From: Terriglobales bacterium
Lineage (GTDB): Bacteria > Acidobacteriota > Terriglobia > Terriglobales > Acidobacteriaceae
Length of the DNA: 64,000 nt
NCBI GenBank assembly: GCA_035567135.1
Contig: DATMQI010000112.1
Coordinates: 51,297-115,296 of the forward strand
Direction of reading: 5' to 3'
Part shown: piece by piece, positions 1 to 64,000 of the stretch
Layout: the number at the start of each line of letters is the position of its first letter
How positions within the stretch are numbered: position 1 is the first letter of the stretch
Position numbers and translations under genes: made by a program
Notes under the pieces: model-generated
Databases searched by the model: none
Told to the model about the DNA's origin: nothing
The model's input: only the letters and a program-made list of their open reading frames with translations

Positions 1-91
1 CGTTCACCACGATACGAGTCGGAAAAAGGAAGTTCCCTTTCGTCCAGCGGCTGGCAACAAAGGTCTCGCCATCGGAGGTTGCATTAGTCAT
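1..91 (-). CDS. hypothetical protein, 5' end only (runs off the left edge)
   Basis: The ATG at 89-91 on the minus strand opens the frame MTNATSDGETFVASRWTKGNFLFPTRIVVN, which stays open to position 1. It is too short for the ORF track. No family recognised. It does not look like NuoB. Confidence 0.25.
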   Translation of the reverse strand, partial: MTNATSDGETFVASRWTKGNFLFPTRIVVN

Positions 92-172
92 AAAGCGAAC
101 AGTTAGTTGAAACGAAGTGCGGCCCCGCATTACTGGGCTGAATGCTAAGTGCTAACCGCTAATTGCTGGTTC

Positions 173-529
173 CTACACCCATTCCAGCGCTCCTTTGCCC
201 CATATCCAGATGTAGCCGACGATCAGGATGCCCAGGAAGACCAGCATCTCCATGAGCCCGAAGGTGCCCAGCGCCTTGAACTTCACCGCCCAGGGAAACA
301 GAAAAATGGTCTCCACGTCGAAGACCACGAACAGGATGGCGATAATGTAATAGCGAACGGTGTAACGCCCCCGGGCGCTGTCAATCGGATCAATGCCGCA
401 TTCGTAGGGCATTAATTTCGTTCGGCTGGGATTCTCTGGCCGAATCAGTTTGGCTGCCAGCAGCGTGATAGGGATCAGTACCCCCACCACCGCGATGAAT
501 ATAAACAGCGGGACGTAGTTTTGCGGCAT
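173..529 (-). CDS. nuoA: NADH-quinone oxidoreductase subunit A
   Basis: The translation has the NuoA/ND3 core (LMPYECGIDP, YYIIAILFVVFDVETIFLFPWAV) and three hydrophobic helices. The track ORF starts at 601. I prefer the internal ATG at 527-529 because it gives the usual NuoA length. Confidence 0.85.
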   Translation of the reverse strand: MPQNYVPLFIFIAVVGVLIPITLLAAKLIRPENPSRTKLMPYECGIDPIDSARGRYTVRYYIIAILFVVFDVETIFLFPWAVKFKALGTFGLMEMLVFLGILIVGYIWIWGKGALEWV

Positions 530-661
530 CGGTCTCAACTTCCCTGTTCGATTGAAAACTTCAAAGCAGTTTATAGTACCGCCCATTGCCACTGGCTTCA
601 AGGACTCTCGTCACCAGCTTGTTTATAATCGATCTTCAACTTTTGCGATCAAAGGAACCCA

Positions 662-2206
662 TTGGCACTCGACGAAAACATTTACAAACTGCGGTGCGAG
701 AAGCTGAAGCAGATCGAAGCGCTGGGACAGCGGACGTATCCAACGAAATACGAATTTACTCACACCATTCCCGCAATTCTGGCTGTCTACTCGCAAAAAC
801 CGGCTGAGGAATTGGAGAACCCGCGAGTCAATGTGCACATTGCCGGACGAATCATGGCGATCCGGTTGATGGGCAAAGCGGGCTTTGCGCATCTACAGCA
901 AGGCGGGCAGAAGCTGCAGATCTACGTGAAGAAAGATGCGGTCGGCGAAAAAGGATTTGAACTTTACCGGTTGCTCGACCTCGGAGACCACGTCGGAGTC
1001 AGCGGATATTTATTCCGCACCCGCACCGGCGAACTCAGCATTCACGTCGAAGAGATTACGTTCCTATCCAAGGATCTGTTGCCGCTACCCGAGAAGTGGC
1101 ATGGCTTGACCGACGTTGAATTGCGATACAGGCAACGCTACGTCGATCTGGTCATGAACCCGGAAGTGCGCGCAGTATTTCTGAAGCGCAGCAAGCTGGT
1201 GCAGTCCATGCGGCGGTTCCTCGACGCGCATGACTTCATCGAGGTCGAGACCCCGATGATGCAGCAGATTGCCGGCGGCGCGGTTGCCAAGCCGTTTGTC
1301 ACGCATCACAACACCCTCGACATGGATCTTTATTTGCGTATCGCTCCGGAGCTTTACCTCAAGCGCCTGACCGTCGGCGGGTTCGACCGCGTCTACGAAA
1401 TCAACCGCAACTTCCGCAACGAGGGTCTCGGATGGCGATGGAATCCCGAGTTCACCATGCTCGAGTTTTACCAGGCTTATACCGACTATCGCGGGGTGAT
1501 GGATCTCACGCAGCAGTTGATTGAGCAGGCAGCCATTGACGTGAATGGTGGAACGAAATCGAAGTGGGGCGAAGACGAGATCGACTGGTCGGGATCGAAT
1601 TGGCGTCGCATGACCATGCGGGAAGCCATCATTCACTATTGGCCGGAGGCGGCAGGGGCGAAGCCGGAGATGGCGGACTTCAGTTCTCATGATTCGGTAG
1701 AAGCGCTGGTGACGCGCTTCAATACAGCCCACGCGCATCTCGCTTACGACCCGAATGAGCCGGTCGGCAAGACGATCGCAAACCTGTTTGATGCTGCTGC
1801 TGAAGAGCACTTGATTCAGCCGACGATCATTTACGAGTTTCCCACCGCGGTCTCGCCACTCTCGAAGCAGAAGGCAGACGAGCCCGACTGGACTGAGCGT
1901 TGGGAGATCTTCGCCGGGAAGATGGAGATTGCCAACGGGTTCAGCGAACTCAACGATCCTGAAGACCAGCGCCGTCGTTTCGAACAGCAATTGAAAGAAC
2001 GCGAGCGCGGCGACGAAGAGGCTCACCAAATGGATGAAGACTACATCCGCGCACTCTCGTACGGCATGCCGCCGGCCGGAGGTGTCGGCGTCGGCGTGGA
2101 TCGACTGGCGATGCTTTTGACCGATTCCCACACAATCCGCGACGTGATTCTGTTCCCACTGCTGAGGCCAGAAAAAGCATCGAACACGGAAGATACAAAG
2201 GAATAG
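662..2206 (+). CDS. lysS: lysine--tRNA ligase (class II)
   Basis: OB-fold N-domain ([23 protein letters not shown]). Class II motifs [21 protein letters not shown] and [16 protein letters not shown] start as in the track. Confidence 0.95.
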
Positions 2207-2253
2207 GGTTGATCGCACGGGCAAAACACTTGGTCGCGCCGACAAATTACATG

Positions 2254-2280
2254 ATTCTTGGCTTCGCTCAGAATGACAGC
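2254..2280. repeat. short REP-like intergenic element, copy 1
   Basis: attcttggcttcgctcagaatgacagc lies between lysS and the TonB receptor gene. It matches 23 of 27 positions of the copy at 9261..9287. Confidence 0.4.
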
Positions 2281-2328
2281 AGTAGTTAGCTTGATCCCGC
2301 ATAGCTGAGAATCGCCTAAAATAAGGCG

Positions 2329-4644
2329 TTGACGACAAAGATCTGTCTAATCCTCACTCTCTCGGCAGTCTCGCTTTGCGCGCAAAGCAATAGCGGAGAA
2401 TTACGGCTCAAGGTCACCGATCCGGCCGGACTCGGCGTGAAGAGCTCGGTGCAATTGATCAGCGAAGTGAACCAGGTGCGGAAAACACTGGTCACCGACG
2501 AAGCCGGAAATCTGACCGCTAAGCTGCTTCCTTTCGGACTGTACCGCCTCGAAGTGCGGCGTGAAGGTTTCGCTCCATTTTCGAATTCAATCGAAATCCG
2601 GTCCGCCGTTCCGGCCGATTATCACGTTACTCTCAGAATCGCTCCGCTGAGCACCTCGCTGACCGTCAACGATCGGGAGACTCTGATCGATCCCCATCGC
2701 TCGGGCACCATTAATCGAATTGGTAAGGAGACAATTGAGGACAGAGTGACTTCGCTGCCCGGCCGCTCGCTGCAGGACCTGGTCAACTCCCAGCCTGGCT
2801 GGGTGTATGAAGGCAACGCCGTCCTGCACCCGCGCGGATCCGAATATCAAACCCAGATTGTGATTGACGGAATTCCGCTCACCGACAACCGCTCGCCGAG
2901 TTACGGACCTGAGATCGAAGCGGAGGACGTCCAGTCGATGAGTATCTACACTGCGGGCATTCCAGCGGAATATGGAAGAAAAATGGGCGGTGTCGTCGAG
3001 ATGGTCACGGCCAAAGATTCGAGGCCGGGATTGCATGGCGAAGCTGAATTGGCGGGCGGCAGCTTCGCCGCCGCCGATGGCTACCTGCTGACGCAGTATG
3101 GATGGGGCAAGAACACGCTTGCGGTAAGCGCTCAGGGCGCAAGCACCGACCGGTATTTAAATCCGCCGGTGCTTCAGAACTTTACCAACAACGGTAGCAG
3201 CGGAGATTTCGGAGCCAGCTATGAGCGGGATTTTTCCAATCACGACCGCCTGGGTTTCTCCGTTCGCCACGAATTCACCCGTTTTCTGGTGCCCAACGAG
3301 CAGGTTCAAGAGGCGGCGGGACAGCGGCAGGACAGAAACAATTTTGAAACCATGGGAATCGCCTCTTATCAGCATTTGTTCTCTCCCAGCATTGTGGGAG
3401 ACTTTCACGGAATGGTGAGGGATGATTCGCAGGGGCTTTCGTTAAACCCGCTTTCCACGCCGCTTATCGCCTTCCAGGAGAATGGCTTTCGCGAGGGGTA
3501 TTTCAAGGGGACGATTTCCATCCATCACGGCAATCAGGAGTGGAAAGCTGGCATCGAATCGGACTCTACGTTTCTTCGCGAGCATTTCAGCGATATGATC
3601 ACGGACTTCACCCAGTTCGATCCCGCCACGCCAGCCACATTCAATTTCGCGGAAAATCGTCGGAGTCTCGAGCAGTCTGCATTTCTCCAGGATCTTATCC
3701 GTTTTGGCAAATGGACAGTTAGTGCAGGATTGCGGTGGGATCACTATCAGTTGCTGGTGAACCAGAATGCCGTGAGCCCACGCCTGGGAGTTTCACGCTA
3801 TTTCCATTTGGCTGATTTGGTGTTGCATGCGTCTTATGATCGGGTTTTTCAAACTCCCGACTTCGAGAACATCCTGCTCTCCAGTTCTCCCGAGGTCATT
3901 TCCTTGAATCCGCAAGTTTTGCGCTTGCCGGTAGAGCCTTCGCACGGCAACTATTATGAGGTCGGATTCACTAAGGGTCTTTTCCAGAAAGTCAGGTTAG
4001 ACATCAATGGCTTCGACCGAAGCGTGAACAACTTTGCCGACGATGACCAATTCCTCGACACAGCGGTCAGCTTTCCAATTGCTTTCAGAAAAGCAAATAT
4101 TTACGGTGCCGAAGGGAAACTCGACATTCCGCATTGGGGGCGTTTGTCCGGGTTCGTCAGTTATTCCTACATGGTCGGCGCTGCATATCTTCCGGTCACC
4201 GGCGGACTGTTTCTCGGCGAAGAGGCCAGCAACGCACTCAGCCAGGCGCGCGGACGTTTCTGGGTCACTCAGGACCAGCGCAATACGGTCCGGACTCGCT
4301 TTCGCTATCAACTTGTGGAGCGTGTGTGGGCCGCGCTGGGAGCGGAATATGGGAGCGGTCTCCCGGTGGAATTCGATGGCACCGAACAACAAGCAGTAGC
4401 CCAGTTCGGCCAAGCCGTCGTGAATCGCGTGAACTTAGCTGTTGGCCGCGTGCGGCCTTCGCTCTCCATTGACGCTTCTGCTGGCGCTGATCTGTGGAAG
4501 AAAGACAAGCGGAACGTGCGCTTACAAGCCGATGTTCAGAACCTCAACAACCGGCTGAACTTGATCAACTTCGCTGGACTGTTTTCTGGAAACAGCATTG
4601 CTCCTCCGCGCAGCTACGCTCTCCGTCTCACTACTGCCTTCTAA
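2329..4644 (+). CDS. TonB-dependent outer-membrane receptor with N-terminal carboxypeptidase-regulatory-like domain
   Basis: Signal peptide (LILTLSAVSLCAQS). CarboxypepD_reg-like segment (GELRLKVTDPAGLGV...GLYRLEVRREGF). Plug-like segment (SLPGRSLQDLVNSQPGW...IVIDGIPLTDNRSP). Long beta-barrel-like region ending in the aromatic terminus LRLTTAF. TTG start. Confidence 0.85.
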   Translation: MTTKICLILTLSAVSLCAQSNSGELRLKVTDPAGLGVKSSVQLISEVNQVRKTLVTDEAGNLTAKLLPFGLYRLEVRREGFAPFSNSIEIRSAVPADYHVTLRIAPLSTSLTVNDRETLIDPHRSGTINRIGKETIEDRVTSLPGRSLQDLVNSQPGWVYEGNAVLHPRGSEYQTQIVIDGIPLTDNRSPSYGPEIEAEDVQSMSIYTAGIPAEYGRKMGGVVEMVTAKDSRPGLHGEAELAGGSFAAADGYLLTQYGWGKNTLAVSAQGASTDRYLNPPVLQNFTNNGSSGDFGASYERDFSNHDRLGFSVRHEFTRFLVPNEQVQEAAGQRQDRNNFETMGIASYQHLFSPSIVGDFHGMVRDDSQGLSLNPLSTPLIAFQENGFREGYFKGTISIHHGNQEWKAGIESDSTFLREHFSDMITDFTQFDPATPATFNFAENRRSLEQSAFLQDLIRFGKWTVSAGLRWDHYQLLVNQNAVSPRLGVSRYFHLADLVLHASYDRVFQTPDFENILLSSSPEVISLNPQVLRLPVEPSHGNYYEVGFTKGLFQKVRLDINGFDRSVNNFADDDQFLDTAVSFPIAFRKANIYGAEGKLDIPHWGRLSGFVSYSYMVGAAYLPVTGGLFLGEEASNALSQARGRFWVTQDQRNTVRTRFRYQLVERVWAALGAEYGSGLPVEFDGTEQQAVAQFGQAVVNRVNLAVGRVRPSLSIDASAGADLWKKDKRNVRLQADVQNLNNRLNLINFAGLFSGNSIAPPRSYALRLTTAF

Positions 4645-4656
4645 GCCTGGGAGTTG

Positions 4657-5427
4657 CTACTTACGATCGTTGCGCAGCGGCTTGACAGCGGGAGGACGGT
4701 TCTCCTCTGGTGGAGAGACCTTGGCGGCAGCATTGGACGTGGTCGACGACTGCATGAGCTTAAAAACGTACAGCACCACCTCCACGCGGCTCGATACTCC
4801 GAGCTTGTCGAAAACCCGGAACAGGTAGTTCTTCACGGTGTGTTCCGTGAGTTTCAAACGATGGGCGATCTCGCGGTTGGAAAGCCCATCGGCCACGCAG
4901 AGGACGACGTCCTGCTCGCGCTTGGAAAGCGCAGGCAAGCTGCTTCCGTCTGGCGGCCGCATCGAAATCGCCTCGGAAATAGCGTCGAGGAGATACTGCT
5001 GCTCCTGGCTATTTGCCCAAACCTGGCCGTTGTGAGCGCAATGAATGCATTTGGCAAGCGTCTGCAGGGATTCAGTGCGGCTGAATACGCCACGGGCACC
5101 GGCGCGAAATGCCTCCACGACCGAATTGCGCTCCGAAGCATCCAGCAACATGATGATGTGGGTCTCAGGATGGAGCGCACGTAGTTGGCGGGCCACTCGC
5201 AGCCCCGAAGAGGGATCATTTTCCAGGATCGCGCTCAGCAGTACCACATCAGGTTTTTCCCTGACCACGGCGGCCAGGATCGCATCCTCTGTGGGGTCAG
5301 ATTCAATGACCAGAAAGCCGTTCTCGCGCCCTAGAGTGTTCCCCAGCAACTGAGTGTTCATGCGAGTCTTGTCGGCAGCCAGGACTCGGATCGGGGATGA
5401 GACGGAAGAAAGAGTTTGTTCTGCCAT
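4657..5427 (-). CDS. LuxR/NarL-family response regulator with degenerate (Asp-less) receiver domain
   Basis: C-terminal LuxR HTH (LSKREQDVVLCVADGLSNREIAHRLKLTEHTVKNYLFRVFDKLGVSSRVE). N-terminal receiver fold (IRVLAADK...PDVVLLSAIL...IIMLLDA). Start moved to the ATG at 5425-5427 (MAEQTLSS). The track start is 5496. Confidence 0.85.
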   Translation of the reverse strand: MAEQTLSSVSSPIRVLAADKTRMNTQLLGNTLGRENGFLVIESDPTEDAILAAVVREKPDVVLLSAILENDPSSGLRVARQLRALHPETHIIMLLDASERNSVVEAFRAGARGVFSRTESLQTLAKCIHCAHNGQVWANSQEQQYLLDAISEAISMRPPDGSSLPALSKREQDVVLCVADGLSNREIAHRLKLTEHTVKNYLFRVFDKLGVSSRVEVVLYVFKLMQSSTTSNAAAKVSPPEENRPPAVKPLRNDRK

Positions 5428-5615
5428 TGGCGTTCTGCCTGCGGTTCTTGGACAGTGCGCCAAGAGCTTTTGACCGGCTCGTATATGCCTTGGCACTTGT
5501 CAGCTTGTAATCTAGTCTCCTAGAACTTCGGCGCATACAGTACTTTGGTACCTCCGGGCTATGTTGCTGGCCGCAAACGACAATCTTCGTTTCTTAAATC
5601 AAACGCTTATGGCGC

Positions 5616-5639
5616 AAAAAAAGCCCGCAGAAGCGGGCT
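5616..5639 (-). terminator. putative intrinsic terminator downstream of the GT26 gene
   Basis: Stem AGCCCGC, loop AGAA, stem GCGGGCT (5622..5639). On the minus strand it is followed by a run of seven T (5616..5622). It lies about 50 nt after the stop codon at 5693. Confidence 0.6.
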
Positions 5640-5692
5640 GTTTATGCGGCAAGTCGTGATGTAGATTTAAGCTTAAAAACAAACCCTGCGAA

Positions 5693-6493
5693 TCACGAAC
5701 GCAGTTTTTTCTTCAGAGCCTGCAGCATCACTGGTAACACGAACATGTGGAAATCGGCGTAATGCCGCTTCTTCCAGAAGAGAGTGGGATCCTGGCCAAT
5801 TCGGTACCAGAATTCTAGGCCTCGGTGCTGCATCCAGCGCGGAGCACGCTTCCGCATTCCGATGTGATAATCAAATGCGCCGCCTACGGCTCCTACAAAG
5901 CGCGCCTGGATCCGATCCCGGTTTTTCCAAACCCAGCGTTCCTGAAGCGGAGCTCCCAGACCGACCCAAAGAATGTCAGGTTGGGTGCGCGCAATTTCGC
6001 CGAGGATGTATTCGTTCAATTCGCCCTCGATGGGCCCCATTGGAGGCGTCCAAGAGCCTACGATCTTGAGGTTGGGATGAGCCTCCTGGAATGCCGCAGC
6101 AGTACGCTCGGCCTTGCGGTCGCCTCCGCACATGACAAATACCGTGTACCCCTTCTCAGCCGCGCGGGCATTCATGTGCACCAAAAAGTCTGGACCACAA
6201 CAGCGGCCGGCTACCGGTTGACCCAGGACACGGCTTGCCCAGACCAGGGGAATGCCGTCGGCCATGGGGAAGTCGGCCTCATTGAGCGCTTGCCGGTATT
6301 CTGCTCCCTTGCGAGCTTCAATCACGTTGTAGACGTTGATGAAGACCGCATAGCGGCGCTCGCCGCGTTGAATGCAGCCTTCGACAAGATCGAGGGTTTG
6401 AGCAAGGCTCGTGCGTCGCACGCGAACGCCCAAAATATCCGTCCGGTCTTCGCTACCGCTGGCGGCTGGGGACACGGTTTCCAACGAGGGCAT
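5693..6493 (-). CDS. WecB/TagA/CpsF-family glycosyltransferase (GT26)
   Basis: Family-typical stretches ILGVRV...FINVYNVIEA, FPMADGIPLVWASRVLG, DILWVGLGAPLQERWV and GVGGAFDY. Start moved to the ATG at 6491-6493 (MPSLETV). The track start is 6625. Confidence 0.85.
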   Translation of the reverse strand: MPSLETVSPAASGSEDRTDILGVRVRRTSLAQTLDLVEGCIQRGERRYAVFINVYNVIEARKGAEYRQALNEADFPMADGIPLVWASRVLGQPVAGRCCGPDFLVHMNARAAEKGYTVFVMCGGDRKAERTAAAFQEAHPNLKIVGSWTPPMGPIEGELNEYILGEIARTQPDILWVGLGAPLQERWVWKNRDRIQARFVGAVGGAFDYHIGMRKRAPRWMQHRGLEFWYRIGQDPTLFWKKRHYADFHMFVLPVMLQALKKKLRS

Positions 6494-7130
6494 GGTTTCT
6501 ACGAACCCTCGCTCTCGCTCGGCATGTCTTCCCGAATCATTACAAAACTGTGCAGCATTGCTTTTCCAAATTGGGATGGAGTTTACTGTTTGGTACTCAG
6601 TCCCCCCGCCCCCTAATCTGTGCAAAATCTAGAAACCAAACGATTTAGTTTTCGACCCTGTGCTAGATCTTTAAGTTTTCAAGAGTTACACGCAAAATCC
6701 AGAGAACATGGGAGTTATAAGCCGTACTTGTCCTGGCGCGGTCCGTTTTTGGGACTGGCACACACACATGGTACGTGTCGAATCTCAAAAAAACGTGCAT
6801 TATCCAATAGATAATGTCTTCTGTTCTAGGTTATCTAATTCGAATCCTTGAGTCAACGAGAAAGCGCGTAGCGGATCAGTTTGACGTCGGTTCACGCGAG
6901 ATTCCTCGCCCCGCTGGTAAAAGCGCGGGGCTTCGGAGTGACGCCCTTCAAAATAAGTTAGGGAGGTTGACGCTCTCAGGCGCGTACCGTATTCTGAGTG
7001 TCTCCAGTCGGAGATTTGGTTTGCGTGAATGCCACTCTGCTCCGATCAAATCCCTGTCAACGGCCGGGTCGGCTGATTAAAGAATGTTTGATTCCAACCG
7101 CAGAGTGAGGACGATGAGGAGGAATGCCTA

Positions 7131-8099
7131 GTGAAAGTTCTGGTGGTCGGAGGGGCGGGATACATTGGAAGCCACACCGCGCACGTGCTAAAAAGAGCCG
7201 GCCTCGAGGTGGCGATCTACGATAATTTGTCCACCGGTTTTGAGTTCCTGGCGAACGGTTTCCCACTGGTGGTGGGCGATATCCACGACGGGAAGAAGCT
7301 GTTGGAGCAGGTCAAGCAGTGCGACGCGGTTATGTATTTCGCCGCCAACCATTATGTTGGCGAATCGGTCGTGAATCCGCGGAAGTACTATCGCAACAAT
7401 GTTGAGGGTGGGCTGTCGCTTTTGAACGCGGTTCTGGATGCTGGGAAAAAGAGCCTTGTGATCTTTTCCTCTACCTGTTCGGTCTACGGCGCGCCGGAGA
7501 AAACGCCGATCAGCGAGGACCAGCCGCTGGCTCCAATTAATCCCTACGGTGTTTCCAAGGTTTTCTTTGAGCAGGCGCTGCAGTCTTATGACACGGCTTA
7601 TGGCATCCGCTATGCAAGCTTGCGCTACTTTAACGCTGCGGGCGCGGACGAAAACGGCGAGATTGGCGAATGCCACGATCCCGAACCTCACCTCATCCCA
7701 TTAGCTCTGCAGGCGGCGGCTGGATTGGGTCCTGAGCTTCAGGTCTTTGGAACGGACTATCCCACGCCCGATGGCACCTGTCTTCGCGATTACACCAACG
7801 TGGTAGATCTGGCGGAGGCGCACGTTAAGGCGCTGCAACATCTGCAGGCGGGAAATCCATCGATTTGTGTCAATCTGGGAACGGGTGAGGGCTCTTCGGT
7901 GATGGAAGTCATCTCGACCGTGGAAGAAGTGACTGGGAAGAAAGTTCCGAGAAAAATTGTGCCGCGACGCCCGGGGGATCCTCCGGCTCTGGTTGCTGAC
8001 CCGCGTAAGGCGCAGCAAATTCTACAGTGGAAGACGAAACGTTCGTTGCGCGACAGCGTTTCTACGGCTTGGAAGTGGATGCAGAAGCGGGGGAAGTAG
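7131..8099 (+). CDS. galE: UDP-glucose 4-epimerase
   Basis: MKVLVVGGAGYIGSH Rossmann motif, YGVSKVFFEQ (YxxxK), and GalE-like length and C-terminus. GTG start preceded by AGGAGG. Confidence 0.9.
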   Translation: MKVLVVGGAGYIGSHTAHVLKRAGLEVAIYDNLSTGFEFLANGFPLVVGDIHDGKKLLEQVKQCDAVMYFAANHYVGESVVNPRKYYRNNVEGGLSLLNAVLDAGKKSLVIFSSTCSVYGAPEKTPISEDQPLAPINPYGVSKVFFEQALQSYDTAYGIRYASLRYFNAAGADENGEIGECHDPEPHLIPLALQAAAGLGPELQVFGTDYPTPDGTCLRDYTNVVDLAEAHVKALQHLQAGNPSICVNLGTGEGSSVMEVISTVEEVTGKKVPRKIVPRRPGDPPALVADPRKAQQILQWKTKRSLRDSVSTAWKWMQKRGK

Positions 8100-8126
8100 G
8101 ATCGGTCGTAGTCATCGGACGAGCAG

Positions 8127-8957
8127 TTAGTTGTTCTCGATTGTGACGCCTAGCGATTCCTTGCGCCGTGTCGGGACGCCGTGGGCACCGAGGGCCAGCA
8201 CGCCGAGCGTAGCCGGTTTCACGGTCGGAGCGGTCAGAATTTCATCCGGACTTTCCACGATATCGTCCGATCCCTTGGTCTGGCCTGCGACAATTGCTTT
8301 ACCGGGGATGGTCTCGTAGGCGTAGCCGGTCAAAGTGGCGGCGAAATCATGTGGACTCGTCGTGACGGTGAGGCGCGCCCAGCCAAAGTGAAACCGACCC
8401 TTGATCTTGAACTTTAATCCGAGATACCGATCCTTGACGCCCTTCCCTCCATTGACCCACGGGCCTTTCCAGAAATTGGTGGAGTTATAGCAGCAGACTT
8501 CTCCCAGAACCTCGCGGCCGGATGTGATGAAACGGTCGCCGTGTTGAATTTTCGCTCCGAACCGCAGCGCTGCGTCGAACTCACTGCCCATTGAAACAAT
8601 TGCTCTAATAACGTTCGAACTATGCGTGTTTCTATTCGTGTTAAAACAAAAAGCACCGTGGTAGCTCTTCGGGAGCTGACAAGCCGCAAAATAATGTGCG
8701 CCGCCGAAGTGACTAAAGGAATGTAGGAAGTAGAAATCGACTATCCCATCATGATTGAGGTCCAGCGGAAATGGTCGCTGGCCAGCACGTAAGTGGACGT
8801 GTGCCGGCGTGTAAACGATCTTGGCCTCAGCGGGCTGTGCCAGTGCCACTGCGCTGACTCCAGCCGCAGTCGCCGCGACGGCGTACATGTTCAGTTGTTC
8901 ATGGATTGACTCGGAAAGGCTGGCTGCCGTCTTGGACGGTCGGAAGGTGCGGTTCAT
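8127..8957 (-). CDS. secreted protein of unknown function with PEP-CTERM-like C-terminal sorting tail
   Basis: N-terminal signal-like segment (YAVAATAAGVSAVALAQPAEA). The C-terminus PATLGVLALGAHGVPTRRKE has the pattern Pro-containing motif, short hydrophobic helix, Arg/Lys cluster. Start taken at the ATG 8955-8957, which is preceded by GGAGGA. The track start is 9041. Confidence 0.6.
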   Translation of the reverse strand: MNRTFRPSKTAASLSESIHEQLNMYAVAATAAGVSAVALAQPAEAKIVYTPAHVHLRAGQRPFPLDLNHDGIVDFYFLHSFSHFGGAHYFAACQLPKSYHGAFCFNTNRNTHSSNVIRAIVSMGSEFDAALRFGAKIQHGDRFITSGREVLGEVCCYNSTNFWKGPWVNGGKGVKDRYLGLKFKIKGRFHFGWARLTVTTSPHDFAATLTGYAYETIPGKAIVAGQTKGSDDIVESPDEILTAPTVKPATLGVLALGAHGVPTRRKESLGVTIENN

Positions 8958-9092
8958 AATTCCTCCGGACAGGCCCAAATATTTTCCTCTTCTGCGTGCG
9001 CGGTCAAGGTCAGCGAAAGCTCGCGCCCTGATGCGCCACAACGTGGTTACCGCCGACTTCCCTGAAGGGAAGTCAAATCATCGGGCGAGAAA

Positions 9093-9368
9093 TCACTCAC
9101 CTTTGAGTCCCGATTCCCTGCGCCGCCACAGGACGCCCTGAACACCGAGAGCAAGGATGCCAAGCAATGCAGGCTGCGGAGTGTTTGGAATTGGATTAGT
9201 CAGAGAAGAACCGGGGCCGGTAGGCGTGTAATGTTTGGCCCAGCGAGCAGAAATGCATAGATCCTTCGCTTTGCTCAGGATGACAGCTTTCGTTGTGCTG
9301 CAAATTTTGAGATTCGTTCTTCTGAATTGGACTTTCCAGTGATCATTCGAGAGGTAATCAGAAGTCCG
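9093..9368 (-). pseudogene. orphan PEP-CTERM-like tail fragment (no usable start codon)
   Basis: The frame is open from the sulfotransferase TAG stop to the TGA at 9093-9095. It ends NPIPNTPQPALLGILALGVQGVLWRRRESGLKGE, matching 13 of 23 positions of the tail of the 8127..8957 protein. There is no in-frame ATG or GTG, and a REP-like element is embedded. Confidence 0.35.
9261..9287. repeat. short REP-like intergenic element, copy 2
   Basis: atccttcgctttgctcaggatgacagc. The reverse complement is gctgtcatcctgagcaaagcgaaggat. See copy 1 at 2254..2280. Confidence 0.4.
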
Positions 9369-10274
9369 CTAGGTTCGGGCTAGCTCTGGTTCCTGAAGGG
9401 CATTCGACAGCGCATATCCTAAATTCTGCATAACGTCGCCCCAGGCCGCTTCGATCAGCGCAACCGATTTCGGGGAAAGGTCCGCATGCCATCCCCCAGT
9501 CTTGGCGCTTCGGATGAAGGGTTTGTCCTGGCGGGTTCTTTTGAGCTGCACATGCTGCGACGCTTGCTGCTTCTCGAGGGCACGCATGCGTTCGGGCGTG
9601 CTTAGTTCTACCGCCTGCGCCAGCTTCTCGGGAGAAGTCTCGACTCGGGCGAATCCGGCTTGCTGCAGGAATCGAGCAACCTTAAGCAGCTCGCGTGGCG
9701 TGTTCTCTTTCATATCCTCGTAGCGCAACAGTAGGAAGTTGCTTCCGCCTTGCCGCATGTTCAGCCAGCTCATTACGTTGTCGACCCAGGAGCCGCGGGC
9801 GGAGTCAAATTCGGCGGCAATGAAGCGTGGGATAAATTCGCCTATCGGATAATTGTCGGGAATAAGCCCGGCTTTGATGTTGTGGTGATAGAAGGAGACG
9901 GCAACATCTCTCGGATCGCGGACAATGTGAATGATTCGCGGATATCTGGGATCAAAGACTTCGTGACTCTTAAGAAGACGAGGACGGGGAAGATTCCGCA
10001 GGACCCGGTCAGGATTGAAATAAATCTCAGGAACCCGGGATTCGACGTTAGCAAAAGTAACGGGGTCGTCCGGGTTCAGCAAATTTCCCAGCAGAAAACG
10101 CGTCCAGGTATTGCCTGAGCGAGGATAGGAAGTGAGGTAGACGTCGTCGGGAAAGACGGTTACTCCCCGGCCTGCCGCTGTCTTTCCGGTCAGCAGACGA
10201 ACTGCGGCGACCGCCGCGCGGACTGCGTCCTTCGCGCCTGAACTCTTGACGTACCGGTTTAGAGTCGCTCCCAT
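9369..10274 (-). CDS. PAPS-dependent sulfotransferase (Sulfotransfer_1-like)
   Basis: 5'-PSB loop YPRSGNTWTRFLL and 3'-PB motif IIHIVRDPRDVAVSFYHH. Cytosolic-type size. Confidence 0.85.
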   Translation of the reverse strand: MGATLNRYVKSSGAKDAVRAAVAAVRLLTGKTAAGRGVTVFPDDVYLTSYPRSGNTWTRFLLGNLLNPDDPVTFANVESRVPEIYFNPDRVLRNLPRPRLLKSHEVFDPRYPRIIHIVRDPRDVAVSFYHHNIKAGLIPDNYPIGEFIPRFIAAEFDSARGSWVDNVMSWLNMRQGGSNFLLLRYEDMKENTPRELLKVARFLQQAGFARVETSPEKLAQAVELSTPERMRALEKQQASQHVQLKRTRQDKPFIRSAKTGGWHADLSPKSVALIEAAWGDVMQNLGYALSNALQEPELART

Positions 10275-10316
10275 TTACCGCTGCCTCTTATGTGGTTGGA
10301 TCAGGTACCGCTGGAC

Positions 10317-11807
10317 TTATTTTCTCTTGGCGCAGGTTGAAACCTTGTAGCTCCCGATTCTGGTGTCCCAGTTAATCGGCTTCCCAGTCTCGTTTTGAGC
10401 GAAGTATTCGGTGACATACCAGAAGGTGCAATCGTCGACCGGATCGACGGTCATACTCGAGTAATCCCCCCAACTCTTGGAATCTTCCTCGTCTCCGCTT
10501 CCCCTGAAGATGACGACTTCTGTGGGTGTGGGGTTTTTTGTATTCCACCATGACGATCGGATGCCGGGGTGAGCTCCGCCGTTGGACACGTTGTAACCCA
10601 CGGCGGCGTTTCCCGCGTGGTCCTGAGCGATGCTAGGCATGAAACGAAAACGGACCTGGTCCAGATTGACTGTGCCACTCTGATAAATTGCCGGTGTTCC
10701 ACTGCCCCGGAGCTCATACCAGCCGATGGCAGTCTGAAGATTTTGTGTGTTGGCGCGGACGGTATGGCTAACCAGAAACGATTCGTAAGTACCAAAGTTG
10801 CGATAAGCAAAGCGTGGCATAAACCGGTCGCCTACCGAGTCGACCCGGTTACCGTTGATTTTGGTTGTCGATTCAGGAATGCAGAAGGTGTTGAATGGGG
10901 CCTTCGGGTTGTAGCAGCCGGGAACGTAGGTCGGAACCGTCGGAGACGAGTGCGCAAATGTCGAATTAATTGGATTGACCCAATCGACATGAAAGTCCCA
11001 AAGGTTAATCGAGTTTGAGGTCGTGCTGTGTCCGTCGTTCGGGGGATTCTGGATGCTCACCAGGAACTCGTCTCGACCCGTGGGAGGCGCAGTTGTGCCG
11101 TCAACGTCAGCCGGGATAAGGCTATGCTTAAGATAGAGAGTGCCGTTGAGTGGGATCGGATCAGGATCGCTGAAGCATTGCATCGGATTCGGAGTCGATC
11201 CGGTCAGCATATTAGTGCGGTCCAAGGCGCAAACCACAACACCGATCTGCAGATACTGGTTGTTAATGTCATTCAGATCGAAAGATACATAGTAAGCATC
11301 TGCCCAGGTACCAAACTTAGGCCAGTCCGGCCAGTAAGTGGTTCCATGGGAATTGGCGCCAAGCACATTGTTCAAGGGGAACTGGTAGGTGTACCAACTA
11401 AGATTGCTGGAGGTCAGATCGTCAGTATTGGAAATCGCAACGCAATAGTAGTAAGTGTTTGCGGCAGAGGTCGAGCGGACTGCAATCACCCAGCGCAGCG
11501 CCAGATGATCAAAGGTAATAAGGCCGTCACCGCCAACATTGAGGCAGTTGGGCAAGTTGTTTGTCTGGAATGGCTTGGTGCCCGGGATAGGTGACGACCA
11601 AACCGGAGCGTGGGTTACTTTGTCATAGGCCTGAAAAAAGACGTTGACCCATTCCATGTACTGCTTAGTGCCGACGGCGCCATTGGGATCAACGTCGTGC
11701 TGGCGACGGCCCAGTTGGCTGGCATCGATGCCCTCAAAGGACTGAACCGACTGGGCCTGCGCTAACCACGAACCCAGGAAAAGCACGAAGACTAATTTGC
11801 CGCTCAC
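10317..11807 (-). CDS. secreted protein of unknown function (paralog of the N-terminal module of 40375..43626)
   Basis: Signal peptide VFVLFLGSWLAQAQS. GTG start preceded by AAGGAG. Conserved blocks shared with the 1114-aa protein include WGDYSSMTVDPVDDCTFWY and VDSVGDRFMPRFAYRNFG. Confidence 0.7.
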   Translation of the reverse strand: MSGKLVFVLFLGSWLAQAQSVQSFEGIDASQLGRRQHDVDPNGAVGTKQYMEWVNVFFQAYDKVTHAPVWSSPIPGTKPFQTNNLPNCLNVGGDGLITFDHLALRWVIAVRSTSAANTYYYCVAISNTDDLTSSNLSWYTYQFPLNNVLGANSHGTTYWPDWPKFGTWADAYYVSFDLNDINNQYLQIGVVVCALDRTNMLTGSTPNPMQCFSDPDPIPLNGTLYLKHSLIPADVDGTTAPPTGRDEFLVSIQNPPNDGHSTTSNSINLWDFHVDWVNPINSTFAHSSPTVPTYVPGCYNPKAPFNTFCIPESTTKINGNRVDSVGDRFMPRFAYRNFGTYESFLVSHTVRANTQNLQTAIGWYELRGSGTPAIYQSGTVNLDQVRFRFMPSIAQDHAGNAAVGYNVSNGGAHPGIRSSWWNTKNPTPTEVVIFRGSGDEEDSKSWGDYSSMTVDPVDDCTFWYVTEYFAQNETGKPINWDTRIGSYKVSTCAKRK

Positions 11808-12012
11808 TATCGCTCCTTATCAATCTTCTTTAATTGGCGCTTGGCTGTAAGAGGGGACAATAACCAGGGGCGCGCCGTCACCACGAACGGAAATGTTGAC
11901 AGGCTCGGCGACAAAGTGGCCCCATTTTCTTGATAGCAAAAGCCGTTGTCAAGATTAATCAGGAAGTTACGGCGCAGAGACTCGATACAGTAAGAGATCG
12001 CCGCAGCGTCGG

Positions 12013-13431
12013 CTACTGTTGCGTGTAAACGTAATCGCCGGTGTCCTCCTGGAGGACAAGATCCAGCAGGCCATCTGAGTTGAAGTCTCCCGGAACGACT
12101 CCAGTCGAACTACCAGGTCCCGCTAACACCGATGTCAGGCGTTGAAATGTACCGTTGCCATTGCCCAAGAAAACGCTCAACTTGTGGCCGTTCTCGACCG
12201 AGATCGCAAGATCCGTCTTGCCGTCGGAATTGAAATCACCGGCAGTGAATGACATCGCGTTACCTCCGCCATTGGTCTTGTGGTAAACCGCGGCGTGGAA
12301 CGTACCATCGCCATTCCCCAGAAGCACGGCGATTTTGTCATCCTGCAAGATTGCGAGATCGGATTTTCCATCGTTGTTAAAGTCATTCACCAGCACCGTC
12401 ACTCCAAAGCTGTTAAAACCCACATATGCGCCGAGAGTAATTGTGTTCGGCGCAGCAAATGTGCCATCGCCGTTCCCGAGGAAAATTGAAACCGCTCCCT
12501 GATTCGTGTTACTGAGTACGGCTAAGTCGAGAATGCCATCGCCGTTGAAGTCAGCGGTGGCGATGTCAAACGGATATTCCAGGGATGTGTAGTCCGTCTG
12601 CGCTCCGAAGGTGCCATCGCCGTTGCCCAGCAGAATAGAAACCTTGCCCCCGGAATCCGCAACAGCTAAATCGAGCTTTCCATCGCGATTAAAGTCGCCG
12701 ACCACGACCCGGTGAACGAACGTGAAATTACCGAAGGACCCAACTGTGCGGAAACCGCCTTTTCCATTGCCCTTTAAAACGGCCACACTGCCATCCCGGG
12801 TGAAAGCCAGATCGAGCAAGCCATCGTTATTGAAGTCGCCGAAGACCATCCCAAGTGGTGGCGGAGTTAGACCCTTGTCCACCAGTGCGCCAAAGCGGAA
12901 CGTGCCATTCCCGTTGCCGACCAGGCTCAACAGCCCCGCACTGCCTGCCACAAGGTCGAGGATGCCGTCGCCGTTAAAGTCCGCGGTCACGGTTGACCAG
13001 ACAGGCGTCTTGACGTCGTAAGCTTTCGGACGGTTTACAACAACCCCTGCGGTTGGCAAATGCACTTCCACCAAGCCGTAACTGGAACTGGATTTTCCGC
13101 CTCCTGGAACAGGGTTGGTAACCGTGATGTACCCGGCCGTGGGAGTTGCTACATCCGAAGCCAGAATCTGGGCCTGCAACTCCCTCGCAGAAACGAATGT
13201 AGTAGTTCGAGCCTTGCCATTCCAGTTCACGACCGCTCCAGAGACGAAACCCGCGCCGTAAACGTGAAGCACAAAGGCCTGGCTGCCGGGCGCCACGGCT
13301 TGCGGAATCACGGGTCCGACCACGGATGGCACCGGATTGTTGGCTGCAGCAGCGGCCAGCGATGCGCAACTTAGTAACATTCCCGCGAGGAAAAGCGGAG
13401 CAGAACGCTGAAGGTCGAACGGGGGTTTCAT
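12013..13431 (-). CDS. secreted FG-GAP/VCBS-repeat (integrin-alpha-like beta-propeller) protein with N-terminal Ig-like domain
   Basis: Signal peptide. Seven repeats of the type FNGDGILDLAV, FNNDGKSDLAI or FNSDGKTDLAI, each followed by LLGNGDGTF. The N-terminal IPT-like segment is GAGFVSGAVVNWNG. Confidence 0.85.
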   Translation of the reverse strand: MKPPFDLQRSAPLFLAGMLLSCASLAAAAANNPVPSVVGPVIPQAVAPGSQAFVLHVYGAGFVSGAVVNWNGKARTTTFVSARELQAQILASDVATPTAGYITVTNPVPGGGKSSSSYGLVEVHLPTAGVVVNRPKAYDVKTPVWSTVTADFNGDGILDLVAGSAGLLSLVGNGNGTFRFGALVDKGLTPPPLGMVFGDFNNDGLLDLAFTRDGSVAVLKGNGKGGFRTVGSFGNFTFVHRVVVGDFNRDGKLDLAVADSGGKVSILLGNGDGTFGAQTDYTSLEYPFDIATADFNGDGILDLAVLSNTNQGAVSIFLGNGDGTFAAPNTITLGAYVGFNSFGVTVLVNDFNNDGKSDLAILQDDKIAVLLGNGDGTFHAAVYHKTNGGGNAMSFTAGDFNSDGKTDLAISVENGHKLSVFLGNGNGTFQRLTSVLAGPGSSTGVVPGDFNSDGLLDLVLQEDTGDYVYTQQ

Positions 13432-13495
13432 GCTGATAGACTCCTAGGGAATTCTGGGCGCGGCCAATGAGGCGAGGGCCGCGAAGAACGAGGAA

Positions 13496-14389
13496 CTAGG
13501 AAACGGCGACAGGAGTTGGAGAGGATACTTTCTTCGATCTTTCCTCGAGATATCTAGGCAACGCGTCCTTCCAGGAAGGAATAGACACGCCTGCCGAACG
13601 AAGCTTTGCCTTCGAAAGCACCGAATTCGCCGGACGCCGGACGGGACTCGCAAATTCAGAGGACTTGACGGGCGACAATTTTGCATCAAGCCCAGCCCGC
13701 TCGAAAATGTAGCGGGTAAAGTCGTACCACGAGCATTCTCCCTCGGAGCTGACGTGATAGAGCCCATAGCGTTCCGTCAGGATCAAGTCGCGTGTGGCCT
13801 GCGCGAGATCGGCGGTATACGTCGGAGTGAGAATCTGGTCATCAACCACGCGAACGGCATCTCCGGCCTTGGCTTTCTTCAGCATGGTCTCGACAAAGTT
13901 TCCGCCCTTGCCGCTGCTGCCGGCAACACCGTACAGACCACAAGTTCGGATTGCGAAGTAGCGGTCGGCATAGGCTGCAATCAAGTTTTCTCCCACGACC
14001 TTCGAGGTACCGTAAACATTCACCGGCGCCGGCAAGTCGGTCTCCTCGTATGGGGAACCTTTTTCATATCCCCCAAAGACGTAGTCCGTGCTGTAGTGCA
14101 CAAGGGTTGCGCCGGCAGCCTTGGCGGCTTGCGCTAGATACATCACTGCGGTGCCATTCACCTGAAAGGCGAGCCCGGACTTATGCTCGCACTCGTCCAC
14201 TCTGTGGTAAGCCGCCGTGTTCAACACGACGTCCGGCTTGGCTTCCGCCATGGCTTCGGAAATTTGCGCTTCCGAGCAAACATCGAGCTGAGAGTGGGTG
14301 CGGGGCACTACGGTATCGCCAGCAGCTCGAAATACCTTTAGAAGATCGGTGCCTAACTGCCCGTTGGCGCCGATGAGCAGCACCTTCAT
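13496..14389 (-). CDS. rmlD: dTDP-4-dehydrorhamnose reductase
   Basis: MKVLLIGANGQLG Rossmann motif, YGTSKVVGEN, and RmlD-like length and C-terminal substrate-binding region. Its start overlaps the upstream stop (ATGA at 14386-14389). Confidence 0.85.
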   Translation of the reverse strand: MKVLLIGANGQLGTDLLKVFRAAGDTVVPRTHSQLDVCSEAQISEAMAEAKPDVVLNTAAYHRVDECEHKSGLAFQVNGTAVMYLAQAAKAAGATLVHYSTDYVFGGYEKGSPYEETDLPAPVNVYGTSKVVGENLIAAYADRYFAIRTCGLYGVAGSSGKGGNFVETMLKKAKAGDAVRVVDDQILTPTYTADLAQATRDLILTERYGLYHVSSEGECSWYDFTRYIFERAGLDAKLSPVKSSEFASPVRRPANSVLSKAKLRSAGVSIPSWKDALPRYLEERSKKVSSPTPVAVS

Positions 14390-15378
14390 CGGGACACCTC
14401 AGCGAGTGCGCGCAAACCGTTGTTTGCCGACAGCAGCTTCAAAGTTTCAATGTTGTAGTACTGGGGATTGTCCCAGTCCTTGAATTCGTCCATGTGCTCG
14501 ATGAGATTTTTCACGATGGCTTTGACATTGTGGTTGGGATGGAAGCTGAGAACATTCTCCGCTTTCTCGATGCTGACTTTGTAATTGCGGAAATCGGTTT
14601 TGTGATTGATGGCCAGATGAACCCGAATGCCGAGTTCCTCTTCGATCGCCATTTTGACCAGATCGCCGACTTCACCGACCGTGTAGTTTCCCGAAGCGAT
14701 ATTGAAAATGCCTGAGATCTTCTGACTGGCTTCGATGGCACGAACGTAGGCGTTGGTGGCGTCTTCGATACTCATGATGGGACGCCAGATCGAAGGGTTG
14801 TTCACCGTAATTTCGCGGTTGCGCACGCCATTCTTGAACATGGTGTTGATAATCAAGTCCAAGCGCATGCGCGGGCTGTAGCCGGAAATGGTTCCCTTGC
14901 GGAGAGAGATCACGGAGAACTCGTCGTCCATAAGATTCATGGCCGCCTGTTCGCCCTGCAGCTTGGAGATTCCGTACGGATAAAAGGAGGAAACCGGACG
15001 GGTCTCGTCGAACAATTCATTGACGGTGTAGCCGTACACCGAGCAAGAGCTGGCATACACGTAGCGTTTCACTTTGGCTTTTTTCGCGACATACGCCAAA
15101 TATGCCGGTGCGGCGGCGTTGAAGATGAAATTCTCGCTAGGTGAGTACTCGGCCATGGGATCGTTCGACAAACCCGCCAAGAATACTACCTGCTGGTACT
15201 GCTCGAGATCTGGCACGGTGATATCAAAAATGTCTTTGTGAATGATTCCGGTTTCGGAGGGTAGATGGTTGCCGAACCAGAAAAGGTCCAGCACATCGAC
15301 CTCGTAGCCGCGATCAAGCAGTTTTGGAACCAACACCGAACCGACATAGCCTGCGCCACCTGCGATTAGAATCTTCAT
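14386..15378 (-). CDS. NAD-dependent sugar-nucleotide epimerase/dehydratase (extended SDR)
   Basis: MKILIAGGAGYVGS and YGISKLQGEQ. It sits between rmlC and rmlD. Confidence 0.85.
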   Translation of the reverse strand: MKILIAGGAGYVGSVLVPKLLDRGYEVDVLDLFWFGNHLPSETGIIHKDIFDITVPDLEQYQQVVFLAGLSNDPMAEYSPSENFIFNAAAPAYLAYVAKKAKVKRYVYASSCSVYGYTVNELFDETRPVSSFYPYGISKLQGEQAAMNLMDDEFSVISLRKGTISGYSPRMRLDLIINTMFKNGVRNREITVNNPSIWRPIMSIEDATNAYVRAIEASQKISGIFNIASGNYTVGEVGDLVKMAIEEELGIRVHLAINHKTDFRNYKVSIEKAENVLSFHPNHNVKAIVKNLIEHMDEFKDWDNPQYYNIETLKLLSANNGLRALAEVSR

Positions 15379-15384
15379 TCGCTG

Positions 15385-15978
15385 TTATCTCCCCACCATG
15401 GTTCGATCTTCGGAATACTGGAACTGCTCGGACTCTGGCCGCGCCAGCCATTCTTTCAAAGTCTGCGCCTTGCGATCCTTGTCGGAAAGCTGAACATCAC
15501 GCAGCGGCCACTGGATGCCAATCTCAGGATCGTCCCAGCGGATGCCGGATTCGCCCTTGTTATTGTAAATGCCGGTGCACTTGTACTGAATCTCGGCATA
15601 ATCGGAGAGCACGCAGAATCCGCGGGCAAAACCCGCAGGCGCCCAAATCTGTTTGCGGCTCTCGGCGGAAATCTCCGCCCCAAACCACTTGCCGAGCGTC
15701 GGCGACCCTTTGCGGATGTCTACGGCTATAAGGAAGGCCGTGCCTCGCGTTACCCGCATCAACTTTCCCATGGGAGGCTCCCACTGAAAATGCAGGCCGC
15801 GCAGCACACCGCGCACTGAGCCGGAATGGTTGTCTTGCAAGAATTCATAGGGCAGACCCAGGGCTTTAAACTGGTCAGCGCGAAAAACTTCCGTGAAAAA
15901 TCCGCGCTCGTCCTGGAACACCTGTGGCGCCAGAACACAAACGCCCTCCAACGGCGTAGATTCAATTCGCAGTTCCAT
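15385..15978 (-). CDS. rmlC: dTDP-4-dehydrorhamnose 3,5-epimerase
   Basis: Cupin-type RmlC motifs FQDERGFFTEVFR, LRGLHFQ, KLMRVTRGTAFLIAVDIRKGSPTLGKW and WAPAGFARGF. Confidence 0.9.
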   Translation of the reverse strand: MELRIESTPLEGVCVLAPQVFQDERGFFTEVFRADQFKALGLPYEFLQDNHSGSVRGVLRGLHFQWEPPMGKLMRVTRGTAFLIAVDIRKGSPTLGKWFGAEISAESRKQIWAPAGFARGFCVLSDYAEIQYKCTGIYNNKGESGIRWDDPEIGIQWPLRDVQLSDKDRKAQTLKEWLARPESEQFQYSEDRTMVGR

Positions 15979-16019
15979 TCTTCCTCTTTCTATAAATAGT
16001 CGTCGTGCTGGGAGAGAAA

Positions 16020-17933
16020 TTAATCGTCATCATCGTCAATTTGATTTTCATTCCCTGGGTCGATGTGAGTCGGCAATTCTTTAGTGGGAGCTACCGCAGT
16101 CTCCTCGGCCGCTGTGGTGACACCACTACCGACCAATCGAGCCACGTGTGGAGTGCCCGCATCGCTGTCAGCGATCGTGATTTGCCCCCAACGTGGGCCG
16201 TCAACCTGAGGCGTGAAGGTCACCGTAAACTGACAACTGGCCTTCGGTGCCAGTTGTCCAACGCAGTTGCTGGTCTGTTGATAGTCTGATCCAAAAAGAA
16301 CAATTGAGCTTATTGTGACCGCGGTGGTCCCGTTATTGGTCACATTAAAGTTGGCCTTTGCGCTATGACCTATCTGGGTATTTCTAAACAACAGCATTCC
16401 GAGTTGTCCGAACACCGAATCGACTTTAAGCTGCGGGCCGGAAAGTGCCGATCCTATTCCAGACAGAGCAATTTTTTGTGGGCTATCTGGAAAATTGTCG
16501 GTCAGGGTAAGCGTGGCACTCTCCGGACCTAGCTGGGTCGGCAGGTACTTGACCTTGATTCCGCAAGAATTGCCGGGTTGGATGAAGCCTCTGCACCCAG
16601 AAACCGTAAAATCCGAACTGCCGCTTATGACTGCGGACTTGATTTTAACGGCGGTGGTTCCCGAATTAAAGAGCGGCACGCTATTGGTAATTGCGGTTCC
16701 GGTGAGTTGTTCGCCGAAGGTGGTCGCCTGAACGGTAAAGGGGCATTGGCGTTGAGGGAGCACCAGGGGCGGCAACGGAGTCTGCGAAAAATCAAACGCA
16801 TCGAACATGTTGTTTGCTTCTGCATCGCGATTCGTCAGCGACGGCAGGTTAAAAGTGTCTTCAATAAAGCGCAAGACACTGGAGAATTCGTACTGGGTGT
16901 GATCCACCGTCTTCCCCTTCGCGTAAGGAGAAATAATGATAAACGGCACCCGTGGCCCTAAACCGAAACGGTCCAGCTTGGGAGGTTGAACGTGGTCGTA
17001 GAACCCACCGAAATCATCCCAGGTCAGGAAAATTGCGGTTGAACTCCAGTCCGGTCCGTTCATGATTGCGTTAATCTTCTGCACGGTCCAATTTTCCCCG
17101 TTGCACTCACTGCTGGGGGGATGCTCGGTTTGTCCGTTACGGGCTACCAGCCACGACACTGGTGGCAGCTTTCCATTCAAGGCATCGTTCTCGAAGTTGG
17201 TTTCGTCTTCAATGTGAGTAGCCCAATCCGGACCGTAGCGGATATGAGGAACGTTATTGTAGACGTTCCATTGATAACCCGGGATCCCCGCGGGCACGGC
17301 GTAGTACTTCCAATCGATACCGGCGGCGTCGAGGATATCCCCCAAGGTTTCCATGTCAACACAGGGAGGGCCCAAGGTGATCGTCCCGTCACTTTGCAGA
17401 AATTGCACTTGCAGATTCTTAGTGTTGTCGCAGCCCCATGAGTTACTTTGTTTGTGCCCCTGAGGAGTGCTGATGATGTTACCCGCCTGCGCTGCGATGG
17501 CGTATAGGTGACTGGGCAAACTGGGTCCATCGGTAGAAGAAAATACCTTGTCCGCCAACTCAAAACTCTGCGCGTATGCCCAGTAGTTGGGAATGTCTTT
17601 TTGACTGAACTGAGAATATGCCAAGTAGTCGCCTTGAACATTCCCCTGGTAATTGAGGTCAAACAAATCCATTTTGCCGTCGGAGTCGACTTCGAGGGCC
17701 GACCACCAGTCGTGTCCGAGATCATGAACCGTCTGATCGGAGAGAGGTGCGAGGGGAATGATGTTTCCATTTGAAACCATCCCTTTGGTCGCGCCATCCG
17801 CGCCGGGGAACTGGCCAAAGTAGGAGTCGAAGCTGCGATTCTCCTTAACAATGTAGACAATGTGCTTAATGGGATTGGCTTGAGCAACACAGCTTGCGGT
17901 CAACAACAGGAAAGTTAGCAACCTCTTGATCAT
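16020..17933 (-). CDS. secreted phosphoesterase-family protein (phospholipase C/acid phosphatase-like) with two C-terminal Ig-like modules
   Basis: Signal peptide. The Phosphoesterase-family opening is [26 protein letters not shown]. Two roughly 100-aa modules follow with the G.SC...V.F.P pattern, then the acidic tail QIDDDDD. Confidence 0.8.
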
Positions 17934-18086
17934 TGACGTTCACTCCAGTCTGGCCTCCCGTCGAGCACGGGTCCAACAGCAGAACAATGAATCGCCCGCT
18001 GCGGGACGGCCCTTTGTCGCGGAGGGATAAGACTCTGTCTAGTTTCTAGAACTGAGTACTAACACCTTGGACCTAAGATCCAAAAC

Positions 18087-18830
18087 TCACGCTTGCGGAA
18101 CCATCTCTGCGGACCGGGCCGCACTTAACGTCTTATTCGAGGGTTTCCGCAGCACCATCGTGAAGTCGGTGATGTCTGGATCAATGTATCCAAAACTCGC
18201 AAGCTTGAGCAGCGGTCCCAGGACGGTGTATGCAAAATTGAAGATCCAGTGCTTCTTTTTAACTCGGACCTGCACCTTTTCTTCGTACAGTTCGAGGTAT
18301 TCCAGCGTCAATTGGTTTTGTTGTGCAAAACGCTCCAGCGAACGGGGGGACATGGAATACTTCAAAAATGTGGGAAACGGAACATGCCCGGGCTTGCCCG
18401 CATTCTTGTTGCCCAGGATGCGACGATACACCAACACATGAAACCAATGAGGCGTATATTTCGTGACCATGCCCTTGATGGAGTTGACCACGGGGGCGCC
18501 CACGACGATGATGCCGCCCTCGCGGATCGCACGCAAGAAATTCTCCATCGCTCGGTCAGGATGCTCGAGATGTTCCAGAACGTCCCAGCAAAAAATAATG
18601 TCAAAAGAAGAGGGTTGTAAAGGGAAAGTCTGAATGTCGCCCAGGATCTTTTCGTGCAGGTCCGGATTATTGTCGAGCTGTTCCTGGCAGATGTCGATGC
18701 CGACGAGTTGGGTATTGGGACCGAGTCGAATATGACTTCGCGATCCCGCGCCAGCTTCAAGCACGCGCACGGTTCGGCCTTCCCTCAGCATCTGGTCGAC
18801 TAGGCACTGTACCGGGTCATCGCCAGCCAT
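18087..18830 (-). CDS. class I SAM-dependent methyltransferase
   Basis: Motif I VRVLEAGAGSRS and post-motif DIIFCWDVLEHLEHPDRAM. Confidence 0.8.
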   Translation of the reverse strand: MAGDDPVQCLVDQMLREGRTVRVLEAGAGSRSHIRLGPNTQLVGIDICQEQLDNNPDLHEKILGDIQTFPLQPSSFDIIFCWDVLEHLEHPDRAMENFLRAIREGGIIVVGAPVVNSIKGMVTKYTPHWFHVLVYRRILGNKNAGKPGHVPFPTFLKYSMSPRSLERFAQQNQLTLEYLELYEEKVQVRVKKKHWIFNFAYTVLGPLLKLASFGYIDPDITDFTMVLRKPSNKTLSAARSAEMVPQA

Positions 18831-18900
18831 AACAGTGTTTCTCCTCTGCAGGACGAAATAAGAGTCTGAGTTCGAGCATTAATTATGATGGTGGAAACCT

Positions 18901-19203
18901 TCAATCGGAAAAAACCCCATCGGCCTTGGTAAACTGGGTATCCTGCTTGCCAATTTGGGTACGTTGCCGTATAAGAGTGGCAATTTTCTCGATGCAGCGG
19001 AAGTTTTCGATCTCGAAGTCTTGTATATCGATATGGGTGTCAAAGTTTTGCTCGATGAATAAAAGCAACTCCACAAATCTCTGCGAATCCAGAATTCCCG
19101 TATTAAACAGATCGGTATCTACCGAGGGAACCTCTACGTGCAGAACCTCCGAAAACAGGATTGACAGCCGAGTTTGAATCCTCTTCTGATCGGGGTCTCT
19201 CAT
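18901..19203 (-). CDS. DltC-like acyl/aminoacyl carrier protein
   Basis: LFNTGILDSQRFVELLLFIEQNFD resembles the DltC phosphopantetheine site (GLLDSxGxVELL). Start taken at the ATG 19201-19203, preceded by GGAGG. The track start 19287 would overlap the upstream gene. Confidence 0.75.
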   Translation of the reverse strand: MRDPDQKRIQTRLSILFSEVLHVEVPSVDTDLFNTGILDSQRFVELLLFIEQNFDTHIDIQDFEIENFRCIEKIATLIRQRTQIGKQDTQFTKADGVFSD

Positions 19204-19223
19204 GTCAGTAACTCCTCTACCTC

Positions 19224-20156
19224 CTAGCAAACTTCTACTTCGACGAGCCGATCCCCCGGCTTCAGCAGGCCTTGGGCTGGAACACATCTGTCACTGAGTC
19301 GCAATTTCGTCGCCAAAATCCACTGGTCCCCGCAAGCCACTGCAGCACCGGAATCTGTTACCTCCCCGACCGTTCCGGGTGAGACATGGCAGTCAATGCC
19401 AGTCTTAAGCGCCTTCACTACCGCAACTTCTTGCACACCTAACCGGGTCCGAGGATGCCCCCAAGGCGAGTCGAAGGGCAGGTAATCACAGGCACGAACG
19501 AAATTGATTACCTTGGATGCGGGCCATTCCCAGCACATGCGACCCCGTTCCGGCACCTCTCGACCAAAGTATTGCCGGCTTGCCAGATCCTGGTTTACCG
19601 ACGGGATGCTCTCGCCAGCCGCGGCCACTTCAAGTAAACGCAGCAGGAGCGGAATACCTTCTCGAACGCACTTGAAGCTCAGGGAAAGCGCGGTATCCAC
19701 GTCCTCGATGGGAAAGGAGGATCGATAGACAATCGGGCCAGCGTCGATCTTAGGCACGATGCGATGGACCGTGACGCCGTGGTTTTGCTCACCCCGGAAA
19801 ATCGCCCAACTCACAACATTCAACCCCGCGTAGCGCGGCAAAGGTCCAGGGTGAAGGTTGAAGGCACCCAGCTTCGGTGCAGCCAACACGTCATCGTGAA
19901 TGACGTAGAGGGAATGAACATTCAGGAAAATGTCCACCGCCTCGGATCGCAACCGCTCGGACAAACTGGAATTTCTTACCAGGTTTGCAGGTAAAGTTTC
20001 AAAGCCAAGAGCCTGCGCAGAGTTCCACAAGTTGACTCGGCTTGTGCCCGGCTTCGGAGGCTCTGTAAGGACCGCAACAACCTGATGCTCACTCTGTGCC
20101 AGCGCGCGCAACATTTGCGCGCCGGCAGATTCTTCAGCTGCGAGAACTACTCTCAT
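19224..20156 (-). CDS. Fmt/ArnA-N-like formyltransferase
   Basis: The formyl-transfer site FNLHPGPLPRYAG (Asn and His) and KIDAGPI (Asp) are present, with a C-terminal Fmt-like domain. The ATG at 20154-20156 overlaps the upstream TAA (TAATG). Confidence 0.8.
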   Translation of the reverse strand: MRVVLAAEESAGAQMLRALAQSEHQVVAVLTEPPKPGTSRVNLWNSAQALGFETLPANLVRNSSLSERLRSEAVDIFLNVHSLYVIHDDVLAAPKLGAFNLHPGPLPRYAGLNVVSWAIFRGEQNHGVTVHRIVPKIDAGPIVYRSSFPIEDVDTALSLSFKCVREGIPLLLRLLEVAAAGESIPSVNQDLASRQYFGREVPERGRMCWEWPASKVINFVRACDYLPFDSPWGHPRTRLGVQEVAVVKALKTGIDCHVSPGTVGEVTDSGAAVACGDQWILATKLRLSDRCVPAQGLLKPGDRLVEVEVC

Positions 20157-21853
20157 TACTCTTGGGCGCTGACAGTCCAAGCGAGCCAAGGTTGTTTACA
20201 GGCTACTGCATCCGAGTCAGCCTCGCTGTTGTTGACAAACAACGCGGGCCCGCGCTTGACGCTCCACTTGATTTTATCTCCTGGCGCAAACGCTCTTACG
20301 ATTTCGGGACGATCAATTTTTCCGCTCGCGTTTTTAGGCAGTTGCATACATCGCAGCCAACGCGAGGGCAACATATAGGAAGGCAGCAGTTTGCCCAGCC
20401 TGTTCCCTATCTCCAACTCGCTCATTTGGCAGTGCTCCTGCAGAACGTAGGCGCAGGCGATAAGGTTGCCCTCGAAACTTTCGGTTGGAATGGCCACTGC
20501 GGCACATTCTTTGAGCTCTTTGAAGGTATTCAGGGCAGCTTCAATTTCACCTAGCTCGATGCGATAGCCACGGCTCTTAATCTGTGTATCAGCGCGGCCC
20601 ACGAAATAAACCAGGCCATCCTCCCCGATGCGCGCGCGATCACCGGTGCGATAGATCCGGTCGTTAGACCCGTAAGAAAGAAAAGCTGCACTCGTCTTTT
20701 CGACATCACGCCAATAGCCAGGACTTAGACCTACACCTCGAATATAAAGATCGCCGACTTCACCCTGCGGAACCGGGCGCAGCTCGGCGTCCAGCACAAG
20801 CAACTCTTCTCCGTCGCAACCAATTCCAATAGGAATCGGCTGACGGCTGTCGGTTGGACATCCCGGAACCGTGTGATAACTGCTGGCAATGGTGGTTTCC
20901 GTGGGCCCGTAGAGATTGGTAAAACTAACTCGTGGAAGACGCTGCATCCAGTACATCAAAGCCGGAGTGGGCAGTACCTCACCGCACCAGAGCAGACGTT
21001 TCAGCGCGGGAAAATCATTGAACTCCACCACATCGAACCTTGCCATGTAGTTCAGCACGGAGGGAACAGAGAACCACTGGGTCAGCTTCGAATCGCGTAT
21101 GAAGTCGGCCAGCTTATTGGGCAGCAAACTCAATTCCGGAGGAACCAGATGGAGCTGGGCACCAACGGCGAAGGCACCGAAAATGTCAAAGGTCGACAGA
21201 TCAAAGTGCAGAGGGGGATGACCTGAAATGCGATCATCTGACCCCATTCCGAAGTAACGAGTGGCCCACCGCACGAAGTGGTTTACGTTGGCATGCGTGA
21301 TGACAACGCCCTTTGGTTCGCCGGTCGATCCTGAAGTGAATAAAAGATGAGCAGCATCGTGCGAGCCATTCTCGTAAGGTAGCGGCTCACTTGAAAAGTT
21401 GCTGATATCTTTCCCGACAAACCGCGGCACAAAATTTCGGCAGTCCGGCGACGCTTCCATCCAGCCCACACCAATCGAATTCCGGAATTCATCCTGGGAG
21501 AATAAATCTTCCAGCAAATTGACCGAGGCTCCTGCGCCCAGGATGTAACGAGGCTCGCTCGATCTGATCACCTTGGCAACGCGAGGAGCCGGGCTTGCAG
21601 TATCGATCGGGACGTGAATGCAATCGGCCTTCAAGATGCCGAGGATCGCGATAATGGCCTCGGGACTCTTGGGGAGCGCAAAGCATACGCGATCACCTTT
21701 GCGGCAACCGGCCGCCTTGAGAAGGCGTGCGAGCCGGTTGGTTATTTCGTCCAATTGCCCATAGGTCAGGGTGCGTCCCTGCATCACGAGAGCTACCGCG
21801 TCGGGGCGGCGCTGAGCCTGGATCGAAACCGAATTCTGCAACAGGTCTGTCAT
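20156..21853 (-). CDS. stand-alone adenylation enzyme, DltA-like (D-alanine--carrier protein ligase family)
   Basis: A-domain cores LLFTSGSTGEPKGV, FHFDLSTFDIF, LLWCGEVLP (DltA-like Cys), NLYGPTE, YRTGDRA, KSRGYRIELGEIE and SGKIDR. No C or T domain. Confidence 0.85.
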   Translation of the reverse strand: MTDLLQNSVSIQAQRRPDAVALVMQGRTLTYGQLDEITNRLARLLKAAGCRKGDRVCFALPKSPEAIIAILGILKADCIHVPIDTASPAPRVAKVIRSSEPRYILGAGASVNLLEDLFSQDEFRNSIGVGWMEASPDCRNFVPRFVGKDISNFSSEPLPYENGSHDAAHLLFTSGSTGEPKGVVITHANVNHFVRWATRYFGMGSDDRISGHPPLHFDLSTFDIFGAFAVGAQLHLVPPELSLLPNKLADFIRDSKLTQWFSVPSVLNYMARFDVVEFNDFPALKRLLWCGEVLPTPALMYWMQRLPRVSFTNLYGPTETTIASSYHTVPGCPTDSRQPIPIGIGCDGEELLVLDAELRPVPQGEVGDLYIRGVGLSPGYWRDVEKTSAAFLSYGSNDRIYRTGDRARIGEDGLVYFVGRADTQIKSRGYRIELGEIEAALNTFKELKECAAVAIPTESFEGNLIACAYVLQEHCQMSELEIGNRLGKLLPSYMLPSRWLRCMQLPKNASGKIDRPEIVRAFAPGDKIKWSVKRGPALFVNNSEADSDAVACKQPWLAWTVSAQE

Positions 21854-22878
21854 TTCGCTGCTAACTGCGAAGCTTGAGAGAAGACGACGCCGATGTGTTC
21901 CAGCTCTTCTCGGGTCGGAGGGATATCGAGAATAAAGGTCAGAAACCCGCGTTCGATGTATTTCGCCAGCTCTGACGCAACGCGGTCGTAGCTTCCAACC
22001 AGGTAAGGACAGAAAGTTTTGTAGTTTTCAAATGGCCACAACCAGTACGCGCTGTTGTTGGTCTTGGTTTCGACAGCCATCTGAGAAAGTTGTTTGTGCC
22101 ATGCCGAGTCTGAGGTTTTCATGGCTAGCTGGTGGGTCAGTTGCCCTTTGCGATCGGCCGGAAACCGTGCTTCGGCGACAGTCCATGCTTGCTCTTCTGA
22201 TTCGCGAGCGATAACGCCGACCCGCATGCCTGATTTCATCCCGGACTGACGATTATCCGGTTCACAGGCCGCCGGTTGGGGATATTTGACCGCAAGAGCG
22301 CCGAGGGCAGCCGCGGCCGTCAAACCTGCCTCGGAAGAACCTGAAACGAAGACTCCCGGCATCAATTCAGGATCCAGGGGAGGAGTCAACCGAAGTTTGT
22401 CTACCACATAGAATTCGCCGTGGTAGCTCACCTGCGCATCACCTTTTAGCAATTCCTGAATAATGGTTGTATATTCGACGACACGGGCGTAGCGCTTGTC
22501 GTGTGGGGTGTTGTCATTGAGCGCAGCCAGGTCGTTCTTGAATCCGCCGGCTACCATGTTCAGATATACGCGGCGGCCGTAGAGGTGGCCCAGAGAGCTC
22601 ACCATCTTGGCTACCGCGTACGGATGCAGGTAGGCCGGTTGTACCGCAACCAATGGGCACAATCTCTGCGTGTTCTGAATGATGATTTGCGCTACTAGCC
22701 AGGGATCGACCAGCGAGTTGTCGGTGTAGATGAGAATTCCTTCGCATCCCGCTTCCTCGCTCCAGCGAGCTACATCGACGATATTTTGCAAGTAGGACTT
22801 GCGTTCCACAGCGCTCGATTGGGGCGCGGTAGCAAAAACACGCAGGTGGGTAAGGTGATGAGTACTACGGTTCATCAT
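21850..22878 (-). CDS. LLM-class (luciferase-like) flavin-dependent oxidoreductase
   Basis: TIM-barrel LLM pattern (ARWSEEAGCEGILIYTD..., LVAVQPAYLHPYAVAKMVSSLGHLYGRRVYLNMVAGG). Its stop overlaps the downstream ATG (ATGA at 21850-21853). Confidence 0.8.
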   Translation of the reverse strand: MMNRSTHHLTHLRVFATAPQSSAVERKSYLQNIVDVARWSEEAGCEGILIYTDNSLVDPWLVAQIIIQNTQRLCPLVAVQPAYLHPYAVAKMVSSLGHLYGRRVYLNMVAGGFKNDLAALNDNTPHDKRYARVVEYTTIIQELLKGDAQVSYHGEFYVVDKLRLTPPLDPELMPGVFVSGSSEAGLTAAAALGALAVKYPQPAACEPDNRQSGMKSGMRVGVIARESEEQAWTVAEARFPADRKGQLTHQLAMKTSDSAWHKQLSQMAVETKTNNSAYWLWPFENYKTFCPYLVGSYDRVASELAKYIERGFLTFILDIPPTREELEHIGVVFSQASQLAAK

Positions 22879-22923
22879 CGCTGGTCAAATTTGCGGAGGA
22901 CTCGCTTCGATCGTCGCGAGCTG

Positions 22924-24171
22924 CTACTTACCGGCGGTTTCCAGCATGATCGGTTTATTGCCGATGGTCACTGAGGCAGTTTTCGCAGCCAGCGGAGTGG
23001 AGGCTCCGGAGATATCCCGATAACTTTTGAAGCCGGTCGCGTCAAAGCTCGAGGTTTTTTCGTACTCGTCGTCCCAAACGATTTTGCCGTTGTAAACCGG
23101 CCCTTCAATTTTGCACGTCCAGATGTGATTTTTCGCTGCGCACCCGGAGACGGTGTGCCCGAGCAGCCATTTGTGGACTTCTCGATAAGCGGCTCCTGCC
23201 GGCAATTCACCAGTCGACTCATGCCACATGGAACCGCAGCAGGTTCGTGGATTTCCGTCATACATGTACCAATAAACCCGCCCTACGCCGGCTGAGGCCT
23301 GGAGCACATAGTAACGAACCACGAAGGCGGCCGCCTGATCAAAGCCCTGCCAATTCGCGTAATCGGTTCTGGACCAACTGCCCTCGGTGTTCCAGATAGG
23401 CTTGGACGCGAGCGCTGGATAACGGGCGACCTTCTCTTTAATTTTGTCGAAACTCTCGAGAACCGCGCCCTCGGGAATGGGATGTCCGCCGGGGAGAACA
23501 GCAGGAGAGTAACCATGCCATGCAATGATGTCAGCATACTGCCCGCCGCCGGCTGCGAAGTAATGGTCGAAATAGGGACCGGCTCCAGCTTCCGGGGTCA
23601 GCACCAGAGCGCTGGGATCTACCTCTTTAATGACTGCGGCGGCATCTTTCTCCATGCGCACCATCTGCGCATCTTTGCCATTCCAGAAATTAAAGCCACC
23701 GGGCTCGTTCCAAACGCCCCAATATTTAATCTTGGCATAGCCGGAACCCAGATGCAGGTTGTGGGTCACGATGGATCGGACAAAGGCCTTCCATAGTTCG
23801 TCGGAGCCGCCACCATCCGCGGATAGGTCGCGCGGGGGACTGCATTCGCAGTCCGCGTGAGGTCCCGAGGAAGCCCATACTGGCGTCTTGCCAAAGGTGT
23901 AAACCACATCGTCAATTCCGTTCCGCTTGGCGGTCGCGAGCCAGTCATCCAAACGCTTCCAATTGCAATTCGGGCCGGTCGGGCACAAATGCGCCCAACC
24001 CGTCGCCGTCCCCCACAAACGAATACTGCCGACCGGTACATTCGAGTTAATCGAGGCCATGCGGTTGAAGTGCATGCCGAAGAATGTGGGTGTTATTGGA
24101 CCTTGGGAGAGGCAAGGGATTGCGAGCGCGAGAATCAAAACGAACCTGAGCAAAGGTCTCATCGTTTGCAT
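22924..24171 (-). CDS. secreted clan GH-A-like glycoside hydrolase (paralog of 46866..48191)
   Basis: Signal peptide (LLRFVLILALAIPCLSQG). YWGVWNEPGGFNFWNG has the NEP acid/base motif, and WNTEGSW is a candidate nucleophile Glu. The start is uncertain (24171 or 24162). The track start 24213 overlaps the upstream gene. Confidence 0.65.
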   Translation of the reverse strand: MQTMRPLLRFVLILALAIPCLSQGPITPTFFGMHFNRMASINSNVPVGSIRLWGTATGWAHLCPTGPNCNWKRLDDWLATAKRNGIDDVVYTFGKTPVWASSGPHADCECSPPRDLSADGGGSDELWKAFVRSIVTHNLHLGSGYAKIKYWGVWNEPGGFNFWNGKDAQMVRMEKDAAAVIKEVDPSALVLTPEAGAGPYFDHYFAAGGGQYADIIAWHGYSPAVLPGGHPIPEGAVLESFDKIKEKVARYPALASKPIWNTEGSWSRTDYANWQGFDQAAAFVVRYYVLQASAGVGRVYWYMYDGNPRTCCGSMWHESTGELPAGAAYREVHKWLLGHTVSGCAAKNHIWTCKIEGPVYNGKIVWDDEYEKTSSFDATGFKSYRDISGASTPLAAKTASVTIGNKPIMLETAGK

Positions 24172-24193
24172 TCGTCTTTCAGCAGTCGGGGGA

Positions 24194-24817
24194 TCAGGAG
24201 CGGGCATAAGCAATGAGATTGAGCCCGAAAGGTCCAGCCGCCTCGACGTGAGCCCCGGGCAACATTTGTTGCAGTTCGCGAGCAGATACTAGCCGGAGTG
24301 GCTCCCAACTCCGCATGTGTCCGAAAGAAAGATGAATTGCGATTTCCTGCATCCGCTTCGGCAGTAGATGGTAGAACGGCAAATAGGTGTGGGGGTCGAG
24401 AAAGAAATGCTTGTTCGGTGTGGACAGAAAGTAGCCGACACGCGCGACACGCTGCATTTCCTTGGCGAATTGCTGCTGCTTCGCGAGGTCGCCAACATGC
24501 TCCAGCACCGCATTGGAGAAGACCCAGTCAAAGCTGCGATCCGGATATGGCAAGGAACATCCGTCTGCGACTTCCACAGTGACGTTGGCTGCAGGTTTCT
24601 CGCGAGTGTTACAGTCGGGATCGCAATTCACCACCACGACGGTGTGAAACCGCTCGCGAAGGCGATTCCATTCGCCCGCAATTCCGGGTGAGCCGCCAAC
24701 ATCGAGCAGTGACATCGAACTGTCCGGCTGCATGATCTCAACCGCCGTCTGAGAACGGCTGGCGCGCAACCGAGCGTGGACTGGGCTGGTGAGCCTAAGG
24801 AGCAGAGGCGTGGACAT
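24194..24817 (-). CDS. class I SAM-dependent methyltransferase
   Basis: Motif I LLDVGGSPG and WVFSNAVLEHVGD. ATG at 24815-24817 preferred. The track uses the TTG at 24862. Confidence 0.75.
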   Translation of the reverse strand: MSTPLLLRLTSPVHARLRASRSQTAVEIMQPDSSMSLLDVGGSPGIAGEWNRLRERFHTVVVVNCDPDCNTREKPAANVTVEVADGCSLPYPDRSFDWVFSNAVLEHVGDLAKQQQFAKEMQRVARVGYFLSTPNKHFFLDPHTYLPFYHLLPKRMQEIAIHLSFGHMRSWEPLRLVSARELQQMLPGAHVEAAGPFGLNLIAYARS

Positions 24818-24909
24818 TCGGTGGACCTGACCTTCCTTCGTGAGTCGGAGTGTGTTCCGCAATTATTTCAGCGGAACTCGAACCTATAGGTGAACGATTG
24901 TTAACAACG

Positions 24910-26004
24910 TTAGCGATGCAGCGACGACTCGGCCGGCGAGGTCTTCTTTTTTTGCCACGAGAACGATCGGTTGGTAAGCCTGCGATAACTTTCCCACACC
25001 GGAAGCGGGACAAATGAGTACGTAAGTGGAATGATGAAGTACCACACGCTGAGAATACGATACTTGATCCCGTCCCAGGCTCGCTCTGGTATCGAAGGCG
25101 TTTCTACGCTTCCTTCGAGCGATACCGGATACACTGGCCAGCCTCCATTCTCCTGTTCGCGCCACAGAGAAATGTAGCGTGCAATCTTAGCCTTCATTAC
25201 TGGCGAGAGGCTCTCCGAATTTCGTCGGAACCCGTGAATCTCTTTGCTCTTTACTAATGAATGGTGACCCGCTTCGTCGATCGCACTTCGATCGGCCCCA
25301 TCGAGTATCGTCATCCTCGAATCAAAAGGAATCCGCAAGAAGTCGCAAACGCCTTTCATGACCGCGGTTGGTTCGCTAACGAGCTCTTCGTAGTGAACTT
25401 GGTGAACTGGAAATCGGTGTCGCAGCAGCCAGTCGCACTCACGTTTCAACTTCCGATATCCCAGCAGGGCGCGAAGAGTGATTCCCTTGCGGCTGAAAAA
25501 CGTCCGTTCCTCGCCGGCCTTCGCGATACTTTGACAGATGCTGGTTAAGTCTCGCCAAATGATGATGAATCTTGCGTTCGGAAAAGTACCGGCGAGATGA
25601 GACAGCAGATCGAAGTAGGTGGGAGATTTGCCGCCCCAGATGGTCGCGCCTTTTTTTTGCTCGCAGTATTCCCGCTGCACTGCTTCTAACGCGCCCTTCA
25701 GGTCGTGGATATTTTCAGGGATGTGGCTGCTATCGATTTTGTGGCGTGTAATTGCGCCATTAAAAAAGTCCCACTTGGTAAGCCAGTTGGATGTCTTACG
25801 CCGCACCCAAAACAAAGGGCGCAAGAAAACAAGGTCGTCTTCGTACGTTAAGGCAATTTGTGGATGCTGATTCAACAAAGCGTATAACAATGATGTTCCA
25901 GATCGCCAGATTCCCACCACGAACAACGGCCCATCGGCAATTATCGCTGGCTCCTCGGCGTTTAGCCGAGCGGTTTCCACAGATGGCATCACGAGTTCGG
26001 GCAT
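24910..26004 (-). CDS. sulfotransferase-family protein (Sulfotransfer_3-like)
   Basis: PAPS loop FVVGIWRSGTSLLYALL and FIIIWRDLTSICQS, with a hydrophobic C-terminal segment. ATG at 26002-26004 (preceded by GAGG) preferred over the TTG at 26034. Confidence 0.75.
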   Translation of the reverse strand: MPELVMPSVETARLNAEEPAIIADGPLFVVGIWRSGTSLLYALLNQHPQIALTYEDDLVFLRPLFWVRRKTSNWLTKWDFFNGAITRHKIDSSHIPENIHDLKGALEAVQREYCEQKKGATIWGGKSPTYFDLLSHLAGTFPNARFIIIWRDLTSICQSIAKAGEERTFFSRKGITLRALLGYRKLKRECDWLLRHRFPVHQVHYEELVSEPTAVMKGVCDFLRIPFDSRMTILDGADRSAIDEAGHHSLVKSKEIHGFRRNSESLSPVMKAKIARYISLWREQENGGWPVYPVSLEGSVETPSIPERAWDGIKYRILSVWYFIIPLTYSFVPLPVWESYRRLTNRSFSWQKKKTSPAESSLHR

Positions 26005-26069
26005 TTGTGCCTCAAGTTTTTTTTGAGATTGCAACTCTATCTAAAATGTTGCCTGCGTCCTGCCCGGAC

Positions 26070-29000
26070 TTACAGGCTGGAGTCGCCGTCGAAGAAACTC
26101 GGATCCCAGGGCTCAGGTCTCTCTAGACGAGCCGCCAAGCGCTGGTTATTTGTCCGATAAAAATATCGCCAGGAGGCAAGTTCCCGATGATGCGGATTCA
26201 TACTTTCAATGATCCGCTGTTTCTCAGAGCTGAAGCCGACGGCTTCGAGAATATAGATGCCCTCGTCGTGGCACCTGCGCAATGCCTGGTACAGAATGGG
26301 TCTGAGCAATTCGCTCTTGCCCGGCTCTGCCTGCAGATCGACAAGGCGCATGCGCTTCAGCCCCAGCCCGGGATTGTCCTGCCGGCATACGATTCCGTAT
26401 GCGGCAAGGTCATCCCCGTTATTCACGCTCAGCACCCACGCATTGTTTTTCTTGAGAGCATTTCCAAAGTGCCACTCCAGCACCTCGCGCGAGCGGCAAG
26501 CCCGCAAACCGGACGAACTCTTTCGAACGCGGCTCCAGAATTGCTCAAAGCTCTCGTCAAAGTGCTTGGAGAAACGAACCTCGACTCCGTTTCGTCTGGA
26601 ATGCAGGGCCCGTCCGGTGAGAGCGTCTCGAAGGAACAGTCCGGCGGAGAGCGGGTAACTCAAGCCCGGCGCACCTGGGAACTCCCTCTTGTGAAGAAAA
26701 CTCATGGTGAAAGCGCGATAGTTGGTAATCCAGAATGAGGACCGGTCCCAGGCGCCTGCCGGAACTCGCAAGCATTGGAACATCTCTTGCAGCTTCGACG
26801 CTTTGGCGTTGACCGTAGTATTCAGAAACAGGTCAACATTCGGCTGGTTGAAAAACTCGCCGAGCAGAGCGAAAGAGTAAGGACGATAACGGGAATCGAC
26901 GACCAGAGAGCGGCTGGTGGCGACCAGCAGCGGTTCATCGTCGAACTCGTATAGCAGGGGAATGTTCGCAATTGATCCGACGATTTCCTGGTCGGCATTC
27001 TCGCATACCCAACCGATCGGCCATCGCGATGTTCGTTGATAAGCCGGGTTGCGGTTCCACAAATCGACCCATTCTTCATATTTCTTGGGCTGGAGCCCGT
27101 AACGGGATTCCAGGGCTGCAATTTGGGGATAGTCCTCGAATGTGAGTTCGCGCAGCTGCGGTGCAGCGGACTTAGAACCTCTTTTTGCCGATCGGGACAA
27201 CTCCTTGTCCATTTCGGCGTCTTTCAAACAGACTCGCAGCTTGTCGGCCAGCAAGTCGACATTCTCCTCATGGAACATGGACTCGTGTCCGCCCCGAATT
27301 TTATGAAGTTCCAAATCTCCGCCAATCATTCCATTCCAGCTGGCATGAAAATCCCAATAGCGGCCTTTGGGCCAGTCAGTGGATTGGAAGAACACCACGC
27401 GTCCCGGATACGGCTTCGGGCGATAGACAAATGAAGCCGGATGCACGATGTGCTCCAGATCTTCGAGTCGCTCGATGCTTACACGGCGGTGGAAGGCATG
27501 CAAAGCGCGCCAGTAGCGCACACTGAGACGACGGCGAACGCCAATGACTCGATCGGTGAGGAAATCGGCAAGTCCCGGCAAGCCGCTGCGGCGAAGATTG
27601 GAAAACTGGAATCCGACCCTTCTGCGCAACAACTCGCTCCGGCTTTCCTGCGAGAAGTCCTCGTAATAAGCGGGATTTTGCGCGTCGAAGACCACCAGGA
27701 GCGCAATTTCTTCTCCTTGCTCGATCAGTTGTCTGGCAATCTCGTAGGCGATGACCCCATTTACGCACAAGCCGGCGATAAAGTAGGGCCCTTTGGGTTG
27801 CACTTCCCGCATGCAGCGGAGCAGGGCTCCGGCAATGTCTTCGAGCTTATACGGAACCTGCAAACGCGCAGCCTCAGATGCCGGGAGATGGAGTCCCAAG
27901 AGCGGACGATCCGTGCCCAAGCGGTGAGCCAATGGAAGGAAGAGTGGCCCACCCCGAACCCAAAACAGCGGCGGCTTGGAACCTTCCGGCTGAATTGGAA
28001 CCACCGCGGGATGATGAAGGGGTATTTCCTGTCCGCCTACTAGCCCCGCCAATTGCCGAATCGTAGGCGCTTGGAATATGTTGGCCAGCGTGAGTGCCTT
28101 CCCCAATCGTTGCTCAATCCGGAGCAAGAGCTTGGCGACCAACAGCGAGTTGCCACCCAAATCGAAGAAATTGTCGGTGATGCCGATCTCTTGCTTGCCA
28201 AGAACCGCCTTCCAAACTTCCACCAGTTCGGACTGCAGGGCATTCTCTGGGGGAACAAATGTTGTTGCGGAGACCGTCTGTTCCGCTGTGAGAGCCTGGC
28301 GATCCAGTTTGCCGTTCGGCATCAAGGGCAAGGTTTCCATGGTTACAAATGCCGACGGCACCATGGGCTCCGGGAGCCTCTTGCTTAAAAAGCTGCGTAG
28401 CTTGTCCGAATCAAATTGCGTCGCATTGAGTGGCACAACGAAAGCAACCAGGCCGGGTTCACCTTCCTTGCCTTCACGCAGCGCCACCGCCACTTGCCGC
28501 ACTTCCGGATAGTCAGAAATTACCGCTTCAATTTCCTCCAGTTCGATTCGAAAGCCGCGAATCTTTACCTGATGATCGAGCCTTCCAAGGAGTTCCAGAG
28601 TGCCATCCGGCAGCCAGCGGACCAAGTCTCCAGTCTTATAAAGCCGAGCACCAGGAGTTCGCTGAAATGGATCGGCTATGAATCTTTCCGCGGTTTCCGC
28701 AGGGCGGTTCAGATATCCACGTGCGACGCCAGGTCCACCGACGTAAAGCTCGCCCGGCACACCGACTGGCAAAAGGTTCAAGTGAACGTCGAGCACATAC
28801 ACTTGAGCGTTTGGAATCGGACGACCGATCGGAACCAGCCTCGACGGCTGACCCGCTTCGCACCTGTGCACCGTACTCCACACGCTGGCTTCCGTGGGAC
28901 CGTATTCGTTGTACAGGGTGGCGGCAGGTAGCAGCCGATGATGACGCGCGACGAGCTCGGCAGGACAGCTTTCTCCGGCAACAATTGTCACCTTTAAGGA

Positions 29001-31307
29001 CGCCAATTCTTCCGGCTTTGCCTGATCCAATAGCAGGCTGTACAGGGACGGAACGCACAAAAGATGCGAAACGCGGTGCTGCGCAATCAGCGGCGCAAGT
29101 CGCGTCAAATTCCCCTGAAGCGGCCCTGGAGTTAGGACCAGAGATCCGCCGCGGCACAAAGTGCCAAAAATACCTACGAGCGAACTGTCAAAGGCAAATG
29201 ACGAGAGTAAAAGGAAGCGTCCGGCATCCGGCCCGTAGTAAATTGAGCGGGCGTAGGTGGAGTGAACCAGATTACGATGCGTAATCTGGACTCCTTTCGG
29301 TTTGCCGGTTGAGCCCGAGGTGTAGATCACATAGGCTAAGTTCTCGGGTCCAGCTTGACTGGACACCGGTGTCGTGCTTTCCCCTTCCACACGCGCCCAT
29401 TCCGAGTCCAAACACAGAACTTCGACGTCGTCCGCAACGGGCAACTCTGCTTTCAGATGTTGCTGGGTCAGGAGCACATGAAGCTGAGTGTCGGCAAAGA
29501 CATGTTGCAGCCGTTCGGCGGGATACGTGGGATCCAACGGTACGCATGCCCCGCCGGATTTCAGCACCGCCAGAATCCCGACAATCATTTCGGATGAGGG
29601 CTCGACGAACAGCCCAACCGGGATCTCAGGACCAACGCCGTGCTGTTGAAGGTACGCCGCCAATTGATTGCTTCTGCGGTCGAGCTCAGCATAGGTCAAC
29701 TGTCCGCGGCCATCGACGACAGCCTCGGCATCAGGAGCCCGTTTGACCTGATCTACGGACAAGTCGTGCAGGCGAAGATGTGCTGGAAATGTGGCGCTAG
29801 TGGCATTCCAGTCTACGCAGAGCTGCTGGCGCTCCTGCGCCGAAAGGATTGGCAGAGCGGAGACATGCTGGTCCGGATTCGCGCAGGCACTCTCCATGAG
29901 CAACGTAATATGCTCCGCCATGCGAGCGACCGTTTCAGGTTCAAATAGATCAGTGCTGTACTTGAAGCGCCCCACGATGCCGGAGGGACGGTCATCCAGT
30001 TCGAGGCACAAATCAAACTTGGAAATTCCGGTGTCAACCTCCGACTGGGTGAGAGCCACACTCCAACCATCGTGCGACTGAGGCATCGGTGGTTCCAGGG
30101 TCAATAACACCTGGAACAGTGGATTGAAGCTCAAGCTACGATTCGGGCGTACGGCGTTCACCACCTGGGTAAACGGAGCATCGTCATTCGATAAAGCATC
30201 CAGGGTCACGTTGCGCGTGCGGCGCAGCAATTCGCGGAAGGTGGGATCACCCGCCAAGTCGTTTTGCAGAACGACCGGATTCATAAAGTATCCCAAAAGG
30301 CCTTCCAACTCGGAGCGCTTGCGTCCGGAGCTCACCGTTCCAATGGCCACGTCATCGCGCGCAGAATAGCGATGCAGGAGCGCGGCAAAGCCAGTCAGCA
30401 GCGTCATAAACAAGGATGCGCCTTCTTGCCGACTCAATACCTTCAAGGCGTCAGCCAGGTTTTTGGACAGGGAGACGGGGTGAATTGCACCGCGGAAACT
30501 CTGGATTGCGGGACGGAGATGGTCGTAGGGCAGCTGCAGAGCAGAAGGATTCGCACTAAGCCGCTCCCGCCAGTATGCCAATTGGGAAGATAGCCGTCCG
30601 CCGCGAGGAAGCCATTCCCGCTCCCAGATGGCGTAGTCCGAATACTGGATTGGCAACTCGGGCAGAGGTGACGCTTCTCCTCTAGAAAAGGCCGTGTACA
30701 GAGCAGCCAACTCGGGCAGAAGTACCCGGTAAATCGAGTAGCCGTCGAAAATAATGTGATGAAGGGTTAAGAACAGACGATGTTCAACGTCGCTGAGCCG
30801 GACCAATAAAACGCGGAACAGCGGCCACCGGGACAAATCAAAGGGACGCATCGCGTCTTCGACCGCCAAGCGATGTGCTTCTGATTCTCGTTCCGCGGCT
30901 GGGAGTTGACTCAGGTCGACAAAAGGTACGGCCACCGGAGCCGGTGGGCCGATCAACTGGACGGGTTCGGCTTCGGCCAGAGTAACGGTAGTCCGCCAGG
31001 CCTGGTGCCGCCGTACGATTTCGGTCAGGGCGAGTTCCAGGGCATGTACATCCAACGTCCCCTGACGATGGATGGTCACCGGTTCGTTGTAAACCGGGAT
31101 GCCGGGAACCATCTGCGTGTGCAGCCAAATCTGTTGCTGCGCGAACGACAGGGGTGCCGTATCGCCGTTGGCTCGACGCGTGACCGCGTTCGTAACCGCC
31201 AGTTTGGCAGTCGACGCCGTGGTAGGTTCCTTAACTTGTGCTATGTTGCCCATCTTGGGGGAGTCGCCGTGAGTCAGTTCCAACCCACTCGCGCTACTTC
31301 GGGGCAC
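26070..31307 (-). CDS. non-ribosomal peptide synthetase, C-A-T-TE plus C-terminal tandem-GNAT-like domain
   Basis: C domain: LSFAQQQIW and HHIIFDGYS. A domain: LAYVIYTSGSTGKPKGV, FAFDSSL, NEYGPTE, GELYVGGPGVARGY, YKTGDLVRW, KIRGFRIELEEIE and PNGKLDR. T domain: FFDLGGNSLL. TE domain: YFIAGLCVNG...VVFDA...GGHESMF. A further 361-aa extension follows. The start could be 31307 or the ATG 54 nt downstream. Confidence 0.9.
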   Translation of the reverse strand: MPRSSASGLELTHGDSPKMGNIAQVKEPTTASTAKLAVTNAVTRRANGDTAPLSFAQQQIWLHTQMVPGIPVYNEPVTIHRQGTLDVHALELALTEIVRRHQAWRTTVTLAEAEPVQLIGPPAPVAVPFVDLSQLPAAERESEAHRLAVEDAMRPFDLSRWPLFRVLLVRLSDVEHRLFLTLHHIIFDGYSIYRVLLPELAALYTAFSRGEASPLPELPIQYSDYAIWEREWLPRGGRLSSQLAYWRERLSANPSALQLPYDHLRPAIQSFRGAIHPVSLSKNLADALKVLSRQEGASLFMTLLTGFAALLHRYSARDDVAIGTVSSGRKRSELEGLLGYFMNPVVLQNDLAGDPTFRELLRRTRNVTLDALSNDDAPFTQVVNAVRPNRSLSFNPLFQVLLTLEPPMPQSHDGWSVALTQSEVDTGISKFDLCLELDDRPSGIVGRFKYSTDLFEPETVARMAEHITLLMESACANPDQHVSALPILSAQERQQLCVDWNATSATFPAHLRLHDLSVDQVKRAPDAEAVVDGRGQLTYAELDRRSNQLAAYLQQHGVGPEIPVGLFVEPSSEMIVGILAVLKSGGACVPLDPTYPAERLQHVFADTQLHVLLTQQHLKAELPVADDVEVLCLDSEWARVEGESTTPVSSQAGPENLAYVIYTSGSTGKPKGVQITHRNLVHSTYARSIYYGPDAGRFLLLSSFAFDSSLVGIFGTLCRGGSLVLTPGPLQGNLTRLAPLIAQHRVSHLLCVPSLYSLLLDQAKPEELASLKVTIVAGESCPAELVARHHRLLPAATLYNEYGPTEASVWSTVHRCEAGQPSRLVPIGRPIPNAQVYVLDVHLNLLPVGVPGELYVGGPGVARGYLNRPAETAERFIADPFQRTPGARLYKTGDLVRWLPDGTLELLGRLDHQVKIRGFRIELEEIEAVISDYPEVRQVAVALREGKEGEPGLVAFVVPLNATQFDSDKLRSFLSKRLPEPMVPSAFVTMETLPLMPNGKLDRQALTAEQTVSATTFVPPENALQSELVEVWKAVLGKQEIGITDNFFDLGGNSLLVAKLLLRIEQRLGKALTLANIFQAPTIRQLAGLVGGQEIPLHHPAVVPIQPEGSKPPLFWVRGGPLFLPLAHRLGTDRPLLGLHLPASEAARLQVPYKLEDIAGALLRCMREVQPKGPYFIAGLCVNGVIAYEIARQLIEQGEEIALLVVFDAQNPAYYEDFSQESRSELLRRRVGFQFSNLRRSGLPGLADFLTDRVIGVRRRLSVRYWRALHAFHRRVSIERLEDLEHIVHPASFVYRPKPYPGRVVFFQSTDWPKGRYWDFHASWNGMIGGDLELHKIRGGHESMFHEENVDLLADKLRVCLKDAEMDKELSRSAKRGSKSAAPQLRELTFEDYPQIAALESRYGLQPKKYEEWVDLWNRNPAYQRTSRWPIGWVCENADQEIVGSIANIPLLYEFDDEPLLVATSRSLVVDSRYRPYSFALLGEFFNQPNVDLFLNTTVNAKASKLQEMFQCLRVPAGAWDRSSFWITNYRAFTMSFLHKREFPGAPGLSYPLSAGLFLRDALTGRALHSRRNGVEVRFSKHFDESFEQFWSRVRKSSSGLRACRSREVLEWHFGNALKKNNAWVLSVNNGDDLAAYGIVCRQDNPGLGLKRMRLVDLQAEPGKSELLRPILYQALRRCHDEGIYILEAVGFSSEKQRIIESMNPHHRELASWRYFYRTNNQRLAARLERPEPWDPSFFDGDSSL
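26073..27155 (-). other. C-terminal tandem GNAT-fold (FemAB/CelD-like) domain fused to the NRPS
   Basis: Residues 1385-1745 of the NRPS align end to end with the stand-alone ORF 31340..32551. 28 of the first 60 aligned residues are identical by my count. Both end in the same terminal motif, WDPSFFDGDSSL versus WDPSCFDGDASL. Confidence 0.75.
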
Positions 31308-31339
31308 TGCTGAGTCGAGTACAAAATCTTCACTGGATT

Positions 31340-32551
31340 TTAGAGGCTTGCGTCACCGTCGAAACATGAGGGATCCCAAACTTCTGGATTTTTCAGGATC
31401 TCGGCCAACTCGGGGTTCGCGGTCTTGTAAAAATAGCGCCAAGATGAAAGAACGCGCTTGTGCGGCAAAAGACTATCGATGACACGCTGCTTCTCCGGGG
31501 CAAAGCCCATGGCTTCCAACATATGAATGCCCTCCCTCCGGCAGCGTTCGAAGGCATGACAAAGTAACGGTCTGAGAAGTTCCGTCTGCCCGTTGAGTGC
31601 CTGAAAATCCACCAGGCGTACTCGCTTCAGCGAAAACAACGGGTTGTCCTGGCGAAGGAAAACCGCGTAGGCAGATAATTTCGAGCCCTCGCTGAGGGTC
31701 ATCACCCAGGCCCGGCCGTCTGCCAAAGCGTGCTTGAAATGCCAATCCAGCATCGGCTGGGAGCGATTGGCCAGAAGGCGGTCCGGAGAACTCTTACGCA
31801 ACGTTTGCCAGAAGTCTTCAAAACGTTCGTCAAGTTTGGTGCAGAAACTGGGTTCCAAACCATTGCGGCGTATTCTCAGCGTCCGGCCTTCGAGAGTGTC
31901 GCGAAGAAAGAGGCCCGCCGACAAAGGATAATGGAGCAGCCCTTTCGCTTCTCGCATTTCCTTTCTTGCCAGCAGACTCGCACTGAAGCCTTTGTAGTTT
32001 GTGATCCAAAAGAAAGCTTGATCCCATATTCCCGCGGGCACGCGCCGGGCACGAAAGATTTCGTGGGCCTTCAATGCACCGGGTCCGACAGTAGTATCGA
32101 GAAATAGATCGACTTGTTTCTGGTTGAAGAACAAACTTAAGAGCGGTACAGAGTAGCTTCGATAACGTTCATCGACTACCAAGCCACGAGTGGATGTAAC
32201 AATCACATTGCGGCTGCCCAACTGGTAGCAACGCGGAAGATTCCCAATATAGCCGACCACGCGGTTATCTTCGTTTTCCAGCAACCAGCCGATGGGCCAA
32301 TTCGGAAGACTCTGGCACGCAGGATTGTCCGCCCACAGATGGATCCACGCTTCGCTCGTCTCCGTCTCCATGCCGTAGCGAGCCTGCAGTTCGGAAATCT
32401 GCCGATAGTCGTCAAACCTGACCTGACGGAACCGGACGCTGGATTTGGGGACGGGGTCAGTTGGCACACCATCCGCCGGAACCTTCATCGCCTCGAGTCC
32501 GCCCACCGCGTTCGCACTCGCTTCTTTTGAAAACATCTGCGGTTCAGTCAC
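31340..32551 (-). CDS. stand-alone tandem GNAT-fold (FemAB/CelD-like) acyl/aminoacyl-transferase
   Basis: GNAT-like cores VVGYIGNLP...GLVVDERYRSYSVPLL and LSAYAVFLRQDN...RVRLVDFQAL...FERCRREGIHMLEAMGF. Its GTG start shares one nucleotide with the P450 TAG stop. An alternative ATG is at 32536. Confidence 0.7.
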   Translation of the reverse strand: MTEPQMFSKEASANAVGGLEAMKVPADGVPTDPVPKSSVRFRQVRFDDYRQISELQARYGMETETSEAWIHLWADNPACQSLPNWPIGWLLENEDNRVVGYIGNLPRCYQLGSRNVIVTSTRGLVVDERYRSYSVPLLSLFFNQKQVDLFLDTTVGPGALKAHEIFRARRVPAGIWDQAFFWITNYKGFSASLLARKEMREAKGLLHYPLSAGLFLRDTLEGRTLRIRRNGLEPSFCTKLDERFEDFWQTLRKSSPDRLLANRSQPMLDWHFKHALADGRAWVMTLSEGSKLSAYAVFLRQDNPLFSLKRVRLVDFQALNGQTELLRPLLCHAFERCRREGIHMLEAMGFAPEKQRVIDSLLPHKRVLSSWRYFYKTANPELAEILKNPEVWDPSCFDGDASL

Positions 32552-33789
32552 TAGCCTTTACTCCCAAGGAAGGACACCGGCAAGGCGGTGAGGCCGCGCA
32601 ATCCCAGATTCTCGCGCCAGGTGATTGGCCCCGGTTTCAACTGCAAGTTGTGAAGCCGTCGCAAAATCGTTGAAAACGCGATCTGTCCTTCAATGCGCGC
32701 CAGCGGCGCTCCAAAACAGAAATGAGCTCCGAATCCAAACGCCACATGACGATTCTCTTTGCGGCGGATGTCCAAACGATCAGGATCCGGAAAGCGTTCG
32801 GGGTCACGATTCGCAGCGCCCATGACGGCGATTACTGCCTGGCGCTTCTGGATTTTCTTTCCCCCAAGCTCGATATCTTCCGTGGCCAGCCGCGCCGTGT
32901 GCTGACTGGGACTCTCGTAGCGCAGCAATTCCTCCACCGCCGTGGTAATCAAGGAGAGGTCGTTGCGGAGTTCCTCCATCACATCCGGATTCCGCAACAG
33001 GCTCAAGATGCCGTTGGCGATCAGGTTGGTCGTGGTTTCCTGCCCGCCCACCATGGTGACGATCAGGCTTGCGACGATTTCTTCTTCACTGAGCCGGTCA
33101 CCATCGATTTCAGCGGTGAGGAGCGAAGACACCAGCCCCTCGACGGGATGAACGCGCTGCTCGCGAATCGCCTCCCGGAAATAGGTAGTCATTTCGTCCA
33201 AGCTGCTCCGCACTCGCTTGGTGCGGTTTGGGTTGTGCTGAAAGTTACCCAGCATCTCGGCGAAATCCGCGGACCATCGCTTAAGTTGGACGTGATGGGC
33301 AATAGGAACTCCCAACAGCTCTGCGGTGACGATGGCGGGCAGAGGCGCGGCGAAATCGGAAATTACGTCCATTTCACCCAGAGGAAGTACGGAATCCAAC
33401 AACTGGTTGGCGATGTCCTGAATGTGTTGCCGAAGTGCATCCACGCGGCGCGGCGTAAATGCCTGTGAACACAAGCCGCGCAGCCTGGTATGTGCGGGAG
33501 GATCCATGAACAGCATCTGCTTAACCATGACGCTCGCAATTGGACTCAAGTCCGCCAAGCCCATTTGCGAGAGCTGTTCTGGAGTGGGAGTGCGAAGAGC
33601 AGAAAAGTCCAGCAGTACTTGGGTCACATCGCAATACCGAGTGACTACCCAGGCGTGCAGAAAAGGATCCCAGAGCACGGGATCCTCGGTTCGTAAGCGG
33701 CGATAAAGAGGGTATGGATCGGCCAAGACCTCCGGCCTGAGCAGGTGGTACAGGCTCAAGGGAGCTTCCGGTTTGGCGATGACTGCCAT
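32551..33789 (-). CDS. cytochrome P450
   Basis: I-helix MVGGQETTTN, ExxR in EELLRYESP, and heme-Cys loop FGFGAHFCFGAPLARIEG. Confidence 0.9.
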   Translation of the reverse strand: MAVIAKPEAPLSLYHLLRPEVLADPYPLYRRLRTEDPVLWDPFLHAWVVTRYCDVTQVLLDFSALRTPTPEQLSQMGLADLSPIASVMVKQMLFMDPPAHTRLRGLCSQAFTPRRVDALRQHIQDIANQLLDSVLPLGEMDVISDFAAPLPAIVTAELLGVPIAHHVQLKRWSADFAEMLGNFQHNPNRTKRVRSSLDEMTTYFREAIREQRVHPVEGLVSSLLTAEIDGDRLSEEEIVASLIVTMVGGQETTTNLIANGILSLLRNPDVMEELRNDLSLITTAVEELLRYESPSQHTARLATEDIELGGKKIQKRQAVIAVMGAANRDPERFPDPDRLDIRRKENRHVAFGFGAHFCFGAPLARIEGQIAFSTILRRLHNLQLKPGPITWRENLGLRGLTALPVSFLGSKG

Positions 33790-33834
33790 GTTTTGCGAAT
33801 TCGATTTCGACGATGCTGCGGGACGAGCAGCCTT

Positions 33835-35715
33835 TCAGTCCGCGGAAATTTCGGTGGTTAAGATGCGTTCGATTTCGAACGACAGTTCCGCTGCTGTCGG
33901 CGAATCGAAGACCATCCGCAGCGGAAGCTCGATGCCGAAAATATTTCGGACTCGCGCAATCAACTGCGTGCCCAACAAGGAATGTCCACCCAGAAAGAAG
34001 AAATTGTCATTTACGCCCACCTTCTCCAACCCAAGCAGTTCAGCCAGAATGGAAGAGATTTGTTGCTCCACAGGCGTGCGCGGAGAGAGATAAACTTCGT
34101 CCCCGATCGTATCCACCGGGGTCGGTGCTGGAAGCGCTGCGTAGTCAACCTTGCCGCTGGATTTCAAGGGCAAGGAATCGAGTCGCACAAAAACCGGCGG
34201 CACCATGTAGTCGGGCAGTTGGGCACGCAGGTGTTCCTGAAGCGCGCCCCGGGTGAGCTGAGGATCGGAGCTGACCAGGTAAGCCACCAGCCGTTTGTCG
34301 GCGCCATTGTCTGCTCGCGCCACAACCACGCTGGTTTGCACTCCGGGATATTGGTTCAAGAGACTCACGATTTCGTTAGGCTCAATGCGATATCCGCGGA
34401 TTTTGATTTGCTCATCCTTTCGTCCGAGGAAAGCAATCTGCCCATCCGGCAGGTAACGCGTTAAGTCGCCGGTACGATACAGACGGTCGTTGGGCAAGCT
34501 GCTGAATGGATTGAGAACAAAAGCCTCCGCGTCTTGCTCCGGACGATTCAAATATCCCCGCGCCAGACCAGCGCCTCCAATGCATAACTCCCCGACGGCG
34601 CCAACTGGGACCTGCTGCAGATCATCATCCAAAATGTAAGTCTGCACGTTGTCGATAGGACGTCCGATTGTCGGCTGACGATCCGGGCGCTTATCTGACG
34701 AGACCTGACCGGAGGTTGCAACAACAGTGCATTCGGTCGGACCGTAGTTGTTAATCAGGGAAAATGGCAAGTTCCCCGCAGGATACCGATGCAGCGTGTC
34801 AGCCCCAGTCAGCAGCACGCGAAGTGATGTCTGGGCCGGCCAGTCTAACCCCAGAAGACTTTCCGCCATCGGGGTAGGAACGAATCCGATGGTGATTCCT
34901 TGAGCCAGCAGCCAGTCGCGTAGGTTTCTGGCGACTCCGCGCGTCGCATCATCCGCAAAGATGACAGCGGCACCGGCAGTCAGGTAGGGCCAGATTTCCC
35001 AAACGGCTGCATCGAAACCGAAGCTTGCGACCTGACTCGCTCGGTCGGCTCCAGTAACCGAGAAAGCCCGGCGATGCCAGTAGATCAAATTAAGCAGTCC
35101 GGCGTGGGTGATCTGAACAGCTTTAGGCTGACCCGACGATCCCGACGTATAAATCACATACGCAAGGTTCTGGGCGTTGACAGACACAGCCGGTGCGCTC
35201 CGCGGCGGAGTGGCCACGTCCGCATCTCCCTCGTCCATGATCAAGACTTGCCAATCACCGGCAGGCAAAGTCCGCGCGACCTGCGCGTCTGTGATGAGGA
35301 CGCGAAGTTGTGTGTCGCGCAGCATGAATTCCAAACGGCGCACCGGGTAATCGGAATCCATAGGCACGTAGGCTCCGCCCGCCTTCATTACGGCCAGCGC
35401 GGCGACTACCATTCCCGGCGAGCGCGGCAGGCAAATTCCTACCAGCGCTTCCGGACCTACTCCGAGAGACTGTAGATTCTGGGCAAGTTGATTCGCCCGG
35501 CACTCGAGTTGATGGTAGGTCAGGGTCCGGCTATCCGATTTAAGGGCAAGTGCGTCCGGTGTTGCTCTTGCCTGTTCGCTAACCAAATCCGACACAAGCG
35601 ACTCGCGAGGATAGTCACGAAAGGTATTGTTCCAGGCATGGGATGGCATCTCGGTCGGATGCACCGATGCCATTCCGTCAGTAGGGGAGTTCGAAGTGGT
35701 TATTTGCGGCTTCAA
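33835..35715 (-). CDS. stand-alone NRPS loading didomain, A-T (predicted Leu)
   Basis: A-domain cores LAYVIYTSGSSGQPKAV, FGFDAAVWEIW, NNYGPTECTVVAT, GELCIGGAGLARGY, YRTGDLTRY, KIRGYRIEPNEI and SSGKVDY. T domain FFFLGGHSLL. The start is uncertain (TTG 35715, ATG 35673 or ATG 35649). Confidence 0.9.
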   Translation of the reverse strand: MKPQITTSNSPTDGMASVHPTEMPSHAWNNTFRDYPRESLVSDLVSEQARATPDALALKSDSRTLTYHQLECRANQLAQNLQSLGVGPEALVGICLPRSPGMVVAALAVMKAGGAYVPMDSDYPVRRLEFMLRDTQLRVLITDAQVARTLPAGDWQVLIMDEGDADVATPPRSAPAVSVNAQNLAYVIYTSGSSGQPKAVQITHAGLLNLIYWHRRAFSVTGADRASQVASFGFDAAVWEIWPYLTAGAAVIFADDATRGVARNLRDWLLAQGITIGFVPTPMAESLLGLDWPAQTSLRVLLTGADTLHRYPAGNLPFSLINNYGPTECTVVATSGQVSSDKRPDRQPTIGRPIDNVQTYILDDDLQQVPVGAVGELCIGGAGLARGYLNRPEQDAEAFVLNPFSSLPNDRLYRTGDLTRYLPDGQIAFLGRKDEQIKIRGYRIEPNEIVSLLNQYPGVQTSVVVARADNGADKRLVAYLVSSDPQLTRGALQEHLRAQLPDYMVPPVFVRLDSLPLKSSGKVDYAALPAPTPVDTIGDEVYLSPRTPVEQQISSILAELLGLEKVGVNDNFFFLGGHSLLGTQLIARVRNIFGIELPLRMVFDSPTAAELSFEIERILTTEISAD

Positions 35716-35845
35716 GGTCTGTCTCCAAATCAGTCAGAAAGGGGGAAGAAAAGCAACTAAGTTTCTAACCCTGTGGCGACTATGCGCGAATTGAAGGGCA
35801 ACCGTGCCAGTTGCAGGGGTCTAAAGCTGTTCGATAAGGCCAGAG

Positions 35846-37618
35846 TTAATCGGTAAATACCGGAAGGGATGCGTCCTGACCGGTACGCAACATTCCGGTG
35901 GGAGAGTGCTGCGAAGCTGCTCCTTTATGGTGTGGATGGTGAATCTTAATGCCATCCGGAAATGGGTAAGGCTCGCTGAGAAACCAGGTAAATCGGTTTG
36001 CGGTTTCGTCGAACAAGAAGCCTGAGGACATCCAGAACTTTAAACAAGGCTTGTTCTTGGAGGTTGGAAGATATTGGGCCCGCAACTCCTTCAGGCCTGC
36101 GCCTGCGCAGCATTGGACTGCGAACGCAACAATCGCCTTCTCCACATTTCGGCCCATGACGCGGCAGCTCAGTACAAAGTCCGAGATATACGCCACGTCA
36201 GAATCCAGATCCAAGCTGAGGATGCCGGTCAGTCCGGAGTCACCAAACTTATCCTTGACCCTGAAAGCCCACAGCTTCCGGTTGCCGGCTTGCAACCACG
36301 CCTGCAGTTCCTGTTCCGACACTCTTCGTGTCGATAGATTCATCTGGTTGGTTTTATTCATCAACTGGACCACGCGGACGCGATCCGCATCGCCCAACTC
36401 CTCGACTGTAACTTCGGTATCGAGAGAGCGCAGCCACTCCTCGGCGGAACTGACTTCTTTACCCGACAACTGCCGGCGCTTCTCTGCGGCGTACATTTCA
36501 TTGCGGGAGATGTCTTCGGACGTCGCATACGCGGAATCGAAGCAGTCCAATTCCAGAAGCTGGCTGGCAAACAAAGTCTTGTCATCGGGCCACTCAGGTA
36601 CCAGGACTTCGGGAAGGGCCTCCCGGACCCGGGCGCGCTCCACCGGATTGTCATCAATGAACACTGCCGAATCCAGCCCTAAATTCAATTCCGCGGCGAG
36701 CTCGGCGATATTCGCTGCTTTATCGTTCCAGTTGATCCGGTAGGCCGCGAAGTCATGCAATCGCAAAACCATTTCCGGATGTTTGGCCAGTGCCTCCAAC
36801 GCGACACTTTCCTCATTCTTGCTGACAATGGCCAGCAGAATTCCTCGATTGCGAAGGCCTTTAAGAGCTCTCTGGAAATCGAGATACGCCTCGCCCAAAT
36901 AATCGTGCCCGCCCAGACGGAGATTCTGCCATCCCAGATCGCCAACAACTCCGCCCCACAATGTGTTGTCTAGATCAACGATGACGACCTTTTTGGACGC
37001 CCCCAAGACCGCGGAAATTGCGGACTTCACATCTGCCGCAGCTCGTCGGAATACCTCAGCATGAAACGGCGTTTTCGTCAGATACCACAACTTCGCGCTA
37101 TAGGAATTTTTGCCCACCATTTCCATCCAGCGCTGACCGTCGAGCAGGTAAATGCTGCCGCAACTCTCCAGCTCTTCGGCAAGTTTCAAATTCATTTTAA
37201 GCAACAGCTTGCGCAACCCCTGTCCCTTCAGGCTCAGGATTCCGTTTCCACGCAGGTGAAGGGGAATCGTCCAGGACACGACGAACACTGCGCGAAAATG
37301 CTTCTGCGCCTCGCGCAAGCAATCCGCGAACTGCCGGATCTCAGCAAAGATGCGATCCTCAGAAACTGCCACGCCATTGAGCGCGTCAGGAAAAGTGGGA
37401 ACGATCTTCTCCGCTGATGTCCACACCAGGGCAAAATCGGTAGCTTGAGCATGGGCCGGCTGGAGCAACGCCGGAAAGACTTGCCCAAAGGGCGCAACCG
37501 AAACGGAGAGCTGAGGTGATGCGCCACCGTTCGCGAGATAATGACCGAGCGTTTCGAGATTGAAATCGGAAATAAGGTGCAACTTCAAACGGGTGCTCTC
37601 CGTGTCGGCAGGGTTCAT
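35846..37618 (-). CDS. FkbH-like HAD-IIIC phosphatase/acyl-loading enzyme
   Basis: Hallmark VVIVDLDNTLWGGVVGD, ILLAIVSKNEESVALEAL and AVFIDDNPVERARV, plus a C-terminal acyltransferase-like region. The size (590 aa) is typical of FkbH-family proteins. Confidence 0.8.
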   Translation of the reverse strand: MNPADTESTRLKLHLISDFNLETLGHYLANGGASPQLSVSVAPFGQVFPALLQPAHAQATDFALVWTSAEKIVPTFPDALNGVAVSEDRIFAEIRQFADCLREAQKHFRAVFVVSWTIPLHLRGNGILSLKGQGLRKLLLKMNLKLAEELESCGSIYLLDGQRWMEMVGKNSYSAKLWYLTKTPFHAEVFRRAAADVKSAISAVLGASKKVVIVDLDNTLWGGVVGDLGWQNLRLGGHDYLGEAYLDFQRALKGLRNRGILLAIVSKNEESVALEALAKHPEMVLRLHDFAAYRINWNDKAANIAELAAELNLGLDSAVFIDDNPVERARVREALPEVLVPEWPDDKTLFASQLLELDCFDSAYATSEDISRNEMYAAEKRRQLSGKEVSSAEEWLRSLDTEVTVEELGDADRVRVVQLMNKTNQMNLSTRRVSEQELQAWLQAGNRKLWAFRVKDKFGDSGLTGILSLDLDSDVAYISDFVLSCRVMGRNVEKAIVAFAVQCCAGAGLKELRAQYLPTSKNKPCLKFWMSSGFLFDETANRFTWFLSEPYPFPDGIKIHHPHHKGAASQHSPTGMLRTGQDASLPVFTD

Positions 37619-37625
37619 GCGGCCG

Positions 37626-38000
37626 CTATAGGGCTCCGCCCTGCCTCTTGGCGGTCAATTCCAGAATGTAGGTCGCCAGTGAGTGTATGTTTCTAAAATG
37701 GCCGGTGGTGGGCGAAAATGGATCGTCTTCTGTAAGATCGATTCGAAAGCCGTAGCGCTCTTCCAATTTTTGTTCGGTGATCACGATAAAATTGGCAAGG
37801 CCCAGGGAATCCAGCTTCCCGCCTCCGCCGAAGAGTATTGTGGATAAAGACTTGACGATTTGTTGTTGCGCCGGCAACTGCATATTCAGATCAGAAACCG
37901 ATTCGTAGATGACCTGTAGCACACCATCTAGATCGCTTGCGCGGCTGGTCGACGGTTCTTTGATCAACGACTCCAAGGACTTAGTTCCTTCCATAGTCAT
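37626..38000 (-). CDS. acyl carrier protein (dedicated to the FkbH-like enzyme)
   Basis: GGGKLDSLGLANFIVITEQKLEERYG carries a DSL phosphopantetheine-site motif. Its start overlaps the 3' end of the deacetylase gene by 20 nt. The FkbH gene starts 8 nt downstream. Confidence 0.7.
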   Translation of the reverse strand: MTMEGTKSLESLIKEPSTSRASDLDGVLQVIYESVSDLNMQLPAQQQIVKSLSTILFGGGGKLDSLGLANFIVITEQKLEERYGFRIDLTEDDPFSPTTGHFRNIHSLATYILELTAKRQGGAL

Positions 38001-38793
38001 TTCTCATCCTCCAGAGTTGAAAAAGCGTTCCGTTCGTCACTTTTGAAATATTTTGATGCTGGGAGATCATCTGGAAGACAGTTTCTAACTGCTGCCACTG
38101 TCCAAGTTCCTCGATTTCCCAGCTGTGCAAATACAAGTGGGCAATGCCACCGTGCTGCTCCACATGGTTGAGGCCGCACAGAAAGTGTTGTTGCCAATCG
38201 GTGCTGCCGTTATAAGTGCGTACGAAATTCAGAATCCCGGCAAAATTGCCTTCCAGAACCGCGTGCCGTAGTTGCATGACCTTGCTATGCGAATAAGCGT
38301 GAGTGCTGACTCCCCACAAAAAAGGATTGCGCGGGAATGCATGCAGATTAAAAAGACAGGTGCGTCCGCCGAGGAATCCGGCCTTCTTCACCAGCGCCGG
38401 AGTTGAGGCATTGAACTTGCCTCGGGGATAGCAGAACGAAATCACGCTCTTTCCAATTGTATCTTCCAGCCACTGCTTGCCCTCTGAGATTTCGGTCCAT
38501 GCCTGGGAATCGGGCAGAGACTTCAGGGGTGCGTGATTCAAGGTATGAGCGCCGACTTCGAAACTGGCGGACAGCCCCCGCACTTGGTTGGCGGGCATCA
38601 CCGGACGTTCAGGATTTCGCGCCGGGATGTAGAAGGTCGCCTGCAATCCATATTTGTTCAGCAGTTCCGCGGTCCGTAGATCGGTAACATCGCCGTCGTC
38701 GATACTGATCGTTACAAAGCTGTGTGCGCTGGCATCCGTTTGCGGCTTCCCCAATTGGTTATTATTGCCGTTATTGCGCGCCTTTGTATTCAC
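37981..38793 (-). CDS. polysaccharide deacetylase (CE4/NodB homology)
   Basis: Motif 1 TISIDDGD, motif 2 VGAHTLNH, and later CYPRG. Its GTG start overlaps the upstream TGA (GTGA at 38790-38793). Confidence 0.85.
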   Translation of the reverse strand: MNTKARNNGNNNQLGKPQTDASAHSFVTISIDDGDVTDLRTAELLNKYGLQATFYIPARNPERPVMPANQVRGLSASFEVGAHTLNHAPLKSLPDSQAWTEISEGKQWLEDTIGKSVISFCYPRGKFNASTPALVKKAGFLGGRTCLFNLHAFPRNPFLWGVSTHAYSHSKVMQLRHAVLEGNFAGILNFVRTYNGSTDWQQHFLCGLNHVEQHGGIAHLYLHSWEIEELGQWQQLETVFQMISQHQNISKVTNGTLFQLWRMRNDYGRN

Positions 38794-40034
38794 GCTGGCG
38801 GTACCTCTTCTGGTACCTGAACCGGCAAAGCGGTACCGAATAGGTCCGGCGAGGACACTCGCCCCGCGACAACGTCACGGTAAATTCGCAGCAACTGCAG
38901 ATAGTTTGCGGTCGCTGTGTATTTCCTTTCGTACTCCTTGCGCGCCTGCTCCCCGAGCAAGCGCATGTACTCTGGACGATCCCACGCATTTGCTGCCGCG
39001 CGCGCAAGCTGTGCCGCATCTCCCGGTGGGAAAAACATGCCGGTACGGCCTTCTTCGATGATTTCCTGCATAGCGCCTAGATGAGAAGCCAGTACCGGCA
39101 CACCGCAGGCGAACGCTTCGATAATGGTGAGCGGAAGGTTTTCATATAGCTCGCTGGGGAAGACCACAAAGCGTGCGCCCTTCATGGCCTCGATCACCTT
39201 GTCGCGAGGTTGCATGCCCAAGAAAGAAACATTCGAAAGGCCATGAGCAGCCGCTTCGCGCTCCAATTCTAATCGGGCCGGGCCATCTCCAATTACTCGT
39301 AAGGCACAGGTTCGCGGCAGCTGCTTCCAGGCTCTCAGCAGCGTCGGAGTTCCCTTTTCCTGCGATACTCGCCCCACGCAAAGCGCATAGGACCCTTCCC
39401 CGGTTCGTACACCCGGATCCGGATCCACGCAGTTTCCTTTTACTGTGATCTTTTCTGCCGGTAAGCCAGCCTTCACGAATCGGCTGCGCGCAAATTCCGT
39501 CAGCACAATGTAGCGATCGACCATGCGGTGCCAGGTCTTGCGGGCATGGTGCAGCGATAGCATCAGCGCAACCGGGGCCGTTTCCATTCGCGAGTCGCGA
39601 TAGCATCCGTGTTGCACTCCGTGCCAGAAACTGCCCCCGATACAGTCCTCGCAAGTCTTGCCTGCGCGGAAGAAATTCGCGCCCGGACAAAACAAACGAT
39701 AGTTGTGCAATGTCTGCACGACGGGAACGCGCTGGTTCCGGCATGCCCAATAGACGGACGGTGAAATCAGCGGGAACGTATTGTGAATGTGGACGATCTC
39801 AGGCTGGATTTGCCGAAGAAGAGCGCCAAATTCACGGTAGGTGTCGTCGGCCCAAACCGTTCGGGCCAGAAGGCTGACGCGCCTCGTCGTCGAGTACGAC
39901 TTAATTTCACTGTTGTGGCGCTGATATTCCAAAACTTCGTGACCAGCCGCCTTCAGCAAACCCTTTTCTTGTTCAAAGACGACGTCTTCGCCACCCCGAT
40001 ACTGGTACGTATTGTGAACGAGTAGAATCTTCAT
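38790..40034 (-). CDS. GT4-family glycosyltransferase
   Basis: MKILLVHNTYQYRGGED N-terminus and a GT-B C-terminal E-x7-E-like region (FVVFPSELYENLPLTIIEAFACGVPVL). Start moved to the ATG at 40032-40034. Confidence 0.85.
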   Translation of the reverse strand: MKILLVHNTYQYRGGEDVVFEQEKGLLKAAGHEVLEYQRHNSEIKSYSTTRRVSLLARTVWADDTYREFGALLRQIQPEIVHIHNTFPLISPSVYWACRNQRVPVVQTLHNYRLFCPGANFFRAGKTCEDCIGGSFWHGVQHGCYRDSRMETAPVALMLSLHHARKTWHRMVDRYIVLTEFARSRFVKAGLPAEKITVKGNCVDPDPGVRTGEGSYALCVGRVSQEKGTPTLLRAWKQLPRTCALRVIGDGPARLELEREAAAHGLSNVSFLGMQPRDKVIEAMKGARFVVFPSELYENLPLTIIEAFACGVPVLASHLGAMQEIIEEGRTGMFFPPGDAAQLARAAANAWDRPEYMRLLGEQARKEYERKYTATANYLQLLRIYRDVVAGRVSSPDLFGTALPVQVPEEVPPA

Positions 40035-40374
40035 CTTGCCAGTATCTGCGACCGATGCCGCTCGCAGCTTCGCCCCCTGAGTCACAGTGCAAACCCGAAA
40101 AGCGAAAACCCCGGAACGACGAATTCTACTCGCGACGCTCTTTAACCTTGAATAGAGAAACGTGTTTTTTAAGGGGAAGGGCGTTTGTTACAAGTCGTTC
40201 AGGTTCGCGTTAGCCGGCCATACCGGACCTAAGCTCTAGTGGCTGCAGGATATACATCCCGGCAAGCCCTTGCAAGAGTCAAAAGCTTAGAGTCCAGAGT
40301 CTCTAGTCGTCATGCCGCTCATCCCCGGGCCGGTGCGAGAGTAACTCACGCCCCTACTAACACATGGCCCATGA

Positions 40375-43300
40375 TCACTGTCCAGTTCCCGTAAGGGCGA
40401 CTTCCTGGGGTGTGAACACACCGGAGTGAGTAAAGCTTGCGACGCCGGGGATCGCCCCAGTTGCCGAAGGGCTGAAGGTCACGCTCACAGTACACTGTCC
40501 AAACGCAGGAAGGCTAGTTCCGCACGAATTACTGCCGCCCGGCTGGATCACGTAATCTCCGCTGGCCGTAAAGGTGAGGCTTAGCACACTATTCTGATTA
40601 CTCGTCACCGTCACGATCTGCGGAGGGCTGGTGGTTCCCACATTCTGGGCGGAGAAGATAAGGCTGGCCGGAGAAAGAGTGATCGGGAGCACTCCCGTCC
40701 CGGTGACGTCGAGTACTTGAGGGCTAATACCCGAATCGTCCACCACCATGACTCCACTCTTCACCGCGCCTGAAATGGTGGGACTGAAGTTCACCGAGAA
40801 AGTGCATGACTTTCCGGCGCCCAACGAACCGCCACAAGGAGAGGCGCCGCTGGCAAAGGCAGAAAAATTCCCTCCCGCCTGCACGGCAGAAATGTTAACT
40901 GATGTGCTTCCGTTGTTGGTGACCGTCACGACGCGATTGGGGCTGGTAATTCCTACCACGCCGTTGCCAAAGCTCCATGACTTTGGGGAAAAGACTAACG
41001 GCGCTGTCGACCCGCCCGAACCCGCGCCTGTGAAAGAAACAACTTGGGGACTCAAGGCGCCACCATACGAAATGGCGAGCGAGCCATTGCTCGCTCCATT
41101 CGTGCTAGGACGAAAAGTGACGGCAATCGTACATTTCGCCCGAGGCGCGAGAGTAGCTTGACAGGGCTTGGTTCCACTGCCAGTCGCACTGTAGTCGCCG
41201 CTCGCGGAAAAAGTAAAATTGACCGGCGAGGCGCCATTGTTGGCCAAGGTCGCTGTTTGCGGCAGGCTGGTACTACCCACGGTTATAGTTCCAAACGCCA
41301 TGTTCGCCGGGGCAATCGCCAAAAGCTTCACCCCTGACCCGGACAGACCCACGACTTGAGGAGAGCCACTGGCATTATCGCTAACCGTGAGCGCCCCCGG
41401 AATGGAACCCAACAACGCGGGAGCGAATACCACGGACACAACGCAGGTCTGAGAAGGCTGGAAAGTGTTGCCGCTGCAGTTGTCTGTCTCTGTGTAGTTT
41501 CCACTGGCCGAAACCGCGGCAATGGTTACCGGCAATGCGCTGCTGTTGCGGACCACGACTGCGAGTGGCGCGCTCGATATTCCCACCGCCTGGTTAGGAA
41601 AAGTCAGATGCCCGGGCGACAAGGTCACCGCAGTTAAGACCCCGCTACCAGTCACATTCACCAATTGCGGACTGTTATTTGCGTCGTCGGTTACGTTGAG
41701 GGCGGCATTGCGGGTTCCCGTCGCTGACGGCGTGAAGATTACATTGATGGTGCAGTTGGTCCCGGGCTGCAGGCTGGATCCGCAGTTATTGGTCTGACCA
41801 AAGTCTGCGCTGTTTGGGCCGGTGAAACCAATGTTGCTGATATTTACCGTCGTCGCTTGATTGTTCGCGAGCGTTACCGCCTGCGAGGGACTGGTGCTGC
41901 CGACAAGTTGGCTGGCAAAGGAAAGATTATCCGGTGAAGTGGTGACTCCGGGACAAGCCGAAAATTTGAACGACGCTATGCGGGTATGCCAATTGCCCTT
42001 GCCGCTAATAGGGAAGTATTGGTTGGTATACCAGAATGTGCAGTCGTCAATGGGATCGATACTCATGCCGCTATAGTCACCCCAGCGATAAGTTCCCTGC
42101 TCGACTCCGGCGCCAGCCATCATCAAAGCCTCATCCTCCATTGTTCCGAGGGGGTCGGTGGCCAGGCGTCCGGTGTAGTAGATTCCTGGATTGGTGGTGG
42201 AACTTGATTCGCTATAGCCCAGCGCCATGTCGCCCATCTGATCCATGGCGATACTCGCCATCCAACGAAAATTAGAATCGGGAGCAAATGTGCCTTGCTG
42301 GTTCACGGTCGGAGTTCCGCCCGGATTGCGGATCTCGTACCAGCGCACTCCTACATTTCCAGAACTCGTAGCTACAGAATGCGTCGCAACCAAGGTTTCG
42401 TGATCGCCAAAATTCCGGTAAGCCAGGCGCCACATCAGCCGGTCGCCGAGAGAGTCCACCACCTGCGTCGTCCCCGGCTGAGGAATGCACACAGCAAACG
42501 TCCCTCCGCCACATGCCGGACTGTAGGGCGTAACGGGAATATTGACCGGACCGGTAAAAGTTGAATTGTTGGGGTTGGTGAAATCTACGTGGAACTGCCA
42601 AAGATCAACCGAGTTCTTGTTCAGGCTCAGGAAATAATCAGGAGAACCTGCGGGAGGTGGAGTGTGCCCGTCGAGGTCTGCGGGAAGCAGACTCGAGTAG
42701 GCGGACGAGCTCAAGGCGAAGCAAACGGTGTTCGCGGCGGAACCGTTCAGCATTGCGTGACGATTCAATGCACACACCACCGCGTGGATAAAAGAGCCGC
42801 CGTTTGGGTTCTCGTCGTTGACACTCAGATAATACGCATCTGGCCACACCGACAGCTTGGGATAATCCGGGAAATTGTTCGAAGGCAGTTGGAACGCGTA
42901 CCGGTAGTAACTCCCTGTGGCATCCGAGGTGCTCGAAACCGCGACGCACTGGAAGTCTGGTCCGCCGCGCTGCGACACACGATGCGTCATGACCCAGCGG
43001 CCGGCGGCCTTATCGTACTCGGCAATGATGTCGCCTTCCGCGTCGGTCGAACAAAGTCCACTGAATCCGGACCACAGCGCGGTCTCCAGGACCGGGCCAT
43101 ATAGAATGTTACCGCTCGATTTGTCATACACAGCAAATCGATTGTTCACGTATTGCACATACTGAGTTGCGCCAACGGAGCCGTTCGTGTCCGGCGCCAA
43201 CCAACCGTTGGAGGGGATACCGTCGAAGTTGAGTCCGGGAAGCGCCTGCAGCCGGTTTCCCGGCAATTGTTGAAAGAGCCGGCGGGACGTCTCAGCAGGT

Positions 43301-43626
43301 TTCGAGGGCAGCTTTGCGACAATGGACTGATTACCGCCGTGACCCATTTCCTCAAGTTCCTGTTTCTGCCGTTCTTCCTCTTTTGCTTCCGCTTCTTTCA
43401 GGGCTGAAGTTGTGGTTCGCGCCTTAATGTCTCTTAGAGGAGCCGAGATGTCGTGGTGCGTCGTCGGGTAAACTCGGGGCTTTCCCAAAACCGACTGAGC
43501 CGAACCGTAGGTTGCAGTCAACGCCAGGACGCCGCTAAACAGCCATAAGGACGCCGCTGTTCGTCCTGAGTTGCCCCGTTGTATCGCTTTAGCTGTTTCG
43601 TACCGCCGATCGGAGCTATTCATCAT
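40375..43626 (-). CDS. large secreted protein: unknown-function N-terminal module plus five C-terminal Ig-like modules
   Basis: Signal or anchor segment (TAASLWLFSGVLALTATYGSAQS). A roughly 480-aa module is homologous to ORF 10317..11807, followed by a tandem repeat region. Start taken at the ATG 43624-43626. The track start is 43719. Confidence 0.75.
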   Translation of the reverse strand: MMNSSDRRYETAKAIQRGNSGRTAASLWLFSGVLALTATYGSAQSVLGKPRVYPTTHHDISAPLRDIKARTTTSALKEAEAKEEERQKQELEEMGHGGNQSIVAKLPSKPAETSRRLFQQLPGNRLQALPGLNFDGIPSNGWLAPDTNGSVGATQYVQYVNNRFAVYDKSSGNILYGPVLETALWSGFSGLCSTDAEGDIIAEYDKAAGRWVMTHRVSQRGGPDFQCVAVSSTSDATGSYYRYAFQLPSNNFPDYPKLSVWPDAYYLSVNDENPNGGSFIHAVVCALNRHAMLNGSAANTVCFALSSSAYSSLLPADLDGHTPPPAGSPDYFLSLNKNSVDLWQFHVDFTNPNNSTFTGPVNIPVTPYSPACGGGTFAVCIPQPGTTQVVDSLGDRLMWRLAYRNFGDHETLVATHSVATSSGNVGVRWYEIRNPGGTPTVNQQGTFAPDSNFRWMASIAMDQMGDMALGYSESSSTTNPGIYYTGRLATDPLGTMEDEALMMAGAGVEQGTYRWGDYSGMSIDPIDDCTFWYTNQYFPISGKGNWHTRIASFKFSACPGVTTSPDNLSFASQLVGSTSPSQAVTLANNQATTVNISNIGFTGPNSADFGQTNNCGSSLQPGTNCTINVIFTPSATGTRNAALNVTDDANNSPQLVNVTGSGVLTAVTLSPGHLTFPNQAVGISSAPLAVVVRNSSALPVTIAAVSASGNYTETDNCSGNTFQPSQTCVVSVVFAPALLGSIPGALTVSDNASGSPQVVGLSGSGVKLLAIAPANMAFGTITVGSTSLPQTATLANNGASPVNFTFSASGDYSATGSGTKPCQATLAPRAKCTIAVTFRPSTNGASNGSLAISYGGALSPQVVSFTGAGSGGSTAPLVFSPKSWSFGNGVVGITSPNRVVTVTNNGSTSVNISAVQAGGNFSAFASGASPCGGSLGAGKSCTFSVNFSPTISGAVKSGVMVVDDSGISPQVLDVTGTGVLPITLSPASLIFSAQNVGTTSPPQIVTVTSNQNSVLSLTFTASGDYVIQPGGSNSCGTSLPAFGQCTVSVTFSPSATGAIPGVASFTHSGVFTPQEVALTGTGQ
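40378..41952 (-). repeat. five tandem repeats of about 105 aa (Ig-like, choice-of-anchor-D/ASH-like) at protein level
   Basis: Each unit contains L.F....VG..S....VT..N.G...V.I, then a Cys-containing G..C...V.F.P, and ends in V.(L/V)(T/S)G(T/S)G. The region totals 525 aa by my count. Confidence 0.7.
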
Positions 43627-43823
43627 GTGTCGATTCCCAGCCTCGGCCCAAGAGCCAAACTCTGCAAGTGTCATGGGCTGATCTCCTCCTCTAACCTCAA
43701 AATATTGGAACGTAGCCACAGATGTGACTCAGGTGTTACGAGGGGAGGAATGACTGAGAATAAAGTTGCCGTTGAAAACACTGTGCGGCGGCGACCTCCC
43801 GAGGGAAGTCGCCGCCGATTATT

Positions 43824-46361
43824 TTACGTTCCCGTACCTGTCAGCTTCACAGTCTGAGGACTCAGAGGCGCGTTGTCCTGCACTTTGAGGGTTCCGTTGC
43901 GTACGCCTTTTTGTGTCGGCGTAAACGTAACTGCGATGGTACAGGTTTGCCATGGGGCGAGCACGGCGGGGCATTGATTGGTCTGAGAGAAATCGCCCGT
44001 AGTGGTGATGCTGGTGATGGACATGTCATCCGATCCCGTGTTCTTGAACGTCACGTTCATCGGTTGGCTCTGCTGACCCACTGTCACGTTCCCGAAGTTG
44101 AGCGATTTAACACTCAGTCCGGCAACCGGAACCATGTTGGCAACCTCGCGGATGCGGTTGTTGCCGGCATCGGCGATGAAGAGGCTTTCATGGCTATCGA
44201 TCGCTAAACCTGCGTTGTCGATCTGGGCGTTGGTAGCGAAACCGCCGTCTCCGCGGAATCCGTAGAACCACCACGCCTTATCGTCGCCGGCGACTGTGAC
44301 AATAGTGCCCGTGGCGAGGTCGATGCGCTGGACCAGTTCGTCATTCCCGCCGCCAATAAAGAGGTTGCCACGGGAATCCAGCGCAACCTGAGTTGGATTC
44401 CAGCGTTGGGCGTCGATGGCGGGTCCGCCATCTCCCTTAAACGACTCCGCGCCGTTGTATGCGTAGTCAACAATGGTGCCCACCCCATACTTGTGCTGGG
44501 CATCTCCACAACCGCCCACCGCCCCTATTACACAGCGGACCCGGTTGTTTCCGGAATCGGCGATGTAAATATTTTCGGAACTATCTACAGTCACGCCAGT
44601 GGGACGGCTAAGATCCGCCGACGTCGCCGGACCGCCATTGCCCGAGTACCCCGAGGTACCTGTTCCAGCGACGGTGCTGATGATTCCGTTGATGACTTCT
44701 CGTATCTTCTGAGCGGACGAATCAGCGATGAAGATGTTCCCAGAAGCGTCCACTGCGATTGCGGTAGGTGTCGACAGCTGCGCACTGGTCGCGGCGCCTC
44801 CGTCTCCGCAGCTTCCGGTTGAGGGCGAACAGGCTGAGCCATCGCCCGCGAACGTCTTGATGTTTCCAGCACTCACTTCGCGAACCACATGATTACTGGT
44901 GTCCGCGATGTAGACGTTACTCGAACTGTCGAGCGCCACTCCAATCGGCCCATTCAGTTCCGCGCTGGTTGCGGACCCGCCATCGCCACTGTACCCACTC
45001 AGTCCATTTCCGGCTATGTTGGTGATGGTGCCGCCGCTGACTTCACGAACCGTATTGTTCGTGGTATCCGCGATGTAGTAATTGTCAGCTGAATCCACAG
45101 CCACGCCGTTTGGATTGGCAAACTGGGCTGCGGTCGGGGCCCCGCCGTCTCCCCCATTCCCTCCGCCCAGGATTGTGTTGATTACACCCGAGGGCGCAAC
45201 TTCGCGGACACGCTGATTGCCGGTGTCGGAAATGAATACATTGCCTGCGCTGCCGACATAGACACCGTTCGGATTGGACAACTCCGCATCCACCGCCTGG
45301 CCAGTGTCGCCGGCGAAGCCATGATGGCCGGTCCCGGCAAATGTATTAATTGTCCCCGTGGCGGAGACGATCCGAATGCGCTGATCGCGAGTGTCGGCGA
45401 TGTACAGATTCAGCGACTTGTCCATGGACAGACCTTGGGGATTGCCCAAGTTCGCGGAGAGAGCAGAGCCGCCATCGCCGCAGGTATTCCACGAGGGGAA
45501 GCATGAAGTTCCCGTGCCCGCAAATGCATTGATAATGTGAGTTTTCAAACTTACGACGCGGACACGGTTATCGCCTGAATCGGCGATGTAGACGTTGCCC
45601 TTGTTATCGAGCGCAAGGCCCTCGGGAGCACTCAAACTGGCTTTTACCGCAAGGCCGCCATCGCCACAGGATTGGGTGCCACCGCTGCACGAAGTGGCGA
45701 AGTTCCCAGCGAAGGGATAAATGTTTCCATTCGGTTTTACCACCCGAACCCGGTTGTCGCCGGTATCAGCGATATAGATGTTGCCTTTGCCGTCCAAGAG
45801 AACTCCCTGAGGAGCATTCAACCTTGCCTTCGTGGCCAATCCGCCATCACCACAGCGCCCGGCGTAACAAGGCTTGCTGACGCCTGCGACGACAGTAATA
45901 TTTCCGCTGGTGTCCACCTTCTGGATGATGTTGTCGTTGGTATCCGCGATGTAAACGTTCCCCTGGGCATCGACGGCCACATCGAATGGATTCCACATCG
46001 GCAACGCGTTAGCCTTCCCATTGCCTTGAAAACCGATGACGCCAATGCCTGAGAACTGGCTTACGGCGCCGCCCGCGCTCAATTCGAAAACGTATTGGGA
46101 ATGGGGCGCGGCGATGTAGAGATTTCCCTTCGCATCTTCGACCACGGATGTGGGGCCCGGAATATCCGCTTGCAATGGGTTGCTGTTGACGGTCCCCCCG
46201 CCCGCAGTCGTCTTAATGATGTTGACCTTCTGCGCGCTTGCTGGAAGAACCAGAAACGACAGACTCAATAGAATAGTCAGGGCTGCATTCTTCCCCAAGG
46301 AATTCGCGCCACGACGACCAGCAAACTGCAGTTTGGAAAGGATACTCATAGTGAACTCCAT
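43824..46361 (-). CDS. secreted NHL-repeat (beta-propeller) protein with one C-terminal Ig-like module
   Basis: About a dozen repeats of the form (C)GDGG.A..A.L..P.GV..D..GN(L/V)YIAD..N.R(I/V)R.V. The final roughly 100 aa match the Ig-like module of the 40375 protein (CPAVLAPWQTCTIAVTFTP). Confidence 0.8.
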   Translation of the reverse strand: MEFTMSILSKLQFAGRRGANSLGKNAALTILLSLSFLVLPASAQKVNIIKTTAGGGTVNSNPLQADIPGPTSVVEDAKGNLYIAAPHSQYVFELSAGGAVSQFSGIGVIGFQGNGKANALPMWNPFDVAVDAQGNVYIADTNDNIIQKVDTSGNITVVAGVSKPCYAGRCGDGGLATKARLNAPQGVLLDGKGNIYIADTGDNRVRVVKPNGNIYPFAGNFATSCSGGTQSCGDGGLAVKASLSAPEGLALDNKGNVYIADSGDNRVRVVSLKTHIINAFAGTGTSCFPSWNTCGDGGSALSANLGNPQGLSMDKSLNLYIADTRDQRIRIVSATGTINTFAGTGHHGFAGDTGQAVDAELSNPNGVYVGSAGNVFISDTGNQRVREVAPSGVINTILGGGNGGDGGAPTAAQFANPNGVAVDSADNYYIADTTNNTVREVSGGTITNIAGNGLSGYSGDGGSATSAELNGPIGVALDSSSNVYIADTSNHVVREVSAGNIKTFAGDGSACSPSTGSCGDGGAATSAQLSTPTAIAVDASGNIFIADSSAQKIREVINGIISTVAGTGTSGYSGNGGPATSADLSRPTGVTVDSSENIYIADSGNNRVRCVIGAVGGCGDAQHKYGVGTIVDYAYNGAESFKGDGGPAIDAQRWNPTQVALDSRGNLFIGGGNDELVQRIDLATGTIVTVAGDDKAWWFYGFRGDGGFATNAQIDNAGLAIDSHESLFIADAGNNRIREVANMVPVAGLSVKSLNFGNVTVGQQSQPMNVTFKNTGSDDMSITSITTTGDFSQTNQCPAVLAPWQTCTIAVTFTPTQKGVRNGTLKVQDNAPLSPQTVKLTGTGT

Positions 46362-46865
46362 TGGACTTCTCGCATATTGAACGGCAAAAACGAGAGTCGA
46401 GATTGGTGCTGCATTTTTGGTTTATGTCTGAATCCTCTCGCAATGAAAGCTGCTGGCATCGCGAAAGAACCCGCCTGCTTGAACTCAACCACAACTGATT
46501 TTTCGGAATCGACGGCTCCGCACTTGCGCTTTCTGATCCGTCACTCCGTTAGTTGTTGATACATCCGCGATCGAAAACCTTGTTGTGAAAATTTCCGCCA
46601 AAGCTTGTCCCCACGCTCGCGCACTTAGGCATGACTAAAGTGCAGAGAAAACTCGCCGCGACGGTTGGTCCGAGGCACCACAGCGCTCTCACTTAGGTAA
46701 TCTTCACATTAAAACCGATTAATGACACTCTTCGACTTAGCAGCGTCTCTTCGCGAATAAGAACTCCCGAGGGGGCGCCGGAAAGACAGCCCAGCGCTTA
46801 GTTTCCTCCTCCAGTTGGGGTCTGGTTCTGCGCGCTTCGCTTTTGAAAATCTCGGGAGGTCGATC

Positions 46866-48191
46866 ATGAAGAAACGGTTTTTCACGGCACTTATTATTGC
46901 CGCACTGCTTGTACTCACCCCTGCCGCAACGCCGCTCGGCGTTGCGCAAACCGATTCATCGCAGCGTTCCACTAAGCACCAAAGGCCCGTGGAGCCTTGG
47001 CTCTTTGGCATGTCCACACACTGGTTCGAGCCCTGGCCAATGCTCAACTTTGCCGGATTGAGATTGTGGGGCACCGGCACACTCTGGGCGGAAATGAACC
47101 CGAGCCAAGGTGTATACGATTGGACGACACTGGATAAATGGATAGCCGCATCGCAAAACAGCGGAAGTCACGGCATCATCTTGACCCTGGCTATGACCCC
47201 GACTTGGGCGTCGTCAAATCCCACCGACCAGCAATGCCACTATGGTCCCGGCGAGTGCGACGCACCGAACGATGTGAACCCCGATGGCACTGGTACCGAC
47301 CAACACTGGAAAGACTTCGTTACCGCAGTCGCCACTCATGCCAACGGACAGATTCGCTTCTGGGAATTATGGAACGAGCCAGTTAACTATTACTACTGGA
47401 ACGGAACCTTTCCCCAAATGGTGCGCATGGCCAAGGATGCTTACACGATTGTTCACCGGATCAATCCCAACTCCTTAATGCTGAGTCCGCCCAACGGCGC
47501 CAATCTTCCATACGGCCAGCACTGGTGGGAGAAGTATGCCGCCCAGGGAGGTTTACAGTACGCCGACGTCATCGCGTTCCACGGTTACAGTTTTCCGCCT
47601 CCGTACACATGCGGAGTCTATCCGCAGGCCTCTGCCATCATCGGCCATGTGGCCAACCTCAGAACAATCCTGGCGCAGTACAACGCGCTTGATAAGCCCC
47701 TCTGGGACACCGAAGCGAGCTGGGGTGGAGTCACCCATGATTGCTTCACCGATCAAGATTTGCAGGCTGCCTTCCTGGTTGAGTTCTACATGTTCCATCG
47801 CAGTTTGGACATCCGCCATTTTTACTGGTTTGCCTACGACGATGGTGACGACGGCAAGCTGTGGGATCAGGGATCCGGGAAGCTCAGAAAAGCTGGCGCG
47901 GCTTTCAACGAAGTTCAAAAATGGATGATCGGTAACGCCATGACCGAAAACTGCTCATCCGGCGACAAGACAATCTGGACCTGCGGATTCAAGGGACCTA
48001 AGGGCTATGTAGCACAGGCCATCTGGGATACCGCCGAAACCTGTAAAAACGGCAGCTGCCAGACTATTCAATACCCGGTCGACCCGAAGTACACCGCGTA
48101 CCGTACTTTGGATGGCGACACCATTTCGATAACCAACGGCAAGGTTCCGATCGGAGCAAAGCCCATCATGCTTGAGAACTTCATACCCTAG
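46866..48191 (+). CDS. secreted clan GH-A-like glycoside hydrolase (paralog of 22924..24171)
   Basis: The ATG at 46866 is preceded by GGGAGG. Signal peptide MKKRFFTALIIAALLVL. FWELWNEPVNYYYWNG and WDTEASW parallel the motifs of the other copy. Confidence 0.7.
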   Translation: MKKRFFTALIIAALLVLTPAATPLGVAQTDSSQRSTKHQRPVEPWLFGMSTHWFEPWPMLNFAGLRLWGTGTLWAEMNPSQGVYDWTTLDKWIAASQNSGSHGIILTLAMTPTWASSNPTDQQCHYGPGECDAPNDVNPDGTGTDQHWKDFVTAVATHANGQIRFWELWNEPVNYYYWNGTFPQMVRMAKDAYTIVHRINPNSLMLSPPNGANLPYGQHWWEKYAAQGGLQYADVIAFHGYSFPPPYTCGVYPQASAIIGHVANLRTILAQYNALDKPLWDTEASWGGVTHDCFTDQDLQAAFLVEFYMFHRSLDIRHFYWFAYDDGDDGKLWDQGSGKLRKAGAAFNEVQKWMIGNAMTENCSSGDKTIWTCGFKGPKGYVAQAIWDTAETCKNGSCQTIQYPVDPKYTAYRTLDGDTISITNGKVPIGAKPIMLENFIP

Positions 48192-48208
48192 CCGCACGGG
48201 AAGAGAGC

Positions 48209-49759
48209 TCAACCGACGCCCGAGTAACTCCTTACGCCCACGGGTCTTAAGCCGGCCCGTGGGACTCTAACCCTCCTGCGACGGAGCAGTTCAGCGTAGC
48301 CCACAAGAACGAAGAGCAGCAAGGGTACATGCCAAACCAGTTCAACATTGAAGAACGAATGGACCGTAATCACTGCCAGCACCCCGACTGCTTCGTATGC
48401 CATCTGCCGACCGTGTGGACTCAGAGCTCGGTCCCTGACGCCACGGATTAAGTACCACCAGGTCCCTCCCAATGCCGCCACGAACGGGATGAGACCCGCA
48501 AGCCCCACACCCACCAAGAGCTCGATCCAGTCGCTGTGCAGCGTCGCCGTGTCGGTCCCGAGTTTCGTCATAATGAAGAATCTGCCCGCCGCGTACGCTC
48601 CCATCCCCAGAAGGGGATGCGCCGCAAACTGCTGCAAGGCGAAGGTCCAAACCTCAGCCCGTCCGGTAAGGCTCTTCATTGCTTCCGCGTTCTGCTCGCG
48701 CTGAAGGTAAGCGATCACGATACCGCCCAAAGGAGTAAAGAGAAGAGTAAGCGCGCCGACAACGCTGCCGGTTATCACGGTGAGAATCCGTCCGGAAAGA
48801 ATCAGCACTAGCACGACGGCGAAAAGAAAGGCGCCAACTGCATTTCGTGTTTGCGATATCAGAAGAGAAAGAAAACTAAAGACGAAAAGCAATATATACA
48901 ACGAAGTATTGGTTCGGCGGCGACTCAGCGGCAGTAGCCGGCACAGTGCAATCACGGCGAAGAACGCTCCGGATTGCCCCACCGCGTTCGAGCCTGTTGC
49001 CGGAATAAGTCCCCTGATCCGCGAGTCTGCGAATGAATCGCTGGGCCACAGGGGAACCTGCAACCAAACCCAGGCTAACTCGACTCCGAATATAAGCCAC
49101 GTCCAGTCAAACAGAACCTCGTAATCTTCCAACGTCCAAATGTTGGCGAGCGCAACGCCCAAAACCGAAACGTCGAGGAGGTACTCCAAAGACTTGTAAA
49201 GAGTCCAGGCCGAATAAACCGACCATAAGGTAGAGGCACAGCAGACCAAGGCAAAAATTGTCAACGCCCCCGGAATTCCTCCAAACATGCATCGAATCCA
49301 GGCTACAGCCTCCTTCCGGCGGTAAAGACGAGCCATCAGCCAGAGCCCCACGATCATTTCCGGAATGATCCGCAGCAAAGTCCAGGCATCCAACGGCTGC
49401 GCTTGCGTTGCCTCTTGATCCCGAATTCGGAAGACCAGGGTACTGATATATAAGAGAACCCACAGAGCATGCCACCAGCGCAGTTTTGGCCACAGGGCCG
49501 ACGTTTTGCGCGCAAGCCGAGGGACGGCCATTACTCCCGAGATCAGCGCCAGCGGTACAATCACAACGATTGCTACCGGCGCCGCCATCCCGAATCGCGG
49601 GTAGTTCAGCGCTACCCAGAACAGACCGGAGATCAGCATGAAGCCCAGCGCTGCAATCAGGAGCACCCAAACAACCGTGGACTTGCTCGAAAGCGCGCCC
49701 TGCCGCCACCAAGCGCGGCGACCGTAATCTAGTGGGATTTGAAGTTGTTCGGTTTGCAT
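48209..49759 (-). CDS. O-antigen ligase/polymerase-like (Wzy_C family) integral membrane protein
   Basis: About 11-12 hydrophobic helices and a large loop with SQTRNAVGAFLF, typical of Wzy/WaaL-type proteins. It sits inside the Wzx/Wza block. Confidence 0.7.
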   Translation of the reverse strand: MQTEQLQIPLDYGRRAWWRQGALSSKSTVVWVLLIAALGFMLISGLFWVALNYPRFGMAAPVAIVVIVPLALISGVMAVPRLARKTSALWPKLRWWHALWVLLYISTLVFRIRDQEATQAQPLDAWTLLRIIPEMIVGLWLMARLYRRKEAVAWIRCMFGGIPGALTIFALVCCASTLWSVYSAWTLYKSLEYLLDVSVLGVALANIWTLEDYEVLFDWTWLIFGVELAWVWLQVPLWPSDSFADSRIRGLIPATGSNAVGQSGAFFAVIALCRLLPLSRRRTNTSLYILLFVFSFLSLLISQTRNAVGAFLFAVVLVLILSGRILTVITGSVVGALTLLFTPLGGIVIAYLQREQNAEAMKSLTGRAEVWTFALQQFAAHPLLGMGAYAAGRFFIMTKLGTDTATLHSDWIELLVGVGLAGLIPFVAALGGTWWYLIRGVRDRALSPHGRQMAYEAVGVLAVITVHSFFNVELVWHVPLLLFVLVGYAELLRRRRVRVPRAGLRPVGVRSYSGVG

Positions 49760-49824
49760 TAAATACCGCGATTCGAACTACTCATCGCGAAGTCTTTCTT
49801 TTTTCTTATGCCCTACGCCTGGAA

Positions 49825-50748
49825 CTACGAAATACTGCTGGTGCTCTGAAGCACCGGGTTGAGATCAGCGGCTGATTCTGAAATCCCACTGGCCAGCTGG
49901 TATCCCAAGCGCAGCAGTAAGCTGCCGGCATGCTGTTCGATGAACTGCACCTGCGCAGGGCTAAGTTTCGAGCGCCACGCCTGCACCGAACCAGTGCGCA
50001 CGAAACGATCCTTCACCGACGCCCGCTGTGGCTCCGCTTGCTCCTTCTCCTTCATCTTCTCCAGCAGATTATTGGCCACGGCCCGCCGAATCCGCTCTTG
50101 ATCCACGCGCACACCCAGGAAGTCTGCCATGCGGCTGAAGCCTTCATCGGGATTCTGGCGCAAGTCTTCGAAGCGCATTACCAGCATATTGTCAGTGCCG
50201 GCAATGGGAGAATTCAGCCAGGAAGTAATATGGCGCGGCCAAGGGCCGAAGCCGCTGATCTTTCCGCACAAAAACACGTTTAAGAATTCGTCCAGATCAC
50301 CACGAAAAAACTCCAACGCCCGCGTATAAGCAAATTCAGACAGAATCACATCGCGTACATCGCGTACCAGATAGATCGCTTTCTTGTAGTCAGTCCGATA
50401 CTGCTCGTGGGTGGCAATCAACCTCCCGTTTGCCGGTAGAAGGTGTGCTCCAAATTTGTGTCTGCCAACTCCCCGCACCGCAGCGTTAACCGCGTGAAAA
50501 CTAGCCTCCTGACCCGTAAGAATTTCAAAGAGAGTAAACCGCGACCAGGTCGTACCCGACCTCGGATAGGAAGCGAAGAAGACGTCCGTCGGAGTAATGC
50601 CGCGATGGCGCAGCCAGATGTGAGGGACGCGCAGCTTCGTCTTGGAAATGTGCCGACGAAACTTTCGCCAAGCGGAGGTGGGCTTCTTGCGCCCCGTTTC
50701 TGTGCCCGGTTTTGAACTTGGCTGCGGATTGTGAGACTGCTCACTCAT
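49825..50748 (-). CDS. PAPS-dependent sulfotransferase (Sulfotransfer_1-like)
   Basis: YPRSGTTWSRFTLFEIL and IYLVRDVRDVILSEF. Paralogous to 9369..10274. Confidence 0.85.
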   Translation of the reverse strand: MSEQSHNPQPSSKPGTETGRKKPTSAWRKFRRHISKTKLRVPHIWLRHRGITPTDVFFASYPRSGTTWSRFTLFEILTGQEASFHAVNAAVRGVGRHKFGAHLLPANGRLIATHEQYRTDYKKAIYLVRDVRDVILSEFAYTRALEFFRGDLDEFLNVFLCGKISGFGPWPRHITSWLNSPIAGTDNMLVMRFEDLRQNPDEGFSRMADFLGVRVDQERIRRAVANNLLEKMKEKEQAEPQRASVKDRFVRTGSVQAWRSKLSPAQVQFIEQHAGSLLLRLGYQLASGISESAADLNPVLQSTSSIS

Positions 50749-50814
50749 CGATCGCTCCTCTCTGTAACTGGTAACTGCGTTTTCATCGTTTGATTTTGAA
50801 CAGCGGCCCAGTTC

Positions 50815-52254
50815 CTACTCTGCGGGCAACTCCTCGGCTAGGGCTTGCACGGCGGGGCGCTTCCACCCAAGCCATCGCTCGATGCCGCTGACCCTGCCCG
50901 CGACTTTACTGCGCAACACGGTTAAGACGATCACCCAGGAGAGAACGTCGGCCAAGTTCGTACCCCAAACCGCTCCTCCGACTCCGAATGCCCAAGTCGC
51001 GGGTATCCCGATTAATAAAGAGAGGCCAGTTGCCAGTGCATAGGCGGCGAAGACGGACGCAGGAGATTCCATGGCGCGCAGGGCCGTGGCCGGTCCAAAA
51101 CAGGCCGTCCACACCAGAGATCCGAAGGCTACTGCAGGCAGTAAATGTGCCACTTCGGAATATCGACCGGAGTATAAGAAACGAAATATAGGATGCTGGA
51201 AAATCAAAATCACACCCCAGTACGCGCCCGCCATCGCGACCATGCCGAGCGTCAGTCTGGTGCTTAACGAACCGACACCGGCGCGCCCGCTTTGCGCACG
51301 AACTCGAGCCGCGTAGGGAAGAAACAGCAAGGCCAGTGCTGCTTTAATCTGCTCCACCGGCAAAGTGAAATTCATCAGAGCGCGCAATTGGCCGGAGTGG
51401 GCCATGCTGGAAAACGAACTAAGTAGAGGATAGTAAATGTAAGCGGGGATCCAGTTGGCCACGCAACCGGCTAAGGCCCAGCGGCCATATCCCCAATGTC
51501 GCCGCCAGCTCTCGCCGACGCTTGGTGCCAAGCCGCCCGGACGTAACTGCGAACGCAGGCGCGACAGATTGTAGAACGCTGTTCCCAACGCCGCGAACGC
51601 CATTAATACAAACGCAGTGAATGGCGAAAGCAGCCCACGATGATAAAGCAAGAATAGTCCGCTTACGCTGAGCGCCGAGTAAACAAATGCGCCCAAGGCT
51701 GCCTGCGAGGCGGCTAACTCCAGGTAAAAGGTGCGGCGAGCCAACCAGAACAGCAAGACACAAGGAGACGTGATGGTCACCCCGGCCAGCGCACCTGCCA
51801 ACACATTGGAATGCGAGAACTCTCTGGCCCCAAGTGCGGAAACGCTAAAAACGACTATCATGCCCACAGACAGGGCGAGGTGGATCCAAAGCAGCGATCC
51901 TAAATATCCGCGTAGACAGTTGCGGTACGAGGACCCGCCGAAAACCGCCATCGGTTCCAGCACGAGTGACTGGTACACCAACGAAATCAAAACGAAAAAA
52001 CCGAACGCTACCGCGTAGGCGCCATACTGTTCAGGCACCAGCCAGCGCGCAAGCAGAATGCCGGCTAAAAAATTCGAGCCCGAAATCAATCCCTGGTCGA
52101 GTATGGCGAATCCGCCTCTTTGCACCCACGGAACAGCCTTGGCCAGCGCTGTGTCTGGCCGGATACCGAGTAACCTGCCGGCGAGCAAGTTTCGACGCCG
52201 CTGCGGCGTTTCCGCTGATTCTTCGGTAGATTCTTGAAGCTCAGGTTCCAGCAA
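50815..52254 (-). CDS. Wzx-like polysaccharide flippase (MOP superfamily)
   Basis: About 12-14 helices, with the N-terminal cytoplasmic segment followed by GGFAILDQGLISGSNFLAGILLARWL, typical of oligosaccharide flippases. TTG start. Confidence 0.75.
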   Translation of the reverse strand: MLEPELQESTEESAETPQRRRNLLAGRLLGIRPDTALAKAVPWVQRGGFAILDQGLISGSNFLAGILLARWLVPEQYGAYAVAFGFFVLISLVYQSLVLEPMAVFGGSSYRNCLRGYLGSLLWIHLALSVGMIVVFSVSALGAREFSHSNVLAGALAGVTITSPCVLLFWLARRTFYLELAASQAALGAFVYSALSVSGLFLLYHRGLLSPFTAFVLMAFAALGTAFYNLSRLRSQLRPGGLAPSVGESWRRHWGYGRWALAGCVANWIPAYIYYPLLSSFSSMAHSGQLRALMNFTLPVEQIKAALALLFLPYAARVRAQSGRAGVGSLSTRLTLGMVAMAGAYWGVILIFQHPIFRFLYSGRYSEVAHLLPAVAFGSLVWTACFGPATALRAMESPASVFAAYALATGLSLLIGIPATWAFGVGGAVWGTNLADVLSWVIVLTVLRSKVAGRVSGIERWLGWKRPAVQALAEELPAE

Positions 52255-52323
52255 AGGAGTTTCTTTCGCTATCCGATCTGCTAAGCGCCCAGGCGCCTTG
52301 GCAAACGCCGAGTTGCTGCGAAG

Positions 52324-55125
52324 TCATCTGGCCTGCAAAGCGCGTCCACGGTGCTCGGATTCCATGCCAGCCTGGTCGATGCAATTTTTAAGGCATTCGG
52401 CCAGGGTGTTTACTTGCGGTTCAACCAACATGTCGTAATGGTCGCCGGGGATTTCGTGAATATCCAAACTGGAGATTAAACCATTCCAAGCGGCGAGAGG
52501 ATCTTCGGAGCTTCGCAAAGATTTTTCCGCAGCTCGTATGAGAGCAGCCTTGCCCGCGTACGGCTTTAGCTCATAGCGGTCGGCGGCCGTCGCGTTTGAG
52601 TCGCGTACGTCGCGCAACACTTGCGGCACCCGCCAGTTTTTCAGGCTACGGCGTATTCTCTTCCCGGCTATCCTGGGCAGGTCATGAACCCAATGCTGCC
52701 AAGTGGGGTGGAGCAGTAGACCGATCAAGGAGGTGCCCACGGCCTTCAAGTTTCCGGGATAGGTGTCGAAGAGCACCAGCAGGCCGACCTCTTGGCCGCT
52801 CGCGCGAAGCTGCTGCGCCATTTCGTAGGCGACCAACCCGCCGAAAGAAAATCCGCCCAGGAAGTAGGAACCTTCGGGCTGCAGGCTACGAATCTCATTG
52901 ATATAGTGTGCCGCCATCTCTTGAATGCTGGTATGGCAAGGATGCTTGCCGTCCAGACCTTGCGACTGCAATCCGTAAAAGGGATGGTCGGGACCCATGC
53001 GACGCCCCAGTTCATGAAAGCCGATCGCATTGCCCCCCACTCCGTGGATGCAGAAAAAGGGTGGCTCGGATCCGCTCGGCTGAATCGGCACCAGCGAAGA
53101 CCAATGATGCGACCATCCGTCCTGACGCAGAGCCGCGGCCAGTTGTTCAACGGTTGGGGATTCAACCAGCATCGCCAAAGGTAAATTCTTGCCGAGCACC
53201 TGGCCCGCCCGGTACATGAGTTTGGCAGCGAGCAGCGAGTGACCGCCAAGCTCGAAAAAATTATCTCGAGTCCCAATCCGCTTTTTACCGAGCACCTCTT
53301 GCCAAATCTTAATCAACTGTGATTCCAGAGCATCAGTTGCAGCGTTAGTCTCTCCCGAAACTTCAGCTTCAGGCGCCGGCAATCCACGCCGGTCGATTTT
53401 GCCATTCGGCGTCAAAGGCATCGCAGACAGAATCACGAAATCCGATGGCACCATGTGCTCAGGCAAATCGTTCCGCAAATAGCGGCGGAGATCTTGAACC
53501 GTGATCTTAGTTTGGTGCGCAGGCACGACGTACGCCACCAAACGCTTATCACCGCCTTCATCTTCTCTGGCGACGACGGCAACTTCGCGAAGCGCCGGAT
53601 GCTTGGCCAATGCGACTTCAATTTCTCCCAGCTCAATTCGAAATCCACGAATCTTGACCTGGTCATCGGTTCGTCCCACAAACTCAATTTCACCGGATGG
53701 AAGATACCGGGCAAGATCGCCGGTCTTATAGATGCGCGCGTCCGGGTCAGTCGAAAAGGGATCGGAAATGAACTTCTCTGCAGTCAACTCCGGACGATTC
53801 AGATAGCCTCGCGCCACACCGACGCCGCCAATATGAAGCTCTCCAGCCACGCCAATCGGAACCGGATTCAGTTCAGCATCGAGCAGGTAGATTCGCACAT
53901 TCGCCACCGGACGGCCGATGGGAATGTTCTCCGGAATCCGATCAAAATCAGATTTCGGCTCGTACACTGTCGCCGCGATACTGCCCTCAGTGGGCCCATA
54001 AGTGTTGACCCAACGTGCGCGACGCCCCGCAGAGCCAACCCACGCGGCGTATGCCTTTGCTGATACCTTTTCGCCACCGACGATCACCAGCCGTAGACCT
54101 TCGGGCGCCGGCTTTCTCAACTCCGAAATCTGGTGCATCCACTCATGCCAATATGCAGTCGGCAGATCGAGAACGGTTATGCCGTTCCGCTCAACCCAAG
54201 CAAGGAACTCTGGAACCGCGAGTGGCATCTCCTCCGACTTCATCACCAGAGTGGCCCCGCTGAGCCAGGTGATGAACATCTCTTCAACGGCAATGTCAAA
54301 GCTGACCGAACAGAACTGGAGCACGCGGTCGGCAGGGCTCATTGAATATGCCCGCGCCATATTGAGGTTGTAGTTCACCAATCCGGCATGCGGCAGCAGA
54401 ACCCCGCGCGGCTTTCCCGTGGATCCTGAAGTGTAAATAACGTACGCAATGTCGCTCGGCGCTACGCTGATGTTTGGATTGCTCCGAGGCGAGCTGTCGA
54501 GAGCTTCCGATTTCTCCGCCAGCACAAGCACTTCGCAGCCTGCCGATGTGTTCCCTGACAAAATGCCCCGCTCCGTAATAAGGAGTCGCGCGCCCACGTC
54601 GTGAAGCATGTAGGCAAGTCGTTCCTGGGGATACTTAGGATCGAGCGGAACACAAGCCCCACCCGACTTCAAGACTGCCAACACTGCTACTGCGAAATCG
54701 AGCGAGGGGTTCAGACAGATCGCAACTCTCTCATTCGGTCCGACTCCTCGCTCACCCAAATAATGAGCCAACTGGTTGGCGCGCGAGTTGAATTCGCAGT
54801 ATGAGAGCTGCTGGTCCTTCCAGATAACGGCTGCCCTTTCAGGCACGAGTTGCGCCTGGGCTGCCACCAGTTCGTGTAGGCATTTTTCGCGTGGGTACTC
54901 GCATGCCGTCTGGTTCCATTCAGTCAAGATTCTTCGCCGCTCCTCTTCCGTGAGCATACACAAATCCTGTTCCGGACCGCGCTCCGCGATCGGCATTTGC
55001 TCAGATGCAGGAGCGTGCGCCTTCGGCGGCAAAGATGTCCCGATGGGTATGTTCTCTGTTTGCATGGAGGGGCGAGGAACTAAAAAGACTAAGGGCCGTG
55101 TGAACCGTGAGGGAGCCTGCAGCAC
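52324..55125 (-). CDS. non-ribosomal peptide synthetase, A-T-TE (no condensation domain)
   Basis: A domain: IAYVIYTSGSTGKPRGV, VSFDIAVEEMF, NTYGPTE, GELHIGGVGVARGY, YKTGDLARY, KIRGFRIELGEIE and PNGKIDR. T domain: FFELGGHSLL. TE domain: canonical GGFSFGG, LFDT and PGDHYDM. GTG at 55125 or ATG at 55065. Confidence 0.9.
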   Translation of the reverse strand: MLQAPSRFTRPLVFLVPRPSMQTENIPIGTSLPPKAHAPASEQMPIAERGPEQDLCMLTEEERRRILTEWNQTACEYPREKCLHELVAAQAQLVPERAAVIWKDQQLSYCEFNSRANQLAHYLGERGVGPNERVAICLNPSLDFAVAVLAVLKSGGACVPLDPKYPQERLAYMLHDVGARLLITERGILSGNTSAGCEVLVLAEKSEALDSSPRSNPNISVAPSDIAYVIYTSGSTGKPRGVLLPHAGLVNYNLNMARAYSMSPADRVLQFCSVSFDIAVEEMFITWLSGATLVMKSEEMPLAVPEFLAWVERNGITVLDLPTAYWHEWMHQISELRKPAPEGLRLVIVGGEKVSAKAYAAWVGSAGRRARWVNTYGPTEGSIAATVYEPKSDFDRIPENIPIGRPVANVRIYLLDAELNPVPIGVAGELHIGGVGVARGYLNRPELTAEKFISDPFSTDPDARIYKTGDLARYLPSGEIEFVGRTDDQVKIRGFRIELGEIEVALAKHPALREVAVVAREDEGGDKRLVAYVVPAHQTKITVQDLRRYLRNDLPEHMVPSDFVILSAMPLTPNGKIDRRGLPAPEAEVSGETNAATDALESQLIKIWQEVLGKKRIGTRDNFFELGGHSLLAAKLMYRAGQVLGKNLPLAMLVESPTVEQLAAALRQDGWSHHWSSLVPIQPSGSEPPFFCIHGVGGNAIGFHELGRRMGPDHPFYGLQSQGLDGKHPCHTSIQEMAAHYINEIRSLQPEGSYFLGGFSFGGLVAYEMAQQLRASGQEVGLLVLFDTYPGNLKAVGTSLIGLLLHPTWQHWVHDLPRIAGKRIRRSLKNWRVPQVLRDVRDSNATAADRYELKPYAGKAALIRAAEKSLRSSEDPLAAWNGLISSLDIHEIPGDHYDMLVEPQVNTLAECLKNCIDQAGMESEHRGRALQAR

Positions 55126-55143
55126 GACCGTCGCCGAATCAAC

Positions 55144-56595
55144 TCAGGCAGCGCCGGAGCCGCGAAGCACTGCGGGGATTGTTCTAGCGAGAATTTGAAG
55201 ATCAAGCCACAAAGACCAGTTGCGAACATACTGAAGGTCCAGCTCCATCCACTGGTGGAAAGGCAGCGAACTTCGGCCGTTCACCTGCCACAGACAGGTA
55301 ATTCCTGGGCGCACACTGAAACGGCAACGTTGCCAGTCCTCGCCGACTTCGGTAAACAATTCGTAATCCCGCAACTGCAGGGGCCGAGGGCCGACTAGAC
55401 TCATATCGCCGCTCAGAACATTGAAGAGTTGGGGCAATTCGTCAATGCTCGTCTTGCGCAGAAACCTTCCAACCGGCGTGAGCCGGGGATCGTTCTTGAT
55501 CTTGAATACTGGACCAGAGACCTCATTGAGGTGTTCGATCTCACGCAGCTTGTCTTCCGCGTTCATCACCATGGTGCGGAACTTGAAGATGGTGAAGGTG
55601 CGTTTGTTGAGCCCCACCCGCTCTTGCGCGAAGAACACCGGTCCGGGGGTAGTGAGTTTTACCAGAACGGCGACCACCAAAAGTACCGGCGCCAGCGCAA
55701 TCAGCAGCAGCAGAGAAAGTGTGAAGTCCAGGGTACGTTTGATCACCGTAGGCCAGCCTTCTTCCATGCCGCTATAGTGGGTGATCAACGGAGATCCTTC
55801 GAACTCCGCCATCGAATTTATATTCCTGAGATTGAAAAGGTCCGGCATGCCCCGGATGATAATTCCCTGCTGCTCGCACATGGCCGCAATATCGGACGCG
55901 TGATCATGAAACGAACGCATGGGTATCGCGATAACCACTTCGTCGACTACGCTACGCCGCAAGAATTTGCGCAGATCCGTCAGGTTGCAACGCACCGTCC
56001 AACCGTTTTTTTCGACCTCTTCGATTCCGGCCCACGGGTTGTCGGCAAAACCGATAATCCGGTAACCCAGTTCCGGCCGGGATCGGATCCTCTTCGCAAG
56101 TTCAATCGCCCGTTGATTGGCTCCGACGATCAACATGTTCCGCAGATCGCGTCCGTCCCCGCGGATGCGGCGTAGATACGTGCGGATCGCAATTCGGACG
56201 CACACCGCGGCGCAAGTACTGAATCCCCAAAAGATGAATAAAAATTCCAGGTTCACCATTCGGAAGTGGAGAATGAAAGAAAACATCCCCAATACCAGAG
56301 CTGACAGCGAGGTCGCTTTGATTGCGTCCAGGGCCTCAGCCCGGCGGCTCGAGAGTCGTTTGGAACCGTACAAACCGAGCGTCGTGAAAATGAGATGCCA
56401 GATCCACAACAGCGCAGTAAACATTACGAAATTCTGCAGCTTGATCCGCATCTCGAGGAACTGGGTGAAGAATACCGAAGCGCCCATCGCCAGGTGAGGC
56501 AGCGTGGCCACTCCAAACGAGAGCGCCAGGATCAACAAGTCGAATACCTTGCTGGCACTGGTCAATACTCGGCGTTTCATCGATCCCATTGGCAT
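55144..56595 (-). CDS. polyprenyl-phosphate glycosyl-phosphotransferase (WbaP/EpsB-type priming enzyme)
   Basis: N-terminal TM helices and a CoA-binding-like linker. The C-terminal bacterial sugar-transferase domain reads KRTLDFTLSLLLLIALAPVLL...GPVFFAQERVGLNKRTFTIFKFRTM...SLVGPRP. Confidence 0.9.
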   Translation of the reverse strand: MPMGSMKRRVLTSASKVFDLLILALSFGVATLPHLAMGASVFFTQFLEMRIKLQNFVMFTALLWIWHLIFTTLGLYGSKRLSSRRAEALDAIKATSLSALVLGMFSFILHFRMVNLEFLFIFWGFSTCAAVCVRIAIRTYLRRIRGDGRDLRNMLIVGANQRAIELAKRIRSRPELGYRIIGFADNPWAGIEEVEKNGWTVRCNLTDLRKFLRRSVVDEVVIAIPMRSFHDHASDIAAMCEQQGIIIRGMPDLFNLRNINSMAEFEGSPLITHYSGMEEGWPTVIKRTLDFTLSLLLLIALAPVLLVVAVLVKLTTPGPVFFAQERVGLNKRTFTIFKFRTMVMNAEDKLREIEHLNEVSGPVFKIKNDPRLTPVGRFLRKTSIDELPQLFNVLSGDMSLVGPRPLQLRDYELFTEVGEDWQRCRFSVRPGITCLWQVNGRSSLPFHQWMELDLQYVRNWSLWLDLQILARTIPAVLRGSGAA

Positions 56596-56703
56596 AGTCC
56601 TGTCAGATGCGGTTTCTGTTCGCTGGGTACGGGACGGGGGAGTAGGCTATTGAATTCTCCTGTACAGAAAGGGGGGGGACAGAGAAGAAAAACCTGGTTC
56701 ATG

Positions 56704-56733
56704 CTTTTAAAGCAACCGGACTGGCGTCCGGCT
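56704..56733 (-). terminator. possible weak terminator hairpin after the BY-kinase-like gene
   Basis: On the minus strand: stem AGCCGGAC, loop GCCA, stem GTCCGGTT (one G-U pair), followed by GCTTTAAAAG. The T-tract is weak. Confidence 0.3.
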
Positions 56734-56784
56734 TCGTGCGGAGCCGTACTCCGATTTGCTCGAAGTGCTGAACAATGTGCTGAA

Positions 56785-57543
56785 CTACAGCCGTTTGTAA
56801 ATGCTCTCGGGGATTGGGAAGGTCCGCTCGTTCAGGACGACTCCCAACACTCGCACATTCGATTCCCGGAGCTGTTGTACGGCCTCCCGCGCCGACTCCC
56901 GGCGGGTAGACGTCGCCTTGATCACCAAAACCACGCCGTCCAGCAGACTCCCGAAGGTCATCGTGTGATTACAAATATTCATGGGCGCAACATCCATGAG
57001 CACATAGTCGAACTCTGCGCGCAATTCCGAAATCCGCGAGCGTATTCTGCCGGATGCCACCAACTGCTGGGAATTTTCATTGACCGCGCCGCAACTCAGC
57101 AGCCAAAGATTCTGGCGCGATAGCTGGCGCGCATATTGACGAACTGGACCATCCCCGGCTAACGCGTCGGCCAGCCCAAAGTGATTCTCAACCCCGAATT
57201 GCTCATGCAGAGAAGGAGAGCTGAGATTTCCGTCCACGATACAAACCGAACCTCCGACCTGCGATGCCAGAATCTCGGCCGCATGGGCGCACATCCAAGT
57301 GCAACCGTTGCCCAATTCCGTACCTGTAAAAACTACGTGACGCGGCCCTTGCTCGCCCCCTACAAGGAACAGACGGTGTACCAGTTTGGTTACTTCTTCG
57401 CGCGCCATACCATGAATCTCTACAGTTGGAGTAGTAGGGGAAAGGTCCAGGGGAACGACCACTGTGGGTGCAGGCTCTGCGTCTGCACGAAGCATATCTC
57501 CGGCCTTGCCCACCTGGTATAGTAACTCGAAATTCTTACTCAT
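56785..57543 (-). CDS. BY-kinase-like P-loop ATPase (CpsD/CapB/Wzc C-domain family) with degenerate motifs
   Basis: Family fold and context: VVFTGTELGNGCTWM at the Walker A position, SVCIVDGNLSSPSL at Walker A', and FDYVLMDVAP at Walker B. It lies directly downstream of the PCP gene. Confidence 0.7.
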   Translation of the reverse strand: MSKNFELLYQVGKAGDMLRADAEPAPTVVVPLDLSPTTPTVEIHGMAREEVTKLVHRLFLVGGEQGPRHVVFTGTELGNGCTWMCAHAAEILASQVGGSVCIVDGNLSSPSLHEQFGVENHFGLADALAGDGPVRQYARQLSRQNLWLLSCGAVNENSQQLVASGRIRSRISELRAEFDYVLMDVAPMNICNHTMTFGSLLDGVVLVIKATSTRRESAREAVQQLRESNVRVLGVVLNERTFPIPESIYKRL

Positions 57544-57676
57544 GTTCGGTCCTCAGATTCCCTTTTCGTGACGGAGGTTAGTTTCGTCGGCTGCCCACTC
57601 TCTCATCAGAACTTGGAACGCGGTTCATGCGAATCAGGGAGTTGGGCAACTTTTGTTTCTGGTCGCAATGCAAGTA

Positions 57677-59281
57677 TCAATCGCTCTGCGACCGGGCAAT
57701 CGGGGAGATCGAAGAAGCGGGTTCCGGAGGTACAAATTCACGAATCCGGCCGTGCCCATTGCCATTACCGTTGCCGAGGTTCGACTGGAAGCTGTCTCCT
57801 TTACGGGGCACCGCAGCCAACAATGGAATGTCGAGTTCCGAGGCCACATCGGCAGGCGTGTGGAAGGCCGGATCCAGATGCTCCTGGATATAAACCGCTC
57901 CAGCCGCCACAGTACCAGCGACAAGCACGCCTAGCATCATTACAAGCAGAGGAGGATAAACCGGCAGCGTCGGCACCACGGGATTCTCCGCGACCGCGAC
58001 GTTCACAATCCGAGTCGAATCCAAAGCTTCTGCCATGCGTGCTTCTTCACGCTTGCGAAGGTACAGCAGGTAGCTTTCTTCGTCAGCTTTGTAGTTCCTT
58101 TCAAGATTTTGTTCGACAAGCCCCTTCTGAGCCAAGTCGCGGGATTGCTGTTCATACCTGGTCACAATCATTTGCATGGCTGATTCCTGGGCCTTCAACC
58201 CGGCATAGTCAGCCTTCGCCTTTGCCAGTTCTTCATCGACCCAGGCATAGGTTGGATTGCGATCGGTGGTTTGCTGCTTGATGGGCTTGGCTTCCTCCGT
58301 CGCGATGGAAGCTTTAGTGTCGTTAATCTCCTTGTCGACTTCCTGCACCAGAGGGTATTCCGGCTGATACTTTGTAAGCAGTTCGGTGCGCTTGTTTTCC
58401 AGGGTCATCAAAGTGTTCTTCAATCCCTGCAGCACCGGCGCGTCATCTTCCTCTCTCAAGGCAGTCGTCATACGCTCTGGCGTTAATCCTGCCTGTTTTT
58501 GCAAGGTATGGATACGCATCTCGGTCGCAGCGAGTTGCGCCCGGGTGGTCTGCAGGTTCAGATGGAACTCCGCCAGTTTCTGTAGAAAAAGGTCCCTCGT
58601 CACCGTGGGAGCGACGCCATTCTCCTCATTGGAAAAACTCTTCAGCTGCGCTTCGGCATCGGCAAGGTTTTTGGCGTAATGTTCCGTCTCCTGCGCGAAG
58701 AACTGATACTGTCCCGGAGGTGTATGCAGTTCCTTATATTTCGCGATGTAGGCATCCGCCAAAGTCTGAAGCACACGGACCGTCAACTGAGGGTCGCCCG
58801 ACGTGTAGCTGACGTCGATGAGGTTACTTTTCTTTTCCGGTTCGATCTTGAGGCTTCCCGCCAGACCGTTCACTGCCTTAGCGATCTTCTTCTCAGGCTT
58901 GGCCGGACCGAAAATATATTCGCCGAGGGACTTGTGATTGTACAATCCGCACGCAAGCACGACTTTGCGCAGAACGTCGGCGTCCTGCAGAAGTCCAACC
59001 TCCGAGTTCAACTCTTCTTCGGAAATCGTAGCGGCAACTGCGCCTGCCTTGTCCTTATCCGGGCTAACCGTCGCCTCTTCACGTTGGCGCTCCAACAAGA
59101 ACTTGGTGGTGGCGCGATACTGGGTCGGCATCACGAAGGCAAACAGAAACGCACCCAGCAGAACTCCAGAGAAGCAGAGGGTCGCTATCCGTTTTCGGCG
59201 AAAGGCGATGGCCAGCAGGTCGCGCAGAGATACGCTTGAAGTTACTTTGTCGGTCGGCGGCGCAAAATCGTAGTTGTTCAT
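57677..59281 (-). CDS. polysaccharide co-polymerase / chain-length determinant (Wzz/GumC-like)
   Basis: N-terminal Wzz segment with a TM helix (RIATLCFSGVLLGAFLFAF...YRATTKFLLE), a long coiled-coil periplasmic region, and a second TM helix (LLVMMLGVLVAGTVAAGAVYI). ATG at 59279-59281 (preceded by GAGG) preferred over the TTG at 59299. Confidence 0.8.
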   Translation of the reverse strand: MNNYDFAPPTDKVTSSVSLRDLLAIAFRRKRIATLCFSGVLLGAFLFAFVMPTQYRATTKFLLERQREEATVSPDKDKAGAVAATISEEELNSEVGLLQDADVLRKVVLACGLYNHKSLGEYIFGPAKPEKKIAKAVNGLAGSLKIEPEKKSNLIDVSYTSGDPQLTVRVLQTLADAYIAKYKELHTPPGQYQFFAQETEHYAKNLADAEAQLKSFSNEENGVAPTVTRDLFLQKLAEFHLNLQTTRAQLAATEMRIHTLQKQAGLTPERMTTALREEDDAPVLQGLKNTLMTLENKRTELLTKYQPEYPLVQEVDKEINDTKASIATEEAKPIKQQTTDRNPTYAWVDEELAKAKADYAGLKAQESAMQMIVTRYEQQSRDLAQKGLVEQNLERNYKADEESYLLYLRKREEARMAEALDSTRIVNVAVAENPVVPTLPVYPPLLVMMLGVLVAGTVAAGAVYIQEHLDPAFHTPADVASELDIPLLAAVPRKGDSFQSNLGNGNGNGHGRIREFVPPEPASSISPIARSQSD

Positions 59282-59295
59282 AAGTCTGGCCTCGC

Positions 59296-60018
59296 TCAAT
59301 TGATCGGCACAACTCCGCCGACACCATAGTTCGGGAAGAAACCTTTTACCTTCGAGATGCGGTTTTGAGGAACGTACAGCATGTCGCCGGGATGCAGAGT
59401 CGGATCTTCACGCAGGTTTTTGCTGTTTTGCATACTCTTCACGTTGAATACCTGAGAAGCGACCCATTGGTCCCCTGAGCGGCGGAACAAGACTACTTGC
59501 GAATGCTTGGCATCGTCAGTGAACCCGCCGGCGATCGCGATCGCTTCAGTCAGAGTTGTGTCTGCGCGCAGATCGTATTTACCGGGATGTCCGACTTTAC
59601 CGTTCGCGATGAAGTATGGCTTATTGAAATCTTTGAGCGTGACCGAAATGATTGGATCGTGCAGAACCTTGCCATAAGCATTGCGGATCGTTTCCGTGAG
59701 TTCAGGCACGGTCTGACCCTGCACCTTGGCTTCGCCGACGCCATATAACGCGACGAACCCGTCGGGTTGTACCGTCACCGCAAGCTGGTTATATTCAGGA
59801 CTCAACGGGAATGTGAGATCGAAGGAATCGCTGGGAGCCAGCCGGTAGCGTGGATCGCGTGTCCCAAATTGCGGCGCGGTGTTCGAGGTGGTGGAGGGTA
59901 CCGCTGGAGTCGACGCGGCGGTTAGCGCATTCGAATTTTGTGTTCCAATCTGAGCAATCGATTGTCCAGCCACAAAAATCAGTGCACCGCAAACGAACAG
60001 AACGCAATTCTTTTTCAT
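59296..60018 (-). CDS. Wza-like outer-membrane polysaccharide export protein (Poly_export + SLBB)
   Basis: Signal peptide. YRLAPSDSFDLTFPLSPEYNQLAVTVQPDGFVALYGVGEAKVQGQTVPELTETI is the Poly_export signature. The SLBB-like part reads GKVGHPGKYDL...TLTEAIAIAGG. Confidence 0.85.
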   Translation of the reverse strand: MKKNCVLFVCGALIFVAGQSIAQIGTQNSNALTAASTPAVPSTTSNTAPQFGTRDPRYRLAPSDSFDLTFPLSPEYNQLAVTVQPDGFVALYGVGEAKVQGQTVPELTETIRNAYGKVLHDPIISVTLKDFNKPYFIANGKVGHPGKYDLRADTTLTEAIAIAGGFTDDAKHSQVVLFRRSGDQWVASQVFNVKSMQNSKNLREDPTLHPGDMLYVPQNRISKVKGFFPNYGVGGVVPIN

Positions 60019-60662
60019 GACTTATCCCCGCAACATTTATACACTTTGTTGCTTACTTTCCCGGTTGAGTTGGTCGAAGGGGTTGAGGCTAGTCTCGCAC
60101 CATACCTTGTACGCTGTGAGCTTGTCGTAGCTTCGCCCTCTGAGTCACAGTGAGTGACCCGAAGTTGCCATCGAATCATTTCTATACTTCTTACTTTCTT
60201 CACTTATCGTCGGTGGTTGAAACGATGCGCCCGGAGTGTCATCATGTGGGGAAGAACCAGGCTCCACGGATAGTAAAGCTTCAGCTGCAAAACCAAGCTC
60301 ATTGCCACCGCGACCCTCGAGCCAAGTGAGGTCGAGGCTACATGACCTCGCAACTTCCTGCAAGTGGTAGAAAGCCCTGATGACTAAAGTCTCCATCCGC
60401 AATCCGGCCATTTTTTTCTGTAACTTGCAGAGTTTTGCAACATTTTTTCGCACCCTCGCGTTAGAACGGGAGCGATAAGCATGTTGCGTTCATTTACAAG
60501 CCCGGAAAAGCTACCGGGAAGCAACCGATCGTTCAGTCTCCTGCGACTGTTGCCGCGCCACTTGCTTGCGCCTTGACAAGGAATGCCTCAATCAGCTACG
60601 TTGACCGCCAATCGCTGGGTCGAAGGACATCTTCAGAAACCGAAGTCGCGCGGCAAATACGA

Positions 60663-62321
60663 ATGAATATCCCAGCCCAAGCGAGGACTCGATCTCAATC
60701 CTTGAACGCGCGAGAAGCCGGCGGGCCCGGGGCACTGTCTACACAGCTTGACACAGTTGTTGATACGCTCGAACGATTCGCCGGCCTCGTCGAATCGGCG
60801 CTTATCCGCCAGCCGTGGGTAAGCATTTTGGTACTCTCGCTCGCGTTCCTGGTCAGCACTTCGATAAAGGCGCGACGAGGTCAGCTTTGGAATGACGAAA
60901 TCCTGACCGTTTACGTTGCCGCTTTGCCGGGCTTCGACGCGATCTGGAAGGCTCTAGCCGCGCATGTCGAATCTAGTCCTCCGCTCTTCCACTTAGTCAC
61001 CCGAGCATCTGGCCTTACGTTTGGCTGGTCCCCTGTTGGTCTGAGGTTCCCCGCGATCGTGGGTTACCTGACGATGATTCTATGTGTCTACTTCATCGTC
61101 AGACGCTATATTGGACCACTGTACGCAGCCATTGGCGCACTCGCCAGCTACTTAACCTATGCTCCGTACTATGCCACTCGGGCGCGGCCCTATGGTTTGC
61201 TGCTGGGCCTAACCTGCATTGCTCTTGTCTGTTGGCAACAGGCATCCCGACAGCGTCAGCGCTGGCTCGCGCTGATGGGACTGTGCCTCAGTCTGGCGCT
61301 TGCGCTCGGTGTGCATTATTATGCGGTGCTCTCATTCGCAGCCATCGCCTGCGGGGAACTGGTTCGAACCTGGCGAACGCGCCGGATAGACGGGTTGGTT
61401 TGGGCCGCGCTTGCAATTGCGACCACACCGCTATTGCTTTTTCTTCCGCTGATCCGGGCCAACCAAGTCCTGGCGCAAGGTTATTTTTCCCCGGCAACGC
61501 TGTCTCATTTCGTGGAAAGCACCGCCCTCTTCTACTTCCCTAAGAACGGGATTCTCGCGGCAGCGTTTGTAGTAGTCGCCAGCGCTTGGATCCTGATTCT
61601 TGCCCGAGAGCCCCAGCCCATCGGCACGCCTGAGGCTCCGCCGGCGCACGAAGTCGCAGCGTGGGTGGTACTTTTGCTGGCGCCGGTAGCGGCACTGATC
61701 GCGGGCAAACTGTTCACCGGAATATATCACCACCGTTACGCCATCGTTACCATCATCGGCTTCTCGATTGTTCTACCCTTCATCCTGCAGCGCTTATTTC
61801 GAAATTCACGCGCAGCCGCACTGACCGTATTGCTTGTTCTGGTGGTGTGTTTTGCCGGATGGTTTGCCGTCCGCGAGCAAGCGGAAGAAGAGACGAATGA
61901 TGTCAGCACCGGCCTTGCCCATTGGCTACGAACTGCGAATGTGTTGCACTTGCCGATCGTCGTAGCCGATCCGGTCACATACCTGCCGCTTGCCCACAAC
62001 GCTGCCCATGAACTCGGCGATACTTTGGTATACATTCCCGATACCAAGGAGGCATTGCATTACACCGGCAAGACCAGTGCGGATTACAATTTGGCAGGCC
62101 TGCGCGAAATTGCTCCACTGAATCTTCCAACCTATTCCGATTTTACCGACGCGCATCGGCGCTTTTTAGTGTTGTGGCAGGTCTCGGACCTTGATTGGAT
62201 TGTTCCCAAACTGCGGGACGCGGGCGCGCAGCTTCGATTTTACGATGCCCACGGCTCCCGCCTGTTATTTCTGGTGGATCTTCCAGACACTCCCGCTCCG
62301 AATGCAAGTTCCGTAAAATAG
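60663..62321 (+). CDS. GT-C-fold membrane glycosyltransferase (ArnT/PMT, GT39/GT83-like)
   Basis: More than 10 TM helices. An acidic first-loop motif follows helix 1 (GQLWNDEILTVYVA), and there is a soluble C-terminal domain. ATG at 60663 preferred. The track uses the TTG at 60573. Confidence 0.65.
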   Translation: MNIPAQARTRSQSLNAREAGGPGALSTQLDTVVDTLERFAGLVESALIRQPWVSILVLSLAFLVSTSIKARRGQLWNDEILTVYVAALPGFDAIWKALAAHVESSPPLFHLVTRASGLTFGWSPVGLRFPAIVGYLTMILCVYFIVRRYIGPLYAAIGALASYLTYAPYYATRARPYGLLLGLTCIALVCWQQASRQRQRWLALMGLCLSLALALGVHYYAVLSFAAIACGELVRTWRTRRIDGLVWAALAIATTPLLLFLPLIRANQVLAQGYFSPATLSHFVESTALFYFPKNGILAAAFVVVASAWILILAREPQPIGTPEAPPAHEVAAWVVLLLAPVAALIAGKLFTGIYHHRYAIVTIIGFSIVLPFILQRLFRNSRAAALTVLLVLVVCFAGWFAVREQAEEETNDVSTGLAHWLRTANVLHLPIVVADPVTYLPLAHNAAHELGDTLVYIPDTKEALHYTGKTSADYNLAGLREIAPLNLPTYSDFTDAHRRFLVLWQVSDLDWIVPKLRDAGAQLRFYDAHGSRLLFLVDLPDTPAPNASSVK

Positions 62322-62350
62322 AAATTTCATCCCGTTTCTAGGAGGTCGCT

Positions 62351-63424
62351 ATGTTGCGAGGAACAGTTTTCGGGGGTTTGGGGATCGCGGTCGGAGCATT
62401 TCTTCTGTTGCCGCTTGTGTTCGCGTTGGCGATGAAGCCGGCACCGCAATCCGCTTCTTCTCCGTCAACTCCGATCATCGTCGCAAGTTTTCTGCCCGCG
62501 CCAGGCTCGCGTTGGGCTGCGGACTTTCAGAAATACGTGGTGCCTCACATATCGGCGGTCATGGTCCGCGTGGACTGGAACAAGATAGAAAGCACGCACG
62601 GTGTCTATGACTTTGGACCACTTGATGAGAAGATCACTCCCTGGACGAAACAGGGCAAAAAAGTTGCCATCATCGTCGAACTGGTCAACGACGCGGTCGT
62701 GGGGCGCGGCCCCAACACATCCACGCCAGACTATGTCTTCACCTCAGCTTGGGCAGAGAAATGCTGCAAGTCCAAGCGGCTCGACACTGCCACCTGTCCC
62801 TTCAACTCCAACCCAATCCCCGTGGCTTATGAGAAGCCGTTCGTCGCTGCCGCCGAACCTTTTCTTGCGGCCGTCCTGCAGCACCTCTCCGGCAATCCCG
62901 CGATACTATACGTCCGCTCTGGGTTCGCCGAAGGTGGTGAGAATTCACCCGTGTGTCACAGAAAGTGGCCGGGTTGGTCGGATCGCAAATGGCTCGACTA
63001 CTTCGCTGAGATGAGCAACTACATCGGCGGCTTACACAGCCCGGTGCGCTTCGTCAACAACGCCAGCGGCCTACTGGGGTCAGAAGTCGCTGACGCCGAG
63101 GCAGATCTGCTTCACGCCGCCGGCCTGGGTATCGGCATGCAATCTTTGCGGGATACCGACAAGACCAACTACGAGCAGGGCAAGCCATGCTCGGACGACT
63201 GGTGCGCCTGGACTACAAAATACTCTAACGACTTCCGCTACCTGCAGCCCGCAGGCAATCAGTCGACCCCATTGGGCTTGACGGTCTATGTGCCCTTCGC
63301 TCGTAAACTGGGGATAAATGCCCTGGAGATTTTCAACCGTGATCTCTTAACTGCTTACGATCCCAGTTACCCAGGCTACGCGGAGTACGGTGCCGCGTAT
63401 CGTGCCGCTCTAGCGCTCCCCTGA
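62351..63424 (+). CDS. secreted hypothetical protein, possibly a TIM-barrel glycoside-hydrolase-like fold
   Basis: The ATG is preceded by AGGAGG. There is a signal or anchor helix. VRVDWNKIESTHGVYDFGPLDEKITPW resembles the first strand and loop of clan GH-A enzymes. I could not place catalytic residues. Confidence 0.45.
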   Translation: MLRGTVFGGLGIAVGAFLLLPLVFALAMKPAPQSASSPSTPIIVASFLPAPGSRWAADFQKYVVPHISAVMVRVDWNKIESTHGVYDFGPLDEKITPWTKQGKKVAIIVELVNDAVVGRGPNTSTPDYVFTSAWAEKCCKSKRLDTATCPFNSNPIPVAYEKPFVAAAEPFLAAVLQHLSGNPAILYVRSGFAEGGENSPVCHRKWPGWSDRKWLDYFAEMSNYIGGLHSPVRFVNNASGLLGSEVADAEADLLHAAGLGIGMQSLRDTDKTNYEQGKPCSDDWCAWTTKYSNDFRYLQPAGNQSTPLGLTVYVPFARKLGINALEIFNRDLLTAYDPSYPGYAEYGAAYRAALALP

Positions 63425-63562
63425 CCAGAATTGAAGCCAAACAGAAGGTTTTACTTTAATGCTTTTGCTTTTCGACTGGAACGTAGTATGATCCTTCGGC
63501 CTTCGGCAGGACCTTTAATATTTTGAGGCGAAACTGAAGGTTTTAAGACTGAAGGACAAACT

Positions 63563-64000
63563 GTGGCACTGTCAAACCGAGCTGTATATTTCTCGCTACT
63601 CGTCGCCTTGCTTAGCCTCATACCGGCATTCAATGCTCGCGCCCACGCCCAGTCAAACACCCCGGGCCAACCTCTAATCGCCACTTCCGGCAGCTCTACT
63701 ACGGACGGGATTTTTTGGGATGCCAAACAATTCCCCGGCGCCGACATTTGCGCCCAGATCAATGCTGCTTGGGCGGCTGCCATGACGACCGGCGTTACCA
63801 GCGCGACCATTGATGCACGTGGCATTACGGGGCCCCAGAGGTGTGCCGCCAGTCCCTTCCCCAAGAAGGCAAGCGGAAAGCTGCTGTTGGGCAATACGGT
63901 AATTACGACCGCGGTAACCTGGCAAGTTCCCACATTAACCCATGTTGAAGGCATCGGCGTGAGTGGGTTGGTCGCCTCAACTACCGCCAACACGACCATA
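63563..64000 (+). CDS. secreted protein, 5' part only; right-handed beta-helix (pectate-lyase/tailspike-like) N-terminus
   Basis: The GTG at 63563 is preceded by GAAGGA. Signal peptide YFSLLVALLSLIPAFNARAHAQS. FWDAKQFPGADICAQINAAWAAA resembles the opening of Pectate_lyase_3-type proteins. The frame is open to the window end, so it is absent from the ORF track. Confidence 0.45.
   Translation, partial: MALSNRAVYFSLLVALLSLIPAFNARAHAQSNTPGQPLIATSGSSTTDGIFWDAKQFPGADICAQINAAWAAAMTTGVTSATIDARGITGPQRCAASPFPKKASGKLLLGNTVITTAVTWQVPTLTHVEGIGVSGLVASTTANTTI

Follow-up and report, generated by a model that had tools for sequence, protein, structure and literature searches.

A PKS/NRPS product, carenaemin of Collimonas, has been hypothesised to use a Wzy-dependent locus for its glycosylation and secretion (PMC8313283). 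In the present study, we describe a polysaccharide-export cluster conserved across some 50 uncultured species of soil Acidobacteria (Terriglobales), all carriers so far being uncultured metagenome-assembled genomes (MAGs). As the cluster carries peptide-synthetase modules and a previously undescribed family of putative acyltransferases (X), its product is probably a sulfated sugar polymer bearing amino acids and short peptides, a prediction inferred without chemistry of the product. The reading that we favour, with reasonable though far from full confidence, is that of a single Terriglobales locus, ancestral and passed on vertically, for a sulfated polysaccharide of the Wzx/Wzy type; carrier-held acyl groups are probably put on its repeat unit before this is flipped, while it is still in the cytoplasm. 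The original prediction knew of no characterised example with this gene set, and we found no description of an amino-acid- or peptide-decorated sulfated polymer in the literature that could be searched.

The window, that is, the whole stretch of 64,000 nucleotides analysed, comes from an uncultured Terriglobales MAG. Its gene map (Table 1) combines an ORF map with Pfam and NCBIfam scans of the ORFs, and reproduced the predicted content and order of two minus-strand gene strings (20 and 8 genes), with four adenylation (A) enzymes and five carriers, each carrier having a Ser motif; the A-domain specificity codes are conserved. All six predicted start/stop overlaps were found on the minus strand (ATGA at 14386-14389 and 21850-21853, TAATG at 20154-20158, TAGTG at 32549-32553, GTGA at 38790-38793, and 20 nt at 37981-38000). 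No PPTase, MbtH, exosortase, rmlA or rmlB was detected among the scanned ORFs of at least 100 aa, as had been predicted; small non-overlapping ORFs were outside the scan. The two strings adjoin each other in relatives, with GT4 directly after Wzy in L002, L003 and L084; thus, 40375-48191 is an insertion, and homologues of its NHL and GH-like genes occupy other positions in related loci. The genes originally listed are all present, and the locus probably reaches past the start first given to it, as far as the WecG gene at 5693. A PMT_2 GT-C enzyme adjoins the locus.

Table 1. Positions of the features in the window, with the supporting matches (model cut-offs in brackets).
Feature	Position	Strand	Evidence
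OPX/Wza-like exporter, signal peptide	59296..60018	-	Poly_export 53.8 bits (28), SLBB domains
Polysaccharide co-polymerase (PCP), Wzz/GNVR type	57677..59299	-	weak Wzz and GNVR matches; 2 TM segments, one per end
BY-kinase-like P-loop protein, probably degenerate	56785..57543	-	TIGR01007 88.6 bits (108)
Polytopic priming phosphoglycosyl transferase, WbaP/WcaJ type	55144..56595	-	Bac_transf, CoA_binding_3; TIGR03025 428.7 bits (295.6)
A-T-TE single NRPS module	52324..55125	-	Pfam domains; code DIEDIGTIAK
Wzx-like flippase	50815..52254	-	10 predicted TM segments
Cytoplasmic Sulfotransfer_1	49825..50748	-	111.9 bits (22); no signal peptide
Wzy_C-family polymerase (or ligase)	48209..49759	-	PF04932 55.4 bits (31.7); ~9 TM segments
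Insertion between Wzy and GT4	40375..48191	.	three genes, lineage-specific
Secreted GH-like protein (insertion)	46815-48191	+	Pfam domains
NHL propeller (insertion)	43824-46361	-	Pfam domains
Ig/ASH-repeat protein (insertion)	40375-43719	-	Pfam domains
GT4 glycosyltransferase	38790..40085	-	Pfam; stop overlaps CE4 start (GTGA)
Cytoplasmic CE4 polysaccharide deacetylase	37981..38793	-	PF01522 71.7 bits; DD and HxxxH motifs; no signal peptide
Carrier protein ACP1	37626..38000	-	GKLDSLG carrier motif; no Pfam match
FkbH-domain protein, predicted glyceryl-ACP loader	35846..37618	-	TIGR01686 282.9 bits (146.65), residues 209-536
A-T didomain	33835..35715	-	Pfam; code DAWFLGNVVK (canonical Leu)
Cytochrome P450 paired with A-T gene	32551..33789	-	PF00067
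X1, stand-alone orphan tandem-GNAT protein, 403 aa	31340..32551	-	N-myristoyltransferase-like fold
C-A-T-TE-X2 NRPS, 1745 aa	26070..31307	-	Pfam; C-terminal X2 domain ~26070-27158
Sulfotransfer_3 sulfotransferase	24910..26034	-	110.9 bits
Class I SAM methyltransferase	24194..24862	-	Pfam
Secreted GH39-like glycoside hydrolase	22924..24213	-	PF01229 26.2 bits (26); signal peptide
Luciferase-like (LLM, SsuD-like) flavin monooxygenase	21850..22878	-	PF00296; start overlaps A-gene stop (ATGA)
Stand-alone amino-acid adenylation enzyme	20156..21853	-	TIGR01733 370 bits (317); code DLFSLCLIAK
Formyltransferase, Fmt/ArnA-like N and C domains	19224..20156	-	Pfam, PDB search; Asn-His-Asp present; TAATG overlap with A gene
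Carrier protein ACP3, DltC-like, LDS motif	18901..19287	-	PP-binding 30 bits
Class I SAM methyltransferase	18087..18830	-	Pfam
rmlD, SDR epimerase/reductase, rmlC, secreted phosphoesterase with Ig domains	13496..17933	-	Pfam
Probable locus extension, four genes	5693..11807	.	Pfam; homologues inside/adjoining locus in L003, L010, L031, L119
Secreted unknown protein	10317-11807	-	Pfam
Third Sulfotransfer_1	9369-10274	-	Pfam
NAD epimerase	7131-8099	+	Pfam
WecG/TagA-family transferase	5693-6625	-	Pfam

The strongest competing explanation, unlikely in our judgement and still to be reckoned with, is that the products of the NRPS genes are free small molecules, one or several (e.g., a beta-lactone, a glycosylated peptide or an N-acyl dipeptide), which share only regulation or Wzx export with the polysaccharide. 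TE domains normally release free products, and a Cys-TE is known from beta-lactone- and beta-lactam-forming NRPSs. The TE domains, the P450, FkbH and the conserved Cys-TE of this locus are natural-product hallmarks; the carenaemin hypothesis is a precedent, and the second NRPS block is dispensable in some relatives. The TE of the large NRPS has Cys, not Ser, as its nucleophile residue (GLCVNG), which by our analysis would fit a free small molecule and transfer to a sugar equally well.

Against a free product stands the position of the A-T-TE gene: in all 47 Terriglobia loci holding the three genes, it sits between those for the priming transferase and flippase on one strand (50-88% identity). 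It diverges in step with the export genes (identity correlations of r = 0.85 for the priming transferase and 0.88 for the kinase-like protein), and homologues from other phyla, which share less than about 48% identity, have no EPS neighbours. In the A-T-TE orthologues the catalytic half of the C domain is gone, which leaves them unable to elongate a peptide; the TE has Ser-Asp-His (motif GFSFG). The code DIEDIG[TS][IV][CAS]K, present in 118 of 120 orthologues, resembles DAESIGSVCK, which we take to be a Lys code; this likeness, without a predictor, suggests a cationic amino acid as substrate, with Lys the likeliest. The protein is 100% identical to P0001, and in the public annotation the gene encodes 877 aa from a start at about 54957. 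The locus also has no dedicated small-molecule exporter; in the Pfam and NCBIfam scans, Wzx, PCP and Wza were the sole transport genes. The original prediction would have been refuted by relatives that keep the EPS genes and lack the NRPS genes or have them elsewhere; this does not occur for A-T-TE and does in part for the second block.

The order of the second block, GT4-CE4-(ACP-FkbH)-A-T-P450-(X1)-C-A-T-TE-X2-(ST)-LLM-A-Fmt-ACP, is kept in about 30 independent metagenome contigs (50-90% identity). The block is missing from simpler variants, including some relatives that retain the export genes; the minimal variant, L031, retains only the priming transferase, A-T-TE, flippase, polymerase, two sulfotransferases, GT4, WecG and CE4. 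Because of this absence, its fixed order joined to GT4-CE4, and the direct contiguity of the GT4, CE4 and NRPS genes with Wzy in relatives, we consider the block a variable decoration module, not an unrelated cluster. Judged from the stop/start overlaps (20 nt between CE4 and ACP1), GT4, CE4 and ACP1 are translationally coupled, which also speaks against a free product.

Individual genes of the block are likewise conserved. ACP1 is kept beside FkbH (60-92% identity), whose N-terminal ~200 aa have no domain assignment. The code DAWFLGNVV of A-T and the unassigned code DLFSLCLIA of the stand-alone A enzyme are identical in 52/55 and 27/27 orthologues, respectively, and identities across loci are 72-96% for the P450 and 70-99% for the LLM. 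The large NRPS has HHIIFDG in its C domain and an A code, DSVCIAEVWK, that is likewise unassigned. The Sulfotransfer_3 gene follows X2 in most related loci. Among relatives, the methyltransferase at 24194..24862 occurs only in the closest, L088, and that at 18087..18830 follows ACP3 in L103, L109 and L110. ACP3, for which DltC models score under cut-off, probably starts at Met29 (about 19203).

X1 has no match in Pfam, NCBIfam or PDB sequences, and the family, 2,106 clusters, has no Pfam model. The call of tandem GNAT domains was right by fold: the AF2 model of X1 (pLDDT 85) matched NMT in Foldseek (E 1e-13, TM ~0.55), and the top full-length matches were all N-myristoyltransferases. X1 and X2, the C-terminal domain of the large NRPS, share 53% identity; the fusion is shared with L088, and in L084, L086 and L092 X2 has a gene of its own. 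Profile matches invariably extend to the last residue, and the C-terminus DGD[ASC]SL occurs in 118 of 120 homologues. We propose that X is an N-acyltransferase of N-myristoyltransferase-like fold that takes acyl groups from phosphopantetheine thioesters, with the free carboxylate at its own C-terminus serving as catalytic base. X1 and FkbH are present together or absent together (X1 in 8/8 with FkbH, 0/17 without), the counts being from related genomes, not from independent events. Elsewhere, X is fused to NRPS C-A-T-TE, KS-ACP and CE4 polysaccharide deacetylase, and in L144 the stop codon of CE4 overlaps the start of X. The CE4 cases indicate a sugar amine as acceptor, and the fusions appear to link acyl groups borne on carriers with a sugar that has been de-N-acetylated, again not as expected for a free small molecule.

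A further possibility, doubtful and weaker than the preceding one, is that the decorated glycan is short and lipid- or protein-linked (an O-antigen-like chain, glycolipid or protein glycan), not a secreted polymer, with Wzy_C as ligase. PF04932 takes in WaaL and O-oligosaccharyltransferases as well, the Wzy_C protein has a single, faint match in NCBIfam, to TfpM, and the adjoining PMT_2 enzyme would fit. The BY-kinase-like protein, too, is probably inactive or degenerate, judging from a Walker-A region (GTELGNGCT) without Lys and a missing C-terminal Tyr cluster. Against this, the OPX exporter, PCP and kinase-like partner head the locus in all relatives, and such a set is a hallmark of high-molecular-weight polymer export. 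The window flippase has no Pfam match of its own (PF01943 matched 3 of 15 orthologues, PF13440 1 of 15), and the adjacent Sulfotransfer_1 is kept in 43 loci. That NRPS and EPS clusters are functionally unlinked neighbours by chance has in its favour only that both types are common in Acidobacteria, and is scarcely credible, being already contradicted by synteny: the interleaved order, shared by about 50 species and a further 30 or so contigs, the joint divergence, and the fused or overlapping glycan and carrier-protein genes.

The polysaccharide with NRPS-derived groups and sulfate is thus supported by synteny and the X fusions, to the limit of sequence evidence, and is not proven. Covalent attachment, acceptor atom, co-transcription and product chemistry are inferred at most and none has been shown; the acceptor of each transfer is deduced solely from fusions and gene order.

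For this decorated polysaccharide, we propose the following mechanism. The glycan-building enzymes are the priming transferase, GT4 and probably WecG; neither CE4 nor the sulfotransferases have an export signal in signal-peptide prediction, i.e., they are cytoplasmic. In the core step, A-T-TE would load a cationic amino acid, for which Lys is the likeliest candidate, and its Ser-TE would hand it to the lipid-linked sugar. A-T would load Leu, the P450 would hydroxylate it on the carrier, and the C domain would couple hydroxy-Leu to a second residue on C-A-T-TE. CE4 would unmask the amine of an N-acetyl sugar, where the Cys-TE and fused X2 would deliver the dipeptide. FkbH would load glyceryl-ACP1, and X1 may move the glyceryl group to the sugar or the peptide N-terminus. 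LLM, A, Fmt and ACP3 may give a modified N-formyl-aminoacyl group; what LLM and the formyltransferase do here is a guess. The lipid-linked sulfated repeat would thereby receive Lys, hydroxy-Leu dipeptide, glyceroyl and formyl-aminoacyl groups in the cytoplasm, PAPS-dependent sulfotransferases and methyltransferases would complete it, and the unit would be flipped by Wzx, polymerised by Wzy and exported by PCP/Wza.

The likeness to exosortase/PEP-CTERM loci named in the original prediction is a reasonable lead, borne out only in rank: XrtA-system models score highest for Wza (pepcterm_export), PCP (pepcterm_ChnLen, 147 bits, cut-off 279) and the kinase-like protein, all far under cut-off, and the window has no exosortase. 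The second block is variably present, like a serotype-variable region. Among its enzymes, the P450 has as its closest solved relative BioI, an acyl-ACP P450, and the LLM has SsuD; the stand-alone A enzyme is nearest to LgrA module 2 and also matches DltA. The formyltransferase is as similar to ArnA, which formylates sugar nucleotides, as to Met-tRNA formyltransferase.

The gene list of the original prediction was reproduced gene by gene when the ORF map of the window was combined with Pfam and NCBIfam scans (see the table). All five of the claimed carrier proteins have the Ser motif (GGxSL in the three T domains and LDS in the two ACPs), and all six claimed overlaps of start and stop codons are real. 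Genes for a PPTase, MbtH, an exosortase, rmlA, and rmlB had been said to be absent from the window, and none was found among the scanned ORFs, which were limited to those of at least 100 aa. In the case of the A-T-TE enzyme, the public gene call for a 100% identical protein from a Terriglobales MAG starts later than our 933-aa ORF.

Genes and segments of the window discussed in the text
Feature	Coordinates	Strand	Remark
String 1: (first half) GT4, CE4, small carrier, FkbH, A-T, P450, 403-aa protein, C-A-T-TE; (second half, after the 1745-aa protein) sulfotransferase, methyltransferase, GH39-like, LLM, stand-alone A, formyltransferase, second small carrier; (end) methyltransferase, phosphoesterase, rmlC, SDR, rmlD	40085 to 13496	minus	
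String 2: Wza-like exporter, PCP, BY-kinase-like, priming transferase, A-T-TE, 10-TM flippase-like, sulfotransferase, Wzy_C	60018 to 48209	minus	
A-T	33835-35715	minus	
403-aa protein (X1)	31340-32551	minus	
C-A-T-TE-X2	26070-31307	minus	1745 aa
Stand-alone A	20156-21853	minus	
A-T-TE	52324-55125	minus	
BY-kinase-like protein	56785-57543	minus	
Ig/ASH-repeat protein, NHL propeller, secreted GH-like protein	40375-48191	minus, minus, plus	insertion in the lineage of the window
WecG transferase, epimerase, third sulfotransferase	5693-11807		flank; polysaccharide-type genes
PMT_2 GT-C enzyme, GH-like protein	60573-63424		flank; polysaccharide-type genes
Small ORF upstream of Wza	60145-60453		
LuxR-type response regulator	4657-5496	minus	just outside the locus
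CarboxypepD_reg + Plug protein (TonB-dependent receptor-like)	2329-4644	plus	just outside the locus

For the neighbourhood test, one genome per GTDB species was scanned, and tblastn was then performed with all window proteins. The A-T-TE gene lies between the priming transferase and flippase genes, on the same strand, in each of the 47 Terriglobia loci that hold all three genes, with A-T-TE identities of 50-88%. Its identity to the window copy varies with the identities of the priming transferase (r = 0.85) and the kinase-like protein (r = 0.88); thus, these genes were inherited together. No EPS neighbours were found for the A-T-TE homologues from other phyla, which have less than about 48% identity. 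The genomes bearing the locus are all uncultured MAGs, among which Candidatus Sulfotelmatobacter is the sole named genus.

The larger NRPS block was studied on metagenome contigs of at least 12 kb, obtained by a scan seeded with the family of the 403-aa protein. About 30 contigs contain the block, with protein identities of 50-90%, in the common order GT4-CE4-(ACP1-FkbH)-A-T-P450-(X1)-C-A-T-TE-X2-(sulfotransferase)-LLM-A-Fmt-ACP3-(methyltransferase), where ACP1 and ACP3 are the small carriers beside FkbH and the formyltransferase (Fmt), LLM is the luciferase-like monooxygenase, X1 is the 403-aa protein, and X2 is the C-terminal domain of the C-A-T-TE protein. One related locus, L031, has the core only (priming transferase, A-T-TE, flippase, sulfotransferase, Wzy, second sulfotransferase, GT4, WecG, CE4, and GH). 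As such core-only relatives exist beside loci with the full block, A-T-TE is part of the conserved core and the larger NRPS block is the variable part; the block behaves like the serotype-like variable part of a capsule locus. When the synteny of NRPS and EPS genes in relatives was examined as originally proposed, it held in all 47 loci for A-T-TE, and the larger block is missing where only the core is kept.

In the related loci L002, L003, and L084, the GT4, CE4, and NRPS genes come directly after Wzy. Because Wzy is directly joined to GT4 in these loci, the segment that separates them in the window is an insertion, and the two strings form a single locus. The three inserted genes encode secreted proteins, which may be matrix-associated or polymer-processing. 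Related loci also contain homologues of the NHL and GH-like proteins, but in different places, often behind ACP3. Outside the two strings, the window has a sulfotransferase at 9369 and an unknown protein at 10317; in L003 and L010, homologues of both lie upstream of Wza. This placement and the polysaccharide-type genes on the flanks indicate that the locus has been rearranged and is probably larger than originally proposed. Relatives have a small HTH_8 protein ahead of Wza; the small ORF upstream of Wza in the window, considered as such a regulator, is unrelated to it. Promoter and terminator scans gave results at or below shuffle expectation and were uninformative on operon structure.

The two adenylation enzymes tested with the model TIGR01733 scored 461 and 370 bits (cut-off, 317). 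Specificity codes were read from alignments to GrsA-PheA; as a control, GrsA-PheA itself gave the code known from textbooks. All four codes begin with D (Asp235) and end with K (the A10 Lys). The A-T code, DAWFLGNVVK, is the canonical Leu code and is conserved in 52 of the 55 orthologues. The A-T-TE code, DIEDIG[TS][IV][CAS]K, is conserved in 118 of 120 and matches the Lys code DAESIGSVCK at 7-8 of the 10 positions; this match and the acidic residues at positions 239 and 278 suggest that the substrate is Lys or another cationic residue, an inference that depends on the resemblance to this code. The code of C-A-T-TE is DS[VA]CIAEVWK, and that of the stand-alone A enzyme is DLFSLCLIAK (27/27 orthologues); the latter enzyme also has a DltA-like CGEVLP motif.

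The condensation motif HHIIFDG is found at residue 183 of the 1745-aa protein. In orthologues of A-T-TE with a length of about 1150 aa (P0018-P0116; loci L003, L009, and L031), the C domain is reduced to its C-terminal half and lacks HHxxxDG, and even this half has been lost from the A-T-TE of the window. As the half domain has no catalytic motif, the module loads and releases and cannot condense; it looks like a decayed C-A-T-TE termination module. Its TE has GFSFG with Ser, Asp, and His.

Among the tailoring enzymes, the FkbH protein (TIGR01686, 282.9 bits against a cut-off of 146.65) has ACP1 only 7 nt away and meets the criteria of a glyceryl-ACP loader, namely the domain and an adjacent ACP; its activity is inferred. 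The closest solved relative of the P450 is BioI, which acts on acyl-ACP, and the A-T/P450 pair fits the known pattern of carrier-bound hydroxylation (NovH/NovI-type). Hydroxy-Leu as a substrate is an inference. The formyltransferase, which resembles both the ArnA formyltransferase domain and Met-tRNA formyltransferase, retains Asn-His-Asp, and LLM is SsuD-like; we can only infer the roles of these two enzymes. LLM orthologues are 70-99% identical. Within the locus, conservation is highest for LLM and the P450 (about 70-96% identity where A-T-TE has 55-70%), suggesting strong constraint on the oxidative tailoring steps. A search for LLM homologues found only orthologues from the same locus type and no outside context for the LLM-A-Fmt-ACP set. 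The idea that LLM and the formyltransferase make a hydroxamate was considered and found no support.

The 403-aa X1 and X2, the C-terminal extension of about 365 aa in the C-A-T-TE protein, are 53% identical and belong to one family, X. No match to X was found in Pfam, NCBIfam, or the PDB sequences beyond PF13480 at E 0.078, including no match to NMT, NMT_C, or FemAB. An AlphaFold model of X based on 26 sequences had a pLDDT of 85, and Foldseek aligned it over the full length with about 50 N-myristoyltransferase (NMT) structures (E 1.5e-13, probability 1.0, TM 0.50-0.56). As modelled, X has a two-lobed, NMT-like tandem-GNAT fold. The early designation of the 403-aa protein as a tandem GNAT was thus borne out, the best full-length structural matches all being N-myristoyltransferases.

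The C-terminal sequence DGD[ASC]SL is conserved in 118 of the 120 X homologues. A profile search of 1.84 billion representatives (E 1e-3 or better) showed that the family comprises 2,106 clusters; among the 150 matches listed, nearly all extend to the final residue or the one before it, and the four listed fusions are no exception. In N-myristoyltransferase, the C-terminal carboxylate is the catalytic base. The same requirement in X would explain why X is always the last domain when fused, and the invariant free C-terminus is consistent with such a role of the carboxylate, the catalysis being inferred by analogy.

X2 is encoded separately in three related loci (L084, L086, and L092), but in the window and in contig L088, which is independent, it forms part of the NRPS protein. 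As the same fusion, a 1737-aa ORF, exists in an independent metagenome contig, it is real and not an assembly artefact. We found three types of fusion: C-A-T-TE-X, KS-ACP-X (P0392, 1168 aa, with a PKS KS-ACP fragment), and CE4 deacetylase-X (P0399, 663 aa). In addition, the start of X overlaps the stop of CE4 in L144. The fusions and this overlap connect X with donors bound to carriers and with an acceptor that is a de-N-acetylated sugar. That the amine unmasked by CE4 is the acceptor is inferred, as are the separate roles of X1 and X2. X1 and FkbH occur together in 8 loci and are both missing from 17, without exception; these loci are related and not independent, and ACP1 is also present wherever the stretch is covered.

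Among the proteins of the Wzx/Wzy pathway, the priming transferase is well above its cut-off (TIGR03025, 428.7 bits against 295.55; Bac_transf, 238 bits), and the OPX exporter has Poly_export and SLBB domains above cut-off. The Wzy_C protein (PF04932, 55.4 bits; cut-off, 31.7) is a Wzy polymerase by domain, with the activity inferred; the domain is also found in ligases. The flippase-like protein has 10 TM segments and no Pfam match, and three of its 15 orthologues match PF01943 (best E 3e-7) and one matches PF13440; a profile of the orthologues found no match in the PDB sequences. Matches of the polysaccharide co-polymerase (PCP) are weak (Wzz, 23.6 bits, and GNVR, 24.2 bits, both just under cut-off), and its match to pepcterm_ChnLen, despite an E of 4e-43, is also under cut-off. 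The BY-kinase-like protein (TIGR01007, 88.6 bits; cut-off, 108) is kept in all related loci. A search for the features of active BY-kinases showed that GTELGNGCT, without Lys, replaces the Walker-A motif GxxxxGK[ST] and that there is a single C-terminal Tyr and no cluster. From these features, the protein is probably a pseudo-kinase partner of PCP.

CE4 and the sulfotransferases lack signal peptides and TM segments, in contrast to the phosphoesterase and the GH-like, NHL, and FG-GAP proteins, which have N-terminal signals. Therefore, the decorations are expected to be made in the cytoplasm, while the intermediates are linked to a nucleotide or a lipid.

The new element in this Wzx/Wzy polysaccharide locus is a predicted NRPS-based decoration system with a new family of proposed transferases. 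In the proposed mechanism, the repeat unit of the polysaccharide would be decorated in the cytoplasm with carrier-derived groups. The sequence data establish the gene content, its conserved interleaving, the fold of X, the fusions, and the conservation of the codes; covalent transfer to the repeat unit is inferred. As far as sequence analysis allows, the results support the original prediction that the locus builds a polysaccharide or glycolipid carrying NRPS-derived groups and sulfate. Tentatively, and rating the chance that it is correct at only about one in three, we propose that Terriglobales make a hybrid biopolymer of a new class, in which every Wzx/Wzy repeat unit bears, in addition to sulfate esters, substituents of non-ribosomal origin: Lys, a hydroxy-Leu dipeptide with an N-cap, and a formyl-aminoacyl group. 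The product would be a zwitterionic, peptidoglycan-like matrix polymer, with X, as a hitherto unrecognised family of NMT-fold transferases, taking the acyl groups directly from the carriers. The main alternative is that the NRPS genes make a small molecule, free or glycosylated, that leaves by way of Wzx. The TE of C-A-T-TE (residue ~1180) has a Cys nucleophile (GLCVNG/A) in about 37 loci; Cys-nucleophile TEs are rare and are tied to release with formation of a beta-lactone or beta-lactam, and this TE favours the small molecule, which we cannot exclude.

If a decorated polymer is indeed made, NRPS chemistry would build a structural surface polymer rather than a diffusible metabolite, and a new route of glycan decoration would stand beside charge modification of the Dlt and MprF types. 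The counts of 'NRPS' obtained by genome mining in Acidobacteria would then need to be re-interpreted, since some of what they include would not represent natural-product clusters. NRPS modules in the conserved core of a polysaccharide locus in about 50 species would surprise specialists of both fields. Terriglobales rank among the most abundant bacteria of soils, where their extracellular polymers affect aggregation, water retention, and carbon persistence. X is an orphan family of about 2,100 clusters without a Pfam model; it comes with a testable biochemical prediction and is a possible tool for joining peptides to sugars.

We found no description of such a locus type in the literature, most subscription journals being outside the scope of the search, and the only analogue was a hypothesis for Collimonas. 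The window locus is like Wzx/Wzy loci for EPS or capsules in its priming transferase, flippase-like protein, Wzy_C protein, PCP, OPX, and kinase-like partner. Synechan (Xss) is a sulfated cyanobacterial EPS among the Wzx/Wzy-type systems, and cytoplasmic sulfotransferases inside the locus are a further shared feature. Unlike these loci, the window locus interleaves four A enzymes, five carriers, C and TE domains, a P450, FkbH, and X, and has just two or three glycosyltransferases.

Haft's TIGRFAM sets reportedly include XrtA/PEP-CTERM EPS loci with an AMP-ligase, an ACP, a FemAB-like protein, and a deacetylase; to our knowledge, the function of this gene set is uncharacterised. The window locus similarly has a ligase, a carrier, a tandem-GNAT-type protein, and CE4 within an EPS locus, and XrtA-system models give the best scores for its Wza, PCP, and kinase-like proteins, whereas it differs in having bona fide NRPS modules that include C and TE domains. 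X did not match the PEP-CTERM FemAB model TIGR03019, and ligase_PEP_1 (TIGR03098) gave 240.7 bits against a cut-off of 592. Membership in this system was rejected because the export proteins are far below the cut-offs, no exosortase was found among the scanned ORFs of the window, and the FemAB model is unmet.

As in Dlt D-alanylation, a stand-alone A enzyme would load a small carrier, and aminoacyl groups would end on a surface glycopolymer and alter its charge; in the window system, however, TE and X domains are predicted to carry out the transfer at the cytoplasmic face. Neither an MBOAT protein (DltB) nor DltD was found among the scanned window ORFs. Membership in Dlt was rejected, as these defining genes are absent and the scores are below cut-off (DltA, 299 bits against 476; DltC, 39.8 against 68).

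Pathways that deacetylate and then reacylate are known for Nod factor (NodB, NodA, NodF, NodH, NodS), lipid A (LpxC/LpxD), and mycothiol (MshB/MshC/MshD). Nod factors are sulfated and methylated, and NodB is a CE4 deacetylase, NodF an ACP, NodH a sulfotransferase, and NodS a methyltransferase. The likeness lies in a cytoplasmic deacetylase that unmasks a sugar amine, followed by re-acylation from an activated donor. The window system differs in that it has no homologue of NodA, LpxD, or MshC; the proposed acyltransferase is X, and the proposed donors are NRPS-type carriers. The acyl donor of NMT is a pantetheine thioester. X is like NMT, FemABX, and other tandem-GNAT acyltransferases in its two-lobed GNAT fold over the full length, and like NMT in its invariant free C-terminus, whereas its sequence identity is only 10-13%, it is bacterial and found in NRPS and EPS contexts, and its mechanism is predicted only.

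For carenaemin of Collimonas, a model patterned on peptidoglycan was suggested, in which a PKS/NRPS product is attached to a lipid-linked oligosaccharide and Wzx serves for its export (PMC8313283). That system, which is a hypothesis only, has two separate loci and a small diffusible product (PMC8313283), whereas the genes of the window are interleaved with polymer-export genes in one conserved locus. By analogy, the function of the locus would resemble the charge modification of Dlt, the NodB/NodA chemistry with sulfation and methylation, and the carenaemin model.

Follow-up and report, generated by a model that had tools for sequence, protein, structure and literature searches.

Organization of the cassette and its locus

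The window, a stretch of 64,000 nucleotides from the MAG of an uncultured soil acidobacterium, contains an EPS (slime) locus with four coupled genes, all on the minus strand in an open reading frame check. LLM342 (21850..22878) is a stand-alone luciferase-like flavin monooxygenase of 342 aa that belongs to group C and is SsuD-like (PF00296, 126.8 bits). A565 (20156..21853) is a stand-alone NRPS-type amino-acid adenylation enzyme of 565 aa, with AMP-binding and AMP-binding_C domains and a DltA-like pocket, and FT310 (19224..20156) is an Fmt/ArnA-N-type formyltransferase of 310 aa with an Fmt-like C-terminal domain (PF00551 and PF02911). PCP100 (18901..19203) is a small stand-alone carrier of 100 aa (PF00550, 30.9 bits), with the phosphopantetheine residue Ser40 in GILDSQ. 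The motif strings LHFDLSTFDIF, LLWCGEVLP, GILDSQRFVELLLFIEQNFD, FNLHPGPLPRYAG and KIDAGPI are all found in the window. The LLM and ligase genes overlap at ATGA and the ligase and formyltransferase genes at TAATG, so that all three are translationally coupled, and the carrier ATG is preceded by a 20-nt gap containing TAGGAGG/GAGGAG. The LLM flavoenzyme, the coupling of the first three genes by overlaps and the 20-nt gap with its own GGAGG, as described in the first-pass annotation, are thus all seen in the DNA. Additionally, the export machinery Wzx/Wzy/Wza/Wzc is encoded in the same operon array. No publication on the four-gene cassette was found, and by this literature it is biochemically unstudied.

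Substrate pocket of the adenylation enzyme and features of its carrier

With TIGR01733, A565 scores 370 bits, above the cut-off of 317, and it keeps both Asp235 and Lys517; together these features indicate that its substrate is an alpha-amino acid. It is an amino-acid adenylation domain and not a fatty-acyl or aryl ligase. The specificity code, DLFFLCLIAK, is unchanged in 25 of the 33 A565 orthologues, nearly invariant between phyla, and present also in a second ligase subfamily of 34-36% identity. In an ungapped alignment of the pocket with that of DltA, for which the verified PDB sequences 3E7W and 3DHV served as references, Cys290 (the Cys of CGEVLP) corresponds to Cys269 of B. cereus DltA. 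Specifically, D235, L236, L299, C301, A331 and K517 are common to the A565 code and B. cereus DltA, and bulkier residues at positions 239, 278, 322 and 330 accompany a narrower pocket in A565. This tighter pocket makes glycine at least as likely as D-Ala, and the code as a whole points to a very small substrate, with glycine favoured and D-Ala, the residue proposed in the first-pass annotation, possible.

On the other hand, the DltA models give A565 only 286-299 bits, under their cut-offs, and a profile of the ligase family scores NRPS A domains above DltA. On this profile AlmE (4OXI) reaches 281 bits, below most of the DltA entries (259-325 bits) and below the NRPS A domains. Because the family overall is no nearer to DltA or AlmE than to NRPS A domains, the substrate prediction rests on the ten pocket positions; the earlier label "DltA-like" describes the pocket, the motifs and the Cys290-Cys269 correspondence well, and does not extend to the DltA models. 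A similar limit applies to the carrier, which had been called DltC-like: the motif resembles that of DltC and the best named models for PCP100 are DltC, but these remain below cut-off, and the carrier family profile gives a tie between type II PCP (48.7 bits) and DltC (48.3 bits). Ser40, the residue expected to be modified, is invariant in 18 orthologues, and two phosphopantetheinyl transferases are encoded in the genome.

Conservation of the cassette in other phyla

The formyltransferase subfamily was found in 243 stretches, which represent ten or more phyla, and 29 fully flanked loci of other phyla served as the comparison set outside the genus. N100, H102 and D138 of FT310 are invariant in 24 homologues, in agreement with the earlier assignment of an Fmt/ArnA-N-like enzyme with an intact Asn-His-Asp site, and a housekeeping fmt-like gene (32% identity) is located apart from the cassette, on contig C265. 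The ligase, LLM and carrier genes are all found beside the formyltransferase in 19 of the 29 loci. In 24, formyltransferase and carrier are direct neighbours, usually with the formyltransferase first and a short gap, and the pair persists in two loci (L038 and L045) although ligase and LLM are absent; one in-frame read-through fusion of the two was seen in a metagenome relative. In a variant cassette with the order LLM-ligase-GNAT-carrier-flavin reductase, a small GNAT replaces the formyltransferase and a Flavin_Reduct gene is added.

In 22 of the 29 loci an LLM gene (53-68% identity) is found no more than 6 kb from the formyltransferase; the other seven lack it, and it is hence accessory. SsuD models give LLM342 118-120 bits, which is far under their cut-offs yet makes them its best matches, and the TIGR04020 type put forward in the first-pass annotation is abandoned, as this model gave no match to LLM342.

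Outside the genus, the neighbouring genes encode GT2, GT4, Bac_transf, DegT, AsnB-like, deacetylase, carbamoyltransferase and GNAT proteins. In each phylum sampled the cassette sits among polysaccharide genes. The cassette is an autonomous unit, and we consider it somewhat probable, from these sequence comparisons, that the four genes described here are one copy of a self-contained, widespread polysaccharide-tailoring carrier-protein cassette.

A candidate transferase and the proposed pathway

The first-pass annotation had invoked a transferase different from that of the Dlt system, and an NMT-like tandem-GNAT family that travels with the cassette provides a candidate. In the window, unk403 (31340..32551, minus strand) is a stand-alone member of this family and a candidate carrier-to-acceptor acyltransferase. 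Its AlphaFold model (pLDDT 75, pTM 0.76) has N-myristoyltransferases as best PDB matches (E about 1e-12, TM about 0.5), and the protein is homologous (hhalign 96%, E 4.6e-9) to a GNAT of about 375 aa that in other phyla adjoins the cassette. In particular, a Bradyrhizobium locus (L057) has a family member between formyltransferase and LLM, and in Azospirillum the family is syntenic with the cassette. A second tandem-GNAT module, the X domain (26070..27200, minus strand), follows the TE domain of a 1745-aa NRPS; it has no match in Pfam or NCBIfam and is 52-59% identical to unk403. The different transferase is therefore likely to be this family, represented here by unk403 and the C-terminal domain of the C-A-T-TE synthetase. 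No tandem GNAT lies directly beside the cassette in the window, the two copies being 3-9 kb upstream, and both may serve other carriers of the locus instead. As for the acceptor, a polysaccharide deacetylase (37981..38793, minus strand; PF01522, 71.7 bits) is a candidate source of a free sugar amine, and the same deacetylase family is found near the cassette in 13 loci of other phyla and in Azospirillum halopraeferens.

We propose, with confidence slightly above even, that a tethered small amino acid is formylated, oxidised and passed to a sugar polymer. Specifically, A565 very probably adenylates a very small alpha-amino acid, which it then attaches in thioester linkage to the phosphopantetheine of Ser40 in PCP100. 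FT310 would then formylate the amino group of the carrier-bound residue with N10-formyl-tetrahydrofolate as donor, a step that has parallels in the formylation of Met-tRNA by Fmt and of Val-S-PCP by the LgrA F domain, and that in sister cassettes would be replaced by capping by the small GNAT. LLM342, as an SsuD/NtaA-like two-component enzyme fed by a flavin reductase, may oxygenate the tethered residue, with the alpha-carbon as the likeliest site. Subsequently, an NMT-like tandem GNAT, here unk403 or the NRPS-fused domain, would take the acyl group off the thioester and place it on a free sugar amine that the deacetylase of the locus has exposed in the repeat unit, which would then be exported via Wzx/Wzy/Wza/Wzc. 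We infer the substrate, the oxygenation site and the acceptor from sequence. The core of the first-pass interpretation, a small-amino-acid carrier system with a formylated or oxidised product and a different transferase, survives each of the checks described above, and is narrowed with respect to its likeness to Dlt and the type of its LLM.

Neighbouring NRPS genes and alternative explanations

Beyond A565, the window encodes three more A domains (four in total), an LCL-type C domain, two TE domains, a P450 and FkbH, all overlooked in the first-pass annotation. In this genus, Bac_transf, flippase-like, Wzy, GT4 and deacetylase genes lie between the NRPS-like genes, and the gene order is conserved. 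The C-A-T-TE-X synthetase (26070..31307, minus strand; Pfam domains), which might accept formyl-aminoacyl-S-PCP, is encoded some 3.2 kb upstream of the cassette, with sulfotransferase, methyltransferase and GH39-like genes between them; in relatives, at most one sulfotransferase gene intervenes. Its C domain scores 213-329 bits as LCL-type, 103-119 as DCL-type and 47 as starter C. Of the 15 genus-level loci, 14 have the synthetase next to the cassette, against none of the 29 elsewhere; because this arrangement is confined to the genus, the formyl-aminoacyl carrier may here prime the C domain of the synthetase, instead of or in addition to serving the sugar transfer.

Taken further, the cassette could be the initiation module of the neighbouring NRPS in dissociated form (A, F and T with a tailoring oxygenase). 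Formyl-aminoacyl-S-PCP100 would then donate to the LCL-type C domain, and the N-formyl dipeptide would be put on the polysaccharide or released by the TE or by the tandem GNAT fused after it. The synthetase does open with a C domain and lacks an integral loading module, an LCL-like C domain needs a carrier-bound donor, and N-formylation is a classical mark of NRPS starter units such as that of LgrA; in addition to the adjacency within the genus, one locus (L055) pairs the formyltransferase with A-T, P450 and C-T proteins. We nevertheless regard this explanation as rather unlikely, since the cassette and its code are unchanged in the 29 loci outside the genus that have no such NRPS, three genes separate it from the synthetase in the window, a D-Ala donor is not expected for an LCL-type C domain, and the A-T didomain protein (33835-35715; Pfam domains) with its P450 would be a more canonical loading module.

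A separate question is raised by the ancestry of FT310. ArnA-N, a sugar-nucleotide formyltransferase, and then Fmt are its closest structural and HMM relatives (ArnA-N 133, Fmt 113, FDH-N 77 and LgrA F domain 40 bits on the family profile), other sugar formyltransferases also score, and DegT aminotransferase genes are present in 7 related loci, as might be expected if FT310 were an ordinary ArnA-N/VioF-like N-formyltransferase whose substrate is an amino sugar in the repeat unit and which only happens to lie beside an unrelated acyl-donor module of ligase, carrier and LLM. The conserved pairing with the carrier, which outlasts ligase and LLM, the single in-frame fusion and the translational coupling to the ligase make this improbable; moreover, the GNAT of the sister cassette holds the same ligase-carrier slot, which fits capping of a tethered amine. 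Still less credible is a free small-molecule product of the cassette and the NRPS genes (a formylated peptide or a siderophore-like compound, for example) that is merely encoded inside the EPS locus: the window's complement of A, C and TE domains, P450 and FkbH would suit it, but in other phyla the cassette is without an NRPS partner and always among glycosyltransferase, deacetylase, aminotransferase and export genes, and in this genus the NRPS-like genes themselves are embedded in polysaccharide genes.

Comparison with known systems

Like the Dlt system of Gram-positive teichoic acids (DltA, DltC, DltB and DltD), the cassette combines a stand-alone adenylation enzyme and a dedicated small carrier with a putative surface glycopolymer target. 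CGEVLP is identical in both, D235, L236, C301, A331 and K517 of the pocket are common to both, and the carrier motif LDSxxxVELL resembles DltC. In contrast to Dlt, the cassette includes a formyltransferase and a flavin monooxygenase, and its transfer step is probably a cytoplasmic N-acylation by a tandem GNAT rather than an extracytoplasmic O-esterification. In agreement with the first-pass annotation, Pfam scans of all ORFs of at least 150 aa found neither an MBOAT nor DltD in the window; genome-wide, DltD is likewise missing and the two MBOAT matches map to other contigs. True Dlt-type D-alanylation, with cationic D-Ala esters placed on a surface polymer through one of these MBOATs, would draw on the enantiomer-selecting Cys of the pocket and the DltC-like motif, but is very improbable, given the unlinked MBOAT genes, the lack of DltD, ligase and carrier scores far under the DltA and DltC cut-offs, and the narrower pocket. 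Furthermore, positive charge is the point of D-alanylation, and capping of the amine by the conserved formyltransferase or GNAT would give an N-capped product that is not cationic.

AlmE/AlmF/AlmG of Vibrio cholerae, which put glycine on lipid A, likewise comprise a Dlt-like ligase/carrier pair in a diderm without DltB or DltD, handle a small amino acid and use a cytoplasmic acyltransferase to unload the carrier (PMC4278540). AlmG, however, is an LpxM-type lipid A acyltransferase, of which the window has no gene, whereas formyltransferase and LLM occur only in the cassette and its proposed target is polysaccharide, not lipid A. As proposed for the cassette, LgrA (linear gramicidin synthetase, F-A-T) N-formylates a carrier-bound amino acid with N10-formyl-tetrahydrofolate before further use. 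The cassette formyltransferase differs in standing alone as a protein, in belonging to the ArnA/Fmt clade and in carrying a C-terminal domain of the Fmt type (LgrA F domain 40 against ArnA-N 133 bits), and in most lineages no C domain follows the cassette.

The siderophore hydroxamate pairs PvdA/PvdF, CchB/CchA and IucD/IucB join an oxygenase to an Fmt-like formyltransferase or a GNAT acetyltransferase, an alternation that the cassette variants repeat. Their hydroxylases are of the FAD/NADPH class B and act on free ornithine or lysine side-chain amines, whereas the cassette has an LLM that is proposed to act on a carrier-bound residue. A further parallel is the AHBA side-chain pathway of butirosin, reportedly also the subject of Li et al. 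in 2005. In this pathway (BtrI, J, K, O, V, H and G), an amino acid on a small carrier is acyl-protected at its amine during hydroxylation by an LLM with a separate flavin reductase, and a dedicated acyltransferase delivers it to the amino group of a sugar (PMC13707489). The butirosin pathway is distinct in using an ATP-grasp ligase instead of an A domain, a gamma-glutamyl instead of a formyl protecting group, and an aminoglycoside acceptor served by BtrH, which is not a tandem GNAT.

A translationally coupled cassette within a polysaccharide locus

The four ORFs proposed by the first-pass annotation are real and all lie on the minus strand: an LLM flavoenzyme gene (LLM342, 21850-22878, Pfam Bac_luciferase), a ligase gene (A565, 20156-21853, AMP-binding and AMP-binding_C), a formyltransferase gene (FT310, 19224-20156, Formyl_trans_N and Formyl_trans_C) and a carrier gene (PCP100, 18901-19203, PP-binding). 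Their coupling is likewise as first described. Specifically, the LLM stop overlaps the ligase start in ATGA, the ligase stop overlaps the formyltransferase start in TAATG, and the 20 nt between the formyltransferase and carrier genes contain TAGGAGG and GAGGAG. Within the block, no convincing promoter or terminator was found, the site counts being at the level of shuffled sequence.

The cassette is part of one polysaccharide locus, nearly all on the minus strand, that runs from ~60 kb down to ~5.7 kb. The export and assembly genes encode Wza, Wzc-like proteins, Bac_transf, a flippase-like protein with 10-12 TM segments, Wzy, GT4 and WecG, and sugar synthesis and modification are represented by a deacetylase, RmlC, RmlD and four sulfotransferases. 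The locus further holds two methyltransferases and secreted Ig/NHL/FG-GAP proteins. Interleaved with these are thiotemplate genes for an A-T-TE protein, an A-T protein (Leu-type code) with a P450, an FkbH protein (TIGR01686, 283 bits) with a small ACP, the 403-aa protein unk403 (31340-32551) and a 1745-aa C-A-T-TE protein (26070-31307), the last ~370 residues of which are an unk403 paralogue (the X domain, 26070-27200; hence C-A-T-TE-X). Directly upstream of the FkbH gene lies a 124-aa carrier (GKLDSLGL, 37626-38000), which brings the carrier domains of the window to five. The source organism is a Terriglobales (Acidobacteriota) MAG with an estimated contamination of 8.3%; the syntenic loci of its relatives speak against a chimera.

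The cassette is an autonomous, mobile unit

Of the 25 genus genomes, 15 carry an FT310 orthologue (52-82% identity), and the whole locus is syntenic in five of the six genus genomes compared, in the order C-A-T-TE-X, usually a sulfotransferase, then LLM, ligase, formyltransferase and carrier. A pattern scan that covered a single genome for each species found 243 relatives of the formyltransferase subfamily, marked by the motif NLHPGPLP, in Acidobacteriota, Actinomycetota, Gemmatimonadota, Heliobacteriaceae, Verrucomicrobiota, Rokubacteria, Chloroflexia, Nitrospiria, Phycisphaerales, Balneolaceae, Binatus and Proteobacteria, the last including Azospirillum halopraeferens DSM 3675 and Bradyrhizobium. 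The cassette spans at least 10 phyla, dominant uncultured soil groups among them. Relatives of the ligase are present in 27 of the 401 genomes sampled from the phylum, eight of them at 48% identity or more.

Co-occurrence was counted for genes within 6 kb of the formyltransferase, in loci with at least 6 kb of flank on each side. Outside the genus (n = 29), a ligase is found in 25 loci, an LLM in 22, a carrier in 24 and all three in 19, whereas a C-A-T-TE-like NRPS is found in none; at the genus level (n = 15), the corresponding counts are 14, 14, 15, 14 and 14. These counts (0/29 versus 14/15 for the NRPS) identify the cassette as an autonomous, mobile unit that became linked to an NRPS only in the Terriglobales genus lineage. 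Outside the genus, its recurrent neighbours are GT2, GT4, Bac_transf, DegT aminotransferase, AsnB-like amidotransferase, polysaccharide deacetylase, carbamoyltransferase, FemAB-like GNAT and ~375-aa GNAT proteins. The cassette therefore keeps company with glycan genes elsewhere too, and its assignment to polysaccharide loci stands.

A variant arrangement in G078, one of the eight genomes whose ligase relative reaches 48% identity or more, bears on two of the enzymes. Its order is LLM, ligase (61% identity), small GNAT (Acetyltransf_3), carrier and Flavin_Reduct (locus L117). This implies that capping can be done by a transferase of either the formyl or the acetyl type, and that the LLM is a two-component FMNH2-dependent monooxygenase.

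An NRPS-type ligase and its carrier share only the pocket with Dlt

The ligase had been described as DltA-like, a description that holds for its pocket and fails for its family. On sequence, A565 as a whole is a generic stand-alone NRPS-type A domain, because it passes TIGR01733 for NRPS amino-acid adenylation (370.1 bits, cut-off 317.4), fails both DltA models (TIGR01734, 286.3 bits against 559.85; NF003417, 299 against 476), and because the profile of its family (22 orthologues) places TycA (365 bits), BmdB (364) and Txo2 (361) on top, with DltA (325-259) and AlmE (281) below these NRPS A domains. The similarity of the carrier to DltC is also partial. DltC supplies the best named-model matches of PCP100, and its phosphopantetheine Ser40 is invariant, but the matches remain below the cut-offs (35 bits against 52.35 for TIGR01688; 40.6 against 68 for NF003464), and among solved structures type II PCP and DltC are tied as best for the carrier family profile. 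The genome carries two phosphopantetheinyl transferase genes. In Azospirillum halopraeferens DSM 3675 (L102:10991-11197), the cassette carrier reads GLINSV in place of LDS, retaining the Ser and losing the Asp; also encoded in this locus are another ligase with its own carrier, a deacetylase and a GNAT of the c4 type described below.

The HMM cut-offs, together with the ranking of NRPS A domains above DltA and AlmE, rule out DltA/DltC membership and confine the likeness to the pocket. The operon partners of DltA, DltB (MBOAT) and DltD, do not accompany A565. As first noted, the window has no MBOAT or DltD gene; genome-wide, DltD is missing altogether and two MBOAT genes lie on other contigs (C228 and C232). 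For an AlmG-like linked LpxM-type acyltransferase, no lipid A acyltransferase domain was found among window ORFs of at least 150 aa. Like the Dlt system, and like AlmEFG, whose ligase and carrier feed a surface polymer (PMC4278540), the cassette would supply a surface polymer from a ligase and a carrier, yet it lies outside both families.

A six-frame DltA search of the whole genome, which reported zero loci for the control genomes, gave no match above cut-off and placed the four A domains of the window nearly equal (240-274 bits). The pocket reference was therefore taken via a PDB search instead, as the stretch from B. subtilis and B. cereus DltA checked against PDB 3E7W and 3DHV. Against this stretch A565 aligns ungapped, with BLOSUM scores of 154-159, whereas the window's three remaining A domains score 63-121. 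In particular, its CGEVLP is identical to 3E7W and 3DHV, and Cys290, invariant in 33/33 ligase orthologues, corresponds to B. cereus Cys269, which Du et al. in 2008 reportedly identified as the residue excluding L-Ala. With positions placed by motif alignment, the ten-position specificity code of A565 is DLFFLCLIAK, beginning with D and ending with K (Asp235 and Lys517 are present), versus D-L-M-T-M/L-C-T-V-A-K in DltA, and the A565 pocket is bulkier at positions 239, 278, 322 and 330. The code is identical in 25/33 orthologues from many phyla, and also in a second ligase subfamily whose overall identity is just 34-36%; Bradyrhizobium (L057, L078) has this second subfamily. The conserved Cys would disfavour side-chain-bearing L-residues, and the filled pocket would favour glycine over D-Ala, either of which could be the substrate.

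The formyltransferase and the LLM flavoenzyme

FT310 matches PF00551 (81.1 bits) and PF02911 (37.9 bits), both above the gathering score, and the Asn-His-Asp site read as intact by the first-pass annotation is so, N100, H102 and D138 being invariant among homologues. It fails the methionyl-tRNA formyltransferase model TIGR00460 (111 bits, cut-off 201.5), and a separate fmt-like gene of the genome is located on contig C265. It also fails the ArnA model NF005998 (121 bits, cut-off 777), being 310 aa in length without the dehydrogenase domain. Nor does it qualify as an LgrA-type NRPS F domain, given a similarity of 40 bits and a gene that is unfused to an A domain.

By family profile (ArnA-N 133, Fmt 113 and LgrA F domain 40 bits), the nearest relative of FT310 is ArnA-N, which speaks for a sugar formyltransferase acting on an amino sugar; we consider this reading improbable. 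The persistent adjacency of formyltransferase and carrier, one in-frame fusion of the two and the replacement of the formyltransferase by a GNAT argue for formylation of a carrier-tethered residue. That fusion, the metagenome read-through P0100, is the sole real one. In 80 genome loci, the long ORFs that suggested formyltransferase-carrier or ligase-carrier fusions all proved to be N-terminal over-calls.

LLM342 matches PF00296 with 126.8 bits (gathering score 27.9). The expectation of a TIGR04020-type LLM had to be given up, with zero matches to that model at E 0.01 or better; LLM342 is instead SsuD-like below threshold (TIGR03565, 117.6 bits against a cut-off of 518.2). Among representative proteins it has 341 strong relatives, the best 150 of which are without exception stand-alone, with 130-524 aa, and together with the missing TIGR04020 match this rules out a split MtaG-type A(MOx) module.

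A tandem GNAT as candidate transferase

The first-pass annotation had proposed delivery to the polysaccharide by a different, unnamed transferase. Beside the cassette, 15 loci encode c4, a ~375-aa GNAT family whose representative matches Acetyltransf_9, located between carrier and formyltransferase in actinobacterial loci and directly upstream of the LLM in Azospirillum. By hhalign, c4 and the unk403/X family are homologues (96%, E 4.6e-9, 276 columns). A member of the unk403 family itself lies between formyltransferase and LLM in Bradyrhizobium (L057), and synteny of tandem GNATs with the cassette is seen in L057, L058 and L102. The AlphaFold model of unk403 (pLDDT 75, pTM 0.76) finds N-myristoyltransferases (NMTs) as its best Foldseek matches (E ~1e-12, TM ~0.5). 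NMTs have a tandem-GNAT fold, which transfers the acyl group of a pantetheine thioester onto an amine. On the basis of this predicted fold, the NMT-like tandem GNAT is a candidate for the transferase, and would take the acyl group from the carrier. The acceptor amine could be provided by the deacetylase of the locus and, elsewhere, by DegT aminotransferases.

In L032, L033, L035, L036, L046 and G001/G021, the tandem-GNAT part of C-A-T-TE-X is a separate tblastn segment ~70-970 nt past the TE; in these loci it may form an ORF of its own, and the fusion is then not universal. A second adjacent ~375-aa family, c7 (L050, L051, L062, L064, L069, L076 and L095), often directly follows the formyltransferase or carrier. 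It was rejected as a tandem-GNAT relative at an hhalign probability of just 6.6%; c7 has no Pfam match, profile comparison detects no similarity between it and the tandem GNATs, and its N-terminus is GNAT-like by eye only.

The C domain found in the genus, typed as LCL from the donor chirality of PDB entries, needs a donor carrier. Either PCP100 or the A-T protein could fill this role, the A-T protein being rated the more canonical donor. The C-A-T-TE link in the genus suggests a peptide-decorated, sulfated slime, with possible effects on the aggregation of soil, the binding of metals and recognition by phages or predators.

Proposed route and its significance

Gene content, intact catalytic residues, coupling, pocket conservation and linkage to glycan genes and tandem GNATs are supported directly, and they lead us to propose the following route. 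Glycine or D-Ala would be loaded onto Ser40 of PCP100, and FT310 would N-formylate the tethered residue. The LLM may oxygenate this residue, with the alpha-carbon as the best guess. The analogy here is to NtaA, EmoA and LLMs of the MOx type, whose target for hydroxylation is the carbon of N-CH2-CO, and to BtrO, whose substrate is an amino acid tethered to a carrier. The tandem GNAT would then carry out N-acyl transfer. In its proposed LLM oxygenation, the cassette resembles BtrO of the butirosin Btr gene set (PMC13707489). In formylation it resembles LgrA, from which it differs by using a non-F-domain enzyme.

An oxygenase paired with a formyl- or acetyltransferase is also reminiscent of hydroxamate formation, since hydroxamate siderophore pathways combine a hydroxylase with a transferase of one of these two kinds. 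On this analogy, the LLM would N- (or alpha-) hydroxylate carrier-bound glycine, FT310 would convert it to an N-formyl-N-hydroxyglycyl (hadacidin-like hydroxamate) or N-formyl-alpha-hydroxyglycyl thioester, and the tandem GNAT would graft the product onto amino sugars. We regard this elaboration as a long shot; if true, exopolysaccharides of many soil phyla would bear metal-binding or reactive glycine-derived groups of a kind undescribed so far.

Amide-linked amino acids and formyl groups are chemically known on bacterial polysaccharides, and to our knowledge the genes installing such decorations are mostly unknown. A full-text literature search found no publication on the cassette. It would represent a thiotemplate route to amino-acid and formyl decorations, with a sharply conserved substrate pocket, and would join two usually separate fields, NRPS-type carrier chemistry and Wzx/Wzy polysaccharide assembly, while naming a so far unannotated family, the NMT-like tandem GNAT, as candidate transferase. 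The idea is open to direct test in cultured carriers of the cassette, such as Azospirillum halopraeferens DSM 3675 and strains of Bradyrhizobium.

Locus variants and accessory proteins

In L038 (G011) and L045 (Terriglobales), only formyltransferase and carrier are present, with no ligase, LLM or NRPS within 5-10 kb. In another acidobacteriotal locus (L055:490-9068), the formyltransferase is accompanied by an A-T protein (Leu code), a P450, a C-T didomain without A, an Sfp-like PPTase and a DUF2334/deacetylase-like protein; this locus has no A565-type ligase and no LLM.

Two secreted paralogues in the window (22924-24213 and 46815-48191) are 35-37% identical and carry a weak GH39-like TIM-barrel signature; one of them lies directly upstream of the LLM. 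Only the window and G004, its closest relative, show a GH39-like and a methyltransferase gene inserted between NRPS and cassette. Additionally, an unannotated 496-aa secreted protein (10317-11807) shares ~38% identity with the N-terminal part of a 1114-aa Ig-repeat protein (~41950-43630), and neither has a Pfam family.

Three sister lineages (L052:8667-9974, L047 and G022) have a 435-aa protein, whose gene is not in the window, inserted between ligase and formyltransferase. This protein is membrane-anchored at its N-terminus, shows a weak GDSL/SGNH signature (Lipase_GDSL_2, E 5e-4) and does not match PF04914 (DltD); DltD is likewise a membrane-anchored SGNH-fold protein. Weaker relatives of this protein follow the carrier in other genus-level loci.

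Follow-up and report, generated by a model that had tools for sequence, protein, structure and literature searches.

The window analysed here, a 64,000-nucleotide stretch of Terriglobales DNA, encodes two related proteins with a tandem-GNAT fold, one of which (X2) forms the C-terminus of a nonribosomal peptide synthetase (NRPS) and the other (X1) a stand-alone neighbour. On the basis of the fusions and genomic linkage of this family, designated X, we propose that it takes acyl or peptidyl groups off carrier proteins and delivers them to a sugar amine freed by a deacetylase, following the logic of Nod-factor synthesis within a Wzx/Wzy locus, and we assign this reading a probability of about 0.55.

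An NRPS termination module with a C-terminal extension

The NRPS-X2 ORF (26070..31307, minus strand, as are all domains within it) encodes 1745 aa, comprising C-A-T-TE and a 361-aa C-terminal extension. The condensation (C) domain (29820..31163; residues 49-496; PF00668, E 3.5e-92), with an intact HHIIFDG motif, is followed by an adenylation (A) domain (28308..29753; residues 519-1000; PF00501 and PF13193, AMP-binding (+C)), a peptidyl carrier (T) domain with the serine of GGNSL (28038..28229; residues 1027-1090; PF00550, E 6e-16) and a thioesterase (TE) (27243..27944; residues 1122-1355; PF00975). The domain order, the HHxxxDG motif, the serine of T and the catalytic triad of the TE together identify an NRPS termination module. 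The triad next to X2 consists of Cys1181 (AGLC1181VNG, codon 27765-27767), Asp (VVFDAQ) and His (GGHESMF), the nucleophile being Cys rather than Ser. Its GLC(V/I)(N/D)(G/A) motif, Asp and His are conserved across 26 related loci, and the other TE in the window has GGFSFGG instead; among PDB sequences, the TE matched nothing more specific than generic TEs of NRPSs and PKSs. Read by eye, the Stachelhaus-type code is DSVLIAEVWK for the A domain of C-A-T-TE and DAWGLGNVVK, tentatively Leu-like, for that of the neighbouring A-T protein.

The last 390 or so residues of the protein (1356-1745) are without a Pfam match. They comprise a linker (27156..27242; residues about 1356-1384, KDAEMDKELSRSAKRGSKSAAPQ...) and X2 itself (26070..27155; residues 1385-1745 plus the stop codon). 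The stand-alone paralog X1 (31340..32551, minus strand; 403 aa), whose start overlaps the stop codon of a P450 gene, is identical to the database protein P0001, a 'hypothetical protein' from a Terriglobales MAG. By BLASTP, the NRPS tail (nt 26073-27200) aligned end to end with X1, as had been predicted, with 194/364 identities (53%), 2 gaps and an E value of 2e-141, a similarity far beyond chance. The similarity of the first 60 aligned residues was also borne out, the number of identities being 27 on recount and not 28, and all of the reported shared blocks are present, with FFWITNY reading SFWITNY in the fused copy. Both proteins terminate in WDPS[FC]FDGD[SA]SL followed by a stop, and the similar DNA strings described for the two 3' ends map to + strand positions 26082 and 31352. 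The original prediction regarded the stand-alone gene as a duplicate of the extension; the history is likely the reverse, as the stand-alone form is the common state. A recent tandem duplication was ruled out, since X1 and X2 differ this much in protein, share only about 56% identity in DNA and belong to two distinct clades, both represented by orthologs across many genomes. Both clades are old and paralogous to each other.

An assembly-made fusion was also ruled out. A second strain carries the same fusion (99.45% nucleotide identity, 29 SNPs, no gaps or indels), which is also found in nine species-representative genomes whose X parts are 50-87% identical. The fused gene is uninterrupted in the MEGAHIT and Logan assemblies, and a TE-X fragment, 72% identical, occurs in a JGI metagenome; a SPAdes contig contains the first 3.7 kb of the gene and ends before the TE-X junction. 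The TE-GNAT architecture therefore recurs among relatives. In other relatives, C-A-T-TE and X2 are adjacent genes with a stop codon between them. At the position of the linker, the split orthologs have a stop and an ATG, or a change of frame, where the fused orthologs read through, and the two forms alternate among close relatives. Judging from these sequences, the fusion likely arose through loss of the stop codon between the adjacent genes.

Fold and conservation of X

AlphaFold (AF2) models of X1 (pLDDT 84.5) and X2 (pLDDT 90.6, pTM 0.87) each contain two consecutive GNAT folds in a single chain. Foldseek searches against the PDB placed N-myristoyltransferases (NMTs) on top for both copies (E 1e-14 to 5e-14, approximately 380-400 aligned columns), with TM scores of 0.50-0.58 (0.53-0.58 and E 5e-14 for X2) and about 12% identity. 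The predicted tandem-GNAT nature of the extension and of the stand-alone ORF is thus upheld. An unnamed acetyltransferase of B. anthracis, 3n7z, was also among the top 50 matches (E 1.9e-12, TM 0.55); the top 50 matches listed consist of NMTs and 3n7z, with no Fem proteins among them.

No model in Pfam or NCBIfam matched X1, X2 or 47 relatives at curated thresholds. FemAB (PF02388) matched 0/47 family members, and the PEP-CTERM FemAB-like model TIGR03019 gave no match, nor did any NCBIfam model at E<=5. The sole recurrent Pfam signal, Acetyltransf_6 (PF13480), was sub-threshold: 13.6 bits on X1 (E 0.078; gathering cut-off 22 bits), no match on X2, and E<5 in 22/47 relatives (best 6.6e-4). Acetyltransf_9 matched six of the 47 weakly, and the NMT models (PF01233/PF02799) matched one of the 47 at E 0.22, so that X does not join the NMT family by sequence. 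Searching PDB sequences with a single X sequence returned nothing, and a profile search returned only AAC(2') GNATs (E 0.25, 44 residues). The label 'FemAB/CelD-like' is thus not supported, the best structural matches being NMTs with 3n7z close behind.

These results bear on whether X might be a Fem/PacB-like transferase that uses aminoacyl-tRNA to place an amino acid on a sugar amine or a carrier-bound intermediate. FemX and the aminoacyl-tRNA transferases share the tandem-GNAT architecture with X, and the weak Acetyltransf_6 similarity points the same way; however, the lack of matches to the FemAB and NCBIfam models and the absence of Fem proteins among the structural matches listed argue against such an enzyme, which would moreover duplicate the work of the dedicated A domains nearby. 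We therefore consider it very unlikely.

Among 128 divergent members (34% mean identity), D315 is invariant, W392, D398, G399 and D400 each reach 95% conservation or more, and the chain end is fixed in 109/128, with W..P..DGD-x-S-L being near-invariant; the last three residues of the AF2 models have pLDDT < 50. In NMT the C-terminal carboxylate is the catalytic base, and the near-invariant C-terminus suggests that the chain-end carboxylate of X may likewise take part in catalysis, which would explain why X is the last domain in every fusion. Conservation also speaks to the view that X2 no longer catalyses anything, or serves in docking or self-resistance, and was recently fused by accident. 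The alternation of fused and split forms would suit this view, but the fused and stand-alone copies conserve the same residues and the fusion has been kept in the nine genomes and the second strain, and we regard it as highly improbable.

Genomic context and a proposed mechanism

The X family comprises 1252 clusters at 50% identity, its named members all being 'hypothetical protein', and almost all of the 76 loci examined belong to Acidobacteriota. An A-domain, ACP or FkbH homolog lies within 10 kb of X in 62 of the 76; in the other 14 no carrier system was found among homologs of the window genes, and a KS lies directly upstream in two of these. X directly follows FkbH, P450, C or C-A-T-TE, and three cassettes recur: CE4-ACP-FkbH-X (L010, L013, L019, L020, L032, L077 and L061; L014 has ACP-FkbH-X without CE4), A-T/P450/X and C-A-T-TE-X. 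In L079, an unknown gene, A-T, P450 and X are joined by overlapping gene junctions, with no C or TE domain. In the minimal cassettes (CE4-ACP-FkbH-X and A-T/P450/X), no candidate release enzyme other than X is present. Independent fusions of three kinds, namely C-A-T-TE-X (the window, the nine genomes, P0154 and P0156), KS-ACP-X (P0211, in two assemblies) and CE4-X (P0188, P0316 and P0317), place X at the extreme C-terminus every time, and among proteins related to P0188 in its CE4 part, many are fusions of GT4 with CE4. The deacetylases preceding X are non-homologous: CE4 genes occur in 35/76 loci, and in L075 a PIG-L deacetylase overlaps the start of X. In L083, X lies in a FAAL/desaturase/KS context in which acyl-ACP is expected.

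In the window, a GT4 glycosyltransferase gene (38790..40085; PF00534; this and the following genes up to the sulfotransferase are on the minus strand) lies immediately upstream of a CE4 polysaccharide deacetylase (37981..38793; PF01522), the proposed maker of the free sugar amine; its DD and HxxxH metal motifs are intact and it has no signal peptide, pointing to a cytoplasmic setting. Next come a small acyl carrier protein (37626..38000; DSL motif, weak ACP match) and an FkbH-like glyceryl-ACP-forming enzyme (35846..37618; TIGR01686 FkbH, 282.9 bits, cut-off 146.65), a conserved pair, and then a stand-alone A-T didomain for aminoacyl loading (33835..35715; PF00501 and PF00550). The adjoining cytochrome P450 (32551..33789; PF00067) has as its best PDB relative BioI (E 7e-84), which acts on acyl-ACP, and a P450 adjoins the A-T gene in 49/76 loci. 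Directly downstream of the NRPS-X2 gene is a sulfotransferase (24910..26034; PF13469), as is the case after X2 in about 20 loci. A stand-alone A protein (20156-21853) matched TIGR03098 below cut-off. The locus also encodes Wza, Wzz, Wzy, an initiating sugar transferase of the Bac_transf family, glycosyltransferases and three sulfotransferases.

From this arrangement we infer a donor, an acceptor and an order of events. X would bind the phosphopantetheine-thioester end of a loaded carrier as other GNATs bind acyl-CoA, and would catalyse aminolysis of the thioester by a sugar amine. The neighbouring GT4 would have placed that sugar, and the neighbouring deacetylase (CE4 here, PIG-L in one relative) would have freed its amine in the cytoplasm. 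The substrate of X1 would be the glyceroyl unit that FkbH makes on the small ACP, the aminoacyl unit of A-T after P450 modification, or both. X2, tethered behind T-TE, would off-load the dipeptide assembled by A-T and C-A-T. Sulfation or methylation of the acylated sugar would follow, and then polymerisation and export via the locus's own Wzy/Wzz/Wza. Genomic linkage and the fusions are what suggest the carrier-borne acyl-S-phosphopantetheine as donor. The idea of off-loading from carrier to sugar amine, already part of the original prediction, is clearly strengthened by CE4-X, KS-ACP-X and the cassettes without another release enzyme, although the catalytic function is deduced from context; a counterpoint to direct T-to-X2 transfer is that the intact Cys-TE between the two has no evident role in that scheme.

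An alternative hypothesis is that X is an acyl-CoA-dependent N-acyltransferase that re-acylates the deacetylated sugar and is chemically unconnected to the carriers, with the NRPS fusion only co-localising tailoring steps. The GNAT fold is in keeping with this, the NMT structures matched are crystals with myristoyl-CoA bound, and CE4-X fusions make sense without a carrier. In addition, the N-terminal half retains part of the CoA pyrophosphate loop R/Q-x-x-G-x-G/A, with R131 in 125/128 members, S/A at +3 (the first Gly position) and a hydrophobic residue at +5, so an acyl-CoA donor is also possible; the C-terminal half is without this motif. However, X comes right after a carrier in three independent kinds of fusion or adjacency (T-TE-X, KS-ACP-X and ACP-FkbH-X), and the hypothesis leaves A-T/P450/X and ACP-FkbH-X without an enzyme to release the carrier-bound unit, making it unlikely. 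X might instead cap the alpha-amine of a carrier-bound amino acid or peptide in an NMT-like manner, using acyl-CoA or glyceryl-ACP, with the TE freeing the capped product. This would account for the intact TE between T and X2 and for the position of X1 between A-T/P450 and a C domain that would take the capped donor, and the closest structures are N-terminal peptide acyltransferases. Yet glyceryl-ACP in ACP-FkbH-X and the acyl-ACP expected in a fatty-acyl context (KS-ACP-X; L083) have no amine and cannot be N-capped by X, some cassettes are without a TE or C domain, and the CE4-X and PIG-L/X associations indicate a sugar amine as acceptor; such capping is therefore quite unlikely.

Related systems and implications

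Searches of the open-access literature found nothing on the X family, TE-GNAT architectures, or NRPS/FkbH in acidobacterial EPS loci. The closest structural relatives, the eukaryotic NMTs, are also single-chain tandem GNATs of about 370-400 aa, and the strictly conserved chain end of X is reminiscent of their catalytic C-terminal carboxylate. However, X occurs in bacteria, in the company of genes for carrier proteins and polysaccharides, its donor is probably an acyl-S-carrier instead of myristoyl-CoA, and its acceptor probably a sugar amine instead of a peptide. The multi-GNAT protein 3n7z, called only an acetyltransferase in its PDB entry, we take to be Eis-like. Eis acylates amines of amino sugars and its C-terminus sits in the active site; unlike X, it contains an SCP2-like domain as its third and takes acetyl-CoA as donor, and X showed no significant sequence match to these proteins.

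The proposed off-loading to sugars most resembles the NodB/NodA/NodF-NodE pathway, in which a cytoplasmic CE4 frees the GlcN amine, an N-acyltransferase loads it from a dedicated ACP and a KS makes the acyl chain; sulfotransferases and methyltransferases come after, and all these gene types flank X. NodA probably belongs to a family distinct from X. Unlike the Nod system, X donors would include NRPS aminoacyl or peptidyl units and FkbH glyceryl units, and where Nod enzymes build a chito-oligosaccharide signal, X would presumably act on the repeat unit of an EPS.

FemAB/FemX, PacB, Acetyltransf_6 (CelD/BcsL) and TIGR03019 proteins share the tandem-GNAT architecture with X and act as acyltransferases on amino groups of envelope precursors. 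The CE4-X fusion in L085 has a context that resembles PEP-CTERM EPS loci, in which genes for a FemAB-like protein, an ACP, an acyl-CoA ligase and a deacetylase occur together. Fem and PacB differ in their use of aminoacyl-tRNA, and we know of no Fem/PacB/CelD-type protein fused behind T-TE. The PIG-L/X pair in L075 recalls mycothiol synthesis, in which the PIG-L deacetylase MshB precedes MshD, a tandem GNAT; MshD, unlike the proposed X, uses acetyl-CoA. In DltA/DltC D-alanylation an NRPS-type A enzyme and a carrier decorate an envelope polymer, but through MBOAT and DltD proteins outside the cell. BtrH of the butirosin pathway moves an ACP-bound acyl group to an aminoglycoside amine and is not known to be a GNAT. 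GNATs of CurA-type loading modules also act on a pantetheine thioester in an assembly line; they are single, N-terminal and chain-initiating, whereas X is tandem and at the extreme C-terminus, after the TE.

Off-loading of carrier-bound chains onto sugars by X, if it occurs, would couple the chemistry of NRPS, PKS and FkbH enzymes directly to the Wzx/Wzy assembly of polysaccharides, and the tandem GNAT would be an added release mechanism of assembly lines beside TE, R and CT domains. X would then be a candidate enzyme for N-aminoacyl and N-glyceroyl sugar modifications; the genetic basis of N-glyceroyl pseudaminic acid has been described as unresolved (PMC5378307). Well over a thousand clusters of sequences (the 1252 of the X family) would thereby gain an annotation. 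Genome-mining tools may score X loci as peptide metabolite clusters where the real product may be a decorated polysaccharide. The slime polymers of Acidobacteriota, which rank with the most abundant bacteria of soils, are chemically little explored. We tentatively suggest, as possible rather than probable, that X represents a new class of release domain, in which a tandem GNAT resembling NMT terminates pathways of the NRPS, PKS and FkbH/ACP kinds through an amide link between the chain and a de-N-acetylated sugar of the nascent EPS repeat unit, with the Cys-TE maybe serving X2 as a thioester relay; many soil Acidobacteria would then make peptide- and glyceroyl-decorated sulfated EPS non-ribosomally.

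The C-terminal extension of the NRPS is a predicted tandem GNAT

The 1745-aa NRPS encoded by the ORF at 26070..31307 (minus strand) carries Pfam domains for Condensation (residues 49-496), AMP-binding plus AMP-binding_C (519-1000), PP-binding (1027-1090) and Thioesterase (1122-1355), that is, a C-A-T-TE module, while its last ~390 residues showed no Pfam match. This tail, termed X2 (26070..27155, minus strand), aligns end to end with the product of the adjacent 403-aa ORF, X1 (31340..32551, minus strand), with 194 of 364 residues identical (53%, E 2e-141) and two gaps of one residue each. The end-to-end resemblance in the original prediction was thus confirmed; its sequence blocks and common C-terminal motif were all found, and its two DNA strings were located at 26082 and 31352. 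Of the first 60 aligned residues, 27 rather than the claimed 28 are identical. The stop codon of the P450 gene and the GTG start of X1 share one base (32549-32553), suggesting translational coupling. As residues 1-33 of X1 are predicted to be disordered, the true start may lie downstream of this GTG.

X, the family containing both copies, gave nothing significant against Pfam, NCBIfam or PDB sequences. Among 47 relatives, the sole recurrent signal was Acetyltransf_6, below cut-off in 22 (best E 6.6e-4); a few matched Acetyltransf_9 and Acetyltransf_7, one matched the N-myristoyltransferase (NMT) model (E 0.22), none matched FemAB, and no NCBIfam model, TIGR03019 included, was matched. The label "FemAB/CelD-like" was corrected on these grounds, and X should be filed under none of FemAB, TIGR03019, Acetyltransf_6 or NMT. 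The proposed GNAT fold, in contrast, was borne out: the AlphaFold2 models of X1 (47 sequences; pLDDT 84.5, pTM 0.82) and X2 (60 sequences; pLDDT 90.6, pTM 0.87) each consist of two consecutive alpha/beta GNAT units. N-myristoyltransferases made up essentially all of the best 50 Foldseek matches in the PDB (E 1e-14 to 1e-12, TM 0.50-0.58, 360-415 columns, ~12% identity); the B. anthracis acetyltransferase 3n7z (E 1.9e-12), which we take to be Eis-like, was also among them. Therefore, by its predicted fold, X is a tandem GNAT of the NMT architecture type, outside every curated family.

An exhaustive search placed 1252 representative clusters (50% identity) in the family at E<=1e-3 and 394 at E<=1e-30; all named members are annotated as "hypothetical protein". 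The 76 related loci surveyed by tblastn with the window proteins are nearly all from Acidobacteriota (Terriglobales and Bryobacterales), where a single genome often has several paralogs. In the tree, X2 (after C-A-T-TE) and X1 form sister clades, and X1 clusters with the copies behind FkbH (the glyceryl-ACP-forming enzyme) in CE4-ACP-FkbH-X loci, where CE4 is a polysaccharide deacetylase; the earlier framing of the stand-alone gene as a duplicate needed correction.

Conservation was computed over 128 representatives with a mean column identity of 34%. D315 is invariant, and R131, W392, D398, G399 and D400 reach 95% conservation or more. The CoA loop R/Q-x-x-G-x-G/A is kept in part, with R131 present and S/A at the first Gly position. 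The chain ends exactly three residues past D400 in 109 of the 128 and one residue later in eight others. NMT, and reportedly Eis as well, uses its chain-terminal carboxylate in catalysis, and the fixed, conserved C-terminus of X fits such a mechanism. Our hypothesis is that the terminal carboxylate of X would likewise take part in catalysis, which would explain why X accepts only N-terminal fusion partners; the last three residues are of low confidence in the models.

Origin of the fusion and other fusion partners

The junction between TE and X could in principle have been made by assembly. A Terriglobales MAG protein in the database matches X1 at every residue, and the long NRPS gene call recurs on independently assembled contigs carrying X1: two ENA MEGAHIT assemblies give 1745 aa and a Logan assembly gives 1737 aa. 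One SPAdes contig stops within the NRPS gene, upstream of the TE-X junction. Two of the independent assemblies come from another strain (99.45% identical across all 5238 nt, 29 mismatches, no gap), and P0079, a contig-truncated JGI protein, is 72% identical over the TE C-terminus, linker and X. Other genomes with the fusion were sought and found: nine of the 76 species-representative loci (L006, L012, L017, L018, L023, L025, L027, L028 and L030) contain a stop-to-stop frame of 1733-1815 aa ending in X, with 50-87% identity in the X part, and the exhaustive search added two C-A-T-TE-X representatives, P0154 and P0156. In at least 13 other genomes, C-A-T-TE and X are neighbouring separate genes; some of these split forms have an in-frame stop with an ATG directly after it (e.g., "...EEVS*MEKVISK..."), and others change frame exactly at the site of the window's linker. 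Fused and split forms are interleaved inside one clade of the neighbour-joining tree. Given the uninterrupted gene in independent assemblies, the relatives, the split junctions and the interleaved tree, C-A-T-TE-X is therefore a biological fusion through stop-codon loss, which probably happened repeatedly.

Degraded copies were also observed: in L009 (15392-15554), only the last ~55 residues of an X2 are detectable behind an intact C-A-T-TE, and in L077 (10001-11123) the X gene is broken into two matches. Pseudogenes or indel errors in long reads may account for them.

Two other fusion architectures were read from the best 150 of the 1252 representatives. P0211 (L083, 8001-11507) is a KS-ACP-X protein (PP-binding 717-778, X 810-1168) present in two assemblies; its neighbours are two fatty-acid desaturases, an ACP and a DIP2-like AMP-binding enzyme that we read as a fatty acyl-AMP ligase, and no polysaccharide genes were seen within 8 kb. 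Its X may release a modified fatty acyl chain onto some amine. P0188 is a CE4-X protein (CE4 64-215, X 298-663), an architecture that recurs at full length in P0316 and P0317 (85% and 78% identity), the latter in an EPS locus that also encodes Wza, an AMP-ligase, AsnB-like enzymes, ACP, Wzc, Wzx, Wzy and glycosyltransferases. Among proteins P0327-P0390, many that are closely related to the CE4 part of P0188 carry a fused GT4 glycosyltransferase (GT4-CE4, ~700-750 aa), a layout echoed in the window, where the GT4 and CE4 genes overlap (37981-40085). X forms the C-terminal end of every fusion, with the alignment reaching the final residue.

A polysaccharide locus and its cassettes

A polysaccharide locus of the Wzx/Wzy type makes up the window, its genes almost all on the minus strand. 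It encodes a Wza-like exporter (59296-60018), Wzz/GNVR (57677-59299), an initiating sugar transferase of the Bac_transf family (55144-56595) and Wzy_C (48209-49759). Methyltransferases, a GH39-like protein, RmlD and epimerases, and a WecG-type glycosyltransferase are also present. Sulfotransferases are encoded at 49825-50748, 24910-26034 and 9369-10274 (all minus strand), and three such genes in one polysaccharide locus suggest a heavily sulfated polymer; one of them gives a weak NoeE-like match, NoeE being a Nod-factor sulfotransferase. A second NRPS-like protein, A-T-TE (52324-55125, minus strand), has an ordinary GGFSFGG serine, adjoins the initiating sugar transferase and may serve another carrier-dependent decoration of the same polysaccharide. 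In several related loci its homologs precede a conserved unannotated protein (50815-52254, minus strand; 479 aa), which, like a 458-aa protein (46815-48191, plus strand), has no Pfam match; the two occur in 14 and 11 of the 76 loci, respectively, often as tandem duplicates. A triad of luciferase-like monooxygenase (LLM), stand-alone DltA/TIGR03098-like adenylating enzyme and formyltransferase (19224-22878, minus strand) is conserved downstream of X2 in ~20 loci, with no obvious cognate carrier protein. Two very large secreted-type proteins (40375-46361, minus strand), one with ASH/Cep192/HYDIN-like Ig domains and the other with NHL repeats, have homologs flanking X genes in many related loci.

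Around X the gene order is GT4 - CE4 - ACP - FkbH - A-T - P450 - X1 - C-A-T-TE-X2 - sulfotransferase. The CE4 has no signal peptide and retains the DD and HxxxH motifs, and the ACP has the serine in DSL. Across the 76 loci, an A-domain, ACP or FkbH homolog lies within 10 kb in 62, P450 occurs in 49, CE4 in 35 and polysaccharide machinery in 43. Besides the window's complete arrangement, the recurrent modules comprise GT4-CE4-A-T-P450-C-A-T-TE-X2-sulfotransferase-LLM-A-formyltransferase, CE4-ACP-FkbH-X without NRPS, A-T-P450-C-X-C-A-T-TE, X-A-T-P450-C and A-T-P450-X. In L079, an unknown-A-T-P450-X operon has stop codons that overlap the next start and encodes neither a C nor a TE domain; in L075, the gene of a PIG-L family deacetylase overlaps the start of X behind three GT2 genes; and in L070 and L063 the gene immediately upstream of X encodes a FabF-like KS.

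Carrier-bound donors and sugar-amine acceptors

The most economical model, to which we assign a probability only slightly better than even (about 0.55) and whose catalytic steps we infer, is that X uses a carrier-bound donor and a sugar-amine acceptor. GT4 would attach an N-acetyl-amino sugar, a cytoplasmic deacetylase would strip its acetyl group, and X would put in its place a group bound to a carrier protein through a phosphopantetheine thioester. This group would be glyceroyl from FkbH/ACP or a P450-oxidised aminoacyl from A-T, or alternatively a dipeptidyl from A-T plus C-A-T, or a fatty acyl for KS-ACP-X. GNATs normally bind the pantetheine arm of acyl-CoA, and T and ACP substrates ride on the same arm, so that the switch of donor would be chemically small. 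A carrier-bound donor is proposed because X stands behind or is fused to carriers, because it is the sole conceivable release enzyme in several cassettes, and because two of the carrier-bound units present no amine for X to act on; a sugar-amine acceptor is proposed because two unrelated deacetylase families accompany X, one of them also in fusion with it. Off-loading onto a sugar, as originally guessed, survived every test run and is strengthened by the independent fusions, its catalysis staying at the level of what we infer.

For X2 in particular, the model is weakest over the role of the preceding TE, which has a Cys nucleophile (A-G-L-C-V-N-G; Cys1181, codon at window 27765-27767). This Cys is conserved with Asp and His in 26 related loci, mostly where X2 follows, whereas the window's other TE and most TEs without X2 behind them have the usual G-x-S-x-G; L038, L045 and L051, however, have Cys-TEs although no X2 follows. 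Cys-TEs occur in NRPSs that form beta-lactones and beta-lactams (ObiF, SulM). Before X2, the Cys-TE might act in a thioester relay, in editing of mis-loaded chains or in an alternative linkage.

NMT is closest to X by fold, whereas NodB/NodA/NodF-E of Nod-factor synthesis and MshB/MshD are closest by the proposed logic; the Dlt system, BtrH and PEP-CTERM EPS loci (with their set of FemAB-like protein, deacetylase, ligase and ACP) show a looser likeness. To our knowledge, assembly-line GNAT domains are single and belong to loading modules, and full-text searches of the open-access literature found no tandem GNAT behind a TE. N-glyceroyl amino sugars occur in bacterial glycans, and their genetic basis has been described as unresolved for N-glyceroyl pseudaminic acid (PMC5378307). 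Taken together, X is a tandem-GNAT family that is real and conserved and had escaped annotation until now; its fusion to the NRPS terminus is genuine and recurrent. X represents a GNAT acyltransferase whose architecture is new, with off-loading domain as its probable new role.
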